Source: a virus. Taken from it: a stretch of 64,000 bases of DNA. The notes under the pieces were generated by a model, which had not been told where the DNA came from, searched no databases, and saw only the letters and a list, made by a program, of their open reading frames with translations. The position numbers and the translations under genes are program-made. Location of the stretch: IMG/VR virus record IMGVR_UViG_3300036985_001643, positions 1 through 64,000 of that record, one strand, 5' to 3'. Below, one piece after another: positions 1 through 64,000 of the stretch. Every line of letters begins with the position of its first letter. The first letter of the stretch is position 1.

Positions 1-238
1 AAATTTAGTAGGGGTTTTTGTTTTAGGTGCTAACCACTTAAGCACACACAGCACTTTAAAATATATGGGGGGATTGTTGTAAAGTTGTCACATATACTCT
101 TTCTTTAGTGTCTAAAAAATATAAAAATTATAGGTAGTGGTTATAGTTAGAAAAAAAATAAAGAATTACTAATAAGCAGGTATTCTTAAAAAACACCCTT
201 GTAGCCTATAGTACCACTACGATACAGAGGATTTATCC

Positions 239-290
239 ATGTACTATAAATCGTACATATATCGCATTCTATGTACGATTAATTGTACAT
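239..290. repeat. 52-bp imperfect palindrome (21-bp arms, 10-nt spacer) upstream of the RepL-like gene; putative operator or origin element
   Basis: AATCGTACATA (249-259) and TATGTACGATT (270-280) are perfect inverted repeats, extended by ATGTAC (239-244) and GTACAT (285-290). There are four symmetric GTAC cores. Confidence 0.8.
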
Positions 291-296
291 TTTTTG

Positions 297-304
297 TATA
301 TTTG
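297..304 (+). promoter_or_regulatory. Bacteroidota primary-sigma -7 element (TAnnTTTG)
   Basis: TATATTTG lies 14 nt before the probable ATG at 319. Confidence 0.6.
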
Positions 305-318
305 TAAGAAAAAGAAGT

Positions 319-837
319 ATGAGTAGTAGGATTATAAAACCTAAAGTAAAAGTAAAAGTTGATGTATCTCAATATGTAAATATGGAGACAGGGGAAAGTT
401 TAGGAGACGAGTTAAATGGTAAAGGAGTTGTTACTACTATCACAGAGGATGGTAAGTATGTGGTGGTAAATTCTGATGATTTTACTATTGTTGATTCTCA
501 AGCTATGAGATATCTTACTGAATGTCTTACTAGATCAGAGTTAGGTTCTTTAGGGATAATGACTTCTGATTTAAAAACTCCTCTTAATCTAGTGTTTAAT
601 TATAGTGTTCCTCACACTAATGAAACTTTACAAGCTGCTTTAGATATTGCCTCACGAAGTACTTTTACAGCACTGATTAGAAAGTTGATGGTTCTAGGTG
701 TACTGTATCAGATTAAGGGTAATATAATGGGAAAGGTTAGAGTGGTTTATATGATGAATCCTCTCTTTGCTAGAAAGAGGGCTAAAATGGATACAGTTAT
801 TTATGATGTGTTCAAAAAGTTAACACCTCTAAAGTAG
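319..837 (+). CDS. RepL-like winged-helix DNA-binding protein
   Basis: ORF track 283..837; the ATG at 319 is preferred because it follows the promoter. It has an HTH-like segment (LQAALDIASRSTFTALIRKL) followed by a RepL-type YMMNP motif. Confidence 0.6.
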   Translation: MSSRIIKPKVKVKVDVSQYVNMETGESLGDELNGKGVVTTITEDGKYVVVNSDDFTIVDSQAMRYLTECLTRSELGSLGIMTSDLKTPLNLVFNYSVPHTNETLQAALDIASRSTFTALIRKLMVLGVLYQIKGNIMGKVRVVYMMNPLFARKRAKMDTVIYDVFKKLTPLK

Positions 838-856
838 TCTATCTATATACTCTTAC

Positions 857-914
857 TATAAAATTCTTATATTAATTCATTATAATTTGGTAGTTAATAT
901 AAAATTCTTATATT
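857..914. repeat. 17-bp direct repeat TATAAAATTCTTATATT, two copies (857-873, 898-914); putative operator
   Basis: The two copies are exact, and the second overlaps the -7 element of the next gene. Confidence 0.7.
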
Positions 915-916
915 TG
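886..916 (+). promoter_or_regulatory. Bacteroidota-type promoter TTTG-N19-TAnnTTTG
   Basis: TTTG at 886-889, a 19-nt spacer, TATATTTG at 909-916, and ATG at 921. Confidence 0.7.
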
Positions 917-920
917 CTCT

Positions 921-1193
921 ATGATATTAGTGCATTTAGACATACAAGACTCTATACTTCTTAAGGCCAATGACAGGTCCTTCCATGTACTTCACAGTAT
1001 AATGTTACAGATGGACATAGAATCTAATGTTTGGTATGCTGATAGATTTAACAAACAAGAGCTGTGTAACAAGTTACATATTTCTCTTCCTTCTCTTGAT
1101 AAGATGATAGCTTCACTTAAAGAACGTGAGTTGCTTATACTTATACAGAGAGGTAAATACAAATTGAACGAACAATTGACAAATGGTTACTGA
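921..1193 (+). CDS. small winged-HTH protein
   Basis: KQELCNKLHISLPSLDKMIASLKERELL..RGKYKLN fits an HTH plus wing pattern. Confidence 0.6.
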   Translation: MILVHLDIQDSILLKANDRSFHVLHSIMLQMDIESNVWYADRFNKQELCNKLHISLPSLDKMIASLKERELLILIQRGKYKLNEQLTNGY

Positions 1194-1398
1194 GGTTAAA
1201 GTTGGAGAATTTATTTCCGAAGATCTTTTAAAGCTGTTCGCTAGAGAAGAAACTATTGTTAAGTCTTTTGAGCAATACTGCTTAAAGCATAACAAGGTTA
1301 TAACAACCAGGGTTGCATTGACAGCTGCTAACCCTGTTTTATTTATTTTACAAATTTTAATTAAAGATGGGAACAACGGAGAAATTACAACATGCTAA
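1183..1398 (+). CDS. hypothetical protein
   Basis: 71-aa ORF tightly packed between its neighbours. Confidence 0.55.
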   Translation: MVTEVKVGEFISEDLLKLFAREETIVKSFEQYCLKHNKVITTRVALTAANPVLFILQILIKDGNNGEITTC

Positions 1399-1753
1399 AC
1401 AAATGTTAGCAAGATGCTTTATTAATGCTTCGGATAGAGGTATGATTCATGGTTTAGCTTTTAAATATATTTCTGAGCCTGTAGAAACAGAGCAACATAA
1501 AGGATGGTCTTTTAAGGTTATCGTTAATGAAGCAGGTTACGGAGAAAGAACTATTCAAGAGTTTAAGTATGTGAGACCTGATAACGTAGATGCTAAGAAT
1601 ATGGAATACTTAGTGATCTCTGAGGTATTAGGAGAGTTAGTATTTGGTGCTTTACATACTTGGTACGAAGTTGCTAAGATGCTAGCTTCAGATAAACAGT
1701 TACAAAAAGTAATCATAGATGAAACAAAAAAAGGTAATATCTCTCCCAACTAA
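1367..1753 (+). CDS. hypothetical protein
   Basis: 128-aa ORF with phage-typical codon usage and operon packing. Confidence 0.7.
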   Translation: MGTTEKLQHAKQMLARCFINASDRGMIHGLAFKYISEPVETEQHKGWSFKVIVNEAGYGERTIQEFKYVRPDNVDAKNMEYLVISEVLGELVFGALHTWYEVAKMLASDKQLQKVIIDETKKGNISPN

Positions 1754-2285
1754 CGAGAGAAAGATATATCGTCAAATTCTTGCGTTTATGAACTTTATGT
1801 TAAACATCACACCGCAAGAAAGAAACGTACTCGCTGAGTTAATAAGATTAGATAGAGAATATGAAGCCTTACCTCAAGATAAAAGAGGTAAGTTCATACT
1901 TTCTACTGATATACGTAAGGATATTTGTAGGGACCTACAGATTCCTGATAAACAGTTTAATGTAGTTATCTCTCGTTTAAGAGCTAAGTTGCTATTTGGT
2001 AAACCTCTTATCGGAGAAGATAACTCTATACATCCTGAGTTATTAGTAAAACCTGATGAAGAAGGTTTCAAGATAGAGATTAACTTTGTTAATACTTTAA
2101 TCCCTCAATCTTCTACTAATACTCTTTCTACTCCTTCTAATATTACAAAACCGTCTATAGAAGAACCTCCTGTGACTACTACTACAGGCTTTTCTAATCC
2201 TGGAGGTTCCGATATAGATGCGTCTAAAGCTCCTGTTATTGAAGAGGAGGTCTTTGAATTTACTATTTCTACTCCTAATGAATAG
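1719..2285 (+). CDS. hypothetical protein, possible HTH domain with an S/T/P-rich tail
   Basis: RKDICRDLQIPDKQFNVVISRLRAK is HTH-like, and the C-terminus is low complexity. Confidence 0.55.
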   Translation: MKQKKVISLPTNERKIYRQILAFMNFMLNITPQERNVLAELIRLDREYEALPQDKRGKFILSTDIRKDICRDLQIPDKQFNVVISRLRAKLLFGKPLIGEDNSIHPELLVKPDEEGFKIEINFVNTLIPQSSTNTLSTPSNITKPSIEEPPVTTTTGFSNPGGSDIDASKAPVIEEEVFEFTISTPNE

Positions 2286-2532
2286 ACAAGAAAAAATATT
2301 AAAAGAAACAGCACTACACCATGGAATTACGCTCACCCAAGCTCAAGAAGTATGGCATCTATTTACAACTAAAGTTGCTGAAACCCTTAATGCAGTTGAT
2401 GTTAAGACTGACGGTTGTTTTGATCTTAGTAAATTTAACGTTGTTCATATTGATAATTTTGGTAAATTTATACCTAATACAAAAGGTATTACCGTGGCTA
2501 ACACATTAATTAAACAAGCAGAAAACAAATGA
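2278..2532 (+). CDS. IHF/HU-like DNA-binding protein
   Basis: The start MNRQEK at 2278 is preferred over 2218. A helix-turn-helix followed by VHIDNFGKF resembles the HU/IHF V.I.GFG.F signature, and IHF-like genes are typical of crAss-like phages. Confidence 0.6.
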   Translation: MNRQEKILKETALHHGITLTQAQEVWHLFTTKVAETLNAVDVKTDGCFDLSKFNVVHIDNFGKFIPNTKGITVANTLIKQAENK

Positions 2533-2804
2533 TAACAATAGATATTTTTCATCATTCTACTAATACTACACAGCTAGATTCTGTAGGTATTGATTACAAA
2601 CTTACAGATTGTGATTTACGACCTGTTACATTTTATACTATCGATGCTATTTCTTCTCATATTGAAGAAGGTATTAACTACGGTTCTATACATTGTAACG
2701 GTAGAGAATTTATAGCTTCTATTAGTTACCCAGAATTATGGGAAAAAATAAACAAACTTAAAAAAGATGAAGGCTCAACACGAAACGGTATATTGGCTTA
2801 CTAA
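2529..2804 (+). CDS. hypothetical protein
   Basis: 91-aa ORF with an ATGA overlap to the previous gene. Confidence 0.65.
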   Translation: MITIDIFHHSTNTTQLDSVGIDYKLTDCDLRPVTFYTIDAISSHIEEGINYGSIHCNGREFIASISYPELWEKINKLKKDEGSTRNGILAY

Positions 2805-3288
2805 TGCTGATCTTCTTATAATACCTTCTTTCCTTAAACTACACACCAAGGATAAGTCTAAAGGTAAAGAAGAATCTTCGAAGATAATGTGGGCAATGTA
2901 CTATGCGTTTCACCCTGAGTCTAAGTTCTTTCACTATCCTAACAAACAAGAAACAATAGAGAAATCTTTTATCAAAGATCCTAAGTTTAAGTGGGAAGCT
3001 TATCAAGATATAGTAGAAGACTTTAAGAACCTTGTACTTACTGATGCAGAACGTGCTTTACTATCTTGGAACGATATAATGATCATGAGGGATAACTCTA
3101 TCAAAGCATTATACAAACGTGCTTTAGAAATGTCTGATGTTGATGAGTTAGTTAAGATCGATAAGATGTTGGCCAATACTCCTAAGATGTTTGAGGACTA
3201 CAAAAAGATTAAAAAGGATTACGAAGAAGAACGTACTACCAAGAAAGGTAAGAAGATTTTATCATTAACAGATTCAGGAGAGATATAA
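2767..3288 (+). CDS. helical protein upstream of the terminase; candidate terminase small subunit
   Basis: Based on position, size (173 aa) and helical, charged composition. The function is inferred from position only. Confidence 0.45.
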   Translation: MKAQHETVYWLTNADLLIIPSFLKLHTKDKSKGKEESSKIMWAMYYAFHPESKFFHYPNKQETIEKSFIKDPKFKWEAYQDIVEDFKNLVLTDAERALLSWNDIMIMRDNSIKALYKRALEMSDVDELVKIDKMLANTPKMFEDYKKIKKDYEEERTTKKGKKILSLTDSGEI

Positions 3289-3290
3289 CG

Positions 3291-3536
3291 ATGAGTATTT
3301 GGGATAACAAGAAACAGATTTTAGAAGGTATTTCTAATACATTACTTAAGCAACAAGTAGTAGAAGCTATTGCTGCAGCAAGACAAGGGATATGTAACAA
3401 GTGTCCTAATAAGTCTACTGAATGTGCTGCACTTATTAGTACTTGCTGTTCACTATGTGGATGTTCTTTAAAATTTAAAACACGTTCATTGGAGTCTTCA
3501 TGTCCCGATGGACGTTGGCCAGCAATAAAAGAATAA
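3291..3536 (+). CDS. Cys-rich putative Zn-binding protein
   Basis: CNKC...CCSLCGCSL..KTRS..SCPDGRW pattern. Confidence 0.7.
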   Translation: MSIWDNKKQILEGISNTLLKQQVVEAIAAARQGICNKCPNKSTECAALISTCCSLCGCSLKFKTRSLESSCPDGRWPAIKE

Positions 3537-3538
3537 GT

Positions 3539-5719
3539 ATGTTAATAGAAAATTCTAACTTTCGTTTAAAAGAAATACCTACTTATCATCCTGAGTTAGA
3601 GTATTACGAACGTACTTCTTTTTGGAAGGATGAGAAACGTAAGTGTATAGAAGGATACTGGGTATCAGGTAAGTGGATGCCTGGACCTCTTTACTATTAC
3701 ATCAACTTCCACAACATACAATTTGAGGATGATTCATCTGTAGCACAGTCTTTTGGTTTACCTTTCTTAAGAGATATCGATTGGGAGTTCTTCTTACTGT
3801 ATGAAGAATGTAGAGGATTCTCAGGTTTCGCAGGAGATACTAAATACACATGCGATAGAAAGTATGGACCAGAAAAAGATCTAGCTCTTAAACTAAAACG
3901 TATTACTCAAGCACAGATTGATTCTATGACTTACGTTCCTGCAAGGGATTACTTAAGAAAGAATCATGGTAAGTCCCTAGGTAAACCTTTATACCGTAAT
4001 AGTTCTAAACACTTTATGAGTATACAGTCAAGGGGTGGTGGTAAGTCTTACGGTTCTTCAGGGTTAATTGCCCACAACTTTCTATTTGACGGATCAACAG
4101 ATTATGACGATTACCTAGAAAGACGTAAAGCTAAACAATATACTTCTTCTGAAACTATTGTAGGGGCTATTGATACTAAATATACGGAAACATTGGTATC
4201 TAAAGTGAAGACTGCTTTCGAGTTACTTCCTGGAAGTTTCCAAATGGGAGAGGATAGTATTTATTCTTCACCTTTATTTTCTGACTATACTGGTTCTTTA
4301 GCGTCTAACAGGTTTATCACTTCTAACCTTTCTAAGTCAAAGATTCACCATAAGACCTTTAAAGATAATCCTTTAGCAGCCAATGGTACACGTCCTAACT
4401 TAGTAGTAATGGATGAGGTAGGTTTCATGTACAACATCAAGGAAGCTTGGGGTGCTACAGAAGCTACTCAAGCATCAAAAGAAAAGAAGAATCTTGTTAT
4501 ATGGGCACTAGGAACAGGAGGTTTGGTATCGGGTAAAGCAGCTCTATACGCAGAGTCTATCTTTCGTAACCCTCAGGATTACAACTGTGTAGAGTTTGAG
4601 GATATATTTGAACATAGAGGTACTATAGGTTACTTTGTTCCTTACTCTAAAACACTAAACGAGTTTAAGAAAAATATTAACAAAGAGACTGATGAAGAAC
4701 TAGCAAGGTTATACATTCAGAATAAGAGAGATATCGCAAAGAAATCTTCCGATCCTACTGTATACCAAACAGAAATAATTAATGGACCAATGGTTCCTTC
4801 AGAGGCTTTCTTAGTACTAGAAGGTGCTTTCTTCCCTACACTACAGCTGAAAGAACAGTTAGCAGAAGTAGAAGGAGGAAAGTATAAGAAGTATATGGAA
4901 GCTTCGTTCAAAGGACATATTAGTTTTAACGATAAGAACGAACCAGAGTTCCACACCGAACAAGATGCTACACCTATTCGTAAGTTTCCTCTTTCAAGAA
5001 ACGATGAGAAAAAAGGATGCATAGAGTTGTGGATGAAACCACAAAAGAATCCTGAAGGAGTTATTCCTAGAGGTACTTATATAGCTGGTATTGACGTTGT
5101 TGATAAAGATAAAGCTACTACTGATTCTTTACCGTCTATTGTAGTAATGAATCGTTACACCCGTCAAATAGTTGCTGAGTATACAGGTAGAACTTCCGAA
5201 GCTAAAGACTTCTACGAGATATGTCGTAAGTTATTACTGTACTACAATGCAATAGGGATGTATGAGAAAAACCTTATTGGTTTGTACAACTACTTTGATC
5301 AAAACAAATGTACTTACCTATTAGCAGATACACCTTACCAATTACGTTCAAGTGATACGTACAAAGCAGGTACTAATACAGCTAAAGGTATTAATGCATC
5401 AGGAAGTGTTAACGCTGAAGCTCGTAACATGATTAAATCTTGGCTACAAGAAAAAGTATCAGAGAAATCAGAGTTAAGAGTATACGAAACTATATACTCT
5501 CCTGCAATGTTAACAGAGTTAACTATGTGGAATCCTGATGGTAACTTTGACCGTGTGTCTTCATTAGGTATGTTAATGTGGTTAGATGCTACAATGTTTA
5601 AAGAAGTACAGACTGTACGAGAAGAAGTAAAAGATTTTATGTCTCACGATTATTGGAGACAGATGGGAGTTATTAAAAAACCTCAAGACTTTGTAGATAC
5701 TTCAAAATATTATTCATAG
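3539..5719 (+). CDS. terL: terminase large subunit
   Basis: Walker A-like SRGGGKSY, Walker B VVMDEVG, coupling motif GTGG, and RNase H-like nuclease motifs YIAGIDVVD and GNFDRVS. The N-terminus is crAss-type (MPGPLYYYINF). Probable start is MLIENS at 3539 (ORF track 3500). Confidence 0.93.
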   Translation: MLIENSNFRLKEIPTYHPELEYYERTSFWKDEKRKCIEGYWVSGKWMPGPLYYYINFHNIQFEDDSSVAQSFGLPFLRDIDWEFFLLYEECRGFSGFAGDTKYTCDRKYGPEKDLALKLKRITQAQIDSMTYVPARDYLRKNHGKSLGKPLYRNSSKHFMSIQSRGGGKSYGSSGLIAHNFLFDGSTDYDDYLERRKAKQYTSSETIVGAIDTKYTETLVSKVKTAFELLPGSFQMGEDSIYSSPLFSDYTGSLASNRFITSNLSKSKIHHKTFKDNPLAANGTRPNLVVMDEVGFMYNIKEAWGATEATQASKEKKNLVIWALGTGGLVSGKAALYAESIFRNPQDYNCVEFEDIFEHRGTIGYFVPYSKTLNEFKKNINKETDEELARLYIQNKRDIAKKSSDPTVYQTEIINGPMVPSEAFLVLEGAFFPTLQLKEQLAEVEGGKYKKYMEASFKGHISFNDKNEPEFHTEQDATPIRKFPLSRNDEKKGCIELWMKPQKNPEGVIPRGTYIAGIDVVDKDKATTDSLPSIVVMNRYTRQIVAEYTGRTSEAKDFYEICRKLLLYYNAIGMYEKNLIGLYNYFDQNKCTYLLADTPYQLRSSDTYKAGTNTAKGINASGSVNAEARNMIKSWLQEKVSEKSELRVYETIYSPAMLTELTMWNPDGNFDRVSSLGMLMWLDATMFKEVQTVREEVKDFMSHDYWRQMGVIKKPQDFVDTSKYYS

Positions 5720-5724
5720 ATTTG
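5717..5724 (+). promoter_or_regulatory. TAnnTTTG -7 element upstream of the portal gene
   Basis: TAGATTTG overlaps the terL stop and lies 21 nt before the ATG at 5746. Confidence 0.5.
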
Positions 5725-5745
5725 CGTATTAAATAAATTATTAGT

Positions 5746-8190
5746 ATGAGTTCTCCAGTTAAGATGCAAGGTTATATCAGTTTCCCAAGACAGAAACTGC
5801 CTGATAGTAAGAAAGATGATAATTGGTACAAGAAGAATATAGACTTCGCTGAGCATTTGCTTACGTCTGATGTAAACCTACGTTCTAACTTTAAGAACAA
5901 GAAAACCAATTATAACCTAAGAGCTAACATTATTAATGTTAAAGACTTTGAAAAGTTTATTAATCCTGACAACCTTGACCTAGAGTCACTACCTGCTTCT
6001 TATCAACATATTGGTATTGAGAACAGTAAGATTAACTTGCTGTTAGGAGAATACGCTAAAAGAAAGAAAGAGTTTAAAGCTTACATATCTGCTAACGATA
6101 CTGACGGTATTGGAAGAAAAGAACAACAATTGATGGAACAAATCCGTCAAGAAGTTACAGGTATTATTACTTCTACTTCTGTTACAGAAGATGAGATTAA
6201 AAAAAGATTAGACCAATTACAACGTAATACTTACGAGTTCCAAGATATCGCTGAGATTACTGCCAATAAGATCTTGAAGAAAGAGTATAAAGAAGGAGAC
6301 TTTGATTTCCTATTCTTAAGAACTTTCGAAGATTTATTAGTAGGGGGAGAAGAGATAATGTATTGTGGAGTATTAGGAGGTAACCCAGTAATGAGAAGGG
6401 TTAATCCTATGAACCTTTATACAATGGGAGGTAACTCTATGTACTTAGAGGATGCTGACATTATTGTAGAATACGGTTATAAATCTATAGGTCAAATAAT
6501 AGATGACTATTGGGACGTTATATCTGAAGAAGATGTAGATTTCCTAGAGAGAGGTAAAACAGATGCTTCTGCTGGAGGTGGAGGTATAGGATTAAATAGA
6601 GATGTATCAGTATATGATTACTACGGTGAACAAGGTGCTCTATCTATATTTCATCCTAACGAGATGGGAACAAGAACTTTTGCTGGAGCTTTTGACACTT
6701 ATGGGAATGTACGTGTATTAAAAGTATGTTGGAGATCTAGAAGAAAGATTGGTGAGCTTACTTACTTTGATGAAGACGGTAACGAACAAAAAGATTATGT
6801 TCCTGAAGATTACAAACCTAATAAAGAATTAGGAGAAGTAGTTAATTGGAAGTGGGTTAATGAGTGGATGGAAGGTACAAAGATTGCTGACCATATTTAC
6901 ACAGTAATGAGACCTGTTCCTTATGCTTCTAAATCTCTAGTAAACAAATCTAAAGGTACACCACCTTACGTAGGTTCTGTAAATAGTACTAACGATTACA
7001 AAGTACAATCATTGATGGATATCATGAAACCAATGACATACTCTTACGATATCGCCTATTACAAAAGAGAACTAGCTATTGCTACATACAAAGGTTCTTT
7101 CACTGCATTAAATAGTTCATTAGTACCTGCAGGATGGGATCCTAAAGAATGGATGAGATACGTTACTATCAATAAGTTTGCTTGGTTAGATCCTACTAAT
7201 GAGATACTTAAAGGACCTTCTCAAGGTAAATCAGCAGGAGCTTTCAATACCTTAACAGCACAACAAATACAAGTAGGAGATCCTAACGAGATATCTATGT
7301 ATACTAATTTAATGTATGATATAGAAACTACTCTAGGTAAACTTGCTGGTGTTACTGGTGCACGAGAAGGACAAATTGGTACTAACGATGCAGTAGGTAA
7401 TACAGAAAGAGAACTTACACAAACTTCACATATTACTGAAAAGTGGTTTGCGATAGACGCTAACTTCCGTAAAAGAGTACTTACTAAATTCTTGGAGTGT
7501 TGTAAATATGCTTACAAAACTAATCCTAAGAAAGGACAATTCTTACTTGATGACTTAGGACAACAGATGGTATCACACTTTGACGAATTTGTTTCTTCAG
7601 AGTTTGACTTACATGTTTCTAATTCTACTAACGATACTAAGTTATACGAAGACTTAAGAGCTCTATCTCAAGCAGCTATCCAAAATGGTCAAGCTACTAT
7701 CAGTGACTTAATTGCTATTACTCAGTCTGAATCTGTACAAGAAATTGCTAAACGTTTAGAAGACTCAGCAAGAAGAATCAAAGAAGATAACGATAAGATG
7801 CAACAACAACAGTTGGAGCAACAAGCACAAGCACAACAAGCTCAAATGCAAAACGAGAAAGAAAAACGTGCTTTCGAGATTCAAAAACACAATGACGAGA
7901 TTGCTGTTAAACGTGAACAAATTGATGCTGACATTCAAATAGCAGGTATGAAGGAAGATTATACTAATCTACGTCACGGTATTGATACTAGTTTAGAAGC
8001 TAATAGAATAGATACAGATAAGAATGGTATTGATGATTATCTAGATACTAAACGTACAGAGATCGATGAAAACTATAAAAACGAACAAGTAAGAATAGCA
8101 GATGCAAAACTTGCAGAGACTGCAAGAGCTAACAGAGCTAAAGAAGAAATACAGCGTAAAGCTGCTAATAGCAAACCTACAGTCAGATAA
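5746..8190 (+). CDS. portal protein (crAss-like)
   Basis: 814 aa directly after terL, with crAss-type FPRQKLP..KDDNW N-terminus, W.S.RKIG, WVNEWMEGTKI and GVT..REGQI motifs, and a Q-rich coiled-coil tail with a DxDxNG motif. Confidence 0.88.
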   Translation: MSSPVKMQGYISFPRQKLPDSKKDDNWYKKNIDFAEHLLTSDVNLRSNFKNKKTNYNLRANIINVKDFEKFINPDNLDLESLPASYQHIGIENSKINLLLGEYAKRKKEFKAYISANDTDGIGRKEQQLMEQIRQEVTGIITSTSVTEDEIKKRLDQLQRNTYEFQDIAEITANKILKKEYKEGDFDFLFLRTFEDLLVGGEEIMYCGVLGGNPVMRRVNPMNLYTMGGNSMYLEDADIIVEYGYKSIGQIIDDYWDVISEEDVDFLERGKTDASAGGGGIGLNRDVSVYDYYGEQGALSIFHPNEMGTRTFAGAFDTYGNVRVLKVCWRSRRKIGELTYFDEDGNEQKDYVPEDYKPNKELGEVVNWKWVNEWMEGTKIADHIYTVMRPVPYASKSLVNKSKGTPPYVGSVNSTNDYKVQSLMDIMKPMTYSYDIAYYKRELAIATYKGSFTALNSSLVPAGWDPKEWMRYVTINKFAWLDPTNEILKGPSQGKSAGAFNTLTAQQIQVGDPNEISMYTNLMYDIETTLGKLAGVTGAREGQIGTNDAVGNTERELTQTSHITEKWFAIDANFRKRVLTKFLECCKYAYKTNPKKGQFLLDDLGQQMVSHFDEFVSSEFDLHVSNSTNDTKLYEDLRALSQAAIQNGQATISDLIAITQSESVQEIAKRLEDSARRIKEDNDKMQQQQLEQQAQAQQAQMQNEKEKRAFEIQKHNDEIAVKREQIDADIQIAGMKEDYTNLRHGIDTSLEANRIDTDKNGIDDYLDTKRTEIDENYKNEQVRIADAKLAETARANRAKEEIQRKAANSKPTVR

Positions 8191-8278
8191 GGCTATAGGT
8201 TTGTTTATGTTTATAAAATAAATTGCTATAATTTATTAAAATAATTTTAATATTGTAACCAATTAACGACAGCATACA

Positions 8279-9433
8279 ATGAGTGTAGAAAACGATGATT
8301 TATTTGAAGGACTTCAAATAATGTCTCCCTCAGAGTTAAATAGTGCAGTAGCAGCTACTAACGAAGGGACACCAACAGAAGAAGTAAATGAAGAATTTAC
8401 TTTAGAACCAGTAAGATCTGAAAGTGGAGATTCAGAAACGACTAAAGAAACAAGAGAAGCAACACCTCGCACAAACGACACTAACGAGAGTCAGAGCGAT
8501 GTAGTTTATAAAGCTTTAATTAAAGAACTTGTTAAAGGAGGTGTAATTACTGCAGAAGAAGCAGAGTTAGACGAATTACCAGGTAGCTTTGATACAATTA
8601 AAGATTTATTAGCTAAGACTATTGATAAAACAGTCGAAGAGAAACAAGAAGGATGGAAGAAAGGTTTGTCACCTACTAAAAAAAGATTCTTAGAAATCGA
8701 AGATGCATTTGACGAAACTGATCACGCTATCTTGATGGCTCAACGATTAGAGTTCTTTGAAAATACTAGTGTAGAACAAGTGAAAGAAAGCGTAGACTTG
8801 CAAAAACAAATCTACTATGAGCAATTAAAAGCTAAGAACTTCTCTCACGAAGATGCAGTAGAAGCTATTGATGATGCATTAGCAGTGAACAAATTAGAAG
8901 AGAAAGCTTTAAAAGCTATCCCTGAATTAAAGTCACAGTCTGAAGCTATCGTTAGAGAAGCTAAAGATGCTAAAGAAACAAAAAGCAAAGCTGAGTTAGA
9001 AGCTCAGACTAAAGCGTTTGAATCTTTATTGTCTAATGTAGATTCTAGAGATGCTTTCATCGATGGTCTTACTTTAAACAAAGTAGCTAAAGATAAGTTA
9101 AAAGCTAACATCATTAACCCTGTACACACTGATCCTAAAACAGGAAAAGAGTATAACAGTTTAATGTACAAACAACACAGAAACCCTGCAGAGTTTGAGA
9201 TGCTTATCAACTACTACGATACACTAGGATTATTTAATATTGATAAAGAAGGTAAGTTTAAACCAGATATTACCAAAATTAAAGCAGTAGCTAAAACAGC
9301 AGCCATCAACGAGTTGGATAAAGTAATAGCTACAGAGGAACAAAGAGGAGTAGGTCGTAACACATCTATGGAAACCTCTAAGAAAACAGAAGGGATATTA
9401 AGCATGCTTGAAAGAGCAATTAGTAATAAATAA
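8279..9433 (+). CDS. putative capsid scaffolding protein
   Basis: Acidic N-terminus, coiled-coil character, and a position between portal and MCP. Confidence 0.65.
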   Translation: MSVENDDLFEGLQIMSPSELNSAVAATNEGTPTEEVNEEFTLEPVRSESGDSETTKETREATPRTNDTNESQSDVVYKALIKELVKGGVITAEEAELDELPGSFDTIKDLLAKTIDKTVEEKQEGWKKGLSPTKKRFLEIEDAFDETDHAILMAQRLEFFENTSVEQVKESVDLQKQIYYEQLKAKNFSHEDAVEAIDDALAVNKLEEKALKAIPELKSQSEAIVREAKDAKETKSKAELEAQTKAFESLLSNVDSRDAFIDGLTLNKVAKDKLKANIINPVHTDPKTGKEYNSLMYKQHRNPAEFEMLINYYDTLGLFNIDKEGKFKPDITKIKAVAKTAAINELDKVIATEEQRGVGRNTSMETSKKTEGILSMLERAISNK

Positions 9434-9468
9434 CAACAGATTCGTCTAACAATTAATTAAAAAAGGAA

Positions 9469-10980
9469 ATGAGTCAATTACTTCCATTACAAAAGTACGA
9501 AGCGGTAGATTTCAATGGTTTGGTTACAGATAACCACTTCCATTCATTGTACCAACAAAAACCACAATTGATCTCTAATGTGATCAAACAAATCTACAAA
9601 ACTAACTTACAAGGTAAGTTACGTGAGTTTGTAGACAGATTCCCTGTTAAAGAAGTAGAACAAGAGAATGGTTTCTACAACTGGATGTTACAAGGACAAC
9701 ATGACAAAAACCTTCCTTTAGTAGATGCTGAAACTATCGATGGTAGAACTATTTCTGCTGGTACTTTCCCTGCTAACGTAGGTGCAAACGGTGAGAGATT
9801 TTACTTAATCTTTGACGAGCCTTTATTCGAAGCTACTAACGTATTACGTGGAGAGTTAGATGACTACCACTTATTGGTTAAGAAAGCAATGGATGCTGGT
9901 TCTCGTTACAAGTTTGAAGTAGAATTAGTTACTGATAACGCTAATAAATCTGTTCCTTCTGAGGAATTATTTATTGGAGGTCGTTGGTCTAAGTTCTATT
10001 CTTTAGCTCCATCTACTCTTTCTTACGAAGGTTCTAAACCGTATTTCACATCTCCTTGGAGAATGGAAAACCGTCCTTCTACTTTAAGAATGGAGTATGA
10101 AGTTGCTGGTAACACTATCAACAAAGGTAAAAATGAGCCTTTAGAATTTGGTTTCAACTACAAAGGGACTCAAGAGTCTATTTGGATTAACTACCAAGAT
10201 TTAGTTGCTCACCACCAATGTGAAGAAATGTTCGCAAGAATGTTGATGTACGGTAAGAAAAACTGGACAGCTGATCACAAGTACTTGAACAAAGACGATA
10301 AAACTAAATATGCTATCGAATCAGGTTCAGGTTTCTTTGAGCAAATCGCTCCTTCTAACGTTCACTACTACAACTCTTATGACTTAGATTGGCATTTAGA
10401 ATTGTTATTAGACATGGGTGTTGGTAAGATCGAAAGAGGTAAACGTGTTATTCACTTGTTAACAGGTGAGTTCGGTGCTATCGAAATTTCTAAACAAATT
10501 CAAGCTAAATCAGGTACAGGTAAATTTACTGTAATCTCTGACAAATTCTTGATGTCTAATACGGATGCAGGTAACTTAGGTGGTAAAAACACTAAAGGTT
10601 TAATGGAACCACAATGGAACGTTTACGAGTGGTACAACGGTGTAGTTATTATGGTTGAGATCGTTGATTTCTTCGATGATGATGTATACTTCCCACAACG
10701 TCACCCAGATGGAAAAGGTATCGTAGAATCTCACAGAATCTTAGCTTTAGATTATGGTGATAATGCAGGTATCTACCGTGTTAAACCAAAAGGAGTTCCG
10801 GATTACAACTGGGCATATATCCCAGGTATGAGAGATCCTTTCTCTCCTGCAGGTAAAGGTTCACCAAAAATGGTTGCTTCTCCTGTTGATGGGTACTCTG
10901 TACACTTCCAAAAATGGGGAGGATTAATGATTGAAGATCCTACTAAAATTGTAGATATCAGACTTAATGTTGAAAGATAG
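9469..10980 (+). CDS. major capsid protein
   Basis: 503 aa with strongly biased high-expression codons and a following terminator. It has crAss MCP-like motifs (G.G..EQI, L.TGE.G, HP.G..ES.R, PG.R.PF). Confidence 0.85.
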   Translation: MSQLLPLQKYEAVDFNGLVTDNHFHSLYQQKPQLISNVIKQIYKTNLQGKLREFVDRFPVKEVEQENGFYNWMLQGQHDKNLPLVDAETIDGRTISAGTFPANVGANGERFYLIFDEPLFEATNVLRGELDDYHLLVKKAMDAGSRYKFEVELVTDNANKSVPSEELFIGGRWSKFYSLAPSTLSYEGSKPYFTSPWRMENRPSTLRMEYEVAGNTINKGKNEPLEFGFNYKGTQESIWINYQDLVAHHQCEEMFARMLMYGKKNWTADHKYLNKDDKTKYAIESGSGFFEQIAPSNVHYYNSYDLDWHLELLLDMGVGKIERGKRVIHLLTGEFGAIEISKQIQAKSGTGKFTVISDKFLMSNTDAGNLGGKNTKGLMEPQWNVYEWYNGVVIMVEIVDFFDDDVYFPQRHPDGKGIVESHRILALDYGDNAGIYRVKPKGVPDYNWAYIPGMRDPFSPAGKGSPKMVASPVDGYSVHFQKWGGLMIEDPTKIVDIRLNVER

Positions 10981-10995
10981 TCTATAACTCAAGTC

Positions 10996-11030
10996 GTTCC
11001 CCGGAGTTGAAAGCCTGGGGAACACTTTTT
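10996..11030 (+). terminator. intrinsic terminator or attenuator after the MCP gene
   Basis: GTTCCCCGG...CCTGGGGAAC stem followed by ACTTTTT. Confidence 0.8.
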
Positions 11031-11061
11031 ACTAATCAATAACAAAAGACAGCAAAACAAA

Positions 11062-12000
11062 ATGGAGACAGCAACAAAAGAAAAAGTAGTTTACGGGACC
11101 TTTTTACAAGACAGGAGAGTCAAAGTAAAACCTGTAGAATCATCGGGTAAATGGAGTAACCTATTAGTACAAGGACAGAATAACACAAAAGATCCTTTCT
11201 TGTACAACAAAGTAAAAAGAAGTTACCAAGTTCCTTTAAATAGTGCAAACTTAGGAGGAGGAGTAAAAGTAATATTAGAAGATCAACGTAGAGTTAAGAT
11301 TCAAAAATACATGGAGTCTTTTCCAAACGGAATGACACAAAAAGAGTTCTTTGAAAAAGAGTTAGGGTGTGACTTAAATCCTACCCTAAAACAAGAGGAA
11401 AACTTCTGGAGAACAGACAGAAGAGGTAGAGTAGTATTAACTAAAGAAGGTATAGAGTTAAATCTTAACTTACCTTTAGATATGTTAAAGTACTTAATCT
11501 TATTATCTAATAAGTCGGCTATCTGTCCTTCTTATGATGAGAGAAACTTGAAAGCTACTTACGAGTTTATGATGGTTGACGAAGCTAAGGTTATCGTTAA
11601 GAATCTTGAAGAGGCTTCAACTAAAGCTGACGCTTATGTTAAGTTTGCAGAGATCATCGCTTCTAAGAAAGCTACTATCGGTTTCATCAAGTCATTAGGA
11701 AGAACAATTCCTGCTTCTGCTACAGAAGATTGGTTAAAAGGAGAGATATTAAAGGTTATTGATAATAATCCTAAATATTTCTTAGAAATTGTTAACCATC
11801 CTCAATATAATGAACGTATATTTGTACAAGATTCTATTGAAGCAGGTGCAATACTTCGTAAAGGAGAAAAAAGATATACTCTTGACAACGGTGCAGAGTT
11901 AGGTGATTTAACAGATACTGTTAATTACTTATTGAACCCTGAGAATCAAGAAGTGAAGATGAGAATAAAAGCTAAGATTGAATTATTAAATCGTAAATAA
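11062..12000 (+). CDS. conserved crAss-like protein downstream of MCP (crAssphage gene 75-type)
   Basis: Synteny, plus L.L..P.D..KY..L and the C-terminal YL.NP.NQE motif. Confidence 0.65.
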   Translation: METATKEKVVYGTFLQDRRVKVKPVESSGKWSNLLVQGQNNTKDPFLYNKVKRSYQVPLNSANLGGGVKVILEDQRRVKIQKYMESFPNGMTQKEFFEKELGCDLNPTLKQEENFWRTDRRGRVVLTKEGIELNLNLPLDMLKYLILLSNKSAICPSYDERNLKATYEFMMVDEAKVIVKNLEEASTKADAYVKFAEIIASKKATIGFIKSLGRTIPASATEDWLKGEILKVIDNNPKYFLEIVNHPQYNERIFVQDSIEAGAILRKGEKRYTLDNGAELGDLTDTVNYLLNPENQEVKMRIKAKIELLNRK

Positions 12001-12002
12001 GA

Positions 12003-12755
12003 ATGACTGCAAACCAAATGGCTGACGAATTAGAATTAAAACTAGACAGAAGTGATAGTTTTGGTTCTCCTGGGTACGAAGATTTCGAGTTATCTTCTGT
12101 GCTTACTGAAGCTCAGCATTTGTATGTAAAGAAATTTTACGATGAATTAAACAATCGTAAGCTTAAAGGTTTTCAAGAAGCTGAAGCAAGAAACCAAGGT
12201 TTGGGAGCGTTGATTAAAGACGCTCCTTCTCTTACTCCTTCTGCTTCACAAGTAGGAGTTTTAAGATACGGAAAGTTCTTTGATTTACCTTTAGATCACA
12301 TGTACACAACATTCGAGGAGTGTACAATAGATAAAAACGAATGTTATACAACAAACCCTATTGTTGCTTATATAGTAACTGTAGGAGATAACGAGGTTCA
12401 ACGTTTTGATTGGAGTAAGTACAAAAAACCATTCTACAAGTCTCACGGTGAGTCTAGAGTTTGGAGAAAGGAATACTCAAGAGCTGTTACAGGTTTACTA
12501 CCTTCTACTACAGCTACTGCAAAACGTCATGAATTAATCACGGATGGAACTTTTAATGTAACTACTTATCACATGAGATACATTAAAAACCCTGAAGGAA
12601 TAGTAGTCGATAGAGATACGCCTACAAATGCTAGGAACTGTGAATTAGATACTTCTACTCACGTAGTAATAGTAGATTTAGCATTAGACTTAATGTTAAC
12701 AAGAGTAAAAGAACAAAAAGTGCAAATAGTTGAGCCATTTAAAGAGCTCGAATAA
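12003..12755 (+). CDS. head-tail connector ring protein (gene 74-type)
   Basis: MT..EM..E....D.....PGYE..E.S..LT.AQ N-terminus, Y...YI..P and CEL...H..IV..A motifs, and synteny. Confidence 0.7.
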   Translation: MTANQMADELELKLDRSDSFGSPGYEDFELSSVLTEAQHLYVKKFYDELNNRKLKGFQEAEARNQGLGALIKDAPSLTPSASQVGVLRYGKFFDLPLDHMYTTFEECTIDKNECYTTNPIVAYIVTVGDNEVQRFDWSKYKKPFYKSHGESRVWRKEYSRAVTGLLPSTTATAKRHELITDGTFNVTTYHMRYIKNPEGIVVDRDTPTNARNCELDTSTHVVIVDLALDLMLTRVKEQKVQIVEPFKELE

Positions 12756-12783
12756 ATAGAATAAATAACTTAAAATTTAAACA

Positions 12784-14079
12784 ATGTTAAGAAAAGCAAA
12801 CAACGTGTTTTCTGTTATCGTTGATGATAACGCACAAGCAGCATTAGGATTCGCAGCAGGTACTTTGGTTACTGACGCTAATCTTCCAAAAGGAGCTGTT
12901 GCTTTAGTGGATTTAGGAAACGAATTTTTAACTGCAGCAGCTTATACTGCTTTACCTAGTGCAGGGCAGTACAGAATTTTACAAGGTAAAGGATTAGGTT
13001 TACCATTAATGAAGTCTCCAATCCTTACTAAAGGAAAAACGGCTATCACTATTGCTAAACATAAACCAGCTGTACAACAAGTAACTACTATTGGTTACAA
13101 CGGAACTACAGGTGCTTTACCTATAGCTAACAACACTTCTTTCTTCATCAAAATTCGTAAGAGAGATAATGATGCAGCTAACCGTTCTCAACCAATGTCT
13201 TTGTTCGCTGGACCTGTTAAAACAGATTCTACAGGAACACAAGCAGAGTTAGCAGGATTGTTAGTACGTAGTGGTTACAAAAACTTTACTGACGAACCAG
13301 CTAACAACTACTTGAAATTTGAAGCTATTTGTTCAGATGCAGGTGCTGTTCCAACAGGTACTACAACTATCTTTACTCCAGTAGTAGGATCTAAAACTGT
13401 AGCTATCGATGGTACTTTAACTAACGTTGCTGTAGGTGACTACATCCGTTTAGAAGGTACAGGTGTTACTTCAGCTGTTTACAAAGTAGTTGCTTACACT
13501 GCTTCTACATCTATTGTATTAGATACTCCATTCACAGGAACTGCTACTATTTACGCTATCGCTAACGTTAGACGTATCACAGCTGCTTTAGCTGCTGCTG
13601 CTAACTTCGGTATCGTTATCACAGGTAAAGTTGCTCCTTTTAATGTAAACTCTTTCCGTAATTACTACGCTAACAGATTTACTGCTACTTTCTCTGATGC
13701 ATCAACTTTAGTTACTTCAACTACAGGTGCTCAAAATGGTAACGGTGTTTTCCAACAAGTAGCAATGGATGAGTACATGTCTTACGGTTTCGAAGGACAA
13801 AACAACCAAATGTCTGTTCCTGCTTTATCTAGAGATCAAGAAGTTAAAATCCCAGGTGTAGGTACTGCAACTGCGTTGACTTCTAAATACTCTGCTTTAT
13901 CTATCGCATGGGACGAAACAAATGTAGGTTTAGTTTCTACTGCTAATGGAAAAGGACAAGTATTAGTTTACTTGAACTTATTAAATAGTGGTGGTTCAGG
14001 AACTTTAAGTGGTGGTACTTCTTCTGGAAAAGAATTAGTAACTAACTTAGGGTTAACTCCTGCAGATTTTAATCAGTAA
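12784..14079 (+). CDS. abundant structural protein, probably auxiliary capsid/decoration protein
   Basis: A/T/G-rich beta protein with MCP-like codon bias, followed by a terminator. Its position matches crAss auxiliary capsid genes. Confidence 0.6.
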   Translation: MLRKANNVFSVIVDDNAQAALGFAAGTLVTDANLPKGAVALVDLGNEFLTAAAYTALPSAGQYRILQGKGLGLPLMKSPILTKGKTAITIAKHKPAVQQVTTIGYNGTTGALPIANNTSFFIKIRKRDNDAANRSQPMSLFAGPVKTDSTGTQAELAGLLVRSGYKNFTDEPANNYLKFEAICSDAGAVPTGTTTIFTPVVGSKTVAIDGTLTNVAVGDYIRLEGTGVTSAVYKVVAYTASTSIVLDTPFTGTATIYAIANVRRITAALAAAANFGIVITGKVAPFNVNSFRNYYANRFTATFSDASTLVTSTTGAQNGNGVFQQVAMDEYMSYGFEGQNNQMSVPALSRDQEVKIPGVGTATALTSKYSALSIAWDETNVGLVSTANGKGQVLVYLNLLNSGGSGTLSGGTSSGKELVTNLGLTPADFNQ

Positions 14080-14092
14080 TTCTCCAACCCTC

Positions 14093-14138
14093 AGTAACCT
14101 GCTCCCACGCTGTCTAGGGAGTGGGTTACTATTTTTTT
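14093..14138 (+). terminator. intrinsic terminator
   Basis: AGTAACCTGCTCCC / GGGAGTGGGTTACT 14-bp stem (with G-U pairs) followed by ATTTTTTT. Confidence 0.85.
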
Positions 14139-14162
14139 ACCATTATCAATAAAATATCCATT

Positions 14163-15191
14163 ATGAATACTCTTATCACAAACAACAAAAACATCCAAAA
14201 TTCGGATAATTCTACAATAGAACTTTACTATTCTAAAGAAATAAACTCTTTATGTTATAAAGATTATAAAGGAAATGTTGTTCCTGTGGGATCAGAGATA
14301 TCATCGGGAGATCTTATTAATACTGTTTACAGCGGTTTAACTGCTAATAGTACTTCTCAAAGTACTACCAGTATTTTAAAGTATGGAGTAAACGTGTTTA
14401 CTACAAGTACAAATACTGACAATTCTGCAAAACTTCCTCAACCAAAAACAGGAAAATCTACAGTAATTGTAAACAACAGTACTACAGCAATAAAATTATA
14501 CCCTTCTAATATAGGAGGACGTATTAACAACTACGCTGTAGATACTCCAGCTATTATACCTGCTGATGGTAAATCTTACACATTTACTTGTGTAGAGAAT
14601 CCACTTCCAGGTGCTTGGGTTTGGACACCTCCAGCAACAACACAAATTGTTATAAACGAAATTAGTATTAGTCATACTAACGGAGTTGCTTCAGGAGGTT
14701 ATGGATACTCAACAGCAACTTTAGGTAGTGCTAGTGCTACATTAGATATGTCATTAGATAATATTGTATTAACAGGAAATTGGTTAACAGAAAATGTAGC
14801 AACGACTGTAATAAATATGAAAACTTATACAAATATTTTATCTACTGATTTACTAAGTACTAGTATACCAAACTCTATTCAAGTAGGTTTATATCAGGTT
14901 TTTAAACCTAGTCCTACTACATTATCTTTTACTCCGCAAATTAATTCTGTATTTGGACCTGCTCCTAGTTTTCTTGCTCCTGTAGGAACATTAAATACTC
15001 CTGCTCAAGTAGGAGACACAGATACATATTATTCTATATTACCAGTTGCTGTAGGAAACAATGGAACAACTGATCAATTAGGTATTGGAGGTTTATATTC
15101 TAGAGCTTTTTATACTTTTGGTTTTGGTATACCTGCTTCTGCAGCTACTAAAGTATACAAGTTTAAAATTATATTAGAAGTTGCACAATAG
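14163..15191 (+). CDS. virion fibre or decoration-like protein
   Basis: T/S/G-rich beta composition. The start is moved to the ATG at 14163 because the ORF-track start lies within the terminator. Confidence 0.55.
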   Translation: MNTLITNNKNIQNSDNSTIELYYSKEINSLCYKDYKGNVVPVGSEISSGDLINTVYSGLTANSTSQSTTSILKYGVNVFTTSTNTDNSAKLPQPKTGKSTVIVNNSTTAIKLYPSNIGGRINNYAVDTPAIIPADGKSYTFTCVENPLPGAWVWTPPATTQIVINEISISHTNGVASGGYGYSTATLGSASATLDMSLDNIVLTGNWLTENVATTVINMKTYTNILSTDLLSTSIPNSIQVGLYQVFKPSPTTLSFTPQINSVFGPAPSFLAPVGTLNTPAQVGDTDTYYSILPVAVGNNGTTDQLGIGGLYSRAFYTFGFGIPASAATKVYKFKIILEVAQ

Positions 15192-15214
15192 TAAATTTTT
15201 AAAAAGATTATATA

Positions 15215-15820
15215 ATGGCTTTAGTTCCTCAAATTTCTTTATCTTTAGGTAACAAATGTGATACAGTCACATTAACCGAATCTACTAAATCCTATACTGT
15301 AGGTACTAACCCAGGAGGTTGGGGAACACCTAACGATAGTGCATCAGCTATTACAGTAGCTAATGTTAAAGTATACGATTCAACAGCAACAACATTATTG
15401 CAAACATTTCCCCTTAAAAGCACTAGTGTTAACTTATATGCTGGTAATATAAACTATCCAACTTCTGACGAGTTTGTTATTCTACAAGACGCTTTGTGGA
15501 CACAACCTGACGGTATATACAAAATAGTTTATACTATTACTACTACAGCTACAGTTGTTACTAATACTTACGAATTATTCTTATGTAATTTGTGTAACTG
15601 TAGAGACAATTTAATTGTCAAATTGATAGACGCTTGTTCAACAGAAACCGTTAAAAGGTTAAAAGATCAAGTAGATCAAATGGAAATATTTATTTACGGA
15701 ATAGAATCATCTTTTGCATGTGGTGACTTTGATACTGCTGAGGCTATACTTACAGCAGCTAGTACTTATTGTACTACTATATCAGGTTGTTTAGATTGTG
15801 GATGTGGAGGTAACTGTTAA
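15215..15820 (+). CDS. putative tail hub / fibre-docking protein
   Basis: Ig-like PDGIY motif, a helical C-terminal domain and a Cys-rich end (CLDCGCGGNC). Position matches crAss tail hub genes. Confidence 0.5.
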   Translation: MALVPQISLSLGNKCDTVTLTESTKSYTVGTNPGGWGTPNDSASAITVANVKVYDSTATTLLQTFPLKSTSVNLYAGNINYPTSDEFVILQDALWTQPDGIYKIVYTITTTATVVTNTYELFLCNLCNCRDNLIVKLIDACSTETVKRLKDQVDQMEIFIYGIESSFACGDFDTAEAILTAASTYCTTISGCLDCGCGGNC

Positions 15821-15831
15821 TTTTAATTATT

Positions 15832-17082
15832 ATGTGTAAAGATTGTAAAGGTATTACTCTTATAAAAGGAGAGGACGGAGTAGGAATAGTAAATATAGCA
15901 AATAATCCTAATGGGACAATTACTGTTTTATTATCTAATGGAACTAGTTATACTACTACTAGTCTTATGGGACCTGCTGGAGCAGCAGGAGCTCAAGGAG
16001 CTTACGGAGGATGGTCAAGTAATTGGTTGTATAATACTGCTACTACTAATACTCCTGCAACTACTACAATGAGGTTTAATACTGTAAATCCTGCAGCAGC
16101 TACTAAGATTTATATTAATCAAGTTAATGCAGCTGGAACAACTATTTCTGACTTCTTAGATTCTTTTAAGAATACTAACGACAGTATTAATTATTACGGA
16201 TTTCTTAAAATTTATAGAGAAGCTTCTCAAGAAGATGATTTCTTATACGTTAAAATTACAGGTTATTCTTTAGTTTCAGGTGTTGCTACTATAGATATTA
16301 CACAGTTAGTTGCTAATGGTAGTTTTACAGCTAATGATTCTTTAGTTGTAGACTTTACTCCTCAAGGACCAACAGGTACAACAGGTGGTTGGTCAAGCAA
16401 GTGGTCATTTAGTACTGCAGTAACAAGTACTCCCGTAGCTACAAAGTTACAGTTTAACAATGTTGATTTAGATATTGCTAATATTATCTATATTAACAAG
16501 ATTAATATCACTAATACTCTTTCTTTAGGAGATTTCTTAAATGCTTTTAAAAACACTGTTGGTGGTGTAAATTACTACGGATTACTTAAAATCTACAACA
16601 TAAATTCTCCAGAAACTAACTTTTGGATAGGAGAAATTACAGGATATACAGCAGTAGGTAGTGTAGTTCACTTGAATGTAACAATGATTCAACGTGAAGG
16701 TGTTTTCTTAGCAAACGATACTTTAGCAGTAGACTTTACACCTAATGGTTCTACAGATTTTAGACCTTATAAAGTGTATTCAGCTTTAATCTCACAATCA
16801 AGTACTTCTGCTCCAACAGCTGTAGTATTAGAAAATAATTTAAGTGGACCTATTGTTTGGACTAGAGATTCATTAGGTACTTACTTTGGAACTCTTGTAG
16901 GAGCATTTACTGCTTCTAAAACAATGGTATTATTAACTTTAAATTATGCTGCTGCATCAGTAACAGGTTATGCAGTTAGAAGTAGTACCGATGTTGTTAT
17001 GTTGCAAACAATTAATGCTGGAAATACAGCAACAGATGGTAAATTAGTATCTGCTTCTTTAGAGATTAGAGTTTATAATTAA
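15832..17082 (+). CDS. tail fibre-like protein with a short collagen-like stretch and two tandem ~125-aa repeats
   Basis: GPAGAAGAQG, and a duplicated GGWSS.W...F.N...DFL..FKNT..NYYG.LKIY...D.L.VDFTP.G unit. Confidence 0.65.
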   Translation: MCKDCKGITLIKGEDGVGIVNIANNPNGTITVLLSNGTSYTTTSLMGPAGAAGAQGAYGGWSSNWLYNTATTNTPATTTMRFNTVNPAAATKIYINQVNAAGTTISDFLDSFKNTNDSINYYGFLKIYREASQEDDFLYVKITGYSLVSGVATIDITQLVANGSFTANDSLVVDFTPQGPTGTTGGWSSKWSFSTAVTSTPVATKLQFNNVDLDIANIIYINKINITNTLSLGDFLNAFKNTVGGVNYYGLLKIYNINSPETNFWIGEITGYTAVGSVVHLNVTMIQREGVFLANDTLAVDFTPNGSTDFRPYKVYSALISQSSTSAPTAVVLENNLSGPIVWTRDSLGTYFGTLVGAFTASKTMVLLTLNYAAASVTGYAVRSSTDVVMLQTINAGNTATDGKLVSASLEIRVYN

Positions 17083-17100
17083 TCAATAACACAATAGGTA

Positions 17101-18117
17101 ATGGGTGCTTGTAAATGCAATATTAGACTTACTTTCCAATTAGATAGTGGAGGAGCTTATCCTTTTACAACTACAGGATTAGTTTCTCCTGAAGCTACTC
17201 TAATCAACGGACGTAATTATTACGAAACTCGTATTACTTATATCGATTACAGTGTTGATCCTTATGTAACAACTACAAAATTAATAAGAATATTTTGGGA
17301 TTCTACAAGTAACCTTTGGAAAGTTGTAGCGTTAGAAGCATGGGCAGGTTGGTGGAACAATGGAGATACTCTATTAACATTAAACCTTAATCAAGATTGT
17401 CCTACTAGTACTTCAGGATGGACACTTGTTGATATAGTTGCTGGTAATATTAAATATCTACAAACAAGATGTGATACTGCAGAAGCTGTTGAAATATGTG
17501 CTAATTGGAGAACAAGAGCTTCAGAGACTGATCCTTTTTTAGACGTACCTTGTATTTGGGATCCTTACATATTTGCATTTACTTATTACGATCCTACACA
17601 ATTATCTGTAGGAGATCCTATATCAATATTACAGTCTGATTTACCTGCAACTAGCACATTAGGTGCTACTATTGCTTTCTTGGTATATCAAGATGTTAAT
17701 ACTCCTACGTTATTTTACTTAGAACCAGGTATTGACAGAGATTTTATTGGAGCAATGTTATATGGTCCTACTGGTCTTTTATTACCTACAAATTATAACG
17801 GAAGTACATCTGCACCTAACTATGGTTATTTATGTCTTTACAAGTCTTCTTCTATTTCTACACCTACACAACAAGAAATTGATGAAGAGTGTTATAACAT
17901 ATTAGTGTGGGATAAACAGTGCGAGTTTGGTAAAAACGTACATCACTATTTATTAAAATTAAAATTCGGTATTCAAACTTGTGAGGAGTTAGAGTGTTTA
18001 AAGAATCAACGTAGAGCTTTAAAAATACTAAACTGTTACGATACAAGAGATTTAGGTAGTATCATCCCTGAATACAATGCTTTACCTTATTCAACAATAA
18101 AAAAATTACTTGATTAA
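17101..18117 (+). CDS. structural protein, possible second tail hub component
   Basis: Beta-rich N-terminal part, Cys-containing helical C-terminal part, and a position in the tail cluster. Confidence 0.45.
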   Translation: MGACKCNIRLTFQLDSGGAYPFTTTGLVSPEATLINGRNYYETRITYIDYSVDPYVTTTKLIRIFWDSTSNLWKVVALEAWAGWWNNGDTLLTLNLNQDCPTSTSGWTLVDIVAGNIKYLQTRCDTAEAVEICANWRTRASETDPFLDVPCIWDPYIFAFTYYDPTQLSVGDPISILQSDLPATSTLGATIAFLVYQDVNTPTLFYLEPGIDRDFIGAMLYGPTGLLLPTNYNGSTSAPNYGYLCLYKSSSISTPTQQEIDEECYNILVWDKQCEFGKNVHHYLLKLKFGIQTCEELECLKNQRRALKILNCYDTRDLGSIIPEYNALPYSTIKKLLD

Positions 18118-18181
18118 TTCAAGTTACTTATATATTTATAAACAAATAAATCGTAAATTAGCGATTAAATATTTTTGAGAT

Positions 18182-18535
18182 ATGTCACAAAGAGAAGTAT
18201 CAATCGTTGGAGGTCCTTACGGTACTAAAGCAAAGGTAACAGGACAAGAAGAATTAGTAGTTACCTTATCTAGTGGGGGTACAGTAGTACCTGTAGGAGG
18301 TGCTCCTAAAACACCTAACTTTATTAGAGCTACAGGTTCTAGTTCTATTGCAAGTGATTGTACTAGTGTATCAGTTGCTAACGTAGGAGCTGCTAATGGT
18401 ACTTTCTTAGGAACTACTATTAAAACAGGTGAAACATTAAGTTTTGATGCAGGAGCAATAGGTAATTATTTTGCTGCAGGTTCTATCACATATAATGGTA
18501 CAGGAACAGAATTATTAATTATTTATATCGTATAG
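18182..18535 (+). CDS. small structural (fibre-associated) protein
   Basis: G/T/S-rich 117-aa ORF. Confidence 0.55.
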   Translation: MSQREVSIVGGPYGTKAKVTGQEELVVTLSSGGTVVPVGGAPKTPNFIRATGSSSIASDCTSVSVANVGAANGTFLGTTIKTGETLSFDAGAIGNYFAAGSITYNGTGTELLIIYIV

Positions 18536-18537
18536 TT

Positions 18538-20301
18538 ATGCCTACAGGAATTAGTATATCTTCAGGTGGTTCAATAACTACCAATAATGCAGTATATGTT
18601 GCAGCTAATGGTGTAGATGCTACCGGAGCTAGAAACAATCTTGCTAAACCTTTTCTTACTTTAGAAGCAGCTAAAGCTGTAGCTGTATCAGGTGACACTA
18701 TCTATGTATATCCTGGTACTTATACTATCACAACTACAGAAACAAGTGGTGTTGCTAAATCAGGTGTAAACTATGTGTTTGCTCCAGGTTGTATTATTAA
18801 CAAATCTTCAGCAGGAGATATGTTTAATGACAATGGTTTTGCGTTACCTTGTAATGTATTTGGTTATGGATCAGCATTTTCTAAAACAGGTTCTGTAGGT
18901 GTTATCTACAAACAATATATAGCTAATGCTATTTTTGAAGCTACTACTGTAACTAATACTATCTCTCATTGTTTTGTAACATATAGAGGTGAAATACACT
19001 TTAAAGTAGATTATGCTACTTCTACAGCTGGTGTTGTATTAGGTATGGCTCAATCTAATAGTTATGCAACCAATAGAGTAAGAGTAGATATGGTTACTTG
19101 GAGATCTACAGCTGCTAATGTTATAGGTGGATTCTCTTGGTGGTATTATACAGATTTAATTGTTAATGGTTCAGTAATGGAATCTACAGCTGCAAATGCA
19201 GTGGATAGTACACAATTAGCTACTTGTGTATTTAATGTTGTAAAAATATTAGGTACTAGTTATGGAATTACAGCTAATGATTTTGGTGCTAATATAACTA
19301 TAAATTGTACTTACTGTACAGGTTTTTCAGGTGGAGGTCAAGTAAAATTAAATGGTCATTTACAAAATGTTAACTATGGTGGATCTTTCTATACTAGTCT
19401 TATAGGAGGTACTTGTTCAAATGTGACAATTTTAGGAGGTACAGTTGACACAACTGTTCAAAATTATAATAGTGGTGAAAATACTAATATAACTATATCA
19501 GGAGGTAGTGCAAATATTAAAATTGGTACTAGTCATTACGGTTTTGGTATAAGTTCAACAGGTGGTTTATTAAATCTTTATGGTACGCTTGTACAACAAC
19601 AACAATCAGCTACTAGAGAAAGAACTATTAATGGTGGTACAGTAAATGTATACGCTAACTTTACACATGGAGGTAATCCTGATGCTGCAAGATGGTATTT
19701 CTTTAGACTTCAATCTGGTACTTTAAGATTAAAAAGTGCTAACATGAGAAACAACTTTAATTTTACAACAGCTCACGGTATTGTGTGGACAGGTGGTACT
19801 TTAATAGTTGATGGTGTAAGTATGTACATTACTAATACTGGAGCATATCCTATTCAAGCATTAACAGCAGGTTTAAATTTAAAAGTTCTTTCAGGTGGTT
19901 TATCTACTAATCGTGTAGAAAGTGGTGGTGTATTAGCAGGTAAGAAAAGAAAAGATACACAAACTGTAGGATCTGTAATTACTACATCTATACAATTAAA
20001 CGATAATATAGCAGGTGGTTTTGAAACATTTACTGTTACAGATTTAGTTACTTATAATACAACAGCTAAAATAGCTCAACAAATGGTAGCTCTTATTAAC
20101 GCTTCTGCTACTTTAGATATAACAGCTAGTCAAGATATTCCAGGTACAGATACTTATTTCTATATAGAAGCAGACACAGTAGGAGTATCTTATACTCAAC
20201 AAAGTGTAGTTAATATTGCTACAACTGCTATTAGAGAAAGTGCTTACGCTATTACTAACATTACAGGTGGTACTATTATAGAAGATGCTGACGTAGAATA
20301 A
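18538..20301 (+). CDS. tailspike-like parallel beta-helix protein
   Basis: VYVAANG.D.....KPFLTL.AA...A.SGDTIYVYPGTY is a typical beta-helix N-cap, followed by G/N/T-rich strands. Confidence 0.65.
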   Translation: MPTGISISSGGSITTNNAVYVAANGVDATGARNNLAKPFLTLEAAKAVAVSGDTIYVYPGTYTITTTETSGVAKSGVNYVFAPGCIINKSSAGDMFNDNGFALPCNVFGYGSAFSKTGSVGVIYKQYIANAIFEATTVTNTISHCFVTYRGEIHFKVDYATSTAGVVLGMAQSNSYATNRVRVDMVTWRSTAANVIGGFSWWYYTDLIVNGSVMESTAANAVDSTQLATCVFNVVKILGTSYGITANDFGANITINCTYCTGFSGGGQVKLNGHLQNVNYGGSFYTSLIGGTCSNVTILGGTVDTTVQNYNSGENTNITISGGSANIKIGTSHYGFGISSTGGLLNLYGTLVQQQQSATRERTINGGTVNVYANFTHGGNPDAARWYFFRLQSGTLRLKSANMRNNFNFTTAHGIVWTGGTLIVDGVSMYITNTGAYPIQALTAGLNLKVLSGGLSTNRVESGGVLAGKKRKDTQTVGSVITTSIQLNDNIAGGFETFTVTDLVTYNTTAKIAQQMVALINASATLDITASQDIPGTDTYFYIEADTVGVSYTQQSVVNIATTAIRESAYAITNITGGTIIEDADVE

Positions 20302-20311
20302 AACAATAATC

Positions 20312-21814
20312 ATGGCTATAGAAATTATAAATAAAACAGGAGGAGCATTTCCTGTTACTAGACAAGTAGGAAGTTCTGCCGACCATGCAGGATTACCTAA
20401 CAATTGTTACTTTGAACAAATAGATTTAAACTATCTTGTAAGATATAAAGATGCTACAGGTGCTATTATTGATGCTTTTAGTGCAGCAGCAGGTGGTTTA
20501 ACATACTTCACAGAAGCTCAAAATAGTTCAGCACCAAATGCAACTGTAAAAGTTGATTCATTAACAGCTGTTTCAAGTACAGCAAATGCTGATATTTCAA
20601 TTGTGCCTAAAGGTACTGGAGCATTTCAATTAGCTGTTCCAGATAATACAACAACTGGTGGAAATAAAAGAGGCACTTATGCAGTAGATTTACAAATATC
20701 TAGGATTAGTAACTCTCAAGTATCAAGTGGCGTTTATTCTACTATTTTAGGTGGAAGAGATAATACTGCATCAGGTTCTTATTCAGTTTGTATAGGTGGA
20801 TATTCTAATTCATCTTCATCTTCTTATAGTTTATCAGGGGGACTTTATGCTCAATCTAGTGGAGTAGGATCTGTTGCATTTGGTTTAAGAACAAAAGCAA
20901 CAAATGATGGGGCTGTTTCTTTGGGTGGTAGTGCAAGTAGTGATAATACTGCTAGTGGTCAAAATTCTGTTGCAATAGGAATTAGTAATATATCAAATAA
21001 TTTAGCTTCAGTTGCATTAGGGAATTCTAATACAGCGAGTGGTTCTGGTTCAGTATCATTAGGAGTATCAAATACAGCAAGTGGTTTATATAGTGTGTCA
21101 ATTGGTTATGGAAATAACAATACTGGTACTTATGGTGCATTAGCTACTGGGTGGGTTAATACAATGTCTTCACAAGGTGGTTTTGTAGGTGGTTATAGTT
21201 GCAATCATTCTGGTAGTTATGGTCTTACAATGGGTTATGGTTCTTCTAATAGTGGTTCACAAACAATTGTTATTGGTCAAAGTATTACATCCACAACTGC
21301 ATATTCTTTAGTTGTGGGACAAAATCATAATGTAACTGGGGGAAATAATTCAGTTGTTGGTGCTGGTGGAGTTATTATAAATGGTTTTGGAAGGCAAGTA
21401 CAAGCTTTTTATAACACAGTTGTTGGAGATGCTCAAAATACAAAAATGGTTCTTACTAAAAGAACAACAGATGCCACATTAACCCCATTAACAGTTGGTG
21501 GTACAGCACCTTATTTTGGTCAAAATGAATTTTCATTACAAGATAATAGCTGTGTAAGATTCAGAGGAACAATAGTTGGAAAACAAACTGGAAGTGCTAA
21601 TATTGGAGTTTGGGATATAGATGGAGTTATATCTAAAGTTGGAACAATTACTATAAATGTAAATAATGTAACAGTTGTAACAAATACTTCGGCATGGGGT
21701 ACACCAACTTTAACTGTAAATGGTTTGCAAGGATTAAGAATAAATGTTTCAGGATTAGCAGGAACAAATATTCAATGGACTTGTTATATAGATGCAACTG
21801 AAGTAGTATATTAA
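20312..21814 (+). CDS. tail fibre/adhesin with YadA-head-like repeats
   Basis: Repeated ~14-aa NTASG..SVAIG units. The N-terminal ~57 aa are shared with 22721..24628. Confidence 0.7.
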   Translation: MAIEIINKTGGAFPVTRQVGSSADHAGLPNNCYFEQIDLNYLVRYKDATGAIIDAFSAAAGGLTYFTEAQNSSAPNATVKVDSLTAVSSTANADISIVPKGTGAFQLAVPDNTTTGGNKRGTYAVDLQISRISNSQVSSGVYSTILGGRDNTASGSYSVCIGGYSNSSSSSYSLSGGLYAQSSGVGSVAFGLRTKATNDGAVSLGGSASSDNTASGQNSVAIGISNISNNLASVALGNSNTASGSGSVSLGVSNTASGLYSVSIGYGNNNTGTYGALATGWVNTMSSQGGFVGGYSCNHSGSYGLTMGYGSSNSGSQTIVIGQSITSTTAYSLVVGQNHNVTGGNNSVVGAGGVIINGFGRQVQAFYNTVVGDAQNTKMVLTKRTTDATLTPLTVGGTAPYFGQNEFSLQDNSCVRFRGTIVGKQTGSANIGVWDIDGVISKVGTITINVNNVTVVTNTSAWGTPTLTVNGLQGLRINVSGLAGTNIQWTCYIDATEVVY

Positions 21815-21831
21815 TATTTAATAATATAAAA

Positions 21832-22179
21832 ATGAAAATACAAACATTAATACCAGTAACTTATAATTCTGGAATCGCAAGTCAAGAAACATCAATTGTA
21901 AATGGTGTTTTAAACATGGTAGGTCAAGATTATTATAGAGATATGTATAACTTCAACTTCGCTTACACAAATGCTGAAGGAGTAAATATAAACACGACAT
22001 CTTCTAGTTTTAGCTTAACAAAAGAACAAGTAGATGCTTTTTATGATGTAATTAAATTAGGAGTGCCAACAGATTTAGAATACTTTGAAACTACTCAATA
22101 TATTTACTATTTAGGTTTTAAAATTGAAATGGCTAACACTTTTGGAATTACACCTAACGACATCGAAATAATTTTATAA
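21832..22179 (+). CDS. small protein, possible fibre assembly chaperone
   Basis: Directly follows a fibre gene. Confidence 0.45.
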   Translation: MKIQTLIPVTYNSGIASQETSIVNGVLNMVGQDYYRDMYNFNFAYTNAEGVNINTTSSSFSLTKEQVDAFYDVIKLGVPTDLEYFETTQYIYYLGFKIEMANTFGITPNDIEIIL

Positions 22180-22188
22180 TTTAACAAA

Positions 22189-22377
22189 ATGGAGAAAGAA
22201 TTGACAGCAGTAGAACAAGCACAAGCTATACTACAACAAGAGAAAGAAGAACGTGTACATAAATGTATCGAAGAGTTAAAAGAGTTATTAAAAGCTAATA
22301 ACTGTGATTTAACTATTATACATTCAGTAAACGATCAGAATCAAATTTTAAGTAATATTCAATTAGTAGCTTTATAA
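22189..22377 (+). CDS. hypothetical coiled-coil protein
   Basis: 62-aa ORF with a TAATG overlap to the next gene. Confidence 0.6.
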   Translation: MEKELTAVEQAQAILQQEKEERVHKCIEELKELLKANNCDLTIIHSVNDQNQILSNIQLVAL

Positions 22378-22721
22378 TGGAATTACAAAATATAACAGTA
22401 GACTTCATTAAAAACGAAGTATTTACAATGTTCAACGAAGAGCATTACCAAGTAGACGTATTAGATAGTATCTTACCTATCAAGGAAGAGTTTGAATCTA
22501 CATACGGTATTACTTTTGAGAAAGTAGTAGTACAGTTAACAGAGGATCAACATCTATGTGAGGCACGTATATTGTGTCAGAACCCAGGTGATGATTTAGC
22601 ACCTATTACTTTAGCTAGTATTGCAACAGAACATCCTAGTTTAATGACAACTCTACACAACATGAGGTTGGCTATTGAAGTAAAAGTACAAGAACAAATT
22701 GATGCTAAAATACCTGCATAA
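22377..22721 (+). CDS. hypothetical protein
   Basis: 114-aa acidic ORF with 1-nt stop/start overlaps on both sides. Confidence 0.65.
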   Translation: MELQNITVDFIKNEVFTMFNEEHYQVDVLDSILPIKEEFESTYGITFEKVVVQLTEDQHLCEARILCQNPGDDLAPITLASIATEHPSLMTTLHNMRLAIEVKVQEQIDAKIPA

Positions 22722-24628
22722 TGGCAATAAGATCGGTAAATATATCAGGAGGTAATGGTTTTCCTGTAAAGTTTGAGATAGACACTGACGCAGATCATAG
22801 TGGTTTACCTAATAGTGTATTCTTCAAACAAGCAGATAAAGACTTTGTAGTTAGATACAAAGATGCTTTAGGTAATATAGTAGACGCATTCTTATCTCCA
22901 GGTAGTGGTGCAGGTCCTACTGTAGTAGCTAACTATTCAGCGTTACCTGCAGCTGCTGCAGCTATAGGATTATTTTATTGGGCTAGTAGTTCTCAAGGAA
23001 CAAAATGGTTACCTGGTTCAGTAGGAGGAACTTATTATCCTAATGGATTATACTACTCAAATGGAACTAGTTGGGAATATTTTGAAAGTCCTTACCAAGC
23101 TACACAGTCTGAAGTAAATACAGGAACAAATACTGATAAATTCGTTACTCCTTCTACTCTTTCTAATTCTACTCAATGGGCAACTAAATTAGATGCTAAT
23201 AGTTCAATCAATGCTTTAAACGATGTAACTGTTTCAAGTCCTACTAATGGTCAATTATTGCAATACAACTTTACTACTTCACAGTGGGAAAACCAAAGTA
23301 TTACAATAGGAACAGGTGATATGCAGAAAACAACTTATGACACAGATAATGATGGAATAGTTGATTACTCTGAAACTGTGCCAGTATTAGTAAGAAATAA
23401 TAGTTCAGTTGATACATTAAGAAGAGGAACAATTGTTTATTTAAGTGGTTCAACTGGTTATAGACCAAATGCTGTAAAGGCTCAAGCAAATGCAGAAAGT
23501 ACATCTAGTGGAACTTTTGGAAGTATTATTTCAGATATTGCTCCAAATTCTGATGGTTTAGTTTGTGCGATGGGAACTCTTCATAATTTAGATACAAGAA
23601 GTGGTGCACCTTTTCCATTTACTGCTGATACTTTAGTTGATGGAGATGCTTTATGGTTAGATCCTAATAATGCTGGTTATGTAACTAAAACAAAACCACA
23701 AGCTCCAAATCATATAGTTTTTATTGGAATAGTTGCTAGAACACACCCTAGTTTGGGTCGTGTTGTTTACCGTATTTCAAATGGTTTTGAATTAGATGAA
23801 TTACATAATGTTAAAATTGATAGTGGAACATTAGCAAATAATGACATCATTCAATATAATAGTTCAACTTCTTTATGGGAAAATAAACAACCTATAACAT
23901 TTTTAAATCCTATTGAAACTTATAGAGGTATTTCATTTAATAATAATAGTACAACTGTTGTTTCTGAAGGTGGAATAACAATGTCTAGTTCAGCTTCGAC
24001 AACTGCTCAATCGGTTGCTTCTACTAATTTTGCTACAAAACAAATAAGATTAAGATATAGTGCAACAGTTGTTTCTGGTGGTCGATATACTGGAACTCGT
24101 GGAAGTGCATTACTTTGGTACATTCATGGTGGGTTTAGATATGTTTGTGATTTTAATATTTCAGATACTGCATATTCTGCTGGTTGCCAACAATTTTATG
24201 GGCTAGCTTCACAAACTACTGACTTAGCTTATGGTGGTGTTGGTGGTACTTTAGTAAGTACTTTAACTAATATTATAGGAGTAGGTTCTGAAAATGGAGA
24301 TACTAATTTACAAGTTTTTCATAATGATGCAACAGGTACAGCAACTAAAGTAGATTTAGGAGTTAATTTTCCAGCTAATAGAACGGTAGGAGCAATTTCA
24401 ACAACTGTATATTCAATTGAATTATACAATGAACCTAGTTCTACAAATGTAAAATACAAGGTTACAAATAGCGAAACTGGAGCAATTGCAAACGGTACAA
24501 TTTCAACAAACTTACCTTTAAGCTCTCAAGGTTTAAACTTTTTTGCTAGTAGGTGTATGTCAGTAACTTCAGTAACTAGTACTGGTCAATTTGACTTAAT
24601 GAAATTAGGCGTTTATTCTCAATTATAA
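22721..24628 (+). CDS. tail fibre protein
   Basis: Shared N-terminal anchor, an ATQSEVNTGT..K.VTP motif, two L..L.DV....NGQ.LQYN..TS.WEN fibre repeats, and a C-terminal beta-sandwich-like domain. Confidence 0.7.
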   Translation: MAIRSVNISGGNGFPVKFEIDTDADHSGLPNSVFFKQADKDFVVRYKDALGNIVDAFLSPGSGAGPTVVANYSALPAAAAAIGLFYWASSSQGTKWLPGSVGGTYYPNGLYYSNGTSWEYFESPYQATQSEVNTGTNTDKFVTPSTLSNSTQWATKLDANSSINALNDVTVSSPTNGQLLQYNFTTSQWENQSITIGTGDMQKTTYDTDNDGIVDYSETVPVLVRNNSSVDTLRRGTIVYLSGSTGYRPNAVKAQANAESTSSGTFGSIISDIAPNSDGLVCAMGTLHNLDTRSGAPFPFTADTLVDGDALWLDPNNAGYVTKTKPQAPNHIVFIGIVARTHPSLGRVVYRISNGFELDELHNVKIDSGTLANNDIIQYNSSTSLWENKQPITFLNPIETYRGISFNNNSTTVVSEGGITMSSSASTTAQSVASTNFATKQIRLRYSATVVSGGRYTGTRGSALLWYIHGGFRYVCDFNISDTAYSAGCQQFYGLASQTTDLAYGGVGGTLVSTLTNIIGVGSENGDTNLQVFHNDATGTATKVDLGVNFPANRTVGAISTTVYSIELYNEPSSTNVKYKVTNSETGAIANGTISTNLPLSSQGLNFFASRCMSVTSVTSTGQFDLMKLGVYSQL

Positions 24629-24631
24629 AAT

Positions 24632-24862
24632 ATGCAACAATTTATATTAACAGCAGAAACAATTACTTTAGACGATGGTAATTATAACATAATGCTACAC
24701 CCAAATGAAGCTATACATAATTACACACACACTTATAAATTTGTAGAAAGTGGAAGTTTAAATCAAGCATTAATTGATAATTTCATTATTGAACAAACTC
24801 CTTTATTATTTAATACTTTACAAACTTATTATCCTGCTATTGCAGCTAATTATTATTTATAG
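24632..24862 (+). CDS. small protein, possible fibre chaperone
   Basis: Directly follows a fibre gene. Confidence 0.45.
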   Translation: MQQFILTAETITLDDGNYNIMLHPNEAIHNYTHTYKFVESGSLNQALIDNFIIEQTPLLFNTLQTYYPAIAANYYL

Positions 24863-24897
24863 TATTAAAATAAAAATTAATTATTAAATTTACAGTT

Positions 24898-25140
24898 ATG
24901 AATATTAAAGAAAGATTTTTAGGAAAAACTCCAAAGTTTTGGAAAAAAGTACAACGCATAGGAGTAGTAGCGTTAGGAATATCAGGTGTTATTATGGCAT
25001 CTCCTATTGCATTACCTGCTGCAGCTATTACAGCTGCTGGATACTTAGCTACTGTAGGAGGTACTATTACAGCATTAAGTCAATTAACTGTAGAAGATTC
25101 TACTGCTACTACTACTAAAACTAAAAGAACTAGAAAATGA
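24898..25140 (+). CDS. holin-like membrane protein
   Basis: KTPKFWKK followed by two hydrophobic segments and a basic tail; lies next to the peptidases. Confidence 0.6.
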   Translation: MNIKERFLGKTPKFWKKVQRIGVVALGISGVIMASPIALPAAAITAAGYLATVGGTITALSQLTVEDSTATTTKTKRTRK

Positions 25141-25631
25141 ATCCAACTAACTTAAAAACAGGTGATGTATTACACTGTAGAGGTAAAAGATTATTAAGTA
25201 ACCTAATTGCAGGTGCTACTAAATCTAAGTTTTCTCACACTGCTTTGTTTGTAGAAATATGGGGACAACCTTATGTTATCGATGCACAAAAAGATGGAGT
25301 TAACGTAAGACCTTGGGATGCTTGGATGAAAGAGTACGACTATACTATTACAGCAATGAGATCTCCTAATAAATTACAAGAGAAATCTTTTGCTGCAAGA
25401 GCTTTAACTAAAGTAGGTCATACAGGATACGACTTTGAAAGTTTATTCTTACGTCAACCTAGTAAGTTACTTACAGGTAAATGGAAGGTTAAAGGTAACG
25501 AAGACGAGCGTATGTATTGTAGTGAATACGTAGCTTGGGTATACGGTGTAGAAAAAAGTTACAGAATGTCACCAGAAGACTTTTACAATTGGTGTATTAT
25601 TAATAACTTTACAGAAATTAAACTATCATGA
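25137..25631 (+). CDS. permuted papain-like (YiiX/YaeF-type NlpC/P60) enzyme
   Basis: LKTGDVL, FSHTAL (His), GYDF and MYCSEYV (Cys), in the permuted His-before-Cys order. Confidence 0.85.
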   Translation: MNPTNLKTGDVLHCRGKRLLSNLIAGATKSKFSHTALFVEIWGQPYVIDAQKDGVNVRPWDAWMKEYDYTITAMRSPNKLQEKSFAARALTKVGHTGYDFESLFLRQPSKLLTGKWKVKGNEDERMYCSEYVAWVYGVEKSYRMSPEDFYNWCIINNFTEIKLS

Positions 25632-26086
25632 AGTTAAGCGAACATGTAACATTAAAGGAGTTTTGTGATTCTAACACAGCAACTGCTAGAGGGATAAATA
25701 ATACTATTACTAATCCTGTACATTTAGAGAATGCTAAAAAGTGGGCTATTAATGTGTTTGAACCATTAAGAGCTCATGTAGGTCACGCTATTAGGATTAA
25801 CTCAGGTTATAGAAGTGCTGCTTTAAACAAAGCTATTCCTGGCTCTTCTACTACTTCTCAACATTGCTTCGGTGAAGCAGGGGATTTAGATTTACATGAT
25901 AGAGATCTTTTTGAGTGGATTATAGACAATATTACTTTCGATCAAATGATTTTTGAAGGAGGTACAGAAGATAAAGCTAATTGGTTCCACATCTCGTATA
26001 GAGAAGGTAGAAACCGTAAAGAAGTATTACGTATGGTAAAAAAAGGTGGTAAATCTACTTACCTTCCTTACAAACGTAAAAGTTAA
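25628..26086 (+). CDS. endolysin, peptidase M15 family
   Basis: INSGYRS..LN..I.GS..SQH..GEAGD and WFHISY Zn-binding motifs. Confidence 0.88.
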   Translation: MKLSEHVTLKEFCDSNTATARGINNTITNPVHLENAKKWAINVFEPLRAHVGHAIRINSGYRSAALNKAIPGSSTTSQHCFGEAGDLDLHDRDLFEWIIDNITFDQMIFEGGTEDKANWFHISYREGRNRKEVLRMVKKGGKSTYLPYKRKS

Positions 26087-26122
26087 TCCTCATAATCCTT
26101 TAATACATAAACCCTCTGCAAC

Positions 26123-26440
26123 ATGAACAATCCTATAGAAGATTTAGTAAAATACATTATTGGTCTAGCAATAGTAATTATCGGTTACTTTTTAAAAGAC
26201 ATAATGGCTAAATTTAAGAAATTAGAAGAAACTACTACGAAAGATAAAGAGTCTATCTTATTACTTAAATCTAAAGTACATCAACTAGAAGAGAATCATG
26301 AGAGTGGTTTTATACAGTTAGAGAAGTTATTTGAAGAAAAGTTTAAACGTTTTGAAGAAAAGTTTACACACATGGAAGGAACTTTAAAAAACTTTAACGA
26401 GTATATTAAGCTTCTTACAGAAGAAATTAAAAAAAAATAA
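26123..26440 (+). CDS. membrane-anchored coiled-coil protein (lysis accessory)
   Basis: N-terminal TM segment (YIIGLAIVIIGYFL) followed by a coiled coil. Confidence 0.55.
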   Translation: MNNPIEDLVKYIIGLAIVIIGYFLKDIMAKFKKLEETTTKDKESILLLKSKVHQLEENHESGFIQLEKLFEEKFKRFEEKFTHMEGTLKNFNEYIKLLTEEIKKK

Positions 26441-26470
26441 TCTAATTATTTAACTATAAAATTAGTAGCA

Positions 26471-26605
26471 ATGGCAAAAGCGACTACAGGTAGTGTTAAA
26501 GAAACTATTAAAGTTTCAAGACCAGGAATCCACAGCAAGACCAAAGTGTCTAAGTCTAAGGGTTCTAAGCTTTATGCAAAAAAGTATAAAGGACAAGGAA
26601 GATAA
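26471..26605 (+). CDS. 44-aa highly basic protein (absent from the ORF track)
   Basis: Manual translation gives MAKATTGSVKETIKVSRPGIHSKTKVSKSKGSKLYAKKYKGQGR*, which fills the intergenic gap. Confidence 0.7.
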   Translation: MAKATTGSVKETIKVSRPGIHSKTKVSKSKGSKLYAKKYKGQGR

Positions 26606-26616
26606 AAAAATAATTG

Positions 26617-26624
26617 TATATTTG
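26617..26624 (+). promoter_or_regulatory. TAnnTTTG -7 element
   Basis: TATATTTG lies 5 nt before the ATG at 26630, implying a near-leaderless transcript if used. Confidence 0.5.
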
Positions 26625-26629
26625 TTATT

Positions 26630-27331
26630 ATGTTATCATTAGAAGATTATCACGCACAGATTGATGAGCTATTAGCTATCAACTCTATAGAGTCGAGTTA
26701 CTCTTACGAGATGTATACAGATTTAATCAACGAGCAAAGAGCCTTGTGGATAAGAAACGAGTATAACAAAAATAGATCAATAGATCCTTATATTCTACAA
26801 GACTTAAATTGTCTAGAGTTAGAACTAGTTAATCCTATTGATTGTTGTATCGATGTACCTGCAGGTTGTAAGGTATTAAGAACTAAAAAGAAAATACCTA
26901 ATACTATAGAGTTTTACTTTACTAAAGGTTTAAGCACTGTAGGACCAGCAGATATAATGAAACCTAGATTCGTTCTTATAGACTATTCTAGAGTACCTTA
27001 TATAGGACACGGAAGAACCACAAGTAAATCTATTTATGCTTTCTTATACGGAGGTTATTTATATCTTACTAGTAGAAATCTTAGTTACACATTAATTAAC
27101 TATATTACAGCAAGAGGTATTTTTGAAGATCCTACTGCTTTAGCAGATTATACTAACTGTAGTACTTCAGCAGCTTGTTGGTCACCTAGTGATCCTTATC
27201 CTATGAATCAATGGATGTGGGCATATGTTAAACAACAAGTGTTACAACAATTGATGCAGAAAGGACAGTTTAATACGGATGATAATAACAATGCTGATGA
27301 TCAAAGAGTAGAGAATAATAATTCTAAGTAA
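26630..27331 (+). CDS. tail ring (tubular) protein
   Basis: I...RA..I, Q.L.CLEL..V, GIFEDP and D.YP motifs resemble crAss ring proteins; synteny agrees. Confidence 0.65.
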   Translation: MLSLEDYHAQIDELLAINSIESSYSYEMYTDLINEQRALWIRNEYNKNRSIDPYILQDLNCLELELVNPIDCCIDVPAGCKVLRTKKKIPNTIEFYFTKGLSTVGPADIMKPRFVLIDYSRVPYIGHGRTTSKSIYAFLYGGYLYLTSRNLSYTLINYITARGIFEDPTALADYTNCSTSAACWSPSDPYPMNQWMWAYVKQQVLQQLMQKGQFNTDDNNNADDQRVENNNSK

Positions 27332-27335
27332 CTAT

Positions 27336-27848
27336 ATGAGGCAACCACAAGTAACAGCTAATATTAAGAAAAAAGATTTCAGAGATTTCTACATGAAGAA
27401 TCATAAAGAAAAATCTTTAACAACTTCTCAGTATAATGCTTTTTTATCAGACTTGTTAAAACGATTAGCAACGGCTATTGTAGAAGAAGGAATAGAAGTT
27501 AAAATAGCTAGAGTAGGGAAAATCAGAGTAAAGACTGAGAAAATGCCAATACTAAACAAAGAGTCTAAGTTTAATAAACTTAGTCCTGATTGGCAAGCTA
27601 CTAAAGCTTATTGGGCAGTTAAGTATCCTGGTTTAACACCAGAGGAACTAAAAGCTATTCCTAATAAAACTTTAATATATCACGAAAACAATCACACTGA
27701 TGGTGAACATTATCGCCATTATTGGGACAAGACAACAAGTATACTAATGAGAGTACACTTGTATAAATTTAAAGCAGCTAGACAGTTCTCAAGACTAATA
27801 GCTAAAACAGTTAAAGATCCAAACCGAAAAGTATTTTATTATGGATAA
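27336..27848 (+). CDS. IHF-like protein of the crAss tail module
   Basis: AIVEEGIEVKIARVGKIRV, DW..T..YW and N.HTDG..Y..YW motifs; lies between ring genes. Confidence 0.6.
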   Translation: MRQPQVTANIKKKDFRDFYMKNHKEKSLTTSQYNAFLSDLLKRLATAIVEEGIEVKIARVGKIRVKTEKMPILNKESKFNKLSPDWQATKAYWAVKYPGLTPEELKAIPNKTLIYHENNHTDGEHYRHYWDKTTSILMRVHLYKFKAARQFSRLIAKTVKDPNRKVFYYG

Positions 27849-28116
27849 TGAATTAGTACAAAACGAAAAATCTTCTACAGGTGTAGAATCAGTAGTAAAG
27901 ATAACTCGTAAAGAGTTTGAAGACGGTGGTTACGAAGAGACTAGAATAGAAGAAGTTGAAGGAGGTTTTATTACAACTGTGTGTACTCGTAAAAAAGTAA
28001 ATGGAGAGTGGGAGTATAAAGACGAGAAGTCTGTAAGCACTACTGATCCTACACAAGACAAATCTTCTGAAGGTATAGCAAACAGATTAGAATCAATCCT
28101 TAAAGGCTTAGTATAA
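27841..28116 (+). CDS. hypothetical acidic protein
   Basis: 91-aa ORF overlapping both neighbours. Confidence 0.6.
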   Translation: MDNELVQNEKSSTGVESVVKITRKEFEDGGYEETRIEEVEGGFITTVCTRKKVNGEWEYKDEKSVSTTDPTQDKSSEGIANRLESILKGLV

Positions 28117-28946
28117 TGCACGCAGGTAAAACAGTTTCCTATAAAGCAATCCTTGATAAAGTTATCAGGGATTTCGGCTTTAATTACGACATTCAAGAAG
28201 AAGAAGGAGTAGAATGGTTGGCAGAGTTCATGGCTCACACTAATGTAGGTGTTACCATGGAGGAGAAAATCGAGTACATCCAAATATGTGACGGTAGAGG
28301 AGACTTACCTTTTGACTTATACAAGATAGGACAAACTGCTCATATTGAAGGAGTTGACACTATTGAAGAAGCTCAATGTGGAGAAGGTAAAATGTATCCA
28401 ATGCGTTGGAAGACTGATTACTTTCACAAACGCTATCACCACGATACTAGAGATTATACTACGGAAGGTAGAGAGACTTACACTGTAGGACAAGGTTATA
28501 TCTTTCCTTCTTTTGATAAAGGTTTTGTAGCAATGTCGTATAGTGCTATCCCTACAGATGACTGTGGATATCCTACTATACCAGCAGAACAAGAATGGTT
28601 AGAAGCAGGAGCTCATTATATAGCTCACCGTATATCTCGTAAACTATGGATTAGAGGAGAGTTATCTTCAGAAAAGATGCAGTTTATTGAAAGAGATAAA
28701 GAATGGTACTTCGCTCAAGCTGTTAATCATGCTAAACAATGGAACGGTGTTGACGAAGCAGAAACTGTTAAGAATAGTGTAGTAAGAACTATACCTGACT
28801 TACAGGCTCACTCATCATTCTTTGCTAACATGCAATTACCGGAACAACGTAAATTTAGACCTAAAGCAGGTACAGGTTTAGTATCTACTATTAATGTACT
28901 TAGCCAAAACGCTCAAGGTTCTAATCCAGCAACCGTAACACCGTAA
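28116..28946 (+). CDS. tail tubular/ring protein (crAss Ttub-type)
   Basis: G.LP.DL, YI..SF..G.V..SY...P.D..GYP.IP and W.W...QA motifs; directly precedes the muzzle gene. Confidence 0.75.
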   Translation: MHAGKTVSYKAILDKVIRDFGFNYDIQEEEGVEWLAEFMAHTNVGVTMEEKIEYIQICDGRGDLPFDLYKIGQTAHIEGVDTIEEAQCGEGKMYPMRWKTDYFHKRYHHDTRDYTTEGRETYTVGQGYIFPSFDKGFVAMSYSAIPTDDCGYPTIPAEQEWLEAGAHYIAHRISRKLWIRGELSSEKMQFIERDKEWYFAQAVNHAKQWNGVDEAETVKNSVVRTIPDLQAHSSFFANMQLPEQRKFRPKAGTGLVSTINVLSQNAQGSNPATVTP

Positions 28947-28952
28947 AACAAT

Positions 28953-31900
28953 ATGGAAACTCACGTAAATACTTATCAAGGATTAAACAAGGATACTGCT
29001 TACGATAGTATTCCTGCTAATCAATATATAGATGCCAAAGATATTAGAATAACTACTACTAGTGGGGAATCCCAAGGTGCTTATACTAATATCAAAGGTA
29101 ACACTTTGAGTTTCTCAATTCCTACATCAGGTACTTTTAATGGTGGTTCTTGGACAGCTTTAAACCCTGAAGTAATAGGACACACTACTATTAGAAATAG
29201 AATAATATTATTAGTAGCTGATGATTCAGATACTAAAGGTTGGGTATATGTAGTAGAGTATGATCCTGCTACTAAAGCTATTAACCCAGGTTTTCCCGAG
29301 TTAAAATACTACAATCCTAATTTTAATTTTAAAAAAGAATGGCCAATAGAAGCATTAGGTAGATTCGAATCTAACTGTATGCAAAGATTATATTGGTCAG
29401 ATTACAATAACTTCTTTAGGTCTCTAAACTTAGAAGATCCTAATATAACTACTCTTACTGCAGGAGAAATAGATTTGTTTCCTGATGTACAATACTATAC
29501 TCCATTAATTAAAGTAATAGCTTCAGGTTCTTTACTAACAGGTGAATGGCAGTTTGCTTACCGTTTAACAACAGCTGATGGTAAACAATCTTTAATATCT
29601 CCTCCAAGTGCTTTAACTCACATTGTATCTAAGTCTGAATCTTTAGTACAGTCTGCTCAATATGTAGGTAATATTACACCTGCAGGTTCGGGAAAATCTG
29701 TATCTATCGATATCAACACTGCTAGTTATACAGCCTTTGATAAGATAGAACTTATCTCTATCTATACTGGTTCTAGTACTGCTACTCCTGTAGTCAAAAG
29801 TGTTGAAACTAAGTCTATTAATGGGCAAAGTACTATCAACTTTGTATGTACAGGTAGCGAAACAGAGGCTTATGTTATTGAGTTACTTACTTATACTAAC
29901 AAAAACTATTCTTTTAAGACTCCTAAAACGATGACTCAAAAGGATAATAGTTTAGTTATAGCTAACATAAAAACTTCTTCTATATCAATCAATGAGTTAT
30001 TACCTCAAGGAGAAAGTTTTAACGCTAATACTTTAAGATACTTAAGTGACGGAGTTACTCCTTGTAGTAACTCTTTTAATAAAGAATTAAACGATGATGC
30101 TCAGTGGAATAGTACTTGGCATTCTACTAAACAATATAAATTTCAACCTGCTCCTAACAATACTATACTAGGAGGTAAAGGACCAAACATCAGTTACAAG
30201 TTCTCTTTAGAACCTTTTACTTTAGATGCTTCCAATACACCAGGTTTTGTTAACATTTCTAATACACCCGATTATGTTCTTACTCACAATTTTAATGACG
30301 GTTATGGGACTTACACTAATAGTACTTACCCTAACTTCGCTTCACCTTTCCTTTCTGGAGTCATGCGAGGATACAAACGAGGAGAAACCTACAGATTTGG
30401 AATTGTTTTCTACACCAAAAAAGGAGAAGCAACGTTTGTAGAACATATTGGAGACATTAAGTTTCCCGATATTTCTGAACCAAACGGTGTAGACACTGTC
30501 CCAGGAACAGGTATTAAGTATTGGCCATTAACTTTAGTTGATGCAACTAGTTTTGCTTATCCTGTAACTATAGGTTATTCTATGGGTATAGAGTTTACTA
30601 TTGACTTTAGTACGTGTCCTTCTTTAGCTTTAGAAATCGAGAGTTATCAAATAGTAAGAGTAAAAAGAGAGGAAGCTGATAAACGTAGATTAACTCAAGG
30701 AGTTGTTAAAAGTTTCTATAATGCTCCTACAGGTAACACTACTCCTAAAGATTTTGACCTACGTGTTAGTGGAAGTGTTAACTCTTTACACTTATTTCCT
30801 GTGTACCCCAAAGGTAATTTTGGATCTATTTCAGGTACTACTACTAATGCTAATTTTTTAACACTTGGTGATAATAACGAAGGAAATAGTGCTATTGCTC
30901 AATTCGAAAATTACTATCTAAAAGGACAATACTTAAGTATGTATTCTCCAGAAATAAGTTACGGATGGGATAACGTAAGAGGTTTAACTTCTAATGTATC
31001 AAGTAATCCTTGTTTGCTTATAACAGGTGCTTATTCTACAAGAACAGAAAACGTTGTAGACGCAGGAAGAGATTTATCTGCTAAAAACATAGGACAACAC
31101 GATCAAGATATTAGATATCATCATAAATTAACATTACCTGTTAACTTTCAAACAATAGAGAATATTAAACAAATAGTTAATGCTACGACTATAACTATGG
31201 AAGACACTTCTGTTATTGATGATAAAGTAACAGGTCTTTGGGGAAGTTCTTACTTACGTAATTACTATGCTATTCCTGATTATAATAAAAATACAGCTAC
31301 GTTAAACGATCCTCAAGATGGTGCAGGTACTTCAGATAGAGCAGAGTTATATAGAGCAGGTACTAGTGTACTCACTCAAATAGCTAAAATATCTACTGAC
31401 TTCTTAACAGGTGCTACTATAACACCTACTGCTTATAATAGTTTTACCTACGGTTCATCAAAAGTTATAGTAGAAGACGCTGTAACAAGAGCTAATGCTA
31501 GTGCTACTGTACAAGAAGAATCTTTTCCAATAGTAGAAGTAGTAATACCTAGAGTAGAAGTATATGGTGGAGCCGATCAAAACGCACTAGAAGCTAATAT
31601 TTTTATTCAAGCTTCACCTGTTATTGATATTGCTAATACTAATCCTACTGTTTACGGAGGAGATACTTTTATTAACATGTATACTCTACAGTCTAGTATG
31701 TTAGAAATTACTAATACTTCGTACTATGGTAATAACAAATATCACACTAACAGTGCTCACACTGAAGTATATCCAGTAGAGTCTTTTATCAATATAGACT
31801 TAGACTGTGGAGCTACTATTAAGAGAGGTGTTAAATATACTTTTGATGGTTTACAAGATACTATTCTTAGACAAGAAGGTAATAATAGTCAAACAGATTA

Positions 31901-33251
31901 TGGGTATGATTACGCAATGTACAAGTACAATGCTGTATACTCTGTAGAGAACAGTGACGTAACATTCTTTGTTAAACCTTCTAATAGTTTAGATTGTTCG
32001 GTAATCACTAATGATACTAGAGCTTATCTTTCTGATGTTAAAACTAACGGAGAGTTAGTAGATTCATGGACAAAGTTTGGTACTAATAACTTTTACGATA
32101 TTGATGACTACGGTCCTATTAATAAGATAGTTAACTGGCAAGATCAAGTACACTTTATTCAAGATAGAGCTGTAGGTGTTTATGCTATTAATAGAGCTGC
32201 TATTACTACTACTTCTGATGGTGTTCCTACTTCTTTAGGAACAGGTCAAGGTTTTGGTAAACACCAATACTATACTAAAGAATATGGAAGTATTCACCAA
32301 TGGGGTATCAAAACTACGGATCAAGGTATCTACTTTTTTGATGCTTTACACCGTAAGATATTTATGACTGCTGGACAATCTGCTCCTCTATCAGAGATAA
32401 AAGGTATCCATAGTTTATTACAAACTTTACCTGACCAAGTGTTCTTAAGAAAAGAACATGGAGGTGATGCTCCAACTATGGGAGTAGGAGTAGTGTTAGG
32501 AAGAGATGCTATTAATGATGAAGTATTGTTTACTTTTTTAAGTGGAAATAAACCTACAGGTTTACTTTTATCTTATACTTTTCCTATAGGTTCTATTATT
32601 TGGGTAGGTCAATACTACTATGTTACTAGTGAATTTACTACTACTGAAGATCCTACAGCTTCGTTAGTACTAATGTTTCAGAATGTTACACAAGCTACTC
32701 AAGAACAGTTACTTAACGGTACTACTTTAGTATATGACGAACTTGCACAACAATTCTCTTCTTTCTATTCTACTACTCCTAAAACTTGGATAGAGAACTC
32801 TGACATTCTAATGTCTCCTAATCCTTTACAAGGTAAAGATATCTACACTCACAATATAGGTAACTATGGTGAGTTCTACGGTATTGTAGAAGAATGCTCT
32901 ATATCTATTGTGATTAATCCACAAGCAGATATCAACAAGATATTAAGAACTATAGAGTTTAACTCTGTAGTAAGAGATGCTAACAAAGTAGTAGACCGTA
33001 CACAGACTATTACAGGTTTTAGAATTAATAACCAATACCAAGATACGGGTGTTGTTCCTTATTCATCAGGTAGAATTAAACGTAAGTTTGACAAGTGGAG
33101 AGTAAAGATTCCTAGAGATCAAAACACTATTAATAAACACGGACGTTTGAGAAGTTCTTATTTTGTATTAACTTTATACTTTGATAACTCTTATAACAAA
33201 GAGTTAATAATGAACAGAGTGCTTACTTATTTTGATTATCAAGTATTTTAA
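28953..33251 (+). CDS. tail stabilisation / muzzle protein
   Basis: 1432 aa with GLNKD, YWSD..N..R.LN, GYKRGETYRFGIVF, GGDTFI, GPINKI and K.K...W...IPR motifs typical of crAss Tstab. Confidence 0.8.
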   Translation: METHVNTYQGLNKDTAYDSIPANQYIDAKDIRITTTSGESQGAYTNIKGNTLSFSIPTSGTFNGGSWTALNPEVIGHTTIRNRIILLVADDSDTKGWVYVVEYDPATKAINPGFPELKYYNPNFNFKKEWPIEALGRFESNCMQRLYWSDYNNFFRSLNLEDPNITTLTAGEIDLFPDVQYYTPLIKVIASGSLLTGEWQFAYRLTTADGKQSLISPPSALTHIVSKSESLVQSAQYVGNITPAGSGKSVSIDINTASYTAFDKIELISIYTGSSTATPVVKSVETKSINGQSTINFVCTGSETEAYVIELLTYTNKNYSFKTPKTMTQKDNSLVIANIKTSSISINELLPQGESFNANTLRYLSDGVTPCSNSFNKELNDDAQWNSTWHSTKQYKFQPAPNNTILGGKGPNISYKFSLEPFTLDASNTPGFVNISNTPDYVLTHNFNDGYGTYTNSTYPNFASPFLSGVMRGYKRGETYRFGIVFYTKKGEATFVEHIGDIKFPDISEPNGVDTVPGTGIKYWPLTLVDATSFAYPVTIGYSMGIEFTIDFSTCPSLALEIESYQIVRVKREEADKRRLTQGVVKSFYNAPTGNTTPKDFDLRVSGSVNSLHLFPVYPKGNFGSISGTTTNANFLTLGDNNEGNSAIAQFENYYLKGQYLSMYSPEISYGWDNVRGLTSNVSSNPCLLITGAYSTRTENVVDAGRDLSAKNIGQHDQDIRYHHKLTLPVNFQTIENIKQIVNATTITMEDTSVIDDKVTGLWGSSYLRNYYAIPDYNKNTATLNDPQDGAGTSDRAELYRAGTSVLTQIAKISTDFLTGATITPTAYNSFTYGSSKVIVEDAVTRANASATVQEESFPIVEVVIPRVEVYGGADQNALEANIFIQASPVIDIANTNPTVYGGDTFINMYTLQSSMLEITNTSYYGNNKYHTNSAHTEVYPVESFINIDLDCGATIKRGVKYTFDGLQDTILRQEGNNSQTDYGYDYAMYKYNAVYSVENSDVTFFVKPSNSLDCSVITNDTRAYLSDVKTNGELVDSWTKFGTNNFYDIDDYGPINKIVNWQDQVHFIQDRAVGVYAINRAAITTTSDGVPTSLGTGQGFGKHQYYTKEYGSIHQWGIKTTDQGIYFFDALHRKIFMTAGQSAPLSEIKGIHSLLQTLPDQVFLRKEHGGDAPTMGVGVVLGRDAINDEVLFTFLSGNKPTGLLLSYTFPIGSIIWVGQYYYVTSEFTTTEDPTASLVLMFQNVTQATQEQLLNGTTLVYDELAQQFSSFYSTTPKTWIENSDILMSPNPLQGKDIYTHNIGNYGEFYGIVEECSISIVINPQADINKILRTIEFNSVVRDANKVVDRTQTITGFRINNQYQDTGVVPYSSGRIKRKFDKWRVKIPRDQNTINKHGRLRSSYFVLTLYFDNSYNKELIMNRVLTYFDYQVF

Positions 33252-33253
33252 TT

Positions 33254-36200
33254 ATGGCAAAGCAGAATATTCCCCCAAGAAAACCGTTAGCAATAAGTAA
33301 TCCTAAAGAGTTTGCTTATAGAGATCAAATGTATTCGGATAGTTTAAGTTTATACAATACAAATAAAGCAGACTTGCTTTTTGGTAATCTTAAAAAGACA
33401 GATAAAAATACGTACAATAAATACGAAAAAGAAAGAGAACTTGTAAATAATGCAAATCCAAGATGGAACTCTAAAGGTAAATTTCCAGTAACTACTAAAG
33501 AAGGGTTGATTAAAACTTCTACATGGTTAGATAAAAATGGAAATCCTGAATGGGGAAAATATAAAACATTTAATCCTGTTACAGGCACTACTAAAGAATA
33601 TACTATTGGAAATAAATTATATGAGGTATCCAATGATCATATTAAACCTATTAAAACTGATTACTTTACAGGTACTACACAATTTGGACGTATACAGGAG
33701 AAAAAAAATTATTATAAAAAACCTGTACAACCTGTAACGTTTGTACCTGAAACTCCTAAAGCAGTAAACTCTTCAAAGCCACCAATAAACCAATATAAAA
33801 AATCTATTTCATCTGAACCTGTTAAAAAACAAATGACAGTACCTGTACAAAATTCTGTACAAAAAACAATGCGTGTACCAGTTCAGGGTGTAGAAGAGTA
33901 TTGGGTTAAAGATCCTGTATTAGGAAATGTAAAAAGACAAAAACCAGTTACTACATATAGAGAAGTTCCTTGGACAGATGAGGCTCCTAGTAGTCAAAAT
34001 TATAATATTAATACCGGTACTCTTCAAGACAATAAAAATAAAGCAAAAACATATGATGTACCAGATTCTGTAAAAGGTATTACATTTGCAGGTGGTGGAT
34101 CATTAGGTGACGGAACCTCTTCTTCAAAATTAGTAATACGTCAGAGTAAAAATCCTAGCAAGTTAGAATTTTCTCCATATACAGTATCACAAGAAAACCC
34201 ATATGGTAGTGGGGCTATGAGTACTATAAAGTATACTAGTCCTGCTCTTAAACCTATAAAAGGAGGGTTAGCAGGTAACAAACCTTATTTAACAGGTAGA
34301 TTGGGTTTAGGTTTAAACGATTCTAGTAAAGATATACAATTAGGAATAACATCGGTGGGACCAAAAACACCAGGTAAAGTAGCAACAGATTCTTATGCAA
34401 ATTTAGGTTATAACACAGAAAATGGTTTAAACGCAAATGCAGGATGGAATACTAGATTAAATTTTGGTAATGCTGCAAACTTAAGAAAACCAGGAGACGT
34501 AAATGCTTACATGGGAGTATCTCCACAAATAAGTGTAGGTAAAAAATTAGATGCTTCTGTACCATTGACTGCAGGTCTTGAATATAAACCTAGCAAGCTT
34601 CCTTTGTCTTTATATGCTAATGCATCATATGCTCCTCAAATTGCTCAAAGAATATCGGATAAGTTTAACCCTAACGAAAAGTTTAATGTTTCAGCAGGTT
34701 TAAAACTAAACATACCTAGTGCAAAAATAAAGAAAAGTCCAAAACCAAAAACTACTCCTTCTCCAATCCCTGAAGCTAATTGGGTAAAAGAGTTAGGAGG
34801 ACAATTATTTGCAGATGGTGGTCCATTAAACGATATAAACAACGGTCAATACTTAAACAGTGTATATGCTTCAGCTTTAGGTAATTACTATCCTGATGGT
34901 GGTCCTATTAATACAGACGGACCAAGAGCAACAGAACCAGGTTACCTTACAGATTCACAAATGAAAGCTAAAATGGCTTATGAACAAGCTATTGGTAATC
35001 CGGCAGCTAGTCGTATGTTATCATTAAACCCTAAAACAGGTATGACACCTGAAGGAATGGGTACTCATTATATGTCAAGTTTTGATAATTATGCTGTTCC
35101 TACCTTACAAGATAGAGGAGGTTCAGAATTAGAATATAACGAGAATCCTTCACCAAGTAGAGAAGACTTTAGATTTCAAACTCCTGAGGAAGCAAATTAC
35201 TTTGCGACACATTATAAAACAGTTGCTCCTATGATGACAGGGCAATATAAAAACGGAGGACAATTTCCTACACCTTATTCTTTACCTGAGGATAATTTTA
35301 AACAAGGAGGTAACAATTTACACAACAGTGTATATGCATCGTCTCCTGCTCAATACCCTGCTCCTTATGGGTTAGGAGGTTACATAGGAGAATCTACACG
35401 TCAACAAATGTACATGCCTTTAGATCATGTAACTAAAAATGGTGGTAGTATTTTATCAATGTCTAACACTCCACAATTAGAAGGAGAAGGTAAAGACTTA
35501 AGTGAACCAAAAAATTCTTATATTTACAATCAAGGAGGTTTAATAAACAACAATATGAAAAATAGTTTCAACAACCAAGGTTTTATGTCTTTACCTAAGG
35601 AGGTACAAGATAAAATTAGAGCTAACAGTTTTGCTAACGGAGGTCCTTTAACAGAGTTCAACGAAGGTGGTACACATGAAGAAAATCCATTAGGTGGTAT
35701 CCCTCAAGGTGTGGCTCCAGACGGAGGTACAAACCTTGTAGAACAAGGAGAGACTAAATTAAATAGTGCTAACTATATATTCTCTGATACTTTAAAAGTA
35801 GATAAAGAAACTGCAGCAAGTTTAGGAATAAACAACGCTGTAGGTAAAACTTTTGCAGAGTTGTCTAAAAAGATGAATAGACCAAACTCTCGTAGAGAGA
35901 ATGATACTATTGAAGAGAATGCTAAGAAAAGAGATTTAGATTCTTTAATGCAAGCTCAAGAAGAGTTTAAACAAAAAGAAGCTCTTAAAAAGTTAGAAGA
36001 AATACAATCATTAGATCCTAACTTATTAGGAAGTTTAATGGGACAAGGACAAGGACAACCTGTTGAGCCTCAACAAGATCCTAATCTTATGCAGCAGCCG
36101 ATGGGTAGTGAACAACCTGGAGGGCAACCTCCCGTTGATCCTGCAATGCAACAAATGATGGCTCAGCAAGGAGGTTCTCTTGGAGGAATAGTACCTATGG

Positions 36201-37678
36201 CTATGGGTGGTTCTTTACAACATAGTTATGGTTTAGGAGGTTTTGGTGAGGTAATGCGTAACTACGGTTTAGGTATGGCTGATACAGCTTTAAGTACTTT
36301 AGGTGCTAAAAACGTAGTACAAGACTCTGCTTATAAAGGACAAGGTTCAGAGTTTATGAGAAAAGCTTCTGGTATCGCAGGAGGAATAGGTGGTGCTTTA
36401 TTACCTATGGCTGCTAATATAGTAGCTCCAGGTATGGGAGGTATGATTGCAGGGGCTGCACAACAAGGTATAGGTATGTTAGATCCTGAAGATGAACGTA
36501 CTAAACAATTAAGAATGGGTGACAATAATCAAAATGGTGTTAATCAACAACAAGGTTTACCTATTGGTACTAATTATAAAACAGGTGGTCACATGTATGC
36601 TGTAGGAGGTTATCCACAGTTAACACCTGGTACAATATCGTATATTAAGCAAGATCCTATAGGAAAACTTCCTTTAAGAAGTTATGCTCCTTTAACACTT
36701 AATGCAGAGTCTTCAAAAACTCCTCAAAATCCTTGGAGTTTTCAAGCACCTGATGTAGTAGATGACGGCTTAGGTTTAGAATATTTTCAAGGAGATTCTC
36801 CTGAAGCAATTGCTGAATACGAAAAATTCGGTATGGTTAAAAACGAAAACGGAGATTGGGTAGATAGAAACCCTACACCTGAAGAAAGACCTTTTACAAA
36901 CGAAACTGATGAAGAATATCCTATTAGTGAATTAGAATACGAAGAAGAAGAAATTCCTACAGGAGAATTTGTAGACGAAGCAGGTAATCCTATTACAGAA
37001 GCTGAGTACAAATCTAAATTAGCTAAACACGATGAGTCTTTAAAAGACAAAAACTTAAATTTAAACATGGATCCTAAGTGGTATCAAACTGTAGGACAAG
37101 CTTTACCTGCAGCTTACAATATAGGAACAGGTTTGTTTGAAAAAGCTCAACAGTTAAATGCTAATGATTACTATACTAAAGCTAACATTAAACCTTGGGA
37201 GTATAACGCAGATCCTGAATTAGCTGCAGTAAGAGAAGCTTATGCAGGTGCTTCTGCAGGATTAAAGAACACAATGCCAGGAGCGGGTGCTTATTTAACT
37301 AACAGAGCTAATCTTGCTAATCAAGAAGCTATGAGTAAGAAACAAGTATTAGCTAACAAACAAAACATTGATGCTCAAAACTATATGCAGGCTCAATTAG
37401 CTAACAAGCAAATAGAAGGTCAAAACGCAGGTACTAAATTAAACGTTGTAAATTGGAACGCTCAAGCTAAAGCAGCTAAACGTAAAAACTTACAGACAGG
37501 TTTAAGTCAATTAGGTGACGTTGCTCAAAACGATCAAGCGTTAGCTATGCAAAAAGCTTATTTACAAACAGTAAGTCCAGATTTTGCTAATTCGCTAAGT
37601 GTTGATAACTTTGCTAAACTTTATTTCGCAAATCAAAAAGCAAAAAAAGCTAATACAAATACAGAAGAAGGACAATAA
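33254..37678 (+). CDS. ejected cargo protein 1 with [FYM]xxGG-punctuated modular architecture
   Basis: Follows the muzzle gene. It has the conserved GGTHEENP.GG.P...VE.GET...IFSD.L block, a glycine-zipper hydrophobic segment and a Q/A-rich tail. Confidence 0.7.
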   Translation: MAKQNIPPRKPLAISNPKEFAYRDQMYSDSLSLYNTNKADLLFGNLKKTDKNTYNKYEKERELVNNANPRWNSKGKFPVTTKEGLIKTSTWLDKNGNPEWGKYKTFNPVTGTTKEYTIGNKLYEVSNDHIKPIKTDYFTGTTQFGRIQEKKNYYKKPVQPVTFVPETPKAVNSSKPPINQYKKSISSEPVKKQMTVPVQNSVQKTMRVPVQGVEEYWVKDPVLGNVKRQKPVTTYREVPWTDEAPSSQNYNINTGTLQDNKNKAKTYDVPDSVKGITFAGGGSLGDGTSSSKLVIRQSKNPSKLEFSPYTVSQENPYGSGAMSTIKYTSPALKPIKGGLAGNKPYLTGRLGLGLNDSSKDIQLGITSVGPKTPGKVATDSYANLGYNTENGLNANAGWNTRLNFGNAANLRKPGDVNAYMGVSPQISVGKKLDASVPLTAGLEYKPSKLPLSLYANASYAPQIAQRISDKFNPNEKFNVSAGLKLNIPSAKIKKSPKPKTTPSPIPEANWVKELGGQLFADGGPLNDINNGQYLNSVYASALGNYYPDGGPINTDGPRATEPGYLTDSQMKAKMAYEQAIGNPAASRMLSLNPKTGMTPEGMGTHYMSSFDNYAVPTLQDRGGSELEYNENPSPSREDFRFQTPEEANYFATHYKTVAPMMTGQYKNGGQFPTPYSLPEDNFKQGGNNLHNSVYASSPAQYPAPYGLGGYIGESTRQQMYMPLDHVTKNGGSILSMSNTPQLEGEGKDLSEPKNSYIYNQGGLINNNMKNSFNNQGFMSLPKEVQDKIRANSFANGGPLTEFNEGGTHEENPLGGIPQGVAPDGGTNLVEQGETKLNSANYIFSDTLKVDKETAASLGINNAVGKTFAELSKKMNRPNSRRENDTIEENAKKRDLDSLMQAQEEFKQKEALKKLEEIQSLDPNLLGSLMGQGQGQPVEPQQDPNLMQQPMGSEQPGGQPPVDPAMQQMMAQQGGSLGGIVPMAMGGSLQHSYGLGGFGEVMRNYGLGMADTALSTLGAKNVVQDSAYKGQGSEFMRKASGIAGGIGGALLPMAANIVAPGMGGMIAGAAQQGIGMLDPEDERTKQLRMGDNNQNGVNQQQGLPIGTNYKTGGHMYAVGGYPQLTPGTISYIKQDPIGKLPLRSYAPLTLNAESSKTPQNPWSFQAPDVVDDGLGLEYFQGDSPEAIAEYEKFGMVKNENGDWVDRNPTPEERPFTNETDEEYPISELEYEEEEIPTGEFVDEAGNPITEAEYKSKLAKHDESLKDKNLNLNMDPKWYQTVGQALPAAYNIGTGLFEKAQQLNANDYYTKANIKPWEYNADPELAAVREAYAGASAGLKNTMPGAGAYLTNRANLANQEAMSKKQVLANKQNIDAQNYMQAQLANKQIEGQNAGTKLNVVNWNAQAKAAKRKNLQTGLSQLGDVAQNDQALAMQKAYLQTVSPDFANSLSVDNFAKLYFANQKAKKANTNTEEGQ

Positions 37679-37693
37679 TTAATAATAAATATT

Positions 37694-40486
37694 ATGGCAT
37701 TTACTCCCTATAGTACTCCAATACAATACGAATACAAACCGTTAAACTTAATGGGTTTCGCAGCTCCTTTAAGCGAAATGCAAAAGGAATTTGATACTAC
37801 TACTTCTGCAATTGACGAAGCAGATGTAGACTTGTCACATTTAGATTTAGGAAAGGATCCTGAAAAAGCTAAAGCTTTAAAAGAATTATATCGAAGTAAA
37901 ACAGAAGAATTAGCTAAAAACTTATATACTTCTAAAAACTATAGACAAGCTGCGTCTAAGTTAAAAGAATTAAATCGTTTATTTCAAACAGATCCTGAAA
38001 AGTTAGCATTAGAAGCTAATTACAAAGCTAGACAAGAATATCATAAAGCTCAAAAAGAACGTATTGATAAACCAGGTGGTATTACTAGAGATCAATACTA
38101 TGAAGATATTGCTCGTAAAGATAGGGAGTATGTCAGTAAAGAAGGAACAAATTGGAAAAACGATCCTAATTTAGAAACAGGAGATTATAATCTTTATGGT
38201 ACTAAAGCTAGACTTGAAGACTTAGAAAAAGAATTTCAAGAAATTTCTTTTAAAGTAGCAAGTGCTGTATCTGGAGATAAACGTACAGGAGCTTTAAAAG
38301 AAATGGGAATAGATCCTGAGTTAATGGATAAACAGTATTCTCAAACAATCATTGATGAACGAGATCCTAAAAAAGTACAAGTTGCTGTAGAGAATTATTT
38401 AAAGACTTTACCAAGATTTAAAAATTGGGCATTGGAAGTTGCTGATTATAAATATGATGCTTTAGCACAAAACCCTGAAGCATTAAAAGAAAAAAATGAT
38501 GCATTAGCTACTAGTGCTTTAAAAAGTATTGATGCTCAATTAGCTAGTTTAGAAAAATCTGCTAAAAAAGATAAAGCCGTTTTAAACAGTGATGAATATA
38601 AAGAATTAGTAGAGTTTAAGCAAGAGTTAGAGCAAGGTAAAACTACAGGAGAATATGATAATGATTTAATGTCTTCTTTGTATAAACAAGAACACTTAGG
38701 TAATGTTTACGACATGAAAGCATTAGGAGAAGTGTTTAAGTATAAAAACGTTGATGTTAACTACAGTTGGAGAGCTATACCAAAAGAAGACACAGGAGAT
38801 GGTGGTGACGGAAGTGATAATTCTTTTAGTTCAGAAACAGGATACTTTATTCCTAATTCTGAAGAAAAATGGTCAATTGATGCTTTAGCTACTAATAAAA
38901 ACAATAGTGCTAAAGCTCTATGGGGTGTTGTAGGAAAAGTAAACGATTTAGTAAGCGGTAATGTTAGAGCAGTAGTAATGGGAGGTGATAAAAATTCTGC
39001 TTCTTATAAAAAGTTATTACAAGATCCTTCTGCTATTAGAGCAAGACAAGCACAATTACTTGGAGCTATTTCTGAAACTTTAGAAGGTGGAGGAGATTGG
39101 AAAGCCTTTAAAAATAAGGCTGCACAAAAAGGTCTTAAAATGGAAGACGGTAGAGCATATACTATTTGGAAAAGTTTAACTAAAAACGGTAATCAAGGTA
39201 TTGCTGATTTTAAAGCTTCTATAGATGCTACTGAAGAAGACGCTAATCAATATATTAATTCTCAAAAGTTATTAAACACTATTCAAAAGAATGTAACTGA
39301 AACACAAGAATTTAAAAGTTTTGCTAATACATTAGGTTCATATGTACCTGGTGATACTGAATTAGGTTACAATTCAGGTATAGGTCAAGATTACGTACCA
39401 AGTAGAGCTGATGAAGAACGTGATAAAAAAGCACAAAAATTATTTAACCCTGATTCATATAGTAAAGAAGCTTTAAATAAAATAGGTTTTATATCAGGAT
39501 CATCATTTTCAAAAGCATTAGGAACTGTTTTCAAAGGATTTACTAAATACTTAAGTATGGATCAAGTGGCTCAATTACATGGTTATAAAAATGCTTTAGA
39601 CGCTGCAAATAAAGGATACGACTTTGCAGGGTTTAAACCTGTTATTAATGCAAAAGGAGAACTAGGAAGTACTAATATTATTTGGGGTGATGCTAAATAT
39701 ACAGGAAAAACAGCTCCTCAAATATTTCAAGAAAAACAAAACGAAGTTTATAGTAAAGGATTAGTAGCTAATGAGATGTCTTATCGTTTTATTAATGATA
39801 AAAATTTAGATAAACAAATGTCTAAATTCTTTTTAAGTGCTGGAGACTTAGCTAGTTATGTACCTGCTTATAGTAAAAATTGGAAAAATGTACCAGGTTT
39901 TACAGAGGAAGGTGGTTTAGCTGCAGGTACTAAATTAAACATTAACGAAAATAGAGCTCCTAAAATAGTAATGCACGGTAATCAAATGTTATACGAAATT
40001 CCTATTTCATACGAAAAAGATGGAGTATCTACTGAGACTACTGTTACTGTTAAACCTAAAAAAGGAATGAATGTCAGACACGATAAATTATTAAAAGATT
40101 TAGATTGGGCGTCAGGTGGAGGAACAGCTACAGAAGCTGCTGATAGTGAAACTAATACAATGATAAAAGCTATGAGATTTGATAACAAATTTCAAAACAA
40201 TAATTTATCACCTCAATTAATACAGTCTATTGATGTAGCTAAAGGACAATCTCCTGTAGAGTTATTCTCTGCTCCTTTTAGTAATACTACAAAATTAGTA
40301 GTATACAAAGCGAATACTAATGGTACAGATCCTTCTTTAAACATAGCTCAAGTAGATAAAAATTCAGGAAAAGTATTAGGTTATCTTAATAACCCTAAAA
40401 CGGGAAAACCTTTCTACACACACGCTGATGATCCAGAAGCTTACGTTGAAGTAAAAAATCTTATAATGCAAGCTTTAGGAGATTAA
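37694..40486 (+). CDS. ejected cargo protein 2
   Basis: Y.P..Y.P N-terminus followed by a helical domain, typical of the second crAss cargo gene. Confidence 0.6.
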   Translation: MAFTPYSTPIQYEYKPLNLMGFAAPLSEMQKEFDTTTSAIDEADVDLSHLDLGKDPEKAKALKELYRSKTEELAKNLYTSKNYRQAASKLKELNRLFQTDPEKLALEANYKARQEYHKAQKERIDKPGGITRDQYYEDIARKDREYVSKEGTNWKNDPNLETGDYNLYGTKARLEDLEKEFQEISFKVASAVSGDKRTGALKEMGIDPELMDKQYSQTIIDERDPKKVQVAVENYLKTLPRFKNWALEVADYKYDALAQNPEALKEKNDALATSALKSIDAQLASLEKSAKKDKAVLNSDEYKELVEFKQELEQGKTTGEYDNDLMSSLYKQEHLGNVYDMKALGEVFKYKNVDVNYSWRAIPKEDTGDGGDGSDNSFSSETGYFIPNSEEKWSIDALATNKNNSAKALWGVVGKVNDLVSGNVRAVVMGGDKNSASYKKLLQDPSAIRARQAQLLGAISETLEGGGDWKAFKNKAAQKGLKMEDGRAYTIWKSLTKNGNQGIADFKASIDATEEDANQYINSQKLLNTIQKNVTETQEFKSFANTLGSYVPGDTELGYNSGIGQDYVPSRADEERDKKAQKLFNPDSYSKEALNKIGFISGSSFSKALGTVFKGFTKYLSMDQVAQLHGYKNALDAANKGYDFAGFKPVINAKGELGSTNIIWGDAKYTGKTAPQIFQEKQNEVYSKGLVANEMSYRFINDKNLDKQMSKFFLSAGDLASYVPAYSKNWKNVPGFTEEGGLAAGTKLNINENRAPKIVMHGNQMLYEIPISYEKDGVSTETTVTVKPKKGMNVRHDKLLKDLDWASGGGTATEAADSETNTMIKAMRFDNKFQNNNLSPQLIQSIDVAKGQSPVELFSAPFSNTTKLVVYKANTNGTDPSLNIAQVDKNSGKVLGYLNNPKTGKPFYTHADDPEAYVEVKNLIMQALGD

Positions 40487-40497
40487 ACTAAATTTAG

Positions 40498-40505
40498 TAT
40501 ATTTG
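40498..40505 (+). promoter_or_regulatory. TAnnTTTG -7 element upstream of the giant RNAP-containing gene
   Basis: TATATTTG in the short intergenic gap, 19 nt before the ATG at 40525. Confidence 0.55.
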
Positions 40506-40524
40506 TTAGATAATATTATACCTC

Positions 40525-43500
40525 ATGGCAAAGAAAAAAATTGTTCCCCCACCACCAAGTCCTGTTAGGTTACAGGCTTTATCTTTAGATACTAAATCAG
40601 ATAAAACTTTAGGATATAATTCAGATATTATTGACGAAGTAGGTGCAGGAGAAGAGGCAGACAGTGGTGTTATGCAAAAACACTACGCTCAAAAAGATGC
40701 TAATTTTTTTGATCCTTATGAGGATTATGTAGATAGAAAAACTTTACATGGTGGGCAATTTGATATAGAAGAATTAAATACTATTAGAGCAACTAATCAA
40801 TCTAATTGGGAACAAGCAGGTCATGCTGTTGCTAGAGTTGCTACTAACATTGTACCTCAAATTATATCAGGGTTTGCTTCTATGGTAGATTTACCAGGTT
40901 ATATAGACGCTGAACATGCTGCTAGTAATAAGATTGTCAATTGGGCAATGGATTTAAAAAAGGAAGTTGATGAAGATTGGTTTCCTATTTACGAAGAAAA
41001 ACCTGGACAATCTATGAGTCTTTCCGATCCTGCTTGGTGGATGTCAAGAGGTTCAGGATTAGTAGAATCGGTAGGTTCTTTTCTTGCTCAAGGTTTTGGA
41101 GTAGGTAAAGTAGTTTCTTTAGGAGCAAAAGGAATAGGTAGTGTTTTACAAGGTAAGAAGTTATTCGCAGCTTTAGAGGCTATACCTGGAGTTACAAGTG
41201 GAGCAAACGTAGCTAAAAGAATAGGAGGAGCTACTCAAAGTTTAACTACAGCTGCAATGTTAAATCAATCTGAAGCTGTAATAGAAGCTACTCAAGTATT
41301 TAATGATACTTATAAAGCTAGACTAGACGAAGGTTGGGATTATGCTAAAGCTAAAAAAGCGGCTGCTGAAGCTGCTTCTACTACTATGAATCTTAACAGG
41401 ATTAATATCTTGTTAAACTTAAGTTCTGCTACAGCGTTCTTAAAAGGACAAAAGTATACTAGACAATTATTAAAAAACCCTACGTTAGGACATACTTCAA
41501 AAGAATTAGTAAAAGAAGGTTCTCAAGAAGCAGTTGAAGAGTTAATCAATCATGTTGCTTCTAAAGCAGGTATGGCTAAAGGAGCTGAGAAAAATTATAC
41601 TTTTGAAAATGCTTTAAACGATATCCATTCTATGGAAGGTTTAGAAGCTGCATTTTTAGGAGCTATTGGAGGTATTGCTCAAACAGGTGGTACTAAAGCT
41701 TTAGAATACAGTAAGTATGGACCAGGAAGTACTACAGACGAATCAGGTGTTAAGATAAGTAAAGTACAAGATGCTCGTAATAGATACCAACAACAACAAG
41801 AAGTTATTAACGAATTAAAGGATAAAGGTGTTAAAATCACAGATGCTTTAAATAGTGTTAAAGAACAACTTGTATTTGAAGAAAAATTAAATGCTGCTTA
41901 CGCAAGTGGTAACGTAGAAGAGGTTAAAACTTTACACGCTCAAATGTTTGAGAATGTAGCAGCTAAACATTTTTCTGCAGGTACTACTGAAGTATTAGAA
42001 AACTTATTAAAAGCAGAGTCTCAAAAAGATCCTGAAGAAGTAGGACAAGACTATATTGATAGAGCTAAACAAGCTGTTAAAGATTTAAGAACCTTAGAAA
42101 ACATCTATAACAATGCTGAAGAATACGCTAATGTAGATGAAGTATATAGAAATAGAGCTAGTAAATTAAGAGCAGAAAAAGTTGTTCCTGAGGCTACTAC
42201 GTTACAAAAAGAATCTGAGTTCCAACTTAATCAAGAAGTTGACGCTATTGCTAAAAAACACATGTTTGATAGAGAGCGTCAAGTATTAATTAAGAAAAAC
42301 GGAGTAGTAGTAGACACAGAAACTAAAACAGAGAAAGCTCCTATTACATATTCTCTTTCTGACTTAGAAAACAATACTGGAGACACTGATGCTAACAAGG
42401 CTGTATATGAGAAATTCTTAGCAGAAGTAAAAGCATTACCTTCTTATGAAAGTACTAATTTTTATACTGAACAATTAGATGCTTTACAAAAGCAAATAAG
42501 AGATTTAGATAAAGATTATAAAAATATTACTTCAGATGCTTATCAAAAAACAGCTAAAGCTAAAGCAGCTGAAAAAACTAAAGTAGAACAACTTACTAAA
42601 GATTTACCTAAAGTATCTACTATCTCTGAAGTAGAAAAAATGAAAGAATCTACTACAGATAAAGACTTTCACAAAGCTGCTGATGCTAAAATCGAAGAGA
42701 TCAAAAAGAGTAACGATGCTCAAGCTAAACAGAAGAAGACTCAAGCTACAGTTGCAGAGCTTAACACTAGAATAGAAAAAGCTACTGAAGAAGAATTAGA
42801 AGGGTTATTAGAAGAAATTAATAATGCAGAATTAAGTCAAACACATAAGACTAATCTACGTAACGCTTACGATAGAAGAGCAAGTATACTTAACGGTACA
42901 CCTGTAGCTGTATCTCCTGAAGAAGAAAACCCTTTAGGTGCTTTTGGTTTTACTAATAATAACCCTAACGATACAGCAGAGGAAATAAAAAGAGAAGAGG
43001 AATCTCGTGCTACTAATCTTCCTAAGGATTTACCTAATCCTAAAACAGAGACTAAAGATGTAGAACAACAAGTTGCTGATACAGCAACTAAGTTATTAGA
43101 AACAGATACTACTAGAGTTACAGGACAAGATACTCAAGGTAACTTAACTTATGCTTACGGTAAGTCTACAGAAGGTCACAACTCTGGAGCAGTATTAAGT
43201 AGAGAGTTTACACAAACAGAAAATGGAGGAATAGTAACAAGAGAGGAATCTACAGATGATATAGAAAATCTACAAGTGTTAGATCCTGAAGTATTACAAT
43301 CAGGTACTCCGTTAATAATGGAAGTAGATACTGATTACATAGGTCCTAAGTATGATCCTTCTTCTAGTACTAGAGAAACTACTTCTTGGGTAGATAGATT
43401 AGCAGTGTTAAAAGCTAAAGCTGAACAACAAGGTATTCCTTTAACACAGTTAAAGGAGTATATTGCTGAAGTACCTATTAAGGTAACTATGGAAGACGGT

Positions 43501-46500
43501 ACTACTGTATTCTACGTACACGATAATGCTTGGTTTAGAGAAGAAAACCTTGACAATACACCTGATGCTATTGCTCAAGATAAAGCTAACAACTTTAAAA
43601 TCAGAGAACAAATAATCAAAAAAGGTAAAGTTACTACTAAAGTATCTTATAAAAGTTTTGGTCATTTATTCAGAGCTTACGATGGCTCTAAGATTACTAC
43701 TTCTGAAGCAATGCCAGATAGTGACTTAGCGTTATCTGTTTGTAAGAATGAATCTTTAGATTTTACAAAAGGTAAACTATTACCAACTACTTTACAAGAA
43801 GGTAGAACTTATGCAATAGTACCTGTAGGACCAGATACTTACTTACCTGTTCCTTTAGAAAGAGCTCCTATTACTCAAGAGATAGTTGATTCTATTATGA
43901 TTGCTGTAGAGGCTCACCTTTCAGGTGACACTGAGAATCCTGTTGTACAGGCTATCGGTAACTCTAACTTAGGCTTAGACATTACTACTACTGAAGGTTT
44001 AAATAAATATGTTCAACAATTTATCTACTTGTATCCTACAGAGAAACAAGAAGGTATTGAGAATCTTTTAATTAACCAAGGTGGTTCTAAAAGTACTTTG
44101 TCTTCTAGTAGACCTATTATTGCAATAACAGCAACAGGTATCGAGTTTGGTAAACCTGGTGTACAAATGGGTTCTTTTACTAATCAAGATGGTGTTAAAG
44201 TACAATCTTTTGCTGTAGTTCTTTCTAAGAACTTTAAGAAAGATGCTAAGACTACAAAAGGTTTAGCAGCGTTAAGAGCTATCTTAGAAAGTGGTAATAT
44301 ACTTTCTCATACTCGTTTAGAAAACTTACAAAAGAATCTTGACAGTGTTATCTTATTAGATAACCAAGGAGCTACTAGAACTATTAAGTACTCTCAACAA
44401 GTAAAAGATTCTACAGTTACTAATCTACGTTCTATTAATATAGGTACAGAGGAAGCACCTAAGTATGTGTATACTATACAACCTACTATTAAGTTTGATG
44501 TAGCGTTTGCTAAATTAGATAAAGTTAAAAAAGCTAGTTCTACTACTAAGAAAAAAGTTACTGTTCCTAAAGTTACTGTAACTCCTGTTGCTACTAAAAC
44601 TACTATTCCTGTTACTACTACAGTTGCTGTATTACAACCAAATGATCTTCAACTTAATGTATCTGCTACTACTAAAAAAGCAGGTATGGATTCTATTACA
44701 AAGCAAGATTCTAGCATAGAGTCATTTGATGAAAATAAGTTTATCAGAGTAACAAAAGCTAATGCAGATGATGTTAATGGTAAATATTATGCTATTGATA
44801 ATGGAGTACTAAGAATAAGAATTAATGGAAAAGATGCTGTTTCAGGCAGAACAGGAGGAGCAACCCAAATAAGTGTTAAAGTCCCAGTAGGATTTAATGA
44901 AAAAGTCTTTGCGGAAAAACTTAAAAACATAAGTCATAAAGACGGTGTTACTACTGATAAAGCTGTACAACAAGTTGTTAATGATGTTAGAAAAGCAATC
45001 ATAGAAGCACAATCAACTTCCGCAACTACTTCTACTATAGAAGCTAAGAAAGCTGATATAGAAAGAAGAAGACAGACAGGAACTAATGTTAGAGGTACAA
45101 CTTATAAAGGAGAAACTACTGAAAAAGATGAATTAAAAGTTACTAAGTATTCTGAGTTTTTTCCTGATGGAAAAAGGATCTCTAAAGGAGGTAGAATAAT
45201 GTTACCTGCTGAATTTATAGAAGAGTACAATATAACTGATCAAGATTATTTAGATAGTCTTGAAGGAGCTACAGAAATAAGAATATATGAAGTAAGAGTA
45301 GGAAAAGATGGTAGATCAGGTATAAGCATACAAGGAACTTTTCCAGAAGGAAACATAGAAACGGATGTTGCTGGTACAGAACTAACTGCTTTAAGTGAAA
45401 CTCGAGATGACATAGAAGCTCAAAAAGCTGATGTAGAAAGAAGAACTACAAAAGTAATATCTTCAGAAATTGTAGAAAAAGGGAACAGAAAAGGTCAAAC
45501 AAGAACAGTAACTCAAACTAATTCTATAAAAGATGTAGAAGGTACAATAGTAAGTGTAACAGAATATGAAGCAAAAGTTGGAGATACTACTATCACACTG
45601 GGAGGTAAATCAATGACTGTTAAAGAGTTCAAAGAAGAATTTCCATTAGATGAGGATTATGAAGAAATATTTGCAAGTTGGCCAGATTTAAATGATGATA
45701 CAATAATTACAGTAAGAAAAGTAAAAAGAACGCCTACTAACTCAAGGTATAAAACTGTTGTGAATATTTTCAACCCTGTGTTAGGGGGTGAGATGGATAT
45801 AACTATTAAAAAAGATGATACTAAATATGATGCAGAACTAGCTGCTTTAAAGCAACCTGTTGCTGGTAAACAAGTTCAGATAGATGATATAGAAAGAAGA
45901 CAAAGAGTGGCTGATATAATTACATCTCAGTTTGAATTAGGTGTTGAACTTCCAAAAATTTTAGAAACATTAGCTGAACAAGGTTATGTAGAAAAGATTA
46001 ATAATAGTGCATTTTTTAAACAAAGTGTTGGTAGAGATGCTATAGTTTTTAATATTGATGGTGCAATAGTACCTATATATAGAAGCTCAGAAGGAACAAG
46101 TAGTAAAACAAAAGGTAAGTGGTATCCTTTTTTCTTTAATGCAGGAGACTGGTTAGTTAAAGGAATGGCTGATAGTTATAAAGATGGTTACAATAATCCT
46201 ATTATTAAACAAATATTAAATAGTTTAAATACTAATTATACCTATGACAAACCAATTGCAAAAGTAAATGGTAACAATAAAGAGGTATTAGTATTATTAG
46301 GTCTTGAAGGATTTGATGAAGAAAATAATGGTATCTATGATTACCAAAATTATCTTGCAGCATCTATAGTATTAAAAGATTGGCAAAGTAAATTAGGTAA
46401 TATTGATGTGTCAGGTTATCAAGAGTATCTTGATGGTGCATTATCTGGGTTAATAAAAGCTAATCCAACTTTAAAATCAGAAATAGAAAGTGCATTTAAA

Positions 46501-49500
46501 ACTGCATCAGATAGTTTTGCAGAACTAGCTGCTTTAGAACAAAGCACAAGTGTTGTAAAAACTCAAAAAACAGAATTAGAGAAAGTAGAACAGGTTAAAG
46601 ATGTAGTAATAAATGGAGAAAAATATTCATATTATCCATTAGCTGTAAGCCAATCTTCAGGAGCATCTGTGTTAATAGCAAACAAAAAATCTATTTTAAT
46701 ATCAGACGATTATGGAAATATTTCTGAGTTAGAAACAGCTGAAGAAAAGATTACAGAAAACGATATTACAGCAGGTAATATTTTTTACATGACTGTAGAA
46801 AAAGGAGTTCCTAGAATTGTTTCAATAGAAGAAAGTTTACCTGAATTAGGTAATGAAAATGGTTTAAGAACTTATTCAATGAGAATAACTTCTTATGACG
46901 CAGGAGGATCAAAAGAAATAGAGTCAGGAATTGGTGATTTAGGAAAAATAAAATCATTAGAAAGTAGTATTGGTAAAAGTGATCTTAGTAAAAAAGAATT
47001 AGCTTCAGAGTTAAATAAACTAGGAGTAAAGAAATTAAAAGTAAAGCAAGGACTTATTGTACCTACAATACCTTCAATTACAAATCAAGGAAACTTTGAA
47101 GAAGATAATACTATTGAGTTACCTAACGATTTAAAGATAGATGCTGCTATTACTTTTACATCTAGTAATGTTTTTCAAAAAACTTTTAAATCTATAACTA
47201 CAGCAATTGTAGCAAGTAAGTTGCAATTTACTAAACCTGGTAGATTTATAACTAAAGAAGGAACTTTAACTAAAGAAGGTGAAGAAATATTAAAAAAATT
47301 AACTTCTACTGCTTCTCCTAAAAATTTAAGAGAGTTAGATGCTTTAATTTCTAGCAACTTAGATAAACAACTTTGGGAAAACGAAAAAGAAAATAGTATA
47401 AACTCTATTGTTTTAGACGCTATTACTCAAAATAAAAAAGTAGCTAATTCGTTATTAAGTACAGGAAGGGTAAAATTTAATTCTGAATATAGTAATGCAT
47501 TTGTTGCTACTAGAGAAACTATTAGAGCTAAAAACAAAGAAAATATACAACAGTCCTTTAATAATATTCCAAGTTTAAAAGAATTAAATTCTCCTGCTTT
47601 AGAACAAACTACAGAGCAAGTTATTGCTAACTCTCCTATTCCTTCTGCTGAACAGCAAGTTGAAGAAGCTATTGATCCTGAAACAATCATAGAACAAGAG
47701 GCTATTCAAATGTTAGCTGATCATACAATTGAAGAAATTAATGGATTCTTAGACAATATTAATATAGGTTTAATCACTGAAGAAGATTTACAAGGACAAT
47801 CTTTAGAACAAGTTAAACAAGCAATTAACAGAGCTAAAGAAATACATAAAAAGAATAGTGAGAAGAAAACAACTTTCCAATTTCCTGGAAAAAAGAGTAT
47901 TACCGTTGATGGTAACACTAAAGATTCTACGGATATCTCAGAGGATACTTTTGATTATTTAATTAGTCCTCTAAACGAAGAACAAGTAGACGAGTTAAAC
48001 GCTGAGGTTGAAGCAATGATTATTAGAGGTGTAGACTCTGAGACACAACGTTCTTTAATTGCTTATATATCTGCAGAGATTATTCAAAAAACTCTTGCTG
48101 AGAAAGAAGTAGGTGGAGCGAGAACAGTGAAGGTTAAAGATATAATGGATACCAATAAAGAATACTTTATTGCCTTAGCAGAGTACTACAAGGAAAACGG
48201 TTTACCTAACAAAGCTAAAAGATTAGAAGCTGTTGTAGAACAGTTTGATAAAGTAGATAGGTTAGTACAACAATACATGAGTCTTCTTACTACAGGTACA
48301 GTAACTTCTAAACCAAAAACAGAAAGTGAAGAATCAGTAGGATTAGAGAAGACTTTATACACTGATGATTGGGCGTTTACTATCGATTCTAAATCTACAG
48401 CTTCTGGAGATTTAAAGAAATTCTTTGCTAATATACAAGCACAGGATAAAGACGGATTAAAACAAAACAGTCTAGGGTTAGAAGAGATAATGCCTTTTGA
48501 TGCAGTATACGATACTCTTCACGAGATATTAGCTAACAAACCTGCTGACTATACAACAATGATGGAGATTCTTAAGTTGTATGCAGAGAATTTCCCTTGG
48601 ATAAACTCTGTAGTAGAATCTATAGAAAAAGCTCCTGAACGTATTAAAAACGAATTTGTTTCAGATATGGCTAAACACCATATAGAGATGTCGTTTGTAA
48701 TGTGGGAAAGAAACAAAAACGGTACTTATAACCTACAACGTTGGTCAAGTAACTCTGCATCTAAAGAGAATAGATTAAGAGCGATGTGGCAATCTAACTT
48801 AAGAGGTGTAGGTACTTCTAGTAACATTGTAGTAGTTAATGACGAAGACGAATACGTATTTGACCACGTAGTTGTAGATAGATTAATAACTCAAGCAGAG
48901 AAGTTTGCTGAGGATCCTTCTGTGGTTACTAACGATGATATTGCTAATTGGTTAGGTCAATTAGGTATTGTACTTGCTGATGACACTTACGATGACTTAC
49001 GTAACGGTTTATTCAACAATAAAGGTAAGAAAACCTTTAACCAATTATTTACTCATTCTCAAGGGTTATTTAAAGTACTTACTGCTAAATTAAAAACTAT
49101 CAGTAATGGTAGACCTAAACCAGGAAAACCTAATACTAACTTAGTAGATAACGCTAATTTAATGACGGATAGTGTTGTTAAAGCATTGGCTAAATTAGAC
49201 GCTACTAATAGTCTTAATACTTCTTCTAACTCTTTCCAATCGGGTGGTAAAACTGTTTACTCTTACGGTAACAATAACTACTTAGTAAACCGTATGAGAG
49301 ACTTAACGGCTCACAATGGAGAAAAGTTTATTAACGAAGAACTTATTAAGCATTTACAAGATACTTCTTTTACTAAAGATAGTTTATGGTTAAAAGATAT
49401 TACTTCTACAGATGCTTTAGGAGAAGCTGCTAGAAGAGAGTTAGGGTTAAACTACTTATCGTTAGAAGCGTTAAAGAAAAAGTTTACACCTTCTCAAGAT

Positions 49501-51450
49501 GATCGTAAACTAAACAACTTGACACCTGCAGAACACGAGGTAATTAAGTTAGGTTTATTCTTAAATAATTCTGGACAAACAATAGGTAAAGAAACTAGAC
49601 GTAGTGTACAATTCTTTTATCCTACAATGTCGGATAAAACTACTATGTTGAGTATCACTGCTTTAGCTAGAGAGTTAACACTTGAAGAAGGAGTAATATC
49701 TAAAGACAACATCAAGTTGTTATTTGATGCTTTAGTACAACCGGAAATTAATCGTATTAGAGATAAACAGGCTTCTGACATTAAAGGTTACGAACCAAAC
49801 TACTTTTACTTTCTTCCTGCTCTTAATACTCACCCTATTACTATTAATGGTAAAGAGAAAACAGTGTTAGACTTTGTTAAAGATAAAGACGATAGTATTT
49901 ACTCACAAGAGTTTAAAGATCAAGTAGAGGCTAAAATTAAAGAAACATACGAACAGTTAGTAGAAGACAAATTAAAAGACTGGAAAACTTTAGGTATTGG
50001 TAAAACAGTTAAAGACAATAAAGGAAGAGTATCTGAACAATATATGTTTTTAAATTCTTCTTACATGGCCGATGTAGCTAAAGGTATAGGAGAAGCTAAA
50101 GTTAAATATGCAGCAATGGATTACATATTTAACAGTTTAATAGCTAACTCTGAATCGTTTAAGTTATTTGCTGGAGATCCTGCGTTGTATGCTAAGTTTA
50201 AAAAAGATAAAACTTTACAACAAAACCTTGAAGAAACTTTTATCAATATTGGTAAACGTCTTGCTGGAGATATTGCTCCAGGTATAGAGTTAGCCAACAG
50301 TACTAACAATAAGTACCTTCAAGTATTCTTAGAAGATAAGGAGTTAAACAGTAACAATGTTAACGATTCTGTGCAGTTAGAGTACTTCTCTAAGATAATG
50401 AAGGACTATAAGAAAAACTATTCAGGGATAGAAGGATCGGATGCTCAAGAGTATACTACTTGGCAAGAACACATCTACGTAATGAAACAATTAGGTAGAA
50501 TTACAGATAACCAATTTGAAGTATTTAATCGTAAGTTGACTGCTCAAACAGATAAAGCTGCTAAAGGTATTCCTTTAAGCAAAGCTGATAAACTTACATA
50601 CGAAGAGTTAGGTTTAGTAATGCAACCTATCAAACCTGTATACGTAGGTAACATCGCTGTAACAGATGACAACGTAGACAGAAGAATCTATATTAAGTCT
50701 TCTAGTTTCCCATTGATTCCTGAGTTAACTGCAGGTCTACAAATAGAGAAAGTACGTAAAGCTATAGAAAAGTTTGAAAAAGAAGTAGGTGGTAATATAT
50801 CTTCAGATGGTAACCCTGCTTTTGTTAGAGCTTCTTTTGGTACAGCCAACAAAGTAGGAGCTGTTAAAAACGCAGTAAAACTATTTGATGATAATGGTAA
50901 CGTAAATGATAACTTAGAAATTAAAGAAGAAAACTCTTTAGTACTAAATCGTTCAAACTTCCGTATCCAACAAGACGTACCTTACAAAAGAGAAAAGAAC
51001 GAAATCAACGTAGGTTCTCAAGAGATGAAGTTATTGTTCGTTAACTTATTAGACGTACAAATCGATGAGAATCACACAGGGGAACAATTGTTAACTAGTT
51101 ACAATCAAGCATATAAAGAATTGTACGAATATGCTAACGAAAAATTAGCAGAAAGATTAGGATTAGTTACCGAGACTACTTCTACTCCAGAGTTAGTAAG
51201 TTTGTTAGAAACTCCTACAACTACTGCTGTTGCTGATACTCACGCATTAAAAGAATCTTTGAAAGGTAAATCTACTGTACAAAATGTAATAGCTAAACAA
51301 AAATTCTCTGAAGAAAAAGGTGAAAATACAATAGATAGAGTTAAATTTATAGACAAAAACTTTGACAAGATTGTAGCATCTTTACTTAAAGACGAGCAAA
51401 TTAAAGTCTTATTCCAAGACGAGAATAACCAAAATAAAAAATGTGAATAA
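40525..51450 (+). CDS. giant polyvalent virion protein: N-terminal membrane/ejection region, variable cassette array, and N-terminal (beta-like) half of the virion RNA polymerase
   Basis: Gly-rich hydrophobic helices near the N-terminus. The C-terminal ~1100 aa carry crAss vRNAP motifs PTMSDK, F.GDPA.Y, KR, DAQ.Y.T, QPIKPVY, IKSS.FPL.P, FRIQQ and GSQ..KL. Confidence 0.8.
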   Translation: MAKKKIVPPPPSPVRLQALSLDTKSDKTLGYNSDIIDEVGAGEEADSGVMQKHYAQKDANFFDPYEDYVDRKTLHGGQFDIEELNTIRATNQSNWEQAGHAVARVATNIVPQIISGFASMVDLPGYIDAEHAASNKIVNWAMDLKKEVDEDWFPIYEEKPGQSMSLSDPAWWMSRGSGLVESVGSFLAQGFGVGKVVSLGAKGIGSVLQGKKLFAALEAIPGVTSGANVAKRIGGATQSLTTAAMLNQSEAVIEATQVFNDTYKARLDEGWDYAKAKKAAAEAASTTMNLNRINILLNLSSATAFLKGQKYTRQLLKNPTLGHTSKELVKEGSQEAVEELINHVASKAGMAKGAEKNYTFENALNDIHSMEGLEAAFLGAIGGIAQTGGTKALEYSKYGPGSTTDESGVKISKVQDARNRYQQQQEVINELKDKGVKITDALNSVKEQLVFEEKLNAAYASGNVEEVKTLHAQMFENVAAKHFSAGTTEVLENLLKAESQKDPEEVGQDYIDRAKQAVKDLRTLENIYNNAEEYANVDEVYRNRASKLRAEKVVPEATTLQKESEFQLNQEVDAIAKKHMFDRERQVLIKKNGVVVDTETKTEKAPITYSLSDLENNTGDTDANKAVYEKFLAEVKALPSYESTNFYTEQLDALQKQIRDLDKDYKNITSDAYQKTAKAKAAEKTKVEQLTKDLPKVSTISEVEKMKESTTDKDFHKAADAKIEEIKKSNDAQAKQKKTQATVAELNTRIEKATEEELEGLLEEINNAELSQTHKTNLRNAYDRRASILNGTPVAVSPEEENPLGAFGFTNNNPNDTAEEIKREEESRATNLPKDLPNPKTETKDVEQQVADTATKLLETDTTRVTGQDTQGNLTYAYGKSTEGHNSGAVLSREFTQTENGGIVTREESTDDIENLQVLDPEVLQSGTPLIMEVDTDYIGPKYDPSSSTRETTSWVDRLAVLKAKAEQQGIPLTQLKEYIAEVPIKVTMEDGTTVFYVHDNAWFREENLDNTPDAIAQDKANNFKIREQIIKKGKVTTKVSYKSFGHLFRAYDGSKITTSEAMPDSDLALSVCKNESLDFTKGKLLPTTLQEGRTYAIVPVGPDTYLPVPLERAPITQEIVDSIMIAVEAHLSGDTENPVVQAIGNSNLGLDITTTEGLNKYVQQFIYLYPTEKQEGIENLLINQGGSKSTLSSSRPIIAITATGIEFGKPGVQMGSFTNQDGVKVQSFAVVLSKNFKKDAKTTKGLAALRAILESGNILSHTRLENLQKNLDSVILLDNQGATRTIKYSQQVKDSTVTNLRSINIGTEEAPKYVYTIQPTIKFDVAFAKLDKVKKASSTTKKKVTVPKVTVTPVATKTTIPVTTTVAVLQPNDLQLNVSATTKKAGMDSITKQDSSIESFDENKFIRVTKANADDVNGKYYAIDNGVLRIRINGKDAVSGRTGGATQISVKVPVGFNEKVFAEKLKNISHKDGVTTDKAVQQVVNDVRKAIIEAQSTSATTSTIEAKKADIERRRQTGTNVRGTTYKGETTEKDELKVTKYSEFFPDGKRISKGGRIMLPAEFIEEYNITDQDYLDSLEGATEIRIYEVRVGKDGRSGISIQGTFPEGNIETDVAGTELTALSETRDDIEAQKADVERRTTKVISSEIVEKGNRKGQTRTVTQTNSIKDVEGTIVSVTEYEAKVGDTTITLGGKSMTVKEFKEEFPLDEDYEEIFASWPDLNDDTIITVRKVKRTPTNSRYKTVVNIFNPVLGGEMDITIKKDDTKYDAELAALKQPVAGKQVQIDDIERRQRVADIITSQFELGVELPKILETLAEQGYVEKINNSAFFKQSVGRDAIVFNIDGAIVPIYRSSEGTSSKTKGKWYPFFFNAGDWLVKGMADSYKDGYNNPIIKQILNSLNTNYTYDKPIAKVNGNNKEVLVLLGLEGFDEENNGIYDYQNYLAASIVLKDWQSKLGNIDVSGYQEYLDGALSGLIKANPTLKSEIESAFKTASDSFAELAALEQSTSVVKTQKTELEKVEQVKDVVINGEKYSYYPLAVSQSSGASVLIANKKSILISDDYGNISELETAEEKITENDITAGNIFYMTVEKGVPRIVSIEESLPELGNENGLRTYSMRITSYDAGGSKEIESGIGDLGKIKSLESSIGKSDLSKKELASELNKLGVKKLKVKQGLIVPTIPSITNQGNFEEDNTIELPNDLKIDAAITFTSSNVFQKTFKSITTAIVASKLQFTKPGRFITKEGTLTKEGEEILKKLTSTASPKNLRELDALISSNLDKQLWENEKENSINSIVLDAITQNKKVANSLLSTGRVKFNSEYSNAFVATRETIRAKNKENIQQSFNNIPSLKELNSPALEQTTEQVIANSPIPSAEQQVEEAIDPETIIEQEAIQMLADHTIEEINGFLDNINIGLITEEDLQGQSLEQVKQAINRAKEIHKKNSEKKTTFQFPGKKSITVDGNTKDSTDISEDTFDYLISPLNEEQVDELNAEVEAMIIRGVDSETQRSLIAYISAEIIQKTLAEKEVGGARTVKVKDIMDTNKEYFIALAEYYKENGLPNKAKRLEAVVEQFDKVDRLVQQYMSLLTTGTVTSKPKTESEESVGLEKTLYTDDWAFTIDSKSTASGDLKKFFANIQAQDKDGLKQNSLGLEEIMPFDAVYDTLHEILANKPADYTTMMEILKLYAENFPWINSVVESIEKAPERIKNEFVSDMAKHHIEMSFVMWERNKNGTYNLQRWSSNSASKENRLRAMWQSNLRGVGTSSNIVVVNDEDEYVFDHVVVDRLITQAEKFAEDPSVVTNDDIANWLGQLGIVLADDTYDDLRNGLFNNKGKKTFNQLFTHSQGLFKVLTAKLKTISNGRPKPGKPNTNLVDNANLMTDSVVKALAKLDATNSLNTSSNSFQSGGKTVYSYGNNNYLVNRMRDLTAHNGEKFINEELIKHLQDTSFTKDSLWLKDITSTDALGEAARRELGLNYLSLEALKKKFTPSQDDRKLNNLTPAEHEVIKLGLFLNNSGQTIGKETRRSVQFFYPTMSDKTTMLSITALARELTLEEGVISKDNIKLLFDALVQPEINRIRDKQASDIKGYEPNYFYFLPALNTHPITINGKEKTVLDFVKDKDDSIYSQEFKDQVEAKIKETYEQLVEDKLKDWKTLGIGKTVKDNKGRVSEQYMFLNSSYMADVAKGIGEAKVKYAAMDYIFNSLIANSESFKLFAGDPALYAKFKKDKTLQQNLEETFINIGKRLAGDIAPGIELANSTNNKYLQVFLEDKELNSNNVNDSVQLEYFSKIMKDYKKNYSGIEGSDAQEYTTWQEHIYVMKQLGRITDNQFEVFNRKLTAQTDKAAKGIPLSKADKLTYEELGLVMQPIKPVYVGNIAVTDDNVDRRIYIKSSSFPLIPELTAGLQIEKVRKAIEKFEKEVGGNISSDGNPAFVRASFGTANKVGAVKNAVKLFDDNGNVNDNLEIKEENSLVLNRSNFRIQQDVPYKREKNEINVGSQEMKLLFVNLLDVQIDENHTGEQLLTSYNQAYKELYEYANEKLAERLGLVTETTSTPELVSLLETPTTTAVADTHALKESLKGKSTVQNVIAKQKFSEEKGENTIDRVKFIDKNFDKIVASLLKDEQIKVLFQDENNQNKKCE
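45037..46542 (+). repeat. dispersed in-frame linker repeats (IEAKKADIERR and AELAAL)
   Basis: ATAGAAGCT.A.AAAGCTGAT.TAGAAAGAAGA at 45037 and 45412, with a partial copy at 45886. GCAGAACTAGCTGCTTTA at ~45832 and 46519, with a variant at ~45379. Confidence 0.85.
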
Positions 51451-51923
51451 TGGAAAAATTACTTACTGACGTAGAGCAAAAAGAATTAAATAAGTTTGGT
51501 AAATTAGAGTTAACAGCTTCACAAGCTTACTTACACCTTACTAATAGAATGAAGACATTGGGTTACTTTGGTGCAGAGAAGTTCTTTGCAGGTGAATCTA
51601 ACGATGAAAGAGAGCACTATGCTAAACATGAAGACTTTATGAACAAGTTTAATTGTGAATTAAGTGTTGAAGCATTGAGCCCTATTGCTTCTGATGTTAG
51701 TAACATTAAAGAAGCTTTAGAAATGGCTTACCAAATGGAGGTAGACTTATTAAACGAGTACGAAAAGTCTTGTAAACTTCCAGAGTTATCAATAAAAGTT
51801 GTACTTTTGTTACAAGAGTTTGTTGAAATACAAAGTGGTGCAGTTGGAGAATACGGAGATCTATTAGCTAGATTAACTCTAACAGACAACATGTTATTAT
51901 TCGATCAAGAACTAGGAAACTAA
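51450..51923 (+). CDS. ferritin-like protein
   Basis: 157 aa with EL.AS..Y, G...FF..ES.DE..H, AL..A...E and F...Q motifs of the ferritin four-helix bundle. It has a TAATG overlap with the upstream gene. Confidence 0.85.
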   Translation: MEKLLTDVEQKELNKFGKLELTASQAYLHLTNRMKTLGYFGAEKFFAGESNDEREHYAKHEDFMNKFNCELSVEALSPIASDVSNIKEALEMAYQMEVDLLNEYEKSCKLPELSIKVVLLLQEFVEIQSGAVGEYGDLLARLTLTDNMLLFDQELGN

Positions 51924-51933
51924 AAGTACAATT

Positions 51934-54900
51934 ATGGCTTGTCAATATTTTGTAAACGGAGAATGGATCTCTGAGGAACAGTTTAAAGAAGTTTTAAACA
52001 ATGGTTTATTAGATAATTTAGTAGCCAACGGTACTGTTAAAGAAGAAGGATTTCCCGTAGATAATACTAAACTCCTTAAAACTGAGACAGTTACTACTAC
52101 TAAAACAACTGTACCTGTAGAAAAACTAGCAGCAATCTTAGCAAAAGAAGTGAGTACTCGTTCAGGGTATCCATTAAACATGTTAAGTGCTCTAGAGTTG
52201 AAAGAAGACAAGTCAGACTTTAAAATTCCTTTATGGGCTTCTCCTTACGCAAGTAAGTTTGAGTCTTTATTAACTTCTTTAGTAAGTAATAAAGTAGTTA
52301 AACAAAAGTTTGCTGGTACATCAAGTGTATTAGGTTCGGAAGAAGGGTTTAGAATTAAACAAGGTGACGAAGCAGCAGGTAGTTTAAAGGACTCCTCTAT
52401 TGTATTTTCAGACAACTTTGATCCTGAGAAAGGTTTACAACCGATGAGGGTAGATCCTAAAACAGGTAAAATATTACCTGCTCAAATAATGTTACCTTTT
52501 AAGTTTAGAGACGAGTCAGGTAACATATTGTTTATCAACGATTTCCTTAAATTAGATTCTTCAGGAAGACCTTTAAGAACTCCAGACGGAAGAGTAACTA
52601 TTGACGATAGTAAATTACCTGCTAAATTAAGACAGTTATTTGGTTTCCGTATTCCTACACAGGAGCGTAACTCTATGGCTGCTGTAGAAATAGTAGGGTT
52701 TTTACCTGAAGCAATGGGAGATTTAGTACTAGCTCCTAGAGATTTTACTAAACAGATGGGTTCGGATTTTGACGTTGATAAGTTGTACAGTTACTTGTAT
52801 AACCACTTCTATAAAGACGGTAAATTATACACTAATTTCCCAAGTGATAAGAAGACTATTAAAAAACTAACAGATGCTGCTAAAGAACATTTAGCTACAT
52901 TGAAAAGTTCTTTAAAACTAAATAGTGCAGAACAAGCATTGTTAAATGCTTACATTGATAACAAGTTAGAAAAAAACGATGATAACGATCAAGACGAGTT
53001 GCTTACTAAAGCTACTACTCTTATCGCTAGACTTACTAATTCTCCAATAATGGAGGAGATAGAAAACGTTACTAACGATTTATCTATTTACAACAGAGCT
53101 TACAAAGCTTCTCGTCAAAATAAAATATTAGACATTCACTTATCAGTGATGTTGAGTAATAACCCTGAGGTTATTAAATCTATTATTGCATTAGATTCCT
53201 TTGGAGATTTTGAGCAATTAGCTCAAGACTTATATAAAGTAAGAAGTGAGCGAGGTTTAATTCCTCCTATTACCACTATTCTTTCAGATACTTATCAAAG
53301 AACTAAATACATTAACGCTACAGCAGGTAAAACTGGGGTAGGTTCTTTCTCTTTAGATTCTACTTTTAATGCATCTGCTCAAGGTAAAGAGTTGACCATC
53401 ATCAATATGGACGATGAGACTCAAACAAATGTATTTGGTACCCCTATAGAACCTAAGAATCCTACTGCTGCTGAAGTATTAGAAGCTAATATGACTGTTG
53501 CTGCTTTTGGAACTAACGTTTCTAAAGGAGATTTATCAGACAAATATACACTACGTTCTAGAAACTTAATCAACAAAGCTAAAGAAGAAGGTAGAGAACT
53601 TACAGAGGAAGAAAAAGATTCTTTAAAGATGAAGTCTACTATTATTAGATCTTTACAATCTACAGCTGTGGATAATGAAAAAGCTCAAATATTAGATAAA
53701 CTTAACATCAACGATCAAACTATGGATGCTGTTAGAGCCCTTACTATATTAGGGTTTGAAGAGAAAGAAATAGTAGGATTGATAACACAAGAGATTATTT
53801 GGGAGTTTACTGCAGCATTAAAGGATAACGGTTCTTCACTGACTCCTTTCCAAGCTAACGCTGCAGAAACTTTATTTATTGATTTAGTAAAGAAATACGA
53901 TCCTGAAGGTAAACTAGCAGAATTAAAACCTTACGAATTAGAAGCTTTACAAAGTGCTACTAGTGAGTCATTAATGAGTGACATCAATACTCAAACGTTA
54001 CAAGAGTTAAGCGTAGGACCAACACCAGATGCTAATCTTAGACAGTTAGCTGCTTTAGCTAAATTCCTTAAACTTACTCAAATAGGTAAAGATATTAAGA
54101 CCTTACAGTCTACTATAAATACTGATTCTAAAGGTGTTCCTAAATCTTTAGTAGAAACAGATGCTAAAGTAAAACAAATAGAAAGGTTAGCTGCTTCTAA
54201 CATCTTTAATGCTACTAAGTTGTTAGGAGAATATGAAGGATCTAAATTAGTTACACCTACTACTCTAAATGGTTTTGCTTCTAAATACGGTACTATGTTT
54301 GCAGATACTATCTACAAACAATATTTCCCTTATCATACTACAGGTTTTAAAGTATTAGTAGATGAGTTACTACAATATATACCTAAAGGTAAAAATGCTT
54401 CGTTAACTAAACAAGCAGAGTTACAATTAGAGTTAATGGACGCTGTTAAGTCTTTCCTTTATGGTAATGCTAATACAAACTTGTTTACAGAAAACCCTGA
54501 TAGTGAACGTGCTAGATTGTTTATAGACACTAAAACTAACAAAAGTTTAGCTACTATACTACAGTCAGTTTCTGAAGAAAAGTGGTATACTTCTAATGGT
54601 TTCCTTAATAAGTTATCGTTAGACCAACAAAAGAATGGTCAAGTTTCTAGAGTAAACTTCGAATCTGCTTCAGGAGAAAACTTAGACGAAAGAGATATCT
54701 ATGACGGGTTTAACTACTTGTTATCTAAGAATTTCCCTATTGGTACTTTTAACGGTATCGATTATACTTCTCGTATGTTGGCTCAAGATTTAGTAGCTTC
54801 AGCGTTCTTAGAAGGAGGTCAACAAGGTTCTAAACAATACTTGAAGTATGTACCTACTGCTTACCTTAAAACTATAGGTTTTGGAGATTACTTATCAAAT

Positions 54901-57900
54901 ACTTCTTTTAATTACCTTGATACTTTCTTAGGTAATTTAAGCCCTGAAGGACAGTTAATGTATAACAATCCTTCTAGTTTTATGAGACAATACTTCCAAA
55001 ATAATGCTGATAAAGCTAAAAAGGTATCGTTGTCTGACTTACAAGGTAAAATATCAGCTGTTCCTGAAGGATACTTTACACTAAACGAAGAAGCTCTAAA
55101 GGACAATATAGTAGAGATTACGGATCCTTACACAGGTGAACCAACTACTACACAGACTAAGTTCTTATCTATCTATGATAGTAAAGTACCAGGTAAGTAT
55201 GCATTATTCGAGTTTGACGCTGTAGATAGATTGTACCGTAGAATACCTACTTTACAAGGTTCTTTCGGTTTTGTATCGTATAACTCACAAGTTGGTACAC
55301 CGTTACCTATTGAAAAAGCTAACAGAACTGTTAAACAAGAAGGTAACCAAGAAATACCAGGTTATACTTTACCTCATACACCTACTACTCCTACAAAGTC
55401 TTTTGATGTAAACGTGGTTAACAATACTGTTAAACCAGTAACTGCTAATACTTTACCTATTTCAAAAACATTGTCTGGTACTAAAGAAGCACTAGACGAT
55501 TTAATTAATAATATACAATTTGAAGACGGAGTATCTAGTTTAAACAGACAGTTGTTAAGTTCTTTAAGAGATTTACAATTACCTGATAACTTTAAAGTAG
55601 TGTATGATGATACTTTAAGTAGTAGAGGAGGTTATAGTTATGACAAACAAATATTGTTTATTAACTTAAAACATGAAGCTAATCAAAATATTGACGGTTT
55701 AGCTACCGCTGTTGCTCACGAATTAATACATGCTTTAACAAGTGAGGCTATTTATGAATACCAAAAAGGTGATTTAAGTAAGTTAACAGCTGACCAAATT
55801 AAAGCTATTGAGTCTTTAAAAGCTTTACAAGATAAGTATATTGATCATTTAAAAACTAAAGGTGAAGCAGGTGCTTTACAAGCATTTAAAGATAAATATG
55901 AAGCTTGGGTAGCACGAGGTAAAACAGGAAAAGTAGGAGTTTCTGCAGAAGATATTTCTAAGTTTTATGCAGGTATTAAACTATCAGAGTTTGTTACTAT
56001 GACTCTTAGTGATCCAGGTTTTCAACAACATCTAGCTTCTGTTATCGATGAGTCAGGAAAATCTCTTTGGGAACAAATTAAAGAAGTTTTAGGAGAATTG
56101 TTAAATACTTTAGGTTTAGATATTAAACCAGGTTCTGCTTTAGCATCTGCTGTAAAAAGCTCTATGGATTTAATTACTGCTAACCAACAAGCAATGGGTA
56201 CTAAATTATTTGTTACTAAAATTGATCAATTTAACTACTCTTACGATGCTGTTAATAACGTTGTTATCCACAATGCTAAAACAGGTGATAAAGTAGAAAC
56301 TAACGATACACAAATTAATAAGGTATTAGTACAATATGCATTAGCTAATAATAAGGAACAACGTGTGTTTAATGGTTCTACTTATGTTGCTATTGCTGAT
56401 AGAATATTAAACATTAAAAACGCTAACGAAGTAAGTCTAGAAACTTGGGAGTCTGCTAAATCTACTAAGCCATCTACTAGTATTAAACCTACAATAGATA
56501 CATCAAGAGAATGGAAAGGTGATTTAGAATCAAGACCTGTCTATACTTCTGAAGGAGTTAATACTATGAGAACTACTTCTGCTAAAGCTGATGAACATTT
56601 TGGTAATCCGTTTAGTGAAGCAGGCTATGGTAATACTATAAAAGTAGCTAGCATAGGTGCGGCTGTCAGAATGTATAAGGATTGGTTATTAAACAATGCT
56701 GTAACTGAATCAGAAATTGTAAAAGGAAATGTTAGTGACTTAGCTAAATTTGATAACCAAAGAGCTTGGATACTTAATCAAATTAATCAAGGTAAACTTG
56801 ATGGAGCTACATTGCTTTATGCTGGTAAATCTGAAGCAAGAGGTCAAGGTATGCACCCTACAGCATTAGCTGAAGTAGTAGAACAATTAAGAAGTAAATC
56901 AACTCAACCATCTACTCAACAACAAACTCCAGTAAGTGAAGTTAAAGAAGGTGTGCAAGAAATATTTGAATCTAATCCTGAATTAGCTAATATAGGTACA
57001 CCTGAACAATACTCTCAATATCTTGATACTATATTTCCTGATAGTAAAGTAAAAGATATTCTTTATCATGGTACAGCTTCTCCTAACACTATTGAGAAAT
57101 TACAACCTCAAAATGATAGAATATACTTTAGTGATAATCTTACAGCTGCAAGATATGCTAGTTGGGATCAAGATAATAGAGTACAATTTGAACCAGGTTC
57201 TCAAACAAAGTTACAAGTAATACCTGCTATTATAAATTTAACAAATCCTGTAAAATTATCAGACGTTAACTTTAAAGAAACAGAGACTAATAAAGAAGGA
57301 GACGGTATTATTGGTACTAATATAGAAGATCCATTAGGAGGTAGAGAAAATCAAATAGTAGTAAGAAATGCTGATCAAGTTTATGAATTAGGTACTAAAC
57401 AAGATTTAGAAGGATTTAAAAAGTTTATTGCTAAAGATACTAAATACGAACTATTCCCAGGTGTATATGCTAATCAAGGTCAAACAGAAGCTTTAGATAA
57501 GTTAACAGATTTCTTAAGCTCTGATAAACAAGCATTCTTACTACAAGGAAAAGGTGGTACAGGTAAAACTACTATTATTAAAAAGATTGTTAAAGAAGCT
57601 CAAGCTCAAGGTAACAGTGTATTAGCAATTGCTCCTACTCATAAAGCTAAAAAAGTATTAGCTAAATCATTAAACGATCCAGGTATTAAGTCTACTACTT
57701 TAGCAGCTGCTTTAGCTATTAAACTTGATGAAACTACAGGTAAATTTACACCTGATGAGTTTGCTAGAAAAATGGATAAAGTTCCTATTACAAAAACATC
57801 TTTAGTAATTATTGATGAGTCTTCTATGATTTCTGATAAACTATTAGAAGAGATTAAAGAGTTACTACCTAAAGGTACTAAGATTATTTTTATGGGAGAT

Positions 57901-59031
57901 AAGGCACAGTTACCTCCTGTAGGTCAAGAGAAAGACAGTGCTGTATTTGATGTTAAAAATAACTATACATTAACAGAGAAAATGCGTCAAGCTGCTACTT
58001 CTCCTATTATTAATATAGGAACTAAAGTAGCACAAAACGTAGAAACTACTGGACAAAGAGTTGCTAATCCTATTACAAAAGAAGATAGAGTAAATGCATT
58101 TGATGAAGTAAGTGGTTCTTCTATAATTTGGGAGGACAGTGAAAACAAAGCTTTGGATACCTTTGTAGAAGATATAAAAAATGCTAATGGTAATGTTGAT
58201 TTTGCAAAAGTTATTACTTTTAATAATCAAAACCACAATAGTCCTCAATCTGTAAAAAGTTTAAATACTAAGATTAGATTAAAATTATACGGAGAACAAG
58301 CAAATCAACAACAATTTATACCAGGTGAGATATTAACAGCGTACGATACTTTTGGAGGTGAAGATATTTTATTTTACAATAGTGAAGATCTTATAGTAAA
58401 AGAAGCTACTGAGCCAGCAAGAAAAACAATTTCTGTAAATGTTACTTCAAGACAACAAGGTAATCGTTCTAAAAGTTTTGAGTTTAATATAATAAATCTT
58501 ACTCTTAAAAACGAAGAAGGTAAAGATATAACAGTTCCTATTATTGCTGAATCAAGTAAGGAAGAGTATCAAAGAACGTTAAGTCAATTGTTTAAAACAG
58601 ATAAACAAATGGGTTATGCTTTAAGTAGTAAATTTGGTAATTTAGAGTATGGATACGCTATCACTTCTCATAAAGCCCAAGGATCTACGTATACTAATGT
58701 TTACGTGATGGAAGACAATATTATGGGTAGTTCTAACGGAGGTTCTATGAAGGCTAAAAGTCAATCATTATACGTAGCTGTTTCTAGACCTACTACTAAG
58801 TTGGTAATGGTTAGTCAAAAAAACAACCAAAATATCACAGAGGGTACTTTTAGTATGAGTAACTTAGGAGATATCGATTTAGGTAATTATACAGATAAAG
58901 ATAATGCTTATAACAACGATGATTACGAAGCTTATTCTAGAGAAATGTATAACAATGACCAAGATCAATTGTTAGCAGAATCTCCAATAAGTAGAGATAG
59001 ATTAGAAAATTATTTGTTACTTTGTAAATAA
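51934..59031 (+). CDS. virion RNA polymerase catalytic (beta'-like) half fused to zincin metalloprotease, DUF4326-like, ART-like and SF1B (RecD/Dda-like) helicase domains
   Basis: RNAP: RIPTQ at 52648, GSDFDVDK (DxDxD at 52765-52779) and AVDNEK. Zincin: HELIH at 55717 with a downstream EF. DUF4326-like: FGNPF at ~56600. ART-like: YHGT...IYFS at 57064. Helicase: GKGGTGKT at 57547, APTHKA, IIDESSM, GDKAQLPPV, MRQ, YAITSHKAQGST and LYVAVSRP. Confidence 0.9.
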   Translation: MACQYFVNGEWISEEQFKEVLNNGLLDNLVANGTVKEEGFPVDNTKLLKTETVTTTKTTVPVEKLAAILAKEVSTRSGYPLNMLSALELKEDKSDFKIPLWASPYASKFESLLTSLVSNKVVKQKFAGTSSVLGSEEGFRIKQGDEAAGSLKDSSIVFSDNFDPEKGLQPMRVDPKTGKILPAQIMLPFKFRDESGNILFINDFLKLDSSGRPLRTPDGRVTIDDSKLPAKLRQLFGFRIPTQERNSMAAVEIVGFLPEAMGDLVLAPRDFTKQMGSDFDVDKLYSYLYNHFYKDGKLYTNFPSDKKTIKKLTDAAKEHLATLKSSLKLNSAEQALLNAYIDNKLEKNDDNDQDELLTKATTLIARLTNSPIMEEIENVTNDLSIYNRAYKASRQNKILDIHLSVMLSNNPEVIKSIIALDSFGDFEQLAQDLYKVRSERGLIPPITTILSDTYQRTKYINATAGKTGVGSFSLDSTFNASAQGKELTIINMDDETQTNVFGTPIEPKNPTAAEVLEANMTVAAFGTNVSKGDLSDKYTLRSRNLINKAKEEGRELTEEEKDSLKMKSTIIRSLQSTAVDNEKAQILDKLNINDQTMDAVRALTILGFEEKEIVGLITQEIIWEFTAALKDNGSSLTPFQANAAETLFIDLVKKYDPEGKLAELKPYELEALQSATSESLMSDINTQTLQELSVGPTPDANLRQLAALAKFLKLTQIGKDIKTLQSTINTDSKGVPKSLVETDAKVKQIERLAASNIFNATKLLGEYEGSKLVTPTTLNGFASKYGTMFADTIYKQYFPYHTTGFKVLVDELLQYIPKGKNASLTKQAELQLELMDAVKSFLYGNANTNLFTENPDSERARLFIDTKTNKSLATILQSVSEEKWYTSNGFLNKLSLDQQKNGQVSRVNFESASGENLDERDIYDGFNYLLSKNFPIGTFNGIDYTSRMLAQDLVASAFLEGGQQGSKQYLKYVPTAYLKTIGFGDYLSNTSFNYLDTFLGNLSPEGQLMYNNPSSFMRQYFQNNADKAKKVSLSDLQGKISAVPEGYFTLNEEALKDNIVEITDPYTGEPTTTQTKFLSIYDSKVPGKYALFEFDAVDRLYRRIPTLQGSFGFVSYNSQVGTPLPIEKANRTVKQEGNQEIPGYTLPHTPTTPTKSFDVNVVNNTVKPVTANTLPISKTLSGTKEALDDLINNIQFEDGVSSLNRQLLSSLRDLQLPDNFKVVYDDTLSSRGGYSYDKQILFINLKHEANQNIDGLATAVAHELIHALTSEAIYEYQKGDLSKLTADQIKAIESLKALQDKYIDHLKTKGEAGALQAFKDKYEAWVARGKTGKVGVSAEDISKFYAGIKLSEFVTMTLSDPGFQQHLASVIDESGKSLWEQIKEVLGELLNTLGLDIKPGSALASAVKSSMDLITANQQAMGTKLFVTKIDQFNYSYDAVNNVVIHNAKTGDKVETNDTQINKVLVQYALANNKEQRVFNGSTYVAIADRILNIKNANEVSLETWESAKSTKPSTSIKPTIDTSREWKGDLESRPVYTSEGVNTMRTTSAKADEHFGNPFSEAGYGNTIKVASIGAAVRMYKDWLLNNAVTESEIVKGNVSDLAKFDNQRAWILNQINQGKLDGATLLYAGKSEARGQGMHPTALAEVVEQLRSKSTQPSTQQQTPVSEVKEGVQEIFESNPELANIGTPEQYSQYLDTIFPDSKVKDILYHGTASPNTIEKLQPQNDRIYFSDNLTAARYASWDQDNRVQFEPGSQTKLQVIPAIINLTNPVKLSDVNFKETETNKEGDGIIGTNIEDPLGGRENQIVVRNADQVYELGTKQDLEGFKKFIAKDTKYELFPGVYANQGQTEALDKLTDFLSSDKQAFLLQGKGGTGKTTIIKKIVKEAQAQGNSVLAIAPTHKAKKVLAKSLNDPGIKSTTLAAALAIKLDETTGKFTPDEFARKMDKVPITKTSLVIIDESSMISDKLLEEIKELLPKGTKIIFMGDKAQLPPVGQEKDSAVFDVKNNYTLTEKMRQAATSPIINIGTKVAQNVETTGQRVANPITKEDRVNAFDEVSGSSIIWEDSENKALDTFVEDIKNANGNVDFAKVITFNNQNHNSPQSVKSLNTKIRLKLYGEQANQQQFIPGEILTAYDTFGGEDILFYNSEDLIVKEATEPARKTISVNVTSRQQGNRSKSFEFNIINLTLKNEEGKDITVPIIAESSKEEYQRTLSQLFKTDKQMGYALSSKFGNLEYGYAITSHKAQGSTYTNVYVMEDNIMGSSNGGSMKAKSQSLYVAVSRPTTKLVMVSQKNNQNITEGTFSMSNLGDIDLGNYTDKDNAYNNDDYEAYSREMYNNDQDQLLAESPISRDRLENYLLLCK

Positions 59032-59041
59032 AGAAGACAGT

Positions 59042-62000
59042 ATGAGTGCAGCAACATGTATCAATAAAAATACCCCAGAGTATAAAGCATTGCTAAGTCA
59101 AGTAGGAAGCGAAAGACTAGCAGTGTTAGCTATATTAAACAATGGTTACGAAGTACCAGATGTACGACCTATTACAGAGATTAAGAATGCTATCAAGTTT
59201 AAATCTGAGGTAGAAAACTTTGCAGGTATTGCTGCTAACTTAAGAAGATATAATACTAAAAATAATACTTCCCACTACTTTACTTTTACTAAAGCTTTTG
59301 GTAATACGTTTAAACTAGAGTTGAAGTATAACTACTTACCTGTTGACTTAGAAAGACAACGTCAGCGTAAAGCTAGACAAGGTGATCCTATGTATATGGT
59401 GGTAGGGTTTAATCAACAAGGTTTTAACCAAGTGTATCCTAACAATAATAGACAAAGTAACCTTTTTGAAGGAGCTATTACAGGTAAAGAAACACCTACT
59501 ACATCTACTTCTACTATAGAGGAAGAAAGAGATTTAGGTTTTTACAATGGTGATGCTGCATTACTAGAACAAGAATCTAGAGACATGGATTTCTTAATAG
59601 AAGGTTCAGGAAAGAAAGTAGTTGACTTAGAAAAACGTAGAGAAAGAAAGATTAATGACGAGATTATTAAGCAACGTCAGTTACTAAAAAATGTAACAGA
59701 TGCTGATTCTCTACGTTCGATTATTAATAAGATTGAGGGACTAAGAAAACAATTAGACCAAGCTGAAGGAAGAGTAGTTGTAGCACAAAACATTAATGCG
59801 TTTGAGGACGTATTACAATTTGGTAATTCTCAAGTTAATGAGATACAAAAATTACTTAGCAATCCTGCAGTTAGTTACGAAGATGTTTATTATGCTCAAA
59901 AAGTATTAAACCTTTGGTTAAAAGCAGGTGACTTCTCAACACCAAGTGAGGAACATATTTTCCTAGACGAATACGAGTTTAATACTCCAGAAATACGTAG
60001 TGCTTTTAGAGAGATAGCTTCTAAAGCATCGGACTTACAAAGTCACTTAACAACACTTAAAACTAACTATGTATCTAACTTTGTTAGACAGTACACAGAT
60101 GGTAAATTAAGTAAAGAAGAAATCTTTAAGCATTTAAAACAAGTTGGTAAAATAGGTACTACTACCTTAAACTTATCTCGTCACGATGACGCAATGTTAC
60201 AAGCTATCTTCTCTGCGGTAGAACAAGCAAATATGAATGCTAAGTTAGAAGCAGGAGAAGTATGGGAAAAACTAGATGTATTATCTAAAGCTTTCTTAAA
60301 GAAATCAGGAGGTAATTTTGATATACTTAAACAAGTAGACGAGAACGGTTTAGAAACAGGTAGAGCAGTATCTAGATTTGCTACTAGTTTCTACGAGACT
60401 AGAAACCAATTGATGAAGAATGCTTTCTGGTCCAGAGACGCTGTTACGGGTAAGTTAAAAAAAAATGATGCCGGTGTAAAAGCTTATTATGATTGGATTA
60501 ATAAGAATACAGCATCTTTTGATCCTAGAATATTGCTCCCTGATAGTAACCTAGAAGACGGAGTTATTCCTGAAAGTGCACTATATAAGAGAGTTAAGTT
60601 TGACGAAGGTTCTAGACAAAAACATATTGCCGAATTAAAGTCTCACTTAGGAGAAAAAGGTTACGAGTACTACATTAAAAGAGTAGAAGCTAAGATAGAG
60701 AAGTTTAAGATTCGTAGAGAAGTAGCTTATTCTTCTATTCAATTAGAAGAAGGACTATCTCAACAAGAGAAAGACAGTTTGTTTGATACTTGGCAAAAAG
60801 AACATTCTCCTTATTGGGGTATGGATATGGCAGAAAACCCTGTTAGTAGAAGAAAAGGTAAAGATTCTTTCTATTCTCCTAAAGGTATTAGAGAATACGT
60901 AGAACAAGTTCCTAAGAAAACTGTAGACGGTGTTACTACTAAGTGGTACGATCAAAACTTTGCTAAGATAGAAGCTGACGAAGATTTATTAGCTTACCAT
61001 TCTTTCATGATGGAAACGTTAAATACCTTACGCTATACTCTTCCTCAACAGAAACAAGCATTATTAGGAGTAGGTGTATTACCTACTATCCAAAAAAGCT
61101 TAATGGATATCTTTCAGGAAAAAGGAGTAATGATGGGTATAGTTCCTTTTTGGGACAAAATGAAACAGTTGCAAACTACTACAGATTTTGCTACTACTGT
61201 ACACTCTGACGTTGATTCTTTTACAGGTGATATTGAAAAAAATATTCAACTACAATTTATCGAAGATACTAGTGCTAAAGTTCGAGAAATAGTAAAAGAA
61301 AAAACTATAGCTCATAAACAAGCAACTGGGAAACCAGCTACTACAGCAGAGATAAACCAATTTACTGCTGAAGCTAGAGACTTCTTATCAAAAAATAAGT
61401 CTTGGGATATCACTAAGATCTTAAAAGCATACTCTTTAACAGTATTGGCCCACAAACACAAATCTTTTATAGAACCTCAAATACGTCTTGCTGAACAAGC
61501 GTTTAAGAGTCGTAAACAATTGGTTACCAATAAAGCAGGTGAAGTACAGAAGGATGTTCAAGGTAACGTATTAGTACAAGAAGGTAACGATAACCTTAAA
61601 TCTGCATTAGAGTTTTTCCTAGATTCTGAATATTGGGGTGTAGGAGGACGTAAAGTAGAAGGTGTTACTAAAACTAAGTTATACACTAAAGAAGAAACTG
61701 CCCACAAGAAAGAGTTAGAAGCTTTACTTGCTGAAGCTACTACAGATGAGGATAAACAATTCCTACAAGATCGTATTGATTCTCTAGGAGGTTTCCGTAC
61801 TATGAGTGGTGTAGGAGATGCAGCTTTAAAGTATATGACACTTAAAGGTTTAGGGTGGAACTTTTTCTCAGCATTTTCTAATATTGGTTTTGGTGCTATT
61901 TCTAATATTATCCAAGCTTCGGACGGTAGAGAATACTCAGCTAAACACTTAAGAGACGCTTATTTACTTGTTACTAATTCTATAGGTAGAAACGCTTCCT

Positions 62001-63181
62001 TCAATACTTGGGAAGGTGTTAACGGTAATGCTTTAAAAATTAGAAAATTAATGGACAAGTGGGATTTATTACAGACATCCAACAAAGAGATGTTTGATAC
62101 ATCTAACAAGTCATCAATGAGTAAGTTAAACAGGTTTGGTCCTTTTACCTTACAAGAACGTTCAGAGTACTTAAATATTGCTCCTGTAATGGTAGCAATA
62201 ATGATGGAGTTCCCTGCTACTAACCCTGATGGTAAAGCTACTACAATGTGGGAAGCTTACGACATGTCTACTGGATCTTTAAAAGAAGGATACACTACTA
62301 CTACCGATGAGGTAAAGATGTTCCAAAAGATTAAACGTGTAGTAGAAATGAATCATGGTGATTACAATAATGCACTACAAGTTAAAGCTACTATAGGTGG
62401 TAGAGCTCTTTCACAATTTCGTACTTGGATGTTTGAAGGTTTTGCTAACAGATTTGAAGCAGAAAAAGTAGATTACGCATTATCTTACGGATTAGACGAA
62501 GCTTATGTACGTAAAGGTAGATACAAAAGTTATACTAAAGGGCAACTTAATGTAACAGGTGCTGCAATAGGTACTATGATTCTTCCAGGTATCGGAACAG
62601 CTGTAGGTGCAGGTGCAGGTTATCTGGCGGGTAAATTTTTTGGCATGCAGACTGAAGAGTCAGCAATGGGGGATACTTTGTACACTCTTAAACATTTAGC
62701 TCGTAAGTTAATGTTTAGTAAGAGTAGAAGTACAGATTTTAACGAAAAGTTTTCTAAAGTAGATGCAGCCAACATGCGTAAAAACATGACCGAATTATAC
62801 ATAATTTTAGGTCTTATGGGGCTTGCTTTAATGTTAAAAGCTTTAGCCGGAGGAGACGATGAAGAAGAAGATGCATCATTCGCTACTAACTTCTTATTAA
62901 ACCAAACTATTCGTCTACGTACAGATATTGGGTTCTATACTAACCCTTTAGAGTTTGAGAAACTTACTAAAACAGCTGTACCAATGGCTCAATTAGTATC
63001 TGATGTTACTCAAGTTATGAGTGACATAGGAACACACTTAAACGATAAAAAAGATGACGAAGTATTTAATTCAGGATCTTTTAAAGGTGTCCCAAAATGG
63101 TTAATACATACAGGACAATTACTTCCTGGACCTGCTCAAGGTATACGTTTGTATAAAACAGGTGACAAAGTAATAGATTAA
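59042..63181 (+). CDS. giant ejected cargo protein with C-terminal membrane segments
   Basis: M...C.NKN.PEYK N-terminus, HG.Y and GR...QFR.W motifs, a glycine zipper GAAIG...PGIGTAVGAGAG, and TM segment LYIILGLMGLALML. It is the last gene of the crAss RNAP block. Confidence 0.7.
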   Translation: MSAATCINKNTPEYKALLSQVGSERLAVLAILNNGYEVPDVRPITEIKNAIKFKSEVENFAGIAANLRRYNTKNNTSHYFTFTKAFGNTFKLELKYNYLPVDLERQRQRKARQGDPMYMVVGFNQQGFNQVYPNNNRQSNLFEGAITGKETPTTSTSTIEEERDLGFYNGDAALLEQESRDMDFLIEGSGKKVVDLEKRRERKINDEIIKQRQLLKNVTDADSLRSIINKIEGLRKQLDQAEGRVVVAQNINAFEDVLQFGNSQVNEIQKLLSNPAVSYEDVYYAQKVLNLWLKAGDFSTPSEEHIFLDEYEFNTPEIRSAFREIASKASDLQSHLTTLKTNYVSNFVRQYTDGKLSKEEIFKHLKQVGKIGTTTLNLSRHDDAMLQAIFSAVEQANMNAKLEAGEVWEKLDVLSKAFLKKSGGNFDILKQVDENGLETGRAVSRFATSFYETRNQLMKNAFWSRDAVTGKLKKNDAGVKAYYDWINKNTASFDPRILLPDSNLEDGVIPESALYKRVKFDEGSRQKHIAELKSHLGEKGYEYYIKRVEAKIEKFKIRREVAYSSIQLEEGLSQQEKDSLFDTWQKEHSPYWGMDMAENPVSRRKGKDSFYSPKGIREYVEQVPKKTVDGVTTKWYDQNFAKIEADEDLLAYHSFMMETLNTLRYTLPQQKQALLGVGVLPTIQKSLMDIFQEKGVMMGIVPFWDKMKQLQTTTDFATTVHSDVDSFTGDIEKNIQLQFIEDTSAKVREIVKEKTIAHKQATGKPATTAEINQFTAEARDFLSKNKSWDITKILKAYSLTVLAHKHKSFIEPQIRLAEQAFKSRKQLVTNKAGEVQKDVQGNVLVQEGNDNLKSALEFFLDSEYWGVGGRKVEGVTKTKLYTKEETAHKKELEALLAEATTDEDKQFLQDRIDSLGGFRTMSGVGDAALKYMTLKGLGWNFFSAFSNIGFGAISNIIQASDGREYSAKHLRDAYLLVTNSIGRNASFNTWEGVNGNALKIRKLMDKWDLLQTSNKEMFDTSNKSSMSKLNRFGPFTLQERSEYLNIAPVMVAIMMEFPATNPDGKATTMWEAYDMSTGSLKEGYTTTTDEVKMFQKIKRVVEMNHGDYNNALQVKATIGGRALSQFRTWMFEGFANRFEAEKVDYALSYGLDEAYVRKGRYKSYTKGQLNVTGAAIGTMILPGIGTAVGAGAGYLAGKFFGMQTEESAMGDTLYTLKHLARKLMFSKSRSTDFNEKFSKVDAANMRKNMTELYIILGLMGLALMLKALAGGDDEEEDASFATNFLLNQTIRLRTDIGFYTNPLEFEKLTKTAVPMAQLVSDVTQVMSDIGTHLNDKKDDEVFNSGSFKGVPKWLIHTGQLLPGPAQGIRLYKTGDKVID

Positions 63182-63190
63182 TATCAATAT

Positions 63191-63241
63191 ACCCCCTCGG
63201 CTTCCCGTTAGAACAGCTCGCTTAGAGGGGGTTTTCTTTTT
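63191..63241 (+). terminator. terminator at the convergence of the late block and the minus-strand genes
   Basis: ACCCCCTC / GAGGGGGT stem with a 26-nt loop, followed by TTTTCTTTTT. Confidence 0.7.
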
Positions 63242-63419
63242 AATTTAGTAAGTCTTCACAAGCATTTACAAAATGATAGTACTCGTTACTAGGACTTTCT
63301 CCACATTCTATTTCGTCCAACATCAATTGGAAAAAATCTTCTACATCATCCTTTGTATGAGGATGTTTGACTATAAAGTCTTTCTTGAAGTTAATAGCTT
63401 CTGTTAATACTTCTTTCAT
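63240..63419 (-). CDS. small acidic hypothetical protein
   Basis: ORF track 63240..63437. The ATG at 63419 (MKEVLTEA) is preferred because it abuts the upstream mini-ORF. Confidence 0.6.
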   Translation of the reverse strand: MKEVLTEAINFKKDFIVKHPHTKDDVEDFFQLMLDEIECGESPSNEYYHFVNACEDLLN

Positions 63420-63420
63420 A

Positions 63421-63525
63421 TTAAATAAGTTTACCACAGCGTGTACATGCTGTTACATTATGGTTTACAATTATTGCGTCACAGTAATAACAACGCATTA
63501 CTGCTTGATATCTATAAGTCTTCAT
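63421..63525 (-). CDS. 34-aa zinc-ribbon mini-protein (absent from the ORF track)
   Basis: Manual translation gives MKTYRYQAVMRCYYCDAIIVNHNVTACTRCGKLI*, with CxxC-x11-CxxC and an ATGA overlap with the upstream gene. Confidence 0.6.
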   Translation of the reverse strand: MKTYRYQAVMRCYYCDAIIVNHNVTACTRCGKLI

Positions 63526-63773
63526 AGTACTATTTTATCAAGTTTATACTTTAATACTTTGTAAGCAGCTTTCAATGCTGCAGATTCTTTAGTACCATCA
63601 ATAGTAGTATCTTTTGCAGGTGTGTGTTTTCGATTTGCTCTTTCATCGTAAAACTTCATTCTTTCATTATAATACGATAAGTGTAGTTTAGTTTTAGTAT
63701 GGTAATCAGTAAGAACTTCCATAAAACTAATAACCTCTTGTTCTATCTTTTTAACTTTGTGTAGACTCTGCAT
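63522..63773 (-). CDS. hypothetical protein
   Basis: 83-aa ORF in the minus-strand operon. Confidence 0.6.
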   Translation of the reverse strand: MQSLHKVKKIEQEVISFMEVLTDYHTKTKLHLSYYNERMKFYDERANRKHTPAKDTTIDGTKESAALKAAYKVLKYKLDKIVL

Positions 63774-63999
63774 CTTGTTGTTTCATTTTAGTTACTACAT
63801 TCTTTACCTGTCTTTCCGTCAACTCTGTTACCACACATCTTCCAAGATCGTATTTATCTCTTACTAACTTAGTAATCAAGTGTAAAGCATTACCATCACC
63901 TGTTGCTATTTGTTTCCCAATTTGAGCAATAGCAAAAGACATGTTAGCAGCAACTACCTCATCAACTTTCCAAATCTTGTCTCGATTCTTTGCGTTCTT
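63751..63999 (-). CDS. hypothetical protein, probably 5'-truncated by the window edge
   Basis: The frame of ORF 63751..63942 stays open up to the end of the window. Confidence 0.55.
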   Translation of the reverse strand, partial: KNAKNRDKIWKVDEVVAANMSFAIAQIGKQIATGDGNALHLITKLVRDKYDLGRCVVTELTERQVKNVVTKMKQQDAESTQS

Positions 64000-64000
64000 T

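Follow-up and report, generated by a model that had tools for sequence, protein, structure and literature searches.

Facing terminal cysteines at the gene breaks of a crAss-like RNA polymerase block suggest an end-to-end disulfide tether

How a crassvirus stores, orders, and ejects about 5 MDa of cargo, RNA polymerase included, is an open question, and a 2026 paper on phage N4 says that, for the ejection proteins of crassviruses, structures and mutual relations are still to be resolved (PMC13434306). A 64,000-nucleotide stretch of the virus record IMGVR_UViG_3300036985_001643 from IMG/VR (the window) encodes three giant proteins, A, B, and C, whose few cysteines lie mostly at the ends that face each other in gene order. 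A sequence-only reading of this DNA had proposed that short terminal docking modules join the three proteins by disulfide or shared-metal links. Here, we examined the block, its relatives, and the known systems that resemble it.

A, B, and C are best explained as the presumably virion-packed and ejected RNA polymerase (RNAP) block of a crAss-like phage; the virion presence of block proteins has been shown by mass spectrometry (MS) in phi14:2 and crAss001 only. The block lies downstream of the portal, capsid, ring, muzzle, and cargo genes, and BLASTP of the window ORFs matched gp20, gp32, gp34/35, gp43, gp44, and gp45 of crAss001. Alignments and profile matches identify A and B as two halves of one RNAP. 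The first half corresponds to the C-terminal part of A, where residues 3299-3546 align with phi14:2 gp66 at about 955-1167, and B contains the second half with the catalytic DFDVD motif, of the DFDxD form of two-barrel RNAPs (columns D211/D213/D215 invariant in alignment A1), accessory domains, and an SF1 helicase. Profile A1 matched PDB 6VR4 chain A at residues 1321-1399 (E 1.6e-14). For A, there was a match to phrog_16227 (positions 2749-2993), a family that runs from the end of A into the start of B. The phmmer searches of PDB with B and with the end of A resulted in helicases only, and 6VR4 was reached only by the profile. The helicase domain matched phrog_325 (E 2e-80), Pfam AAA_30, AAA_19, and UvrD_C_2, and PDB helicases. 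Other lineages encode the same block as a single giant protein free of Cys or divide it at other places.

The 7385 residues of A, B, and C contain five cysteines, four of them at junction-facing ends (Table 1). Our recount of the translations reproduced exactly the earlier count and every position, with Cys codons starting at 51442, 51940, 59023, and 59057, and the masses sum to 822.7 kDa, in line with the ~820 kDa proposed for the chain. Cysteine accounts for 0.07% of residues in A+B+C vs 0.90% in the remaining window ORFs. Uniform placement would put at least four of five cysteines no more than 6 residues from the four junction-facing ends with a post hoc probability of P = 5.6e-10; the comparative data matter more than this value. 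The internal Cys1073 of A is not kept in relatives, and the orthologue of A in L001 has the terminal Cys only.

Table 1. Features of the RNA polymerase block and its neighbours in the window.
Feature	Positions	Strand	Details
Cargo protein 1, crAss001 gp45-like	33254..37678	+	1474 aa; BLASTP to gp45, E 2e-17
Second cargo-position protein	37694..40486	+	930 aa; 0 Cys
Protein A, first chain link	40525..51450	+	3641 aa; Cys1073 and Cys3640 (penultimate)
Cys1073 of A	43741..43743	+	Sole internal Cys among A, B, C
Tail module T1 of A	51190..51447	+	Last ~86 aa, after Thr-rich linker; alignment A2
Cys3640 of A, tail Cys of A/B junction	51442..51444	+	Invariant column, alignment A2
Ferritin-like gene at A/B break	51450..51923	+	157 aa; Pfam PF00210, E 2e-10; Cys69, Cys108
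Protein B, middle link	51934..59031	+	2365 aa; only Cys3 and Cys2364 (penultimate)
Head module H1 of B	51934..52098	+	First ~55 aa, then Thr-rich linker; alignment A3
Cys3 of B, head Cys of A/B junction	51940..51942	+	Invariant in alignment A3
DFDVD catalytic motif of RNAP	52765..52779	+	B residues 278-282
Dda/RecD2-like SF1 helicase domain of B	57472..58818	+	Residues 1847-2295
Tail T2 of B	58954..59028	+	Last ~25 aa, helix-like, Cys-Lys end
Cys2364 of B, tail Cys of B/C junction	59023..59025	+	Penultimate residue
Protein C, last link	59042..63181	+	1379 aa; only Cys6; C-terminus without Cys
Head module H2 of C	59042..59176	+	First ~45 aa
Cys6 of C, head Cys of B/C junction	59057..59059	+	Only Cys of C

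The three proteins had been described as consecutive; however, a 157-aa ferritin-like ORF, missed at that time, separates A from B, and the same gene was found in all six A/B-split relatives (62-67% identity). A terminator-like hairpin follows the gene of C. Upstream, the 1474-aa and 930-aa proteins are both Cys-free, and the muzzle-like 1432-aa protein has 8 Cys, in line with the earlier reading. Cargo protein 1 is not a chain member, neither side of the boundary between the 930-aa protein and A carries Cys, and the PHROG search of the 930-aa protein gave no match. Other consecutive structural genes of the window have multi-Cys termini, and a PHROG search of its small genes with Cys-rich ends gave no match. 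A search of the phage record for an Erv1/ALR sulfhydryl oxidase also found no match, a negative that carries no weight since the control was equally silent and the record is only 62% complete.

Among the sampled crAss-like relatives, the terminal-Cys pattern is a rule of the translated proteins. It was found in 13 of 13 close loci and in 82 non-redundant chains from IMG/VR relatives, where each of the 61 two-protein chains has a single tail Cys and a single head Cys. The co-occurrence that had been predicted, a tail Cys on gene n with a head Cys on gene n+1, was recovered: 100 gene pairs carry both, 82 neither, and 23 are discordant (most of them explained), in counts uncorrected for shared ancestry. 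Across 103 junctions, the tail Cys falls at -1 to -4 in 87 cases and the head Cys at position 3-5 in 99, with ORF starts taken as the first ATG and with 10- and 15-residue windows set after seeing the data. The outer C-termini of chains carry Cys in 1 of 55 cases and the outer N-termini in 11 of 70, at least nine of these 11 being of the gut type, with the partner gene on the other strand. Internal Cys amount to 0.032% of chain residues vs a background of 0.90%. Additionally, in a library of 1.84 billion proteins, 142 of the best 150 RNAP-protein representatives end in Cys, and the terminal 0.64% of their residues holds 63% of all Cys. Rule-breakers were few; L025 and L063 have a head Cys without a terminal partner.

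The rule extends to cultured phages, in a sample that leaves out prototype crAssphage, the type species. It holds in Cellulophaga phage phi14:2 gp67/gp66/gp65, FpV4 gp32/gp33, crAss001 gp47/gp50/gp49, DAC15, cr106_1, cr126_1, and crAss002 gp32/gp33, the annotated start of crAss002 gp33 probably lying 32 codons too far upstream. With crAss002 as seed, a scan resulted in close relatives only (78-98% identity), which were left out of the Cys tables. In crAss001 and DAC15, the first chain gene is on the opposite strand and the rule still holds, so it belongs to the proteins and not to gene adjacency. The accounts of the phi14:2 and crAss001 blocks consulted here do not mention the cysteines.

The Cys pairs track the gene breaks, which occur at three or more non-homologous positions: about 2220-2470, 3641, and 6006 in window A+B+C coordinates, and another before the helicase module. 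In the sampled relatives, wherever the cut falls, the upstream piece ends with a short tail module carrying one Cys among its final residues, and the downstream piece begins with a short head module carrying one Cys at position 3-6. Fused orthologues had been expected to lack both terminal Cys, and ten fully fused giants, comprising 42,825 residues, contain no Cys at all. The alignments with the fused L020, L021, and L024 skip the last ~86 aa of A and the first ~55 aa of B, the alignment of C to the C-terminal part of the fused giants begins only at about its residue 184-237, and searches for H1, H2, and T1 in nine fused giants gave no significant match. Interruptions of another origin carry no Cys pair. 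The RNAP of cr116_1 has a group I intron with an ORF inside the DFD motif (Rfam RF00028 with E 8e-7 and 4e-6, which is under the gathering score), and comparison with L072 shows that one in-frame stop makes the break in L074. L005/L007 vs L006 was considered as a recent split/fused pair and rejected; L006 ends before the junction, and the comparison therefore gives no split/fused test.

The modules recur at different junctions. T2 is kept in L001, L002, and L017, and the H1 head type is present on 13 library representatives. In a 98-sequence set, the T1 profile matched the B/C tail of L071 alone (first-round E 1e-4) and the H1 profile matched the B/C heads of L066 and L071 (E about 1e-3); the A/B pair type of the window thus appears to recur at the B/C junction of another lineage. 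The H2 profile found the same head on RNAP-bearing proteins of L066, L069, and L071 (first-round E 4e-8, 3.5e-6, and 1.7e-8, respectively), at a different junction class. Among 21 loci with two junctions, where one second pair is spurious, both heads could be typed in nine, and they differ in all nine. These profile matches show modules swapped between junctions, and none of the nine typed loci repeats a head type. The B/C tail profile, a query too short for this purpose, detected no relatives; because B/C-type tails are too short for profile detection, tail-head covariation was seen for one pair type only.

Of the docking proposal, the existence of short terminal modules confined to split forms stood, and docking itself came out less firmly. 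The complex prediction for the A tail and the B head scored 0.39 vs 0.02 for the best control and returned no contacts; its runs showed at least 78% contact agreement and a partner pLDDT of at least 64. In a calibration that holds only roughly because our own alignments were used, the mark was passed by 58 of the 80 solved complexes, against 2 of the 110 mismatched pairs, with scores of 0.60 or lower in only seven of the 80 solved complexes and in both passing mismatches. These values weakly suggest that the A tail docks on the B head.

Polyketide synthases and nonribosomal peptide synthetases (PKS/NRPS) use docking domains, short C- and N-terminal modules on consecutive giant subunits that set partner and order; their pairs are non-covalent and cytoplasmic, and different pairs occur within one system. 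The window proteins likewise have discrete modules at their ends, which fused forms do without. Unlike the PKS/NRPS pairs, those of the window sit on virion cargo proteins and also carry facing Cys.

The sequence-only reading knew of no description of such a link; however, one is available. In the pre-ejectosome of A4 (Anabaena phage A-4L, a cyanopodophage), solved by cryo-EM (PNAS 2025), Cys1715 of gp27 forms a disulfide with Cys5 of gp26 (PMC12002296). We checked both sequences: gp27 (1717 aa) has only Cys1715, and gp26 (1114 aa) only Cys5. The sole Cys of gp27 thus lies three residues from its C-terminus, and the next gene's product has its sole Cys at position 5. By this standard, B is otherwise Cys-free as an upstream partner and A has one extra, non-conserved internal Cys, whereas Cys3 of B and Cys6 of C both fall within the first ~6 residues. 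In A4, the C-terminal helix of gp27 docks in its partner and the disulfide was seen in the particle; for the window, the bond is a prediction. Compared by BLASTP with A, B, C, and the two cargo proteins, A4 gp27 and gp26 gave E above 0.2, so that the relation is one of analogy, not membership. A4 belongs to the family Saffermanviridae, has one link only, and has no RNA polymerase, and its authors describe neither a rule across relatives nor a tie to gene fission or exchangeable modules (PMC12002296).

Within the crAss-like phages, phi14:2 gp67-gp66-gp65 and crAss001 gp47-gp50-gp49 are homologous blocks with the same terminal-Cys signature. However, phi14:2 gp66 (the virion RNAP, PDB 6VR4) and the crAss001 RNAP are one chain, whereas the window RNAP is split. 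The split falls at about gp66 residue 1150-1170, where the ferritin-like gene is inserted, and the phi14:2-type cut maps inside the uninterrupted A. Crassvirus particles do use intermolecular disulfides: the crAss001 tail has hub-hub, hub-ring, and R1-R2 bonds and a gp57 dimer (PMC10172136), although these join Cys-rich external structural proteins and not internal ejected cargo end to end.

Taken as one Cys per end, the pattern suggests, rather than proves, an end-to-end disulfide tether of A, B, and C. A disulfide-clasped A-B-C chain of the ejected RNAP block is the best explanation, and we think it somewhat more probable than its negation. In such a chain, each tail would dock non-covalently onto its cognate head in the reducing cytoplasm, and after the particle has left the cell, oxidation of the two thiols would form a disulfide between the proteins. 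A, B, and C would then form a single, nearly unbranched 823-kDa chain, which could pass through the tail by threading and be reduced in the host. Chaining would keep the pieces equimolar, adjacent, and ordered during storage and ejection, and the A/B link would join both halves of the polymerase itself. Since A and B are halves of one RNAP, reduction in the cell probably does not serve to pull them apart. Several points weigh against the tether: phi14:2 gp66, purified with DTT, is active on its own, oxidation of thiols in the gut is uncertain due to its anoxic state, and Bayfield et al., who performed MS on reduced and non-reduced crAss001 virions, say nothing about cargo links. A broader proposal strikes us as rather doubtful. 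Portable, mutually orthogonal tail/head docking cassettes, each with a single Cys-Cys clasp, would let the giants be cut anywhere, even mid-RNAP, through gene insertion (e.g., ferritin) and re-joined post-translationally as a linear pseudo-polypeptide, which would pass in order through the tail and be unclasped in the reducing cytoplasm of the host.

The facing Cys could instead share a metal ion, in a zinc-clasp-like or iron site, which we consider improbable. Being independent of oxidation, a metal link could already be made ahead of packaging, in the reducing cytoplasm, removing the oxidation-timing problem of both cytoplasm and anoxic gut. The tail Cys is often followed by an acidic residue or the free carboxylate, and both the ferritin-like gene at the A/B break of all split relatives and the multi-Cys termini of other structural genes would fit. 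However, each partner offers one Cys, the alignments contain no nearby conserved His or second Cys, two thiolates alone are no usual Zn site unless two chains pair, and the sole solved case with this signature, that of A4, is a disulfide. We give a similarly small chance to free thiols that act in redox sensing, transient assembly chaperoning, or as a cleavage signal, with no covalent joining. In their favour, the C-terminal Cys ring of the P22 tailspike is reported to act in folding (PMC3357383); yet free thiols leave unexplained the strict cross-break pairing, the double loss on fusion, and the extreme depletion of other Cys.

Docking with other pairing, such as closure of Cys3 on Cys2364 within B plus an A-C link, homodimers, or links to the portal or cargo protein 1, appears less probable still. 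Pairing partners cannot be read directly from the letters, and crAss001 is estimated to hold several copies of each protein per virion. Nevertheless, the 61 two-protein chains offer one tail and one head Cys, homodimer and third-partner models fail to predict Cys-free outer ends and fused proteins, both cargo proteins of the window lack Cys, and its A/B tail and head types appear to recur together at the B/C junction of another lineage. That chance, composition, or a translational-coupling signal in the nucleotides produced the pattern as a side effect is hardly credible, although stop and start codons overlap or sit close at many junctions. The chance probability in the window is very low, the rule spans gaps of about 480-1500 nt, other tight gene boundaries do not follow it (82 pairs have neither Cys), and no pair accompanies the intron-type or nonsense interruptions. 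Translational coupling was rejected, as the rule is kept where partner genes oppose in strand, an arrangement already present in crAss001 and DAC15. A split intein was also rejected: the Pfam search of A and B found no intein or Hint family, and the Cys occupy the very ends of the chains instead of an extein-intein boundary.

For the sampled crAss-like relatives, the sequence rule provides a concrete, cheaply testable prediction for cultured phages. If the link is real, it would account for the equivalence of split and fused versions of the block and for both halves of a split polymerase reaching one cell together. It would also help to annotate thousands of metagenomic crAss genomes, with a rule for their cargo chains and their true start codons, and it may supply small, orthogonal, redox-sensitive protein connectors.

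In the three giant Cys-poor proteins of the virion RNA polymerase (RNAP) block, A, B, and C (3641, 2365, and 1379 aa), translation reproduced exactly the cysteine counts of the sequence-only reading: A holds Cys1073 and Cys3640, B holds Cys3 and Cys2364, and C holds Cys6. The codon coordinates that it had given were confirmed in the window, and the two upstream cargo-position proteins contain 0 Cys, as claimed; the window's other ORFs have a background of 0.90% Cys. Four of the five Cys fall at most 6 residues from the four facing ends (P = 5.6e-10, a post hoc figure). The three proteins had been described as consecutive; however, a ferritin-like gene, missed by that reading, lies between A and B. 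Its start overlaps the stop codon of A, exactly at the RNA polymerase cut, and the gene was present in six of six relatives with the A/B cut (62-67% identity) and missing where the polymerase is uncut.

The window belongs to a 79,279-base IMG/VR virus record with a completeness estimate of 62% and comprises the structural arm of a crAss-like phage, with portal, major capsid, ring, muzzle, and cargo-1 in the usual order (window ORFs against crAss001, BLASTP). The A/B junction cuts through the polymerase itself, because PHROG 16227, a 4401-position profile of a crAss giant virion protein, spans the end of A (profile 2749-2993) and the start of B (profile 3003-4005), gp66 of phi14:2, a solved virion RNA polymerase, aligns with A 3299-3546, B has a DFDVD motif at 278-282, and the profile of this region matches PDB 6VR4 at 1321-1399 (E 1.6e-14). 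On the phi14:2 enzyme, which is a single chain, this cut falls near residue 1150-1170. The end of B is a Dda/RecD2-like helicase. Directly 3' of C, a G+C-rich inverted repeat followed by a T run (window 63190-63242), found by eye, would terminate the cargo operon.

Coordinates of the genes around the cysteine pairs and of the junction classes mapped on the concatenated A+B+C of the window
Feature	Position	Remark
Muzzle protein	28953-33251	BLASTP to crAss001
Cargo-1 protein	33254-37678	BLASTP to crAss001
Giant gene A	40525-51450	Downstream of cargo genes
Ferritin-like gene	51450-51923	157 aa, Pfam PF00210
Giant gene B	51934-59031	
Giant gene C	59042-63181	
Junction class 1	about 2220-2470 of A+B+C	phi14:2 gp67/gp66 type; A of the window continuous there, no Cys
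Junction class 2	3641 of A+B+C	A/B of the window; own clade only
Junction class 3	6006 of A+B+C	B/C; widespread
Junction class 4	ahead of helicase module	L005 and L007 (loci of relatives)

The pairing of a Cys near the C-terminus of one protein with a Cys near the N-terminus of the next was seen in all 13 loci retrieved with the end of A, and a profile of the catalytic region added 80 loci at 27-71% identity. Co-occurrence of the two Cys in relatives had been predicted, and this held: when a tail Cys was counted within the final 15 residues and a head Cys within the first 10 of the protein that follows, with terminal windows picked after inspection and starts called at the first ATG, 205 non-redundant adjacent gene pairs had both in 100 cases, neither in 82, and one only in 23 (Fisher p 3e-32, ancestry uncorrected). 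Nine of the 17 head-only pairs were from gut phages with the first gene on the opposite strand. With the same start calls, the tail Cys was at position -1 to -4 in 87 of 103 junctions and the head Cys at position 3-5 in 99 of 103. Among 82 non-redundant chains, internal Cys made up 0.032%, and a Cys at the outer C-terminus was found in 1 of 55. The best 150 RNAP-bearing representatives from a library of 1.84 billion proteins contained 261 Cys in 584,932 residues; the terminal windows (0.64% of residues) held 63% of these Cys, and 142 of the 150 proteins end in one. The terminal-Cys pattern is a rule among the relatives sampled, a sample that leaves out prototype crAssphage, Crevaviridae, Suoliviridae, and the epsilon and zeta groups.

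Exceptions were two loci, L025 (6407-20653) and L063 (293-20745), in which a downstream Cys3 or Cys4 head follows a giant without terminal Cys; the nearest Cys of that giant is 130 residues from its end in L025 and 398 in L063, and an extra gene lies between. Another locus (L059 1142-20204) has a run of five genes that are linked by Cys pairs only in part, namely the 1646-aa with the 2422-aa protein and the 1118-aa with the 308-aa protein. The 308-aa protein has Cys3 and Cys-3; a terminal Cys is lacking in the 2422-aa protein and in the next one, of 594 aa.

Cultured phages also followed the rule. In phi14:2, the sole Cys of gp67 is its last residue, those of gp66 are Cys3 and Cys2179 alone, and Cys3 is the single one in gp65; the masses of these three proteins add up to about 600 kDa. 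FpV4 gp32 and gp33, crAss001 gp47, gp50, and gp49, and DAC15, cr106_1, and cr126_1 conformed, as did crAss002 (Intestiviridae) once the gp33 start was shifted to an internal Met; the annotated start is probably 32 codons too early (L102 15243-15340), and the internal Met gives a Cys3 head, as in the other phages. A terminator-like hairpin was noted in the 170-nt gap 3' of crAss002 gp32.

The cysteine pairs follow the gene cuts. Loss of Cys in fused forms had been anticipated, and ten giants (2312-5542 aa, 42,825 residues together) were found without any Cys. Mapping the junctions of other lineages gave at least four classes (Table). At interruptions that leave the protein unsplit, no Cys pair was found. 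In one case, cr116_1 (L099 23611-24453), the catalytic DFD motif of the RNAP gene contains a group I intron, whose two halves match Rfam RF00028 with E 8e-7 and 4e-6, each under the gathering score; the intron carries a 215-aa ORF, and the record annotates the RNAP exons as separate proteins. The other is a lone in-frame stop in a giant gene (L074 9751-10148), continuous in the 94%-identical L072, which may reflect a nonsense mutation, stop-codon recoding, or an error in sequencing. The window has about 800-900 extra residues at 44600-47620 (A about 1359-2365), where other lineages have the phi14:2-type junction; in A, partners upstream of that junction map to about 1434-1592 and those downstream of it to about 2330-2470.

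The Cys are borne on short terminal modules, which in the window span 51190-51447 (A tail), 51934-52098 (B head), 58954-59028 (B tail), and 59042-59176 (C head). In fused orthologues (L020, L021, and L024), A minus 86 is joined straight to B plus 55, so the A tail and B head, flanked by Thr-rich linkers in the window, are extra sequence confined to split forms. Tail and head profiles gave no significant match to nine fused giants, and the alignment of these giants to C begins only near residue 184-237. Heads sort into recognisable types. At the first junction class, the C head of the window recurs on the RNAP-bearing proteins of three loci, L066, L069, and L071 (first-round E 4e-8, 3.5e-6, and 1.7e-8, respectively). 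The A tail is found again at the B/C junction of L071 (first-round E 1e-4), and the B head at the B/C junctions of both L066 and L071, with E about 1e-3. This indicates that module types were swapped between junctions in the two lineages. The two heads of the same locus had no significant similarity in 21 two-junction loci (one, L089, was spurious), and a shared head type occurred in none of nine loci with both heads typed. Such a pattern would be expected of cognate, orthogonal connectors, as read from one pair type and small-database E-values.

Docking was predicted for the A tail (80 aa, 9-row alignment) and the B head (60 aa), with self-made alignments. The complex scored 0.39 and the best control 0.02, which lends weak support to the proposed tail-head contact; of 80 solved complexes, 58 attained the prediction mark, as did 2 of 110 mismatched pairs, and scores of 0.60 or less comprised only 7 of the 80 solved complexes plus both mismatches that passed. 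The runs agreed in at least 78% of contacts, with partner pLDDT of at least 64.

The sequence-only reading knew of no description of such a link; however, gp27 of cyanopodophage A4 inserts its C-terminal helix into gp26, where a Cys1715-Cys5 disulfide holds it (PMC12002296). In the A-4L record, Cys1715 is the sole Cys of gp27 (1717 aa) and Cys5 that of gp26 (1114 aa), and neither protein resembles A, B, or C in sequence. One unrelated podophage thus shows this signature as a genuine disulfide. Intermolecular disulfides are present in the crAss001 tail (PMC10172136), and no mention of cargo cysteines was found in the literature searched. Elsewhere in the window (15215-18117), three consecutive small structural genes have Cys at their ends: a four-Cys cluster closes the first protein (201 aa), Cys2 and Cys5 are the sole cysteines of the second (416 aa), and the third (338 aa) starts with Cys4 and Cys6. 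The crAss001 tail hub protein gp38, part of a hub known to be disulfide-bonded, ends in a similar cluster; no sequence homology was detected. Comparable Cys-rich ends occur after the cargo block in L038 (17325-20611) and L061 (15408-16196).

An artefact is effectively excluded as the source of the pattern; in both crAss001 and DAC15, the first of the three genes converges on the remaining two, which excludes a gene-boundary or translational-coupling origin. Less probable rivals to a disulfide chain are that the facing cysteines share a metal site, pair in other combinations, or act as free thiols with another role. We consider it fairly probable that tails dock on heads and thiols oxidise in the free particle, making A, B, and C one nearly linear 823-kDa chain, and the earlier interpretation is partly supported. 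Each tail would dock on its head, the facing thiols may form a disulfide in the free particle, and the chain could be threaded in order and released by reduction. Release as the purpose at A/B is unlikely, since both halves are needed for one enzyme. That the Cys lie only a few residues from the chain ends is consistent with a link that has to leave the chain unbranched. Compared with the known A4-type tail-to-head disulfide between ejection proteins, the crAss case is a multi-link, module-borne rule that tracks gene fission.

Follow-up and report, generated by a model that had tools for sequence, protein, structure and literature searches.

This locus raises the question of how a single viral gene comes to carry, between two conserved halves, a set of domains that changes from one relative to the next, and whether the short DNA repeats bracketing these domains are the places at which they are exchanged. 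The gene (40525..51450, on the plus strand like all of its parts described below) was taken from the list of open reading frames and their translations and encodes a protein of 3641 aa, termed P0001. It lies in a window of 64,000 nt, the whole stretch of DNA that was analysed, from IMG/VR record IMGVR_UViG_3300036985_001643, which has a total length of 79 kb and is 62% complete. Profile matches upstream of P0001 point to crAss_MUZ (PF25731, 6e-149) at 28953-33251 and crAss_CARG1 (PF25725, 1.3e-27) at 33254-37678, followed by a 930-aa ORF and then the 3641-aa ORF, which places P0001 in the late block just after the genes for the muzzle and cargo protein 1, as expected for a Crassvirales cargo protein. 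This gene block is shared with the RNA-polymerase-associated cargo of crassviruses (PhiCrAss001 gp47, gp49 and gp50 and the virion RNA polymerase of phi14:2). The C-terminal core of P0001 is weakly homologous (23.6% identity, E=5e-15, tblastn) to gp077 of Cellulophaga phage phi14:2, a Crassvirales protein of 2180 aa whose annotation as structural rests on MS/MS proteomics, and thus to a cargo/RNA-polymerase protein of a cultured crassvirus. The same core is 31% identical to FpV4 gp32, an annotated virion structural protein, and P0001 matches PHROG 16227, 'virion structural protein'. Sequence and profile searches of the PDB with P0001 yielded no related solved structure and no polymerase match, and a Pfam scan returned no family above the cut-off, with NADAR (E=0.041) as the sole signal and no (metallo)peptidase domain. 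P0001 is probably a virion-packaged cargo protein of an environmental crAss-like phage, encoded in its RNA-polymerase-associated block. Mass spectrometry of PhiCrAss001 virions has identified cargo proteins of this block (PMC10172136); P0001 is known from a metagenome contig. Going by the crassvirus cargo context, its domains may enter the host together with the DNA, where they could serve host takeover or counter-defence, and the labels 'effector' and 'injected' would derive from homology to crassvirus cargo proteins.

Comparison with the closest relative, contig L023, divides the gene into three parts. The N-terminal core (aa 1-1362, 40525..44610) has ~95% DNA identity to L023 in a match that ends at 44610, and 92% aa identity to its counterparts in P0002 and P0003. 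The C-terminal core (aa 2361-3641, 47606..51450) is 96.4% identical to L023 in DNA over the part within the gene and 96.9% overall when the match is followed up to 53000. Between the two cores, beginning in a Pro/Thr/Val-rich tether (44545..44640) in which fine alignment to L023 sets the left breakpoint at 44610/44611, lies a hypervariable site. Searches found 628 homologs of P0001, and the site spans 0-1010 aa in the 120 orthologs listed, the longest being that of P0001 itself. Among these listed matches the site holds NUDIX, AAA_33 (P-loop kinase), DUF7831 or helicase domains, or nothing, and orthologs with an empty site have a P/T/A-rich linker alone at this position. Relatives therefore differ in their content, as the earlier note, which had read the region as an array of exchangeable cassettes, would require. 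In P0003, one domain type is present as two tandem copies.

Most inserts are cassettes in which an interior is enclosed by an opener helix (consensus TTDIEAKKADIERRRQEEL) and a closer helix (consensus KINAKYDAELAALEQPT). Of 138 such joint motifs, 136 fall within the variable site, which makes up 7.3% of residues, and ortholog forms include a single cassette as well as a near-empty 'opener + closer'. The repeats seen by eye in P0001 proved real: the openers at 45037-45069 and 45412-45444 agree in 30/33 nt and a partial third copy at 45868-45901 in 79%, the closer core GAACTARCTGCTTTA recurs at 45379, 45835 and 46522, and shuffled sequence gave 0 matches to either pattern. Because a closer adjoins the next opener, the two make up one 73-nt junction (repeat family D1). 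The site of P0001 contains one domain without opener, three opener/closer units, two of which are paralogous, and a 350-aa unit whose end, a closer remnant, is fused to the C-terminal core; unit sizes are ~121, 148, 222 and 353 aa.

The opener-less domain, unit 0, is an insert of ~130 aa read from the translation (44641..45027), situated before the first opener and missing from L023, P0002 and P0003. Several inserted domains have no recognisable joints, namely unit 0 of P0001 and NUDIX-bearing stretches in orthologs. Opener 1 (TSTIEAKKADIERRRQTGT, 45028..45084; opener HMM 32.0 bits, repeat family D4) leads into the interior of unit 1 (45085..45372), a GTNxRGTTYKGET... domain whose aa identity to cassettes of further giant proteins, P0132 included, is 59-80%. 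The degenerate closer 1 (GTELTALSE, 45373..45399; GAACTAACTGCTTTA at 45379, families D1 and D2) follows. Opener 2 (RDDIEAQKADVERRTTKVI, 45403..45459; opener HMM 26.4 bits), a helix in the AlphaFold2 model, precedes the beta-rich interior of unit 2 (45460..45810), which was modelled as a block with pLDDT 78-88 over most of its length and had no fold match in the PDB. This unit is a diverged paralog of unit 1 (35% identity across 85 aa) and is the sole cassette in orthologs P0014 and P0068. Closer 2 (KDDTKYDAELAALKQPV, 45811..45861; closer HMM 25.9 bits) contains a widespread 24-mer, TATGATGCAGAACTAGCTGCTTTA. The partial opener 3 (QVQIDDIERRQ, 45871..45903; family D4, 79%) begins helix H2-18 in the model of unit 3, the interior of which (45904..46518) is an unannotated alpha/beta domain (SSxGTSxK..WYPFF..WLVKG; AlphaFold2 pLDDT 90.7, pTM 0.87, no PDB match). 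It is widespread, occurring in >100 representative clusters, among them gp039 of Cellulophaga phage phi17:2, and one protein of the family carries ART-PolyVal. Closer 3 (AELAALEQST, 46519..46548; closer HMM 7.1 bits) has GAACTAGCTGCTTTA at 46522.

Unit 4 (~350 aa, 46549..47592) is almost without sequence relatives, with one marginal match (E 3.1e-4) reaching into it among 1.84 billion representatives. Its C-terminal part, aa 2220-2316, matches NADAR (PF08719) weakly (E=0.041; its 14.6 bits fall below the cut-off of 35.1) and also PHROG 1017, and its nearest Atlas cluster is likewise NADAR, at a score of 0.80 that is under the level counted as reliable. The terminal joint (PALEQTTEQV, 47593..47622) includes the right breakpoint at 47605/47606, with DNA identity to L023 resuming at 47606. 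The suspicion that PALEQ at 47593-47607 represents a weakened closer is borne out by 29 nt (CTGCTTTAGAACAAACTACAGAGCAAGTT) identical to the full closer inside L023, which makes it a true remnant. The coiled-coil stalk that the earlier note would form from paired opening and closing helices is conjectural. In the AlphaFold2 models opener and closer are both helices, the spacer between them is low-confidence coil, and the closer of unit 3 sits in a three-helix bundle with two interior helices. The impression of fewer C-ending codons than in the flanking core also held: they make up 4.6% in aa 1363-2360 vs 7.1% in the N-terminal and 12.6% in the C-terminal core (chi-square P=6.5e-7), and the C fraction in NAY codon families is 0.149 vs 0.303 and 0.468, respectively.

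We found 122 cassettes altogether. Their interiors range from 12 to 324 aa, and those of at least 25 aa, 109 in number, fall into 68 sequence clusters. Where these clusters were scanned against Pfam no family was found, and neither of the two that were modelled matched a solved fold. The joints, in contrast, are conserved in their DNA, down to minor codons at particular positions. The closer reads GCA GAA CTA GCT GCT TTA; CTA is used in 11/14 copies vs a background of 0.118 (P=1.6e-8, a binomial value that overstates independence since joint instances are related by descent) and GCA in 12/12, while the second Ile of the opener is ATA in 10/10 copies. In invariant columns of the core, codon identity is no higher than codon usage predicts, and synonymous sites are saturated in the core and not in the joints. 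The exact 24-mer of the closer is present in 68 IMG/VR stretches and that of the opener in 76, loci that were chosen by the motif itself, for which cross-ascertained loci, where position-specific codon conservation was seen again, and the count of shared-interior endpoints given below control in part. The closer 24-mer is found in viral contigs only, with 0 occurrences in 185,579 prokaryote genomes. The statement that boundaries are conserved in DNA around differing interiors thus stands and extends to synonymous sites as far as the joints are concerned, with the exception that the interiors of units 1 and 2 are paralogous.

Such conservation could also reflect a role of the joints in the protein. 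They might be kept mainly as recognition or cleavage sites for a peptidase (in maturation, or a polyvalent-protein peptidase) that frees the domains, or as a structural clamp or unfolding handle for packing and ejection, DNA similarity and breakpoints then being by-products of frequent exchange. The peptide motifs are indeed strongly conserved around unrelated interiors, and at the end of the closer ...AALE gives way to a flexible P/T spacer. Embedded metallopeptidases have been proposed to cut polyvalent proteins into functional units (PMC5512222), and crassvirus cargo proteins must partly unfold for passage through the tail (PMC10172136). Peptide selection alone, however, leaves the position-specific minor codons unexplained (CTA and then TTA for Leu, GCA and then GCT GCT for Ala), and no peptidase domain was detected in P0001. 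We consider a role in the protein unlikely to be the main reason for the conservation; it is compatible with, and not exclusive of, recombination at the joints.

Recombination at the joints is what comparisons between phages point to. The contigs L007 and L017 are 99.7% and 98.7% identical in the flanks and have their interior swapped exactly from opener to closer, identity being lost inside the opener and regained 1 nt before the closer; L019 has a third interior at the same site. When interiors are shared by otherwise dissimilar loci, homology ends inside a joint in 58/70 cases on the left and 52/77 on the right. The sole stretch shared by L047 and L091 is a 445-nt cassette that is 100% identical, and in L023 a 486-nt P-loop cassette is flanked by 17-nt direct repeats of the terminal joint. 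P0132 and P0129, proteins whose cores are 27-30% identical to P0001, contain cassettes that share 66-70% identity with units 1 and 3 of P0001, and whole cassettes, up to 100% identical, occur in otherwise unrelated giant ORFs. Breakpoints between natural relatives thus fall in conserved motifs, and the proposal that the DNA repeats act as in-frame recombination joints is supported, with one qualification. Relative to L023, a single block, 44611-47605 of the window, is replaced; its right break is in the closer remnant and its left one in the Pro/Thr-rich tether, not in any repeat or opener. Shuffling of cassettes, as envisaged in the earlier note, is seen as exchange between genomes and not within the gene. 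The opener copies of P0001 share exact runs of only ~12 nt and are therefore a poor substrate for intragenic exchange, and cassettes are swapped at the joints among related phages, so that each lineage has a different set.

It is very improbable that the array arose largely where it stands, one ancestral helix-domain-helix module having been duplicated in tandem and its copies having then diverged, with the ends as the slowest-evolving parts of an old family and no exchange. The paralogous units 1 and 2 do adjoin and P0003 has its two tandem copies, but the larger interiors form 68 unrelated clusters, cassettes are 66-100% identical in genes that are otherwise unrelated or 27-30% identical, 99% identical phages differ solely between joints, and synonymous sites are saturated in the core and not in the joints. 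Equally far-fetched is the notion that the swaps are artefacts of metagenome assemblers joining different phage strains at shared short repeats: all comparison sequences are metagenome assemblies taken as assembled contigs and the joints are 24-50 nt repeats common to co-occurring phages, but such joints do not reach the length of usual sequencing reads or of final assembly k-mers, different samples independently yielded the same architecture (L007 and L009 are identical), the reading frames are all open across the junctions, and JGI, ENA, NCBI and Logan assemblies show the pattern in hundreds of proteins.

The hot spot, the anatomy of the cassettes, the conservation of the joints in DNA and the breakpoints within them are probably to be explained by insertion into the tether and by joint-mediated exchange of cassettes. 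The disordered Pro/Thr-rich tether joining the two conserved halves is a hot spot at which accessory domains are inserted. Most inserts are self-contained, their variable interior lying between an amphipathic opener helix at the N-terminal and a closer helix at the C-terminal end, and opener and closer, conserved in DNA and peptide, probably serve as short arms of homology. In co-infected cells, general homologous recombination that crosses over in both joints would replace, add or remove an interior in frame, and entire cassettes could travel with their joints between otherwise unrelated giant genes. Recombination would be driven by homology and would need no special enzyme. Searches of the record, itself only 62% complete, gave no integrase, resolvase, RecT or RecA, and within its 79 kb the opener and closer motifs are confined to the P0001 gene. 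A more far-reaching version, which we put forward tentatively, is that the opener/closer pair serves environmental crassviruses as a universal, sequence-defined 'plug', such that ordinary recombination could carry any domain flanked by it, in frame, into a non-homologous giant cargo gene of a different phage. Selection for exchangeability or constant gene conversion might keep the adaptor DNA uniform, and a common pool of injectable accessory domains would result, reminiscent of an integron, though one that works within a reading frame and uses no integrase.

Among the closest known counterparts of P0001 are the polyvalent proteins encoded by phages and conjugative elements (Iyer, Burroughs, Anand, de Souza, Aravind 2017; PMC5512222). 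They too are giant multidomain proteins delivered with the invading DNA, which for P0001 is suggested by the cargo context, and their domain content is very variable. P0001 has at least five distinct units and an architecture that varies between relatives; the signature enzymatic conflict domains (MPTase peptidase, methylase-helicase dyad, ART and others) are absent from P0001 itself according to Pfam, though present in its orthologs (NUDIX, P-loop kinase AAA_33, helicase), and are carried by a neighbouring 2365-aa ORF. P0001 differs in having no detected metallopeptidase domain. A possible recombinational cassette variability of polyvalent proteins has been raised before, but no conserved joint or linker was described (PMC5512222), whereas the openers and closers of the cassettes discussed here are defined in sequence and conserved in DNA, and breakpoints were mapped to them. 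Descriptions of crassvirus cargo report length variation and occasional extra domains and do not mention a cassette site or joints (PMC10172136, PMC7886860). The cassette site thus extends the known modularity of polyvalent proteins, the new element being DNA-conserved joints of defined sequence with mapped breakpoints.

Short conserved motifs that delimit variable segments swapped between phages are also a feature of tail fibres and their adhesins. In gene 37 of T-even phages, recombination takes place at the 'His box'. In the T-even adhesin gp38, conserved glycine-rich motifs flank hypervariable segments (PMC3157838). The segments of gp38 are loops of 10-40 aa in one receptor-binding domain on the virion exterior, whereas the cassettes discussed here are whole autonomous domains of up to 324 aa from unrelated families, reside in an internal cargo protein and also move between non-homologous genes. 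Polymorphic toxins offer a second parallel, as a conserved pre-toxin motif (VENN in CdiA, PxxxxDPxGL in Rhs) marks the point at which C-terminal toxin cassettes are exchanged, and here as there a junction encoded by conserved DNA is the in-frame edge of an exchangeable domain. Those systems are encoded by cells and have one junction, a terminal cassette and a linked immunity gene, whereas P0001 has two different junctions bracketing an internal cassette, no immunity gene and a DNA motif found in viral contigs only. The analogy between polyvalent proteins and polymorphic toxin systems has been drawn before (PMC5512222).

Few known phages are as abundant as crassviruses, and the roles of their giant packaged proteins beyond early transcription are largely obscure. 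A hot spot with defined joints allows the accessory domains delivered at infection simply to be listed, and the 68 clusters, almost all functionally uncharacterised, come from a small sample. The joints may also provide natural in-frame landing sites for cargo-delivery studies in laboratory phage-host pairs, and the position-specific conservation of synonymous codons makes them a clean case for asking if selection acts on recombination potential itself. For polyvalent proteins in general, they offer a concrete and testable route to mosaic architectures.

The source record measures 79 kb and is 62% complete by CheckV, with the window covering its first 64 kb, and the large ORFs listed for the window lie without exception on the plus strand. 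A crassvirus muzzle protein is encoded at 28953-33251 (plus strand; PF25731, 6e-149), and the adjacent plus-strand ORF carries a crassvirus cargo protein 1 domain (PF25725). It is followed, in this order and orientation, by ORFs for proteins of 930 aa, 3641 aa (P0001, 40525-51450, plus strand), 157 aa (ferritin), 2365 aa (SF1 helicase) and 1379 aa. In its C-terminal part, P0001 shares 31% identity with gp32 of Flavobacterium phage FpV4 (4287 aa, annotated as virion structural protein). The same part weakly resembles (E=5e-15) a Crassvirales protein of 2180 aa, Cellulophaga phage phi14:2 gp077, whose structural annotation stems from MS/MS proteomics evidence. In PhiCrAss001, giant proteins of the same block have been found in virions by mass spectrometry and described as cargo that leaves the virion together with the DNA or ahead of it (PMC10172136). 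The gene block context, the gp32/gp077 homology and the PhiCrAss001 virion data together mark P0001 as a giant protein that probably serves as cargo in an environmental crAss-like phage. Neither its N-core (40525-44610, aa 1-1362) nor its C-core (47606-51450, aa 2361-3641) nor the variable region in between matched the PDB in sequence and profile searches, apart from one coiled-coil noise row. DNA of the region had no match in 50,697 GenBank phage records, and an IMG/VR scan with the single protein did not find a close relative; relatives in IMG/VR came from an alignment-based scan. A metagenome scan yielded the JGI contig L023, which encodes a 3028-aa ortholog and is the closest relative with DNA compared.

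Several features of the surrounding genes deserve mention in their own right. The ferritin-like gene (51450-51923; PF00210, 2e-10) separates the two largest cargo genes and overlaps, at its start, with the P0001 stop codon. In the 930-aa ORF (37694-40486), a segment at 39317-39748 is replaced relative to L023 (about 420 nt here, 382 nt there) between flanks of 90-95% identity, so that a variable patch exists in the upstream cargo protein as well. The P0001 orthologs P0106, P0107, P0116, P0117 and P0119 (4261-5099 aa) contain AAA_30/PIF1/UvrD_C helicase domains that in this phage reside in the separate downstream 2365-aa ORF (51934-59031), an arrangement suggesting that genes of the cargo block have fused or split. 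A 500-aa ORF at 20312-21814 features a YadA head repeat (PF05658, 8e-6) and may encode a tail fibre or adhesin component.

Within P0001, the repeats on which the earlier note had based its proposal of domain cassettes are real. The opening sequence (opener) occurs at 45037-45069 and 45412-45444, with 30 of 33 nt identical, and as a partial copy at 45868-45901, while the core of the closing sequence (closer), GAACTARCTGCTTTA, is found at 45379, 45835 and 46522; shuffled sequence matched neither pattern. PALEQ at 47593, the weak fourth copy of the closer, is a true remnant, 29 nt being identical to a complete closer inside L023. As a closer adjoins the next opener, the two make up one joint 73-nt junction. 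An extra unit of 130 aa without an opener of its own (unit 0, 44641-45027) precedes the first opener and has to be added to the four units recognized before (interior of unit 1, 45085-45372; of unit 2, 45460-45810; of unit 3, 45904-46518; unit 4, 46549-47592). Outside the P0001 gene, neither motif is present in the 79-kb record. The impression of fewer C-ending codons in the variable part was likewise borne out (4.6% versus 7.1% in the N-core and 12.6% in the C-core), and the C fraction in the two-fold NAY codon families is 0.149 there versus 0.303 and 0.468, respectively. The two conserved halves of 40525-51450 also differ from each other in codon usage, with a GC3 of about 0.15 in the N-core versus 0.19-0.29 in the C-core.

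A search with the C-core retrieved 628 homologs, the best 120 of which span 2340-5099 aa. When these 120 are anchored on both cores, they differ in the stretch in between, which measures 0-1010 aa and is longest in P0001. At empty sites there is a Pro/Thr/Ala-rich linker, many orthologs contain exactly one insert in the arrangement linker, S/T-DIEAKKADIERRRQEE, domain, INAKYDAELAALEQP, linker, and some have opener and closer with little or nothing in between. Profile HMMs built from opener and closer instances (consensus TTDIEAKKADIERRRQEEL and KINAKYDAELAALEQPT) gave 138 hits in the best 120 of the 628 homologs, of which 136 lie in the variable site with its 7.3% of all residues. Across 345 non-identical proteins we counted 122 opener-closer cassettes with interiors of 12-324 aa (median 88.5); the 109 interiors of at least 25 aa fall into 68 sequence clusters, and in 15 of 16 cases in this protein set a closer is followed by the next opener within 10 aa. 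Inserts lacking an opener are unit 0, NUDIX-carrying stretches of orthologs and a terminal P-loop domain. NUDIX, AAA_33 and DUF7831 domains at the variable site of orthologs, and helicase domains elsewhere in the longest ones, form a content that fits the polyvalent-protein repertoire (PMC5512222). Two loci with 100% identical flanks (L032:5262-5467 versus L069) are distinguished by an in-frame indel of 204 nt at a distance of 210 nt from an opener; it lies inside a non-cassette domain, and part of the length variation thus maps outside the joints.

The joints, i.e. opener and closer, are conserved as DNA. At invariant amino-acid columns of the cores (L006-L019), pairwise codon identity is only what codon usage predicts (for Leu 0.44 observed versus 0.40 expected), so synonymous sites are saturated there. 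The joints keep position-specific codons, minor ones included. Closers read GCA GAA CTA GCT GCT TTA, with GCA in 12 of 12 copies (background 0.375) followed by GCT for the next two Ala, and CTA in 11 of 14 copies (background 0.118) with TTA for the second Leu; in openers, ATA encodes the two Ile in 9 of 11 and 10 of 10 copies (background 0.325). When closers were scored in loci found via the opener and vice versa, GCA was present in 46 of 52 cases, but GCT in 48 of 50 at the Ala four codons earlier; CTA was found in 23 of 52 versus TTA in 46 of 51, and ATA in 41 of 42. Exact copies of the closer 24-mer TATGATGCAGAACTAGCTGCTTTA are present in 68 IMG/VR contigs, in all of them in frame within a long ORF (326 to more than 4000 aa, many cut by locus ends), and an opener lies 40-260 aa upstream in 50. 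Only seven of the 68 share the cores of P0001; one of the remaining ORFs is weakly similar to an 'RNA polymerase subunit' of crAss001-like phages. An opener 24-mer is present in 76 IMG/VR stretches, and the closer 24-mer is absent from 185,579 prokaryote species (one genome each). The opener and closer helices might also have a role at the protein level, as processing sites or folding handles, that could coexist with their service as homology arms in recombination; on its own, such a role leaves the synonymous-site pattern unexplained.

Two of the interiors in P0001 are related to each other: an alignment covering both (MAFFT) brought to light that units 1 and 2 are paralogs which have diverged. 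In-place duplication would account for these two as an origin of the array and leaves the overall diversity of the interiors unexplained. A HMMER scan with P0001 aa 1491-2392 against 1.84 billion representative proteins points to movement of cassettes between genomes: units 1, 2 and 3 were each matched separately, at varied positions in many large proteins, with match limits that mostly coincide with the unit limits to within about 10-15 aa and closest matches of 60-80% identity. The distant orthologs P0132 and P0129 are matched by cassettes, yet their cores are just 27-30% identical to those of P0001, and many other matched proteins have nothing but a cassette in common with it. In most of them, opener and closer again bracket the cassette. 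Unit 4 was reached by a single marginal match (E 3.1e-4) among the 1.84 billion representatives. Pfam and PHROGs gave no match for five other joint-carrying giant ORFs, nor did Pfam for neighbour genes of the loci L048 and L075.

Unit 3 belongs to a widespread family (45883-46560 in the window; L001:6001-6318) of more than 100 representative clusters for which no Pfam model exists. Many members are free-standing proteins of 150-350 aa, one carries ART-PolyVal, and others are part of structural proteins in phi17:2 and phi4:1, which are unrelated Cellulophaga phages. The core motif is SSxGTSxK...WYPFF...WLVKG (SSxGTSGK..WYPFFG..WLIKG) with invariant S68, K75 and K93. In the AlphaFold2 model (67-sequence alignment, pLDDT 90.7, pTM 0.87), the opener begins helix 2-18 and the closer falls within helix 195-224, part of a three-helix bundle whose other two members are interior helices. 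The model of unit 2 with its flanks (pLDDT 71) is composed of opener helix, beta-rich domain, closer helix, low-confidence coil and next opener helix. Foldseek found no PDB match for either model, and VIA-align matched unit 3 only to a generic terminal three-helix bundle (Z about 8). Unit 4 gives weak NADAR-like signals only; in P0136, a NADAR domain after an opener was not borne out by Pfam at E<=1e-4, and this protein has no similarity to unit 4.

The earlier note had regarded the repeats as in-frame recombination joints, and most breakpoints agree with this. The clearest case is provided by loci chosen by core homology and not by joint motif: in L007 and L017, unrelated segments of 79 and 292 nt, respectively, lie between flanks with 99.7% identity (6014 nt upstream) and 98.7% identity (5887 nt downstream), and identity stops inside the opener and restarts 1 nt before the closer. 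A third interior is found between the same joints in L019. L023 is 94.8% identical to 39749-44610 and 96.9% to 47606-53000, with 44611-47605 unalignable (2995 nt versus 1150 nt in L023). Of the two breaks, the right one falls within the terminal joint (ALEQ|TTEQV), but the left one is located in the Pro/Thr/Val-rich tether (44545-44640) after ...TIP rather than in a repeat. The P-loop cassette of L023 (486 nt) is enclosed by 17-nt direct repeats (AAACTACAGAGCAAGTT) of the terminal joint. In 82 cases of otherwise dissimilar loci sharing an interior at >=75% DNA identity, partly non-independent through mirrored pairs and contigs fetched twice, homology ends within a joint at 58 of 70 left ends and 52 of 77 right ends, with 14 more right ends at most 30 nt away. 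An initial end-point statistic was dropped as biased because its loci had been chosen by motif; core-picked and cross-ascertained loci were used instead. L047 and L091 have a single 445-nt segment in common, 100% identical from opener through closer, besides short stretches of 29 and 37 nt that match between other joint copies. Assembly chimeras among these metagenome contigs are an unlikely source of the apparent swaps.

A shufflon-like mechanism relying on a site-specific recombinase was not retained, since the 79-kb record (62% complete) yielded no tyrosine or serine recombinase and since opener and closer are direct and non-identical; RecT and RecA were not found there either. The polyvalent-protein class has been defined together with speculation on recombinational cassettes, in a paper that describes no linker or joint (PMC5512222). 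Variable, multidomain proteins of the transcription block have been mentioned for crassviruses, without mention of a cassette site (PMC10172136; PMC7886860). The string 'DAELAAL' does not occur in the roughly 8.4 million papers and preprints searched. Polymorphic toxins with their pre-toxin junctions are one of the two nearest mechanistic precedents. The other is found in T-even gp38 adhesins, in which conserved glycine-rich motifs surround hypervariable segments (PMC3157838).

As a whole, the existence of cassettes exchanged at conserved joints is supported by these sequence comparisons, and the best-supported mechanism is one in which opener and closer would act as short homology arms. During mixed infection, double crossovers inside both joints would replace, add or delete an interior in frame, and whole cassettes together with their joints would also pass between unrelated giant genes.

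What the first reader, a model, noticed from the sequence alone, without database searches (positions are those of the whole stretch)
51150..52120. Virion RNAP split by an apparent insert: docking tail, ferritin gene, docking head
Seen: beta-like motifs (DAQ, QPIKP, IKSS, FRIQQ, GSQ) end at ..EKLAERLGL, and RNAP-like sequence resumes at VEKLAAILAKEVSTRSGY in the next large ORF. Between them lie a Thr-rich linker, a ~50-aa tail (..RVKFIDKNFDKIVASLL..KKCE*), a complete ferritin gene, a ~30-aa head (MACQYFVNGEWISEEQFKEVL) and a second Thr-rich linker. Established: phi14:2 gp66 is a single-chain vRNAP, and split versions occur in other crAss-like phages. Inference: the tail/head pair is a portable split-and-rejoin adaptor with no intein motifs. 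It would let the enzyme be broken in a surface loop and let a passenger gene occupy the gap.
Basis: partly seen in the sequence, partly recalled or inferred. Interest (0 to 1): 0.75.

Follow-up and report, generated by a model that had tools for sequence, protein, structure and literature searches.

The report
Portable cysteine-tipped cassette splits phage polymerase
The giant virion RNA polymerase of an uncultured crAss-like phage is cut in two by a small exchangeable DNA cassette that adds matching cysteine-tipped end-pieces and often a ferritin gene, and the same end-pieces flank different cut sites in other phages, which points to a natural cut-and-relink kit for proteins.

Summary
ORF A (40525-51450) ends with the beta-like half of a gp66-type virion RNAP. 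ORF B (51934-59031) starts with the beta'-like half, which carries DFDVD. Unsplit relatives (FpV4 gp32 and 62 viral contigs) run straight through this point with a loop of about 5-10 residues. That point lies inside the Connector domain of phi14:2 gp66.

The window adds a Thr-rich linker, a helical tail of about 70 aa ending KKCE, a ferritin gene, a head of about 47 aa starting MAC, and a second Thr-rich linker.

HMMs built only from this clade find the same tail and head as adjacent pairs at another breakpoint, about 1,400 aa upstream of the RNAP core. That second clade has cargo proteins only 24-29% identical to the window's, yet its ferritin is 68-76% identical. A third context also carries the head. 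The ferritin is optional: 8 of 17 junctions in the second clade, and locus L152, lack it.

Tail and head each carry a conserved terminal Cys. This is a general rule: 65 of 71 junctions between almost Cys-free giant cargo ORFs have such a pair, as do phi14:2, crAss001 and FpV4.

Physical docking and disulfide relinking are inferred, not shown. The closest precedent is the mobE-split NrdA of phage Aeh1.

The parts
40525..51450 (+). ORF A (3641 aa): giant cargo protein. Its C-terminal part is the beta-like half of the virion RNAP. It has only two Cys (1073 and 3640).
49903..51171 (+). A residues 3127-3549: beta-like DPBB region plus the first part of the Connector. This is the last stretch homologous to unsplit RNAPs (gp66 788-1127; FpV4 gp32 up to residue 2886).
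51172..51243 (+). Thr-rich linker (A residues ~3550-3573), absent from unsplit relatives.
   Evidence: low pLDDT
51244..51447 (+). Tail module TAIL1 (A residues ~3574-3641). It is predicted helical, has a conserved N-F-D-x-I motif, and has an invariant Cys at 51442-51444, one residue before the end.
51450..51923 (+). Ferritin-like gene (157 aa), translationally coupled to ORF A (TAATG). The ferroxidase-type residues E20, Y27, E53, H56, E97 and Q128 are conserved. It is an optional passenger.
51934..52074 (+). Head module HEAD1 (B residues 1-47): Cys3 (51940-51942), a predicted beta-hairpin, then helices carrying the invariant G-L-L-D motif.
52075..52110 (+). Second Thr-rich linker (B residues 48-59).
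52111..52890 (+). RNAP homology resumes (B ~60-319, equivalent to gp66 1162-1407). This is the rest of the Connector and the beta'-like DPBB, with DFDVD at 52765-52779.
51349..52039 (+). DNA unit shared at 68-74% nucleotide identity with a distantly related phage clade: the end of the tail, the ferritin gene and the first ~30 head codons. No other nucleotide similarity was found in 49000-54500 apart from two short stretches of 78-100 nt at 52651-52787 (L088, L095).
51934..59031 (+). ORF B (2365 aa): beta'-like RNAP half, zincin-like region and Dda-like helicase. It has only two Cys (3 and 2364).
59023..59059 (+). Second junction of the same kind, between B and C. B Cys2364 is penultimate, a 10-nt gap follows, and C has Cys6. 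The head here is of a different type (type 2).

Best explanation
An exchangeable cassette sits in a short loop of the Connector domain that joins the two catalytic barrels of a single-chain crAss-type virion RNA polymerase. The cassette consists of linker + TAIL1 + stop, an optional ferritin gene, then start + HEAD1 + linker. It turns the enzyme into a beta-like polypeptide (end of ORF A) and a beta'-like polypeptide (start of ORF B).

Shown: TAIL1 and HEAD1 are a cognate, portable pair of terminal modules. The same pair flanks a different breakpoint in a distantly related phage clade, and the head occurs in a third context. The core of the cassette is exchanged between phage lineages as DNA.

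Inferred: the helical tail and the hairpin-helix head dock to each other, so that the two halves are assembled and packaged together. Docking brings the penultimate Cys of A next to Cys3 of B. In the oxidising extracellular virion these two form a disulfide, which relinks A and B almost end to end. B is linked to C in the same way. The chain can then be threaded through the tail as one quasi-linear polyprotein and released by reduction in the host cytoplasm.

The ferritin is most likely a true di-iron ferritin carried as a passenger. It is co-expressed with the late cargo genes and is not part of the chain.
For: Split and extra modules:
- The break lies within gp66 residues 1128-1161, inside the Connector (1095-1238, preprint 10.1101/2020.03.07.982082).

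Conservation:
- 109 of 120 listed B homologues (55-100% id) start with HEAD1 and carry Cys at position 3-4.
- The head has 14 invariant positions and the tail has 8, including the Cys.

Portability:
- A head profile searched against 1.84e9 representative proteins gave 81 hits, 78 of them at the N-terminus.
- These fall into three architectures: beta' barrel at about residue 60; beta' barrel at about residue 1800-2200; and proteins unrelated to A, B or C.
- TAIL1 HMM hits lie at the last residues of the ORF preceding HEAD1 in clade 2.
- In clade 2 the Connector is continuous. For example, in L084 the beta-like region ends at 1858 and the beta' region starts at 1861.

Cassette exchange:
- Ferritin is 68-76% identical between clades, whereas the cargo proteins are 24-29% identical.
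- In the ferritin ML tree the two clades are intermixed, with at least 3 switches forced by well-supported branches.
- Shared DNA is limited to window 51349-52039.

Ferritin is optional:
- 9 of 17 clade-2 junctions have it and 8 of 17 lack it.
- L152, a connector break, lacks it.

Cysteine rule:
- 65 of 71 non-redundant junctions between ORFs of at least 1000 aa have a tail Cys (last 4 residues) and a head Cys (first 6 residues).
- Internal Cys frequency is 0.026% in giant ORFs and 1.58% in other ORFs.
- Eight of the 23 ORFs of 4,500 aa or more (up to 7315 aa) have no Cys at all.
- The pattern holds in cultured phages phi14:2, crAss001 and FpV4.
- The first chain member lacks a head Cys and the last lacks a tail Cys.
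- Disulfides are seen in the crAss001 virion (PMC10172136).
- Ferritins have ordinary Cys content, so they are probably not threaded cargo.
Against: - No experiment or complex prediction shows that tail binds head. Only monomer AF2 was possible, and confidence was modest (pLDDT 68 and 61).
- There is no charge complementarity; both modules are acidic.
- Outside the two main clades, tails are much more variable than heads. Seven clade-2 HEAD1 proteins follow tails that do not match TAIL1 at E<1e-3.
- The cytoplasm where assembly occurs is reducing, so any disulfide must form late.
- The RNAP halves might reassociate through their native barrel interface without help.
- The mechanism by which the cassette moves is unknown. 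There is no nuclease or integrase in it and there are no flanking repeats.
Confidence: 0.6

Rival explanations
1. Neutral fission. Insertion of the ferritin gene simply broke the gene. The tail and head are tolerated leftovers or linkers with no binding role, and the two RNAP halves reassemble through their native barrel interface, as beta and beta' do in cellular RNAPs.
For: Cellular RNAPs have the two barrels on separate subunits. In Aeh1 NrdA the tails were not needed for heterodimer formation (PMC3045599). The monomer AF2 models are of only modest confidence.
Against: Tail and head are under clear purifying selection, with invariant Cys, G-L-L-D and N-F-D motifs. Between clades they are more conserved than the flanking enzyme: 40-54% against 24-29%. 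They persist where ferritin is absent. They recur as a pair at another breakpoint.
Confidence: 0.12
2. Independent signals. Head and tail do not bind each other. Each is a capsid-targeting, portal-binding or ejection-order signal that every separate cargo polypeptide needs, and the terminal Cys serve another partner such as a capsid or portal protein or a metal.
For: The head is strictly N-terminal in 78 of 81 representatives and sits on unrelated proteins. T4 internal proteins use N-terminal capsid-targeting sequences (established knowledge). Tails preceding HEAD1 are heterogeneous.
Against: The number and placement of Cys fit pairwise head-to-tail links. The first protein has only a tail Cys, middle proteins have both, the last has only a head Cys, and eight very large single ORFs (up to 7,315 aa) have none. 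TAIL1 was never found in front of a non-HEAD1 head.
Confidence: 0.15
3. Ferritin-centred assembly. Tail and head both dock onto the ferritin oligomer encoded between them, and the ferritin acts as the hub joining the halves (or as a local oxidant source for disulfide formation).
For: A ferritin gene lies exactly between a Cys-tail and HEAD1 in three contexts, and between a Cys-tail and heads of other types elsewhere (13 window-clade loci, 9 clade-2 loci, L149, L021, L112). It is translationally coupled to ORF A. Its ferroxidase residues are conserved.
Against: 8 of 17 clade-2 junctions and L152 have tail abutting head with no ferritin in the locus. Most Cys junctions in other phages have no ferritin.
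Confidence: 0.06
4. Translational bypass. The matched Cys codons are take-off and landing sites for ribosome hopping (as in T4 gene 60), so the ORFs are translated as one chain.
For: Matched codons flank short gaps that begin with a stop codon. Most junction gaps run from -4 to +35 nt.
Against: At this junction the gap holds a 474-nt conserved, translated gene. Other junction gaps hold genes of 0.5-1.5 kb. crAss001 gp47 obeys the Cys rule although it is encoded on the opposite strand from gp50 and gp49. The residues after the tail Cys and before the head Cys are conserved. Exclusive use of Cys in Cys-free proteins points to thiol chemistry, not codon matching.
Confidence: 0.03

Closest known systems
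Aeromonas phage Aeh1 nrdA split by the mobE homing endonuclease gene, with insertion-derived C- and N-terminal tails that are essential for activity (Crona et al. 2011, PMC3045599)
   Same: An essential phage enzyme gene is cut into two ORFs by inserted DNA carrying a free-standing gene. New sequences at the created C- and N-termini are absent from unsplit homologues and compensate for the split without RNA or protein splicing.
   Different: The Aeh1 tails are a single case with no known relatives. Here the tail/head pair is a sequence family that recurs at different breakpoints and on different proteins. It carries a conserved Cys on each side. The gene in the gap is a ferritin (optional), not a nuclease. 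The host proteins are virion cargo that must be threaded through a tail.
phi14:2 gp66 single-chain two-barrel virion RNAP, and the multi-protein RNAP sets of other crassviruses (crAss001 gp47/gp49/gp50)
   Same: Both halves are homologous to gp66, a DFDxD motif is present, and the genes lie in a late cargo block. The terminal Cys pattern is also present in gp078/gp66/gp076 and gp47/gp50/gp49.
   Different: gp66 has both barrels in one chain. Here the chain is cut inside the Connector. The published descriptions read for this report do not mention terminal cysteines or docking modules.
Docking domains of modular polyketide and non-ribosomal peptide synthases
   Same: Both use short complementary C- and N-terminal modules, set off by flexible linkers, that order separate giant polypeptides into a defined chain and can be swapped between junctions.
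   Different: There is no sequence relationship (Pfam gives nothing). A covalent Cys-Cys link is proposed here. The biological setting is different, namely phage cargo ejection.
Split inteins
   Same: A host protein is encoded in two ORFs with added terminal segments, and there is a Cys next to the junction.
   Different: There are no Hint or intein motifs, and the Cys lies at the far end of the tail rather than at its start. No HN-Cys motif ends the head. The added segments would stay in the product. True inteins do occur elsewhere in B homologues (P0105, P0106).

Membership tests
crAss-type two-barrel virion RNAP (phi14:2 gp66 family) | Sequence homology to gp66 on both sides of the active centre | tested here: met
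   A 3127-3510 aligns to gp66 788-1127 (E 5.6e-18). B 48-319 aligns to gp66 1162-1407 (E 4e-14). tblastn results are.
crAss-type two-barrel virion RNAP (phi14:2 gp66 family) | DFDxD metal-binding motif in the beta'-like barrel | tested here: met
   DFDVD lies at B 278-282 and is invariant in 22 homologues.
crAss-type two-barrel virion RNAP (phi14:2 gp66 family) | Both barrels and the Connector in one polypeptide | tested here: not met
   The chain is cut inside the Connector, with a stop at 51448-51450 and a restart at 51934.
crAss-type two-barrel virion RNAP (phi14:2 gp66 family) | Packaged in the virion and active as an RNAP | not testable with these tools
   This is an uncultured IMG/VR contig.
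Ferritin (Pfam PF00210) | Profile match above the curated threshold | tested here: met
   41.2 bits against a cutoff of 24.5, E 2e-10.
Ferritin (Pfam PF00210) | Di-iron ferroxidase ligands (E, Y, ExxH, E, Q) | tested here: met
   These residues align with the ferritin motifs and are conserved in the 11 clade sequences.
Ferritin (Pfam PF00210) | 24-mer cage and iron storage | not testable with these tools
   No experiment or oligomer model was possible.
Gene split by mobile DNA with compensating interaction tails (Aeh1 nrdA/mobE type) | Split relative to unsplit homologues, with unique sequence at the new termini | tested here: met
Gene split by mobile DNA with compensating interaction tails (Aeh1 nrdA/mobE type) | The inserted ORF is a homing endonuclease | tested here: not met
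   The ORF in the gap is a ferritin. A GIY-YIG gene does occupy a similar Cys junction in L042.
Gene split by mobile DNA with compensating interaction tails (Aeh1 nrdA/mobE type) | Tails required for assembly or activity | not testable with these tools
   This needs biochemistry. Only monomer folds could be run.
Split intein | Hint-fold blocks: a nucleophile at the first residue of the N-terminal piece, and terminal HN followed by C/S/T at the end of the C-terminal piece | tested here: not met
   Pfam finds nothing in tail or head at E<=0.1. The tail Cys is penultimate, and the head begins M-A-C and ends in a Thr-rich linker.
Programmed translational bypass (T4 gene 60 type) | A short non-coding gap between matched take-off and landing codons | tested here: not met
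   The gap is 483 nt and holds a conserved translated gene. crAss001 partners are on opposite strands.

The most novel reading that the evidence does not exclude
Crassvirales-like phages join their ejected cargo proteins head to tail through terminal disulfides, positioned by interchangeable docking modules. Separate giant ORFs then behave as one 'virtual polyprotein' that is packaged, threaded through the tail in a fixed order, and unlinked by reduction in the host. The TAIL1-(ferritin)-HEAD1 unit is a mobile cassette that can cut such a protein at new sites without loss of function and can carry passenger genes. It would act as a splicing-free counterpart of introns and inteins.
Probability: 0.4. 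Interest if true: 0.9.

Novelty: new variant of a known kind. Interest (0 to 1): 0.8.

Why it matters
(1) The finding gives a concrete, testable answer to an open question in the crassvirus structural work: how the large cargo proteins are ordered and co-delivered through a narrow tail. The terminal-Cys rule can be tested at once in cultured phi14:2, FpV4 and crAss001.

(2) It turns a single curiosity, the Aeh1 NrdA tails, into a recurring and transferable module family. It shows how giant phage genes tolerate fission and gene insertion without introns or inteins.

(3) It explains why cargo gene blocks show so many different fusion and fission patterns across crAss-like phages, which matters for their annotation.

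(4) Small natural tail/head pairs with a built-in redox-reversible link could serve as protein-assembly tags.

(5) It places a conserved ferritin in the late cargo operon of several aquatic phage lineages. The role of that ferritin is unknown.

Tried and rejected
Genomic contexts were therefore obtained with the search for related loci.
- A single-protein scan with the C-terminus of A found nothing.
- The word-based search with the tail found only 4 close relatives.
- PDB sequence and profile searches with the RNAP halves, the tail and the head gave nothing significant.
- Pfam gave nothing for tail or head.
- The ESM Atlas gave no usable hit for the head.
- GenBank phages hold no relative of this ferritin.
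- A split intein was rejected because there are no motifs and the Cys placement is wrong.
- Translational bypass was considered and rejected (see rivals).
- There is no charge complementarity between tail and head; both are acidic.
- The insert has no flanking direct or inverted repeats, no terminator, and promoter-like sites only at chance level.
- L042 and L052 were compared as a possible recent split/unsplit pair with a GIY-YIG gene in the gap. The proteins are mosaic and too diverged for a clean comparison.
- A profile of the first ~1,240 residues of clade-2 RNAP proteins finds no counterpart in ORF A, so the equivalent of the clade-2 breakpoint cannot be mapped onto A.
- The contig of P0111/P0112 was not retrieved. 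These are B homologues whose connector break carries a type-2 head instead of HEAD1.
- The tail HMM outside the two main clades gives only weak hits (L066 E 2.9e-4 in a small database). Pairwise shuffle tests for L021 and L066 were only modest for the tails (p 0.0085 and 0.021) and for the L021 head (p 0.0015); no shuffle reached the L066 head score.

Full report
**What is in the window.** The window is the first 64 kb of a 79-kb IMG/VR viral contig. Its GC content is about 33%. Four co-directional ORFs fill 40525-63181: A (3641 aa), a 157-aa ORF, B (2365 aa) and C (1379 aa). A's TAA (51448-51450) overlaps the ATG of the small ORF by one base. B starts 10 nt after the small ORF's stop. No terminator lies in 50900-52400 and promoter-like sites are at chance level, so the three genes are most simply co-transcribed. 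The small ORF matches Pfam Ferritin above threshold (E 2e-10). B also carries a C-terminal Dda-like SF1 helicase.

**The split is real.**
- PHROG 16227, a 4401-position 'virion structural protein' profile, matches A 3298-3550 at positions 2749-2993 and B 62-1039 at positions 3003-4005.
- The nearest cultured relatives are Flavobacterium phage FpV4 and its kin, and more distantly Cellulophaga phage phi14:2.
- FpV4 gp32 is a single 4287-aa chain. A 2623-3549 aligns to its residues 1899-2886 and B 62-1414 to 2897-4217.
- The experimentally characterised phi14:2 vRNAP is the 2180-aa product annotated gp077 in the record, called gp66 in the literature. It aligns A 3127-3510 to residues 788-1127 and B 48-319 to residues 1162-1407.
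- B carries DFDVD at residues 278-282.
- According to the gp66 structure paper, residues 1095-1238 form the Connector between the two double-psi beta-barrels. The break therefore lies inside the Connector, where cellular RNAPs have separate beta and beta' subunits.
- In unsplit relative L017 the junction is a loop of about five residues between two conserved segments. The window's extra material sits exactly there.

**Anatomy of the insert.** After the last conserved residues (..RLGLVT, ending at nt 51171) come five elements:
- a Thr-rich linker;
- a tail of about 70 aa ending K-K-C-E;
- the ferritin gene;
- a head of about 47 aa starting M-A-C;
- a second Thr-rich linker, after which RNAP homology resumes at about B residue 60.

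AF2 with 11-sequence alignments gave modest confidence in both cases, and only monomers could be folded. The tail is predicted as four helices with a disordered last seven residues that hold the Cys (mean pLDDT 68). The head is predicted as a beta-hairpin at residues 4-13 followed by helices at 14-31 (pLDDT about 70-77 over the first 30 residues). Neither module matches Pfam, PDB sequences or the ESM Atlas.

**The arrangement is conserved in a large clade.** A search with B 1-300 found 589 relatives. Of the best 120, 109 begin with the same head and carry Cys at position 3 or 4. A few longer proteins (3744-4034 aa, 50-60% identical) are unsplit and lack both modules and the junction Cys. Among 78 related viral contigs, 62 are unsplit at this site and 12 are split exactly as in the window. 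All 12 carry tail, ferritin (59-73% identical) and head. The head alignment has 14 invariant positions, including Cys3 and a G-L-L-D motif. The tail alignment has 8, including the Cys and an N-F-D-x-I motif.

The head profile was searched against 1.84 billion representative proteins. It gave 81 hits at E<=1e-3, and 78 of them start at the protein's own N-terminus, always with Cys at position 3-6. The hits fall into three architectures:
- B-like proteins, with the beta' barrel starting near residue 60;
- proteins of 3000-3700 aa, with the beta' barrel at about residue 1800-2200;
- proteins of 1100-1800 aa with no detectable similarity to A, B or C.

Contexts of the second class were fetched. 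In these contigs the whole RNAP core is one chain. In L084, for example, the beta-like region ends at residue 1858 and the beta' region starts at 1861. The head sits about 1,400 residues upstream of the core. The preceding ORF ends in a Cys. In seven loci it matches the tail HMM at its very last residues (E 2.6e-16 to 4.6e-6), although that HMM was built only from the window's clade. Four more loci give weak matches.

A third context is L149. There a 1622-aa ORF ends in a Cys and is followed by a homologous ferritin and then a HEAD1 protein. The pair therefore recurs at another breakpoint, and the refuting outcome did not occur.

**The cassette moves as DNA, and the ferritin is optional.**
- Between the window and clade 2 the cargo proteins are 24-29% identical, but the ferritin is 68-76% identical. 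That is as high as within the window's own clade (60-73%). The head is 40-54% identical.
- An ML tree of 27 ferritins intermixes the two clades. At least three switches are forced by well-supported branches.
- blastn finds 68-74% nucleotide identity only over window 51349/51432 to 52020/52039. This covers the end of the tail, the ferritin and about 30 head codons. Nothing else matches in 49000-54500 apart from two 78-100-nt stretches at 52651-52787 (L088, L095).
- In clade 2, 9 of 17 junctions have the ferritin and 8 do not.
- In metagenome contig L152, which belongs to the window's clade and has the connector break, the tail abuts the head with no ferritin.
- Ferritin-like genes also sit at cargo junctions in L021, L026, L055, L089, L106 and L112. 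A GIY-YIG endonuclease gene occupies such a junction in L042.
- No nuclease, integrase or flanking repeat is associated with the window's cassette. The conserved tail and head codons could serve as recombination arms, but that is inference.

**The cysteines.** I tested this.
- A has 2 Cys (1073 and 3640), B has 2 (3 and 2364) and C has 1 (6).
- The two cargo-like ORFs upstream of A have none. Other ORFs of the window have 0.2-5% Cys.
- Across the 78 contigs, 65 of 71 non-redundant junctions between ORFs of at least 1000 aa have a Cys in the last four residues upstream and a Cys in the first six residues downstream.
- Internal Cys frequency in giant ORFs is 0.026%, against 1.58% in other ORFs of the same loci.
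- Eight of the 23 ORFs of 4,500 aa or more (up to 7315 aa) have no Cys at all.
- The rule holds in cultured phages. In phi14:2, gp078 has a single Cys as its last residue, gp66 has Cys3 and Cys2179 only, and gp076 has Cys3 only. In FpV4, gp32 has Cys4286 of 4287 and gp33 has Cys3.
- In crAss001, gp47 has Cys2339 of 2341, gp50 has Cys5 and Cys2404, and gp49 has Cys5, even though gp47 is encoded on the opposite strand.
- The first chain member never has a head Cys and the last never has a tail Cys.

This topology is what pairwise head-to-tail links predict. The crAss001 virion structure shows disulfides between tail proteins and proposes that cargo is extruded partly unfolded, in an order set by packing and mutual interactions (PMC10172136). 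None of the papers read mentions terminal cysteines of cargo proteins.

**Mechanism, and what is shown versus inferred.**

Shown:
- the split and its position in the Connector;
- the extra modules and their conservation;
- their recurrence as a pair at another breakpoint and of the head in three architectures;
- exchange of the cassette core between lineages;
- the optional presence of the ferritin;
- the terminal-Cys rule.

Inferred:
- tail and head dock to each other;
- their Cys residues form a disulfide in the virion, relinking A to B (and B to C) almost end to end, so that the set can be packaged together and threaded as one chain;
- reduction in the cytoplasm frees the parts, and the RNAP halves then assemble through their barrels.

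Arguments against are the lack of any binding evidence, the modest monomer models, the absence of charge complementarity, heterogeneous tails in front of some HEAD1 proteins, and the reducing cytoplasm during assembly. The ferritin keeps its di-iron ligands and has ordinary Cys content. I therefore read it as a co-expressed passenger enzyme and not as a link in the chain. Its benefit to the phage is unknown.

**Rivals.** Four were weighed:
- neutral fission with functionless leftovers;
- head and tail as independent packaging or ejection signals;
- a ferritin hub;
- gene-60-like ribosome hopping between matched Cys codons.

The last is excluded here by the 483-nt gap that holds a translated gene, and more generally by the crAss001 strand arrangement. 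The ferritin hub is weakened by the ferritin-less junctions. Neutral fission is weakened by the cross-clade conservation of the modules. The independent-signal model is weakened mainly by the Cys topology and by TAIL1 never preceding another head type.

**Comparison with the known.** The closest precedent is phage Aeh1 nrdA. It is split by the mobE endonuclease gene, and insertion-derived tails are essential for activity. The authors suggested that this might be a general way to neutralise gene fragmentation (PMC3045599). The present case shares that logic but differs in four ways:
- the modules form a recurring, transferable family;
- each module carries a conserved Cys;
- the passenger is a ferritin and is optional;
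- the hosts are threaded virion cargo.

In function the modules resemble PKS/NRPS docking domains, without sequence similarity. It is not a split intein. I therefore class it as a new variant of a known kind. The broader reading, a disulfide-linked cargo train with portable junction modules, would be categorically new if confirmed.

**Verdict.** Binding and covalent relinking remain to be tested, and this can be done directly in cultured relatives.

Noticed in passing
window 59023-59059; loci L004-L147 generally: There is a second family of junction modules (type 2). Here an upstream tail ending ..L-L-I-C-G-K is followed by a head with Cys at 4-6 and then an N-K-N-S-x-E-W-K-like helix. It is used at the window's B-to-C junction and at many other junctions. 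Head types are swapped between equivalent junctions in different phages; for example, L061 and L066 use a HEAD1-like head at the last junction.
   Followed up: partly
L089:6085-6951: A 288-aa ORF consists of a type-2 head at its N-terminus and a TAIL1 at its C-terminus (E 2.6e-16). It lies between a ferritin-like gene and a HEAD1 RNAP protein, and looks like a stand-alone link or adaptor protein.
   Followed up: no
P0111, P0112 (B homologues, 2267 and 2287 aa): The connector break is present, but the N-terminus carries a type-2 head plus extra domains instead of HEAD1. This suggests module replacement at the same breakpoint. The contig could not be fetched.
   Followed up: partly
L042:16720-17400 and 19394-20119: Two GIY-YIG/NUMOD3 homing-endonuclease genes are present. 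One lies in the gap between a Cys-tail and a HEAD1-like head. The other is inserted near the 5' end of the next gene, which restarts downstream.
   Followed up: partly
P0105, P0106; L029:10001-15208: Some B homologues carry intein/LAGLIDADG Pfam domains (PF05204, PF05203, PF14528) and a cluster of internal Cys. Classical inteins therefore coexist with the splicing-free junctions in the same protein family.
   Followed up: no
L008:562-6234 and 6238-9501: The A homologue is interrupted by a single in-frame stop, with no Cys, tail or head at that point. It is probably a sequencing error, a recent nonsense mutation or readthrough, and serves as a contrast to the organised junctions.
   Followed up: no
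L082 (crAss001) 1119-8144 (+) versus 8433-19723 (-): crAss001 gp47 has its only Cys three residues from the C-terminus, although the presumed partners gp50 (Cys5) and gp49 (Cys5) are encoded on the opposite strand. The Cys rule therefore acts at the protein level.
   Followed up: yes
window 51450-51923 and homologues: Two ferritin C-terminal variants exist, a short one and one with an acidic extension of about 9 aa. Both occur in both phage clades, which is consistent with repeated exchange. Other, more distant ferritin-like genes (PHROG 16594 type) sit at cargo junctions that lack Cys pairs (L026, L055).
   Followed up: partly
window 15215-15820 and 17101-18117; L148, L149 downstream ORFs: Small, very Cys-rich ORFs (3.5-5.5% Cys, with CxC runs) lie in the structural region. 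This is a sharp contrast with the Cys-free cargo proteins.
   Followed up: no
window 33254-40486: Two further large ORFs just upstream of A (1474 and 930 aa) contain no Cys at all. They are likely additional cargo proteins that are not part of the Cys-linked chain.
   Followed up: no
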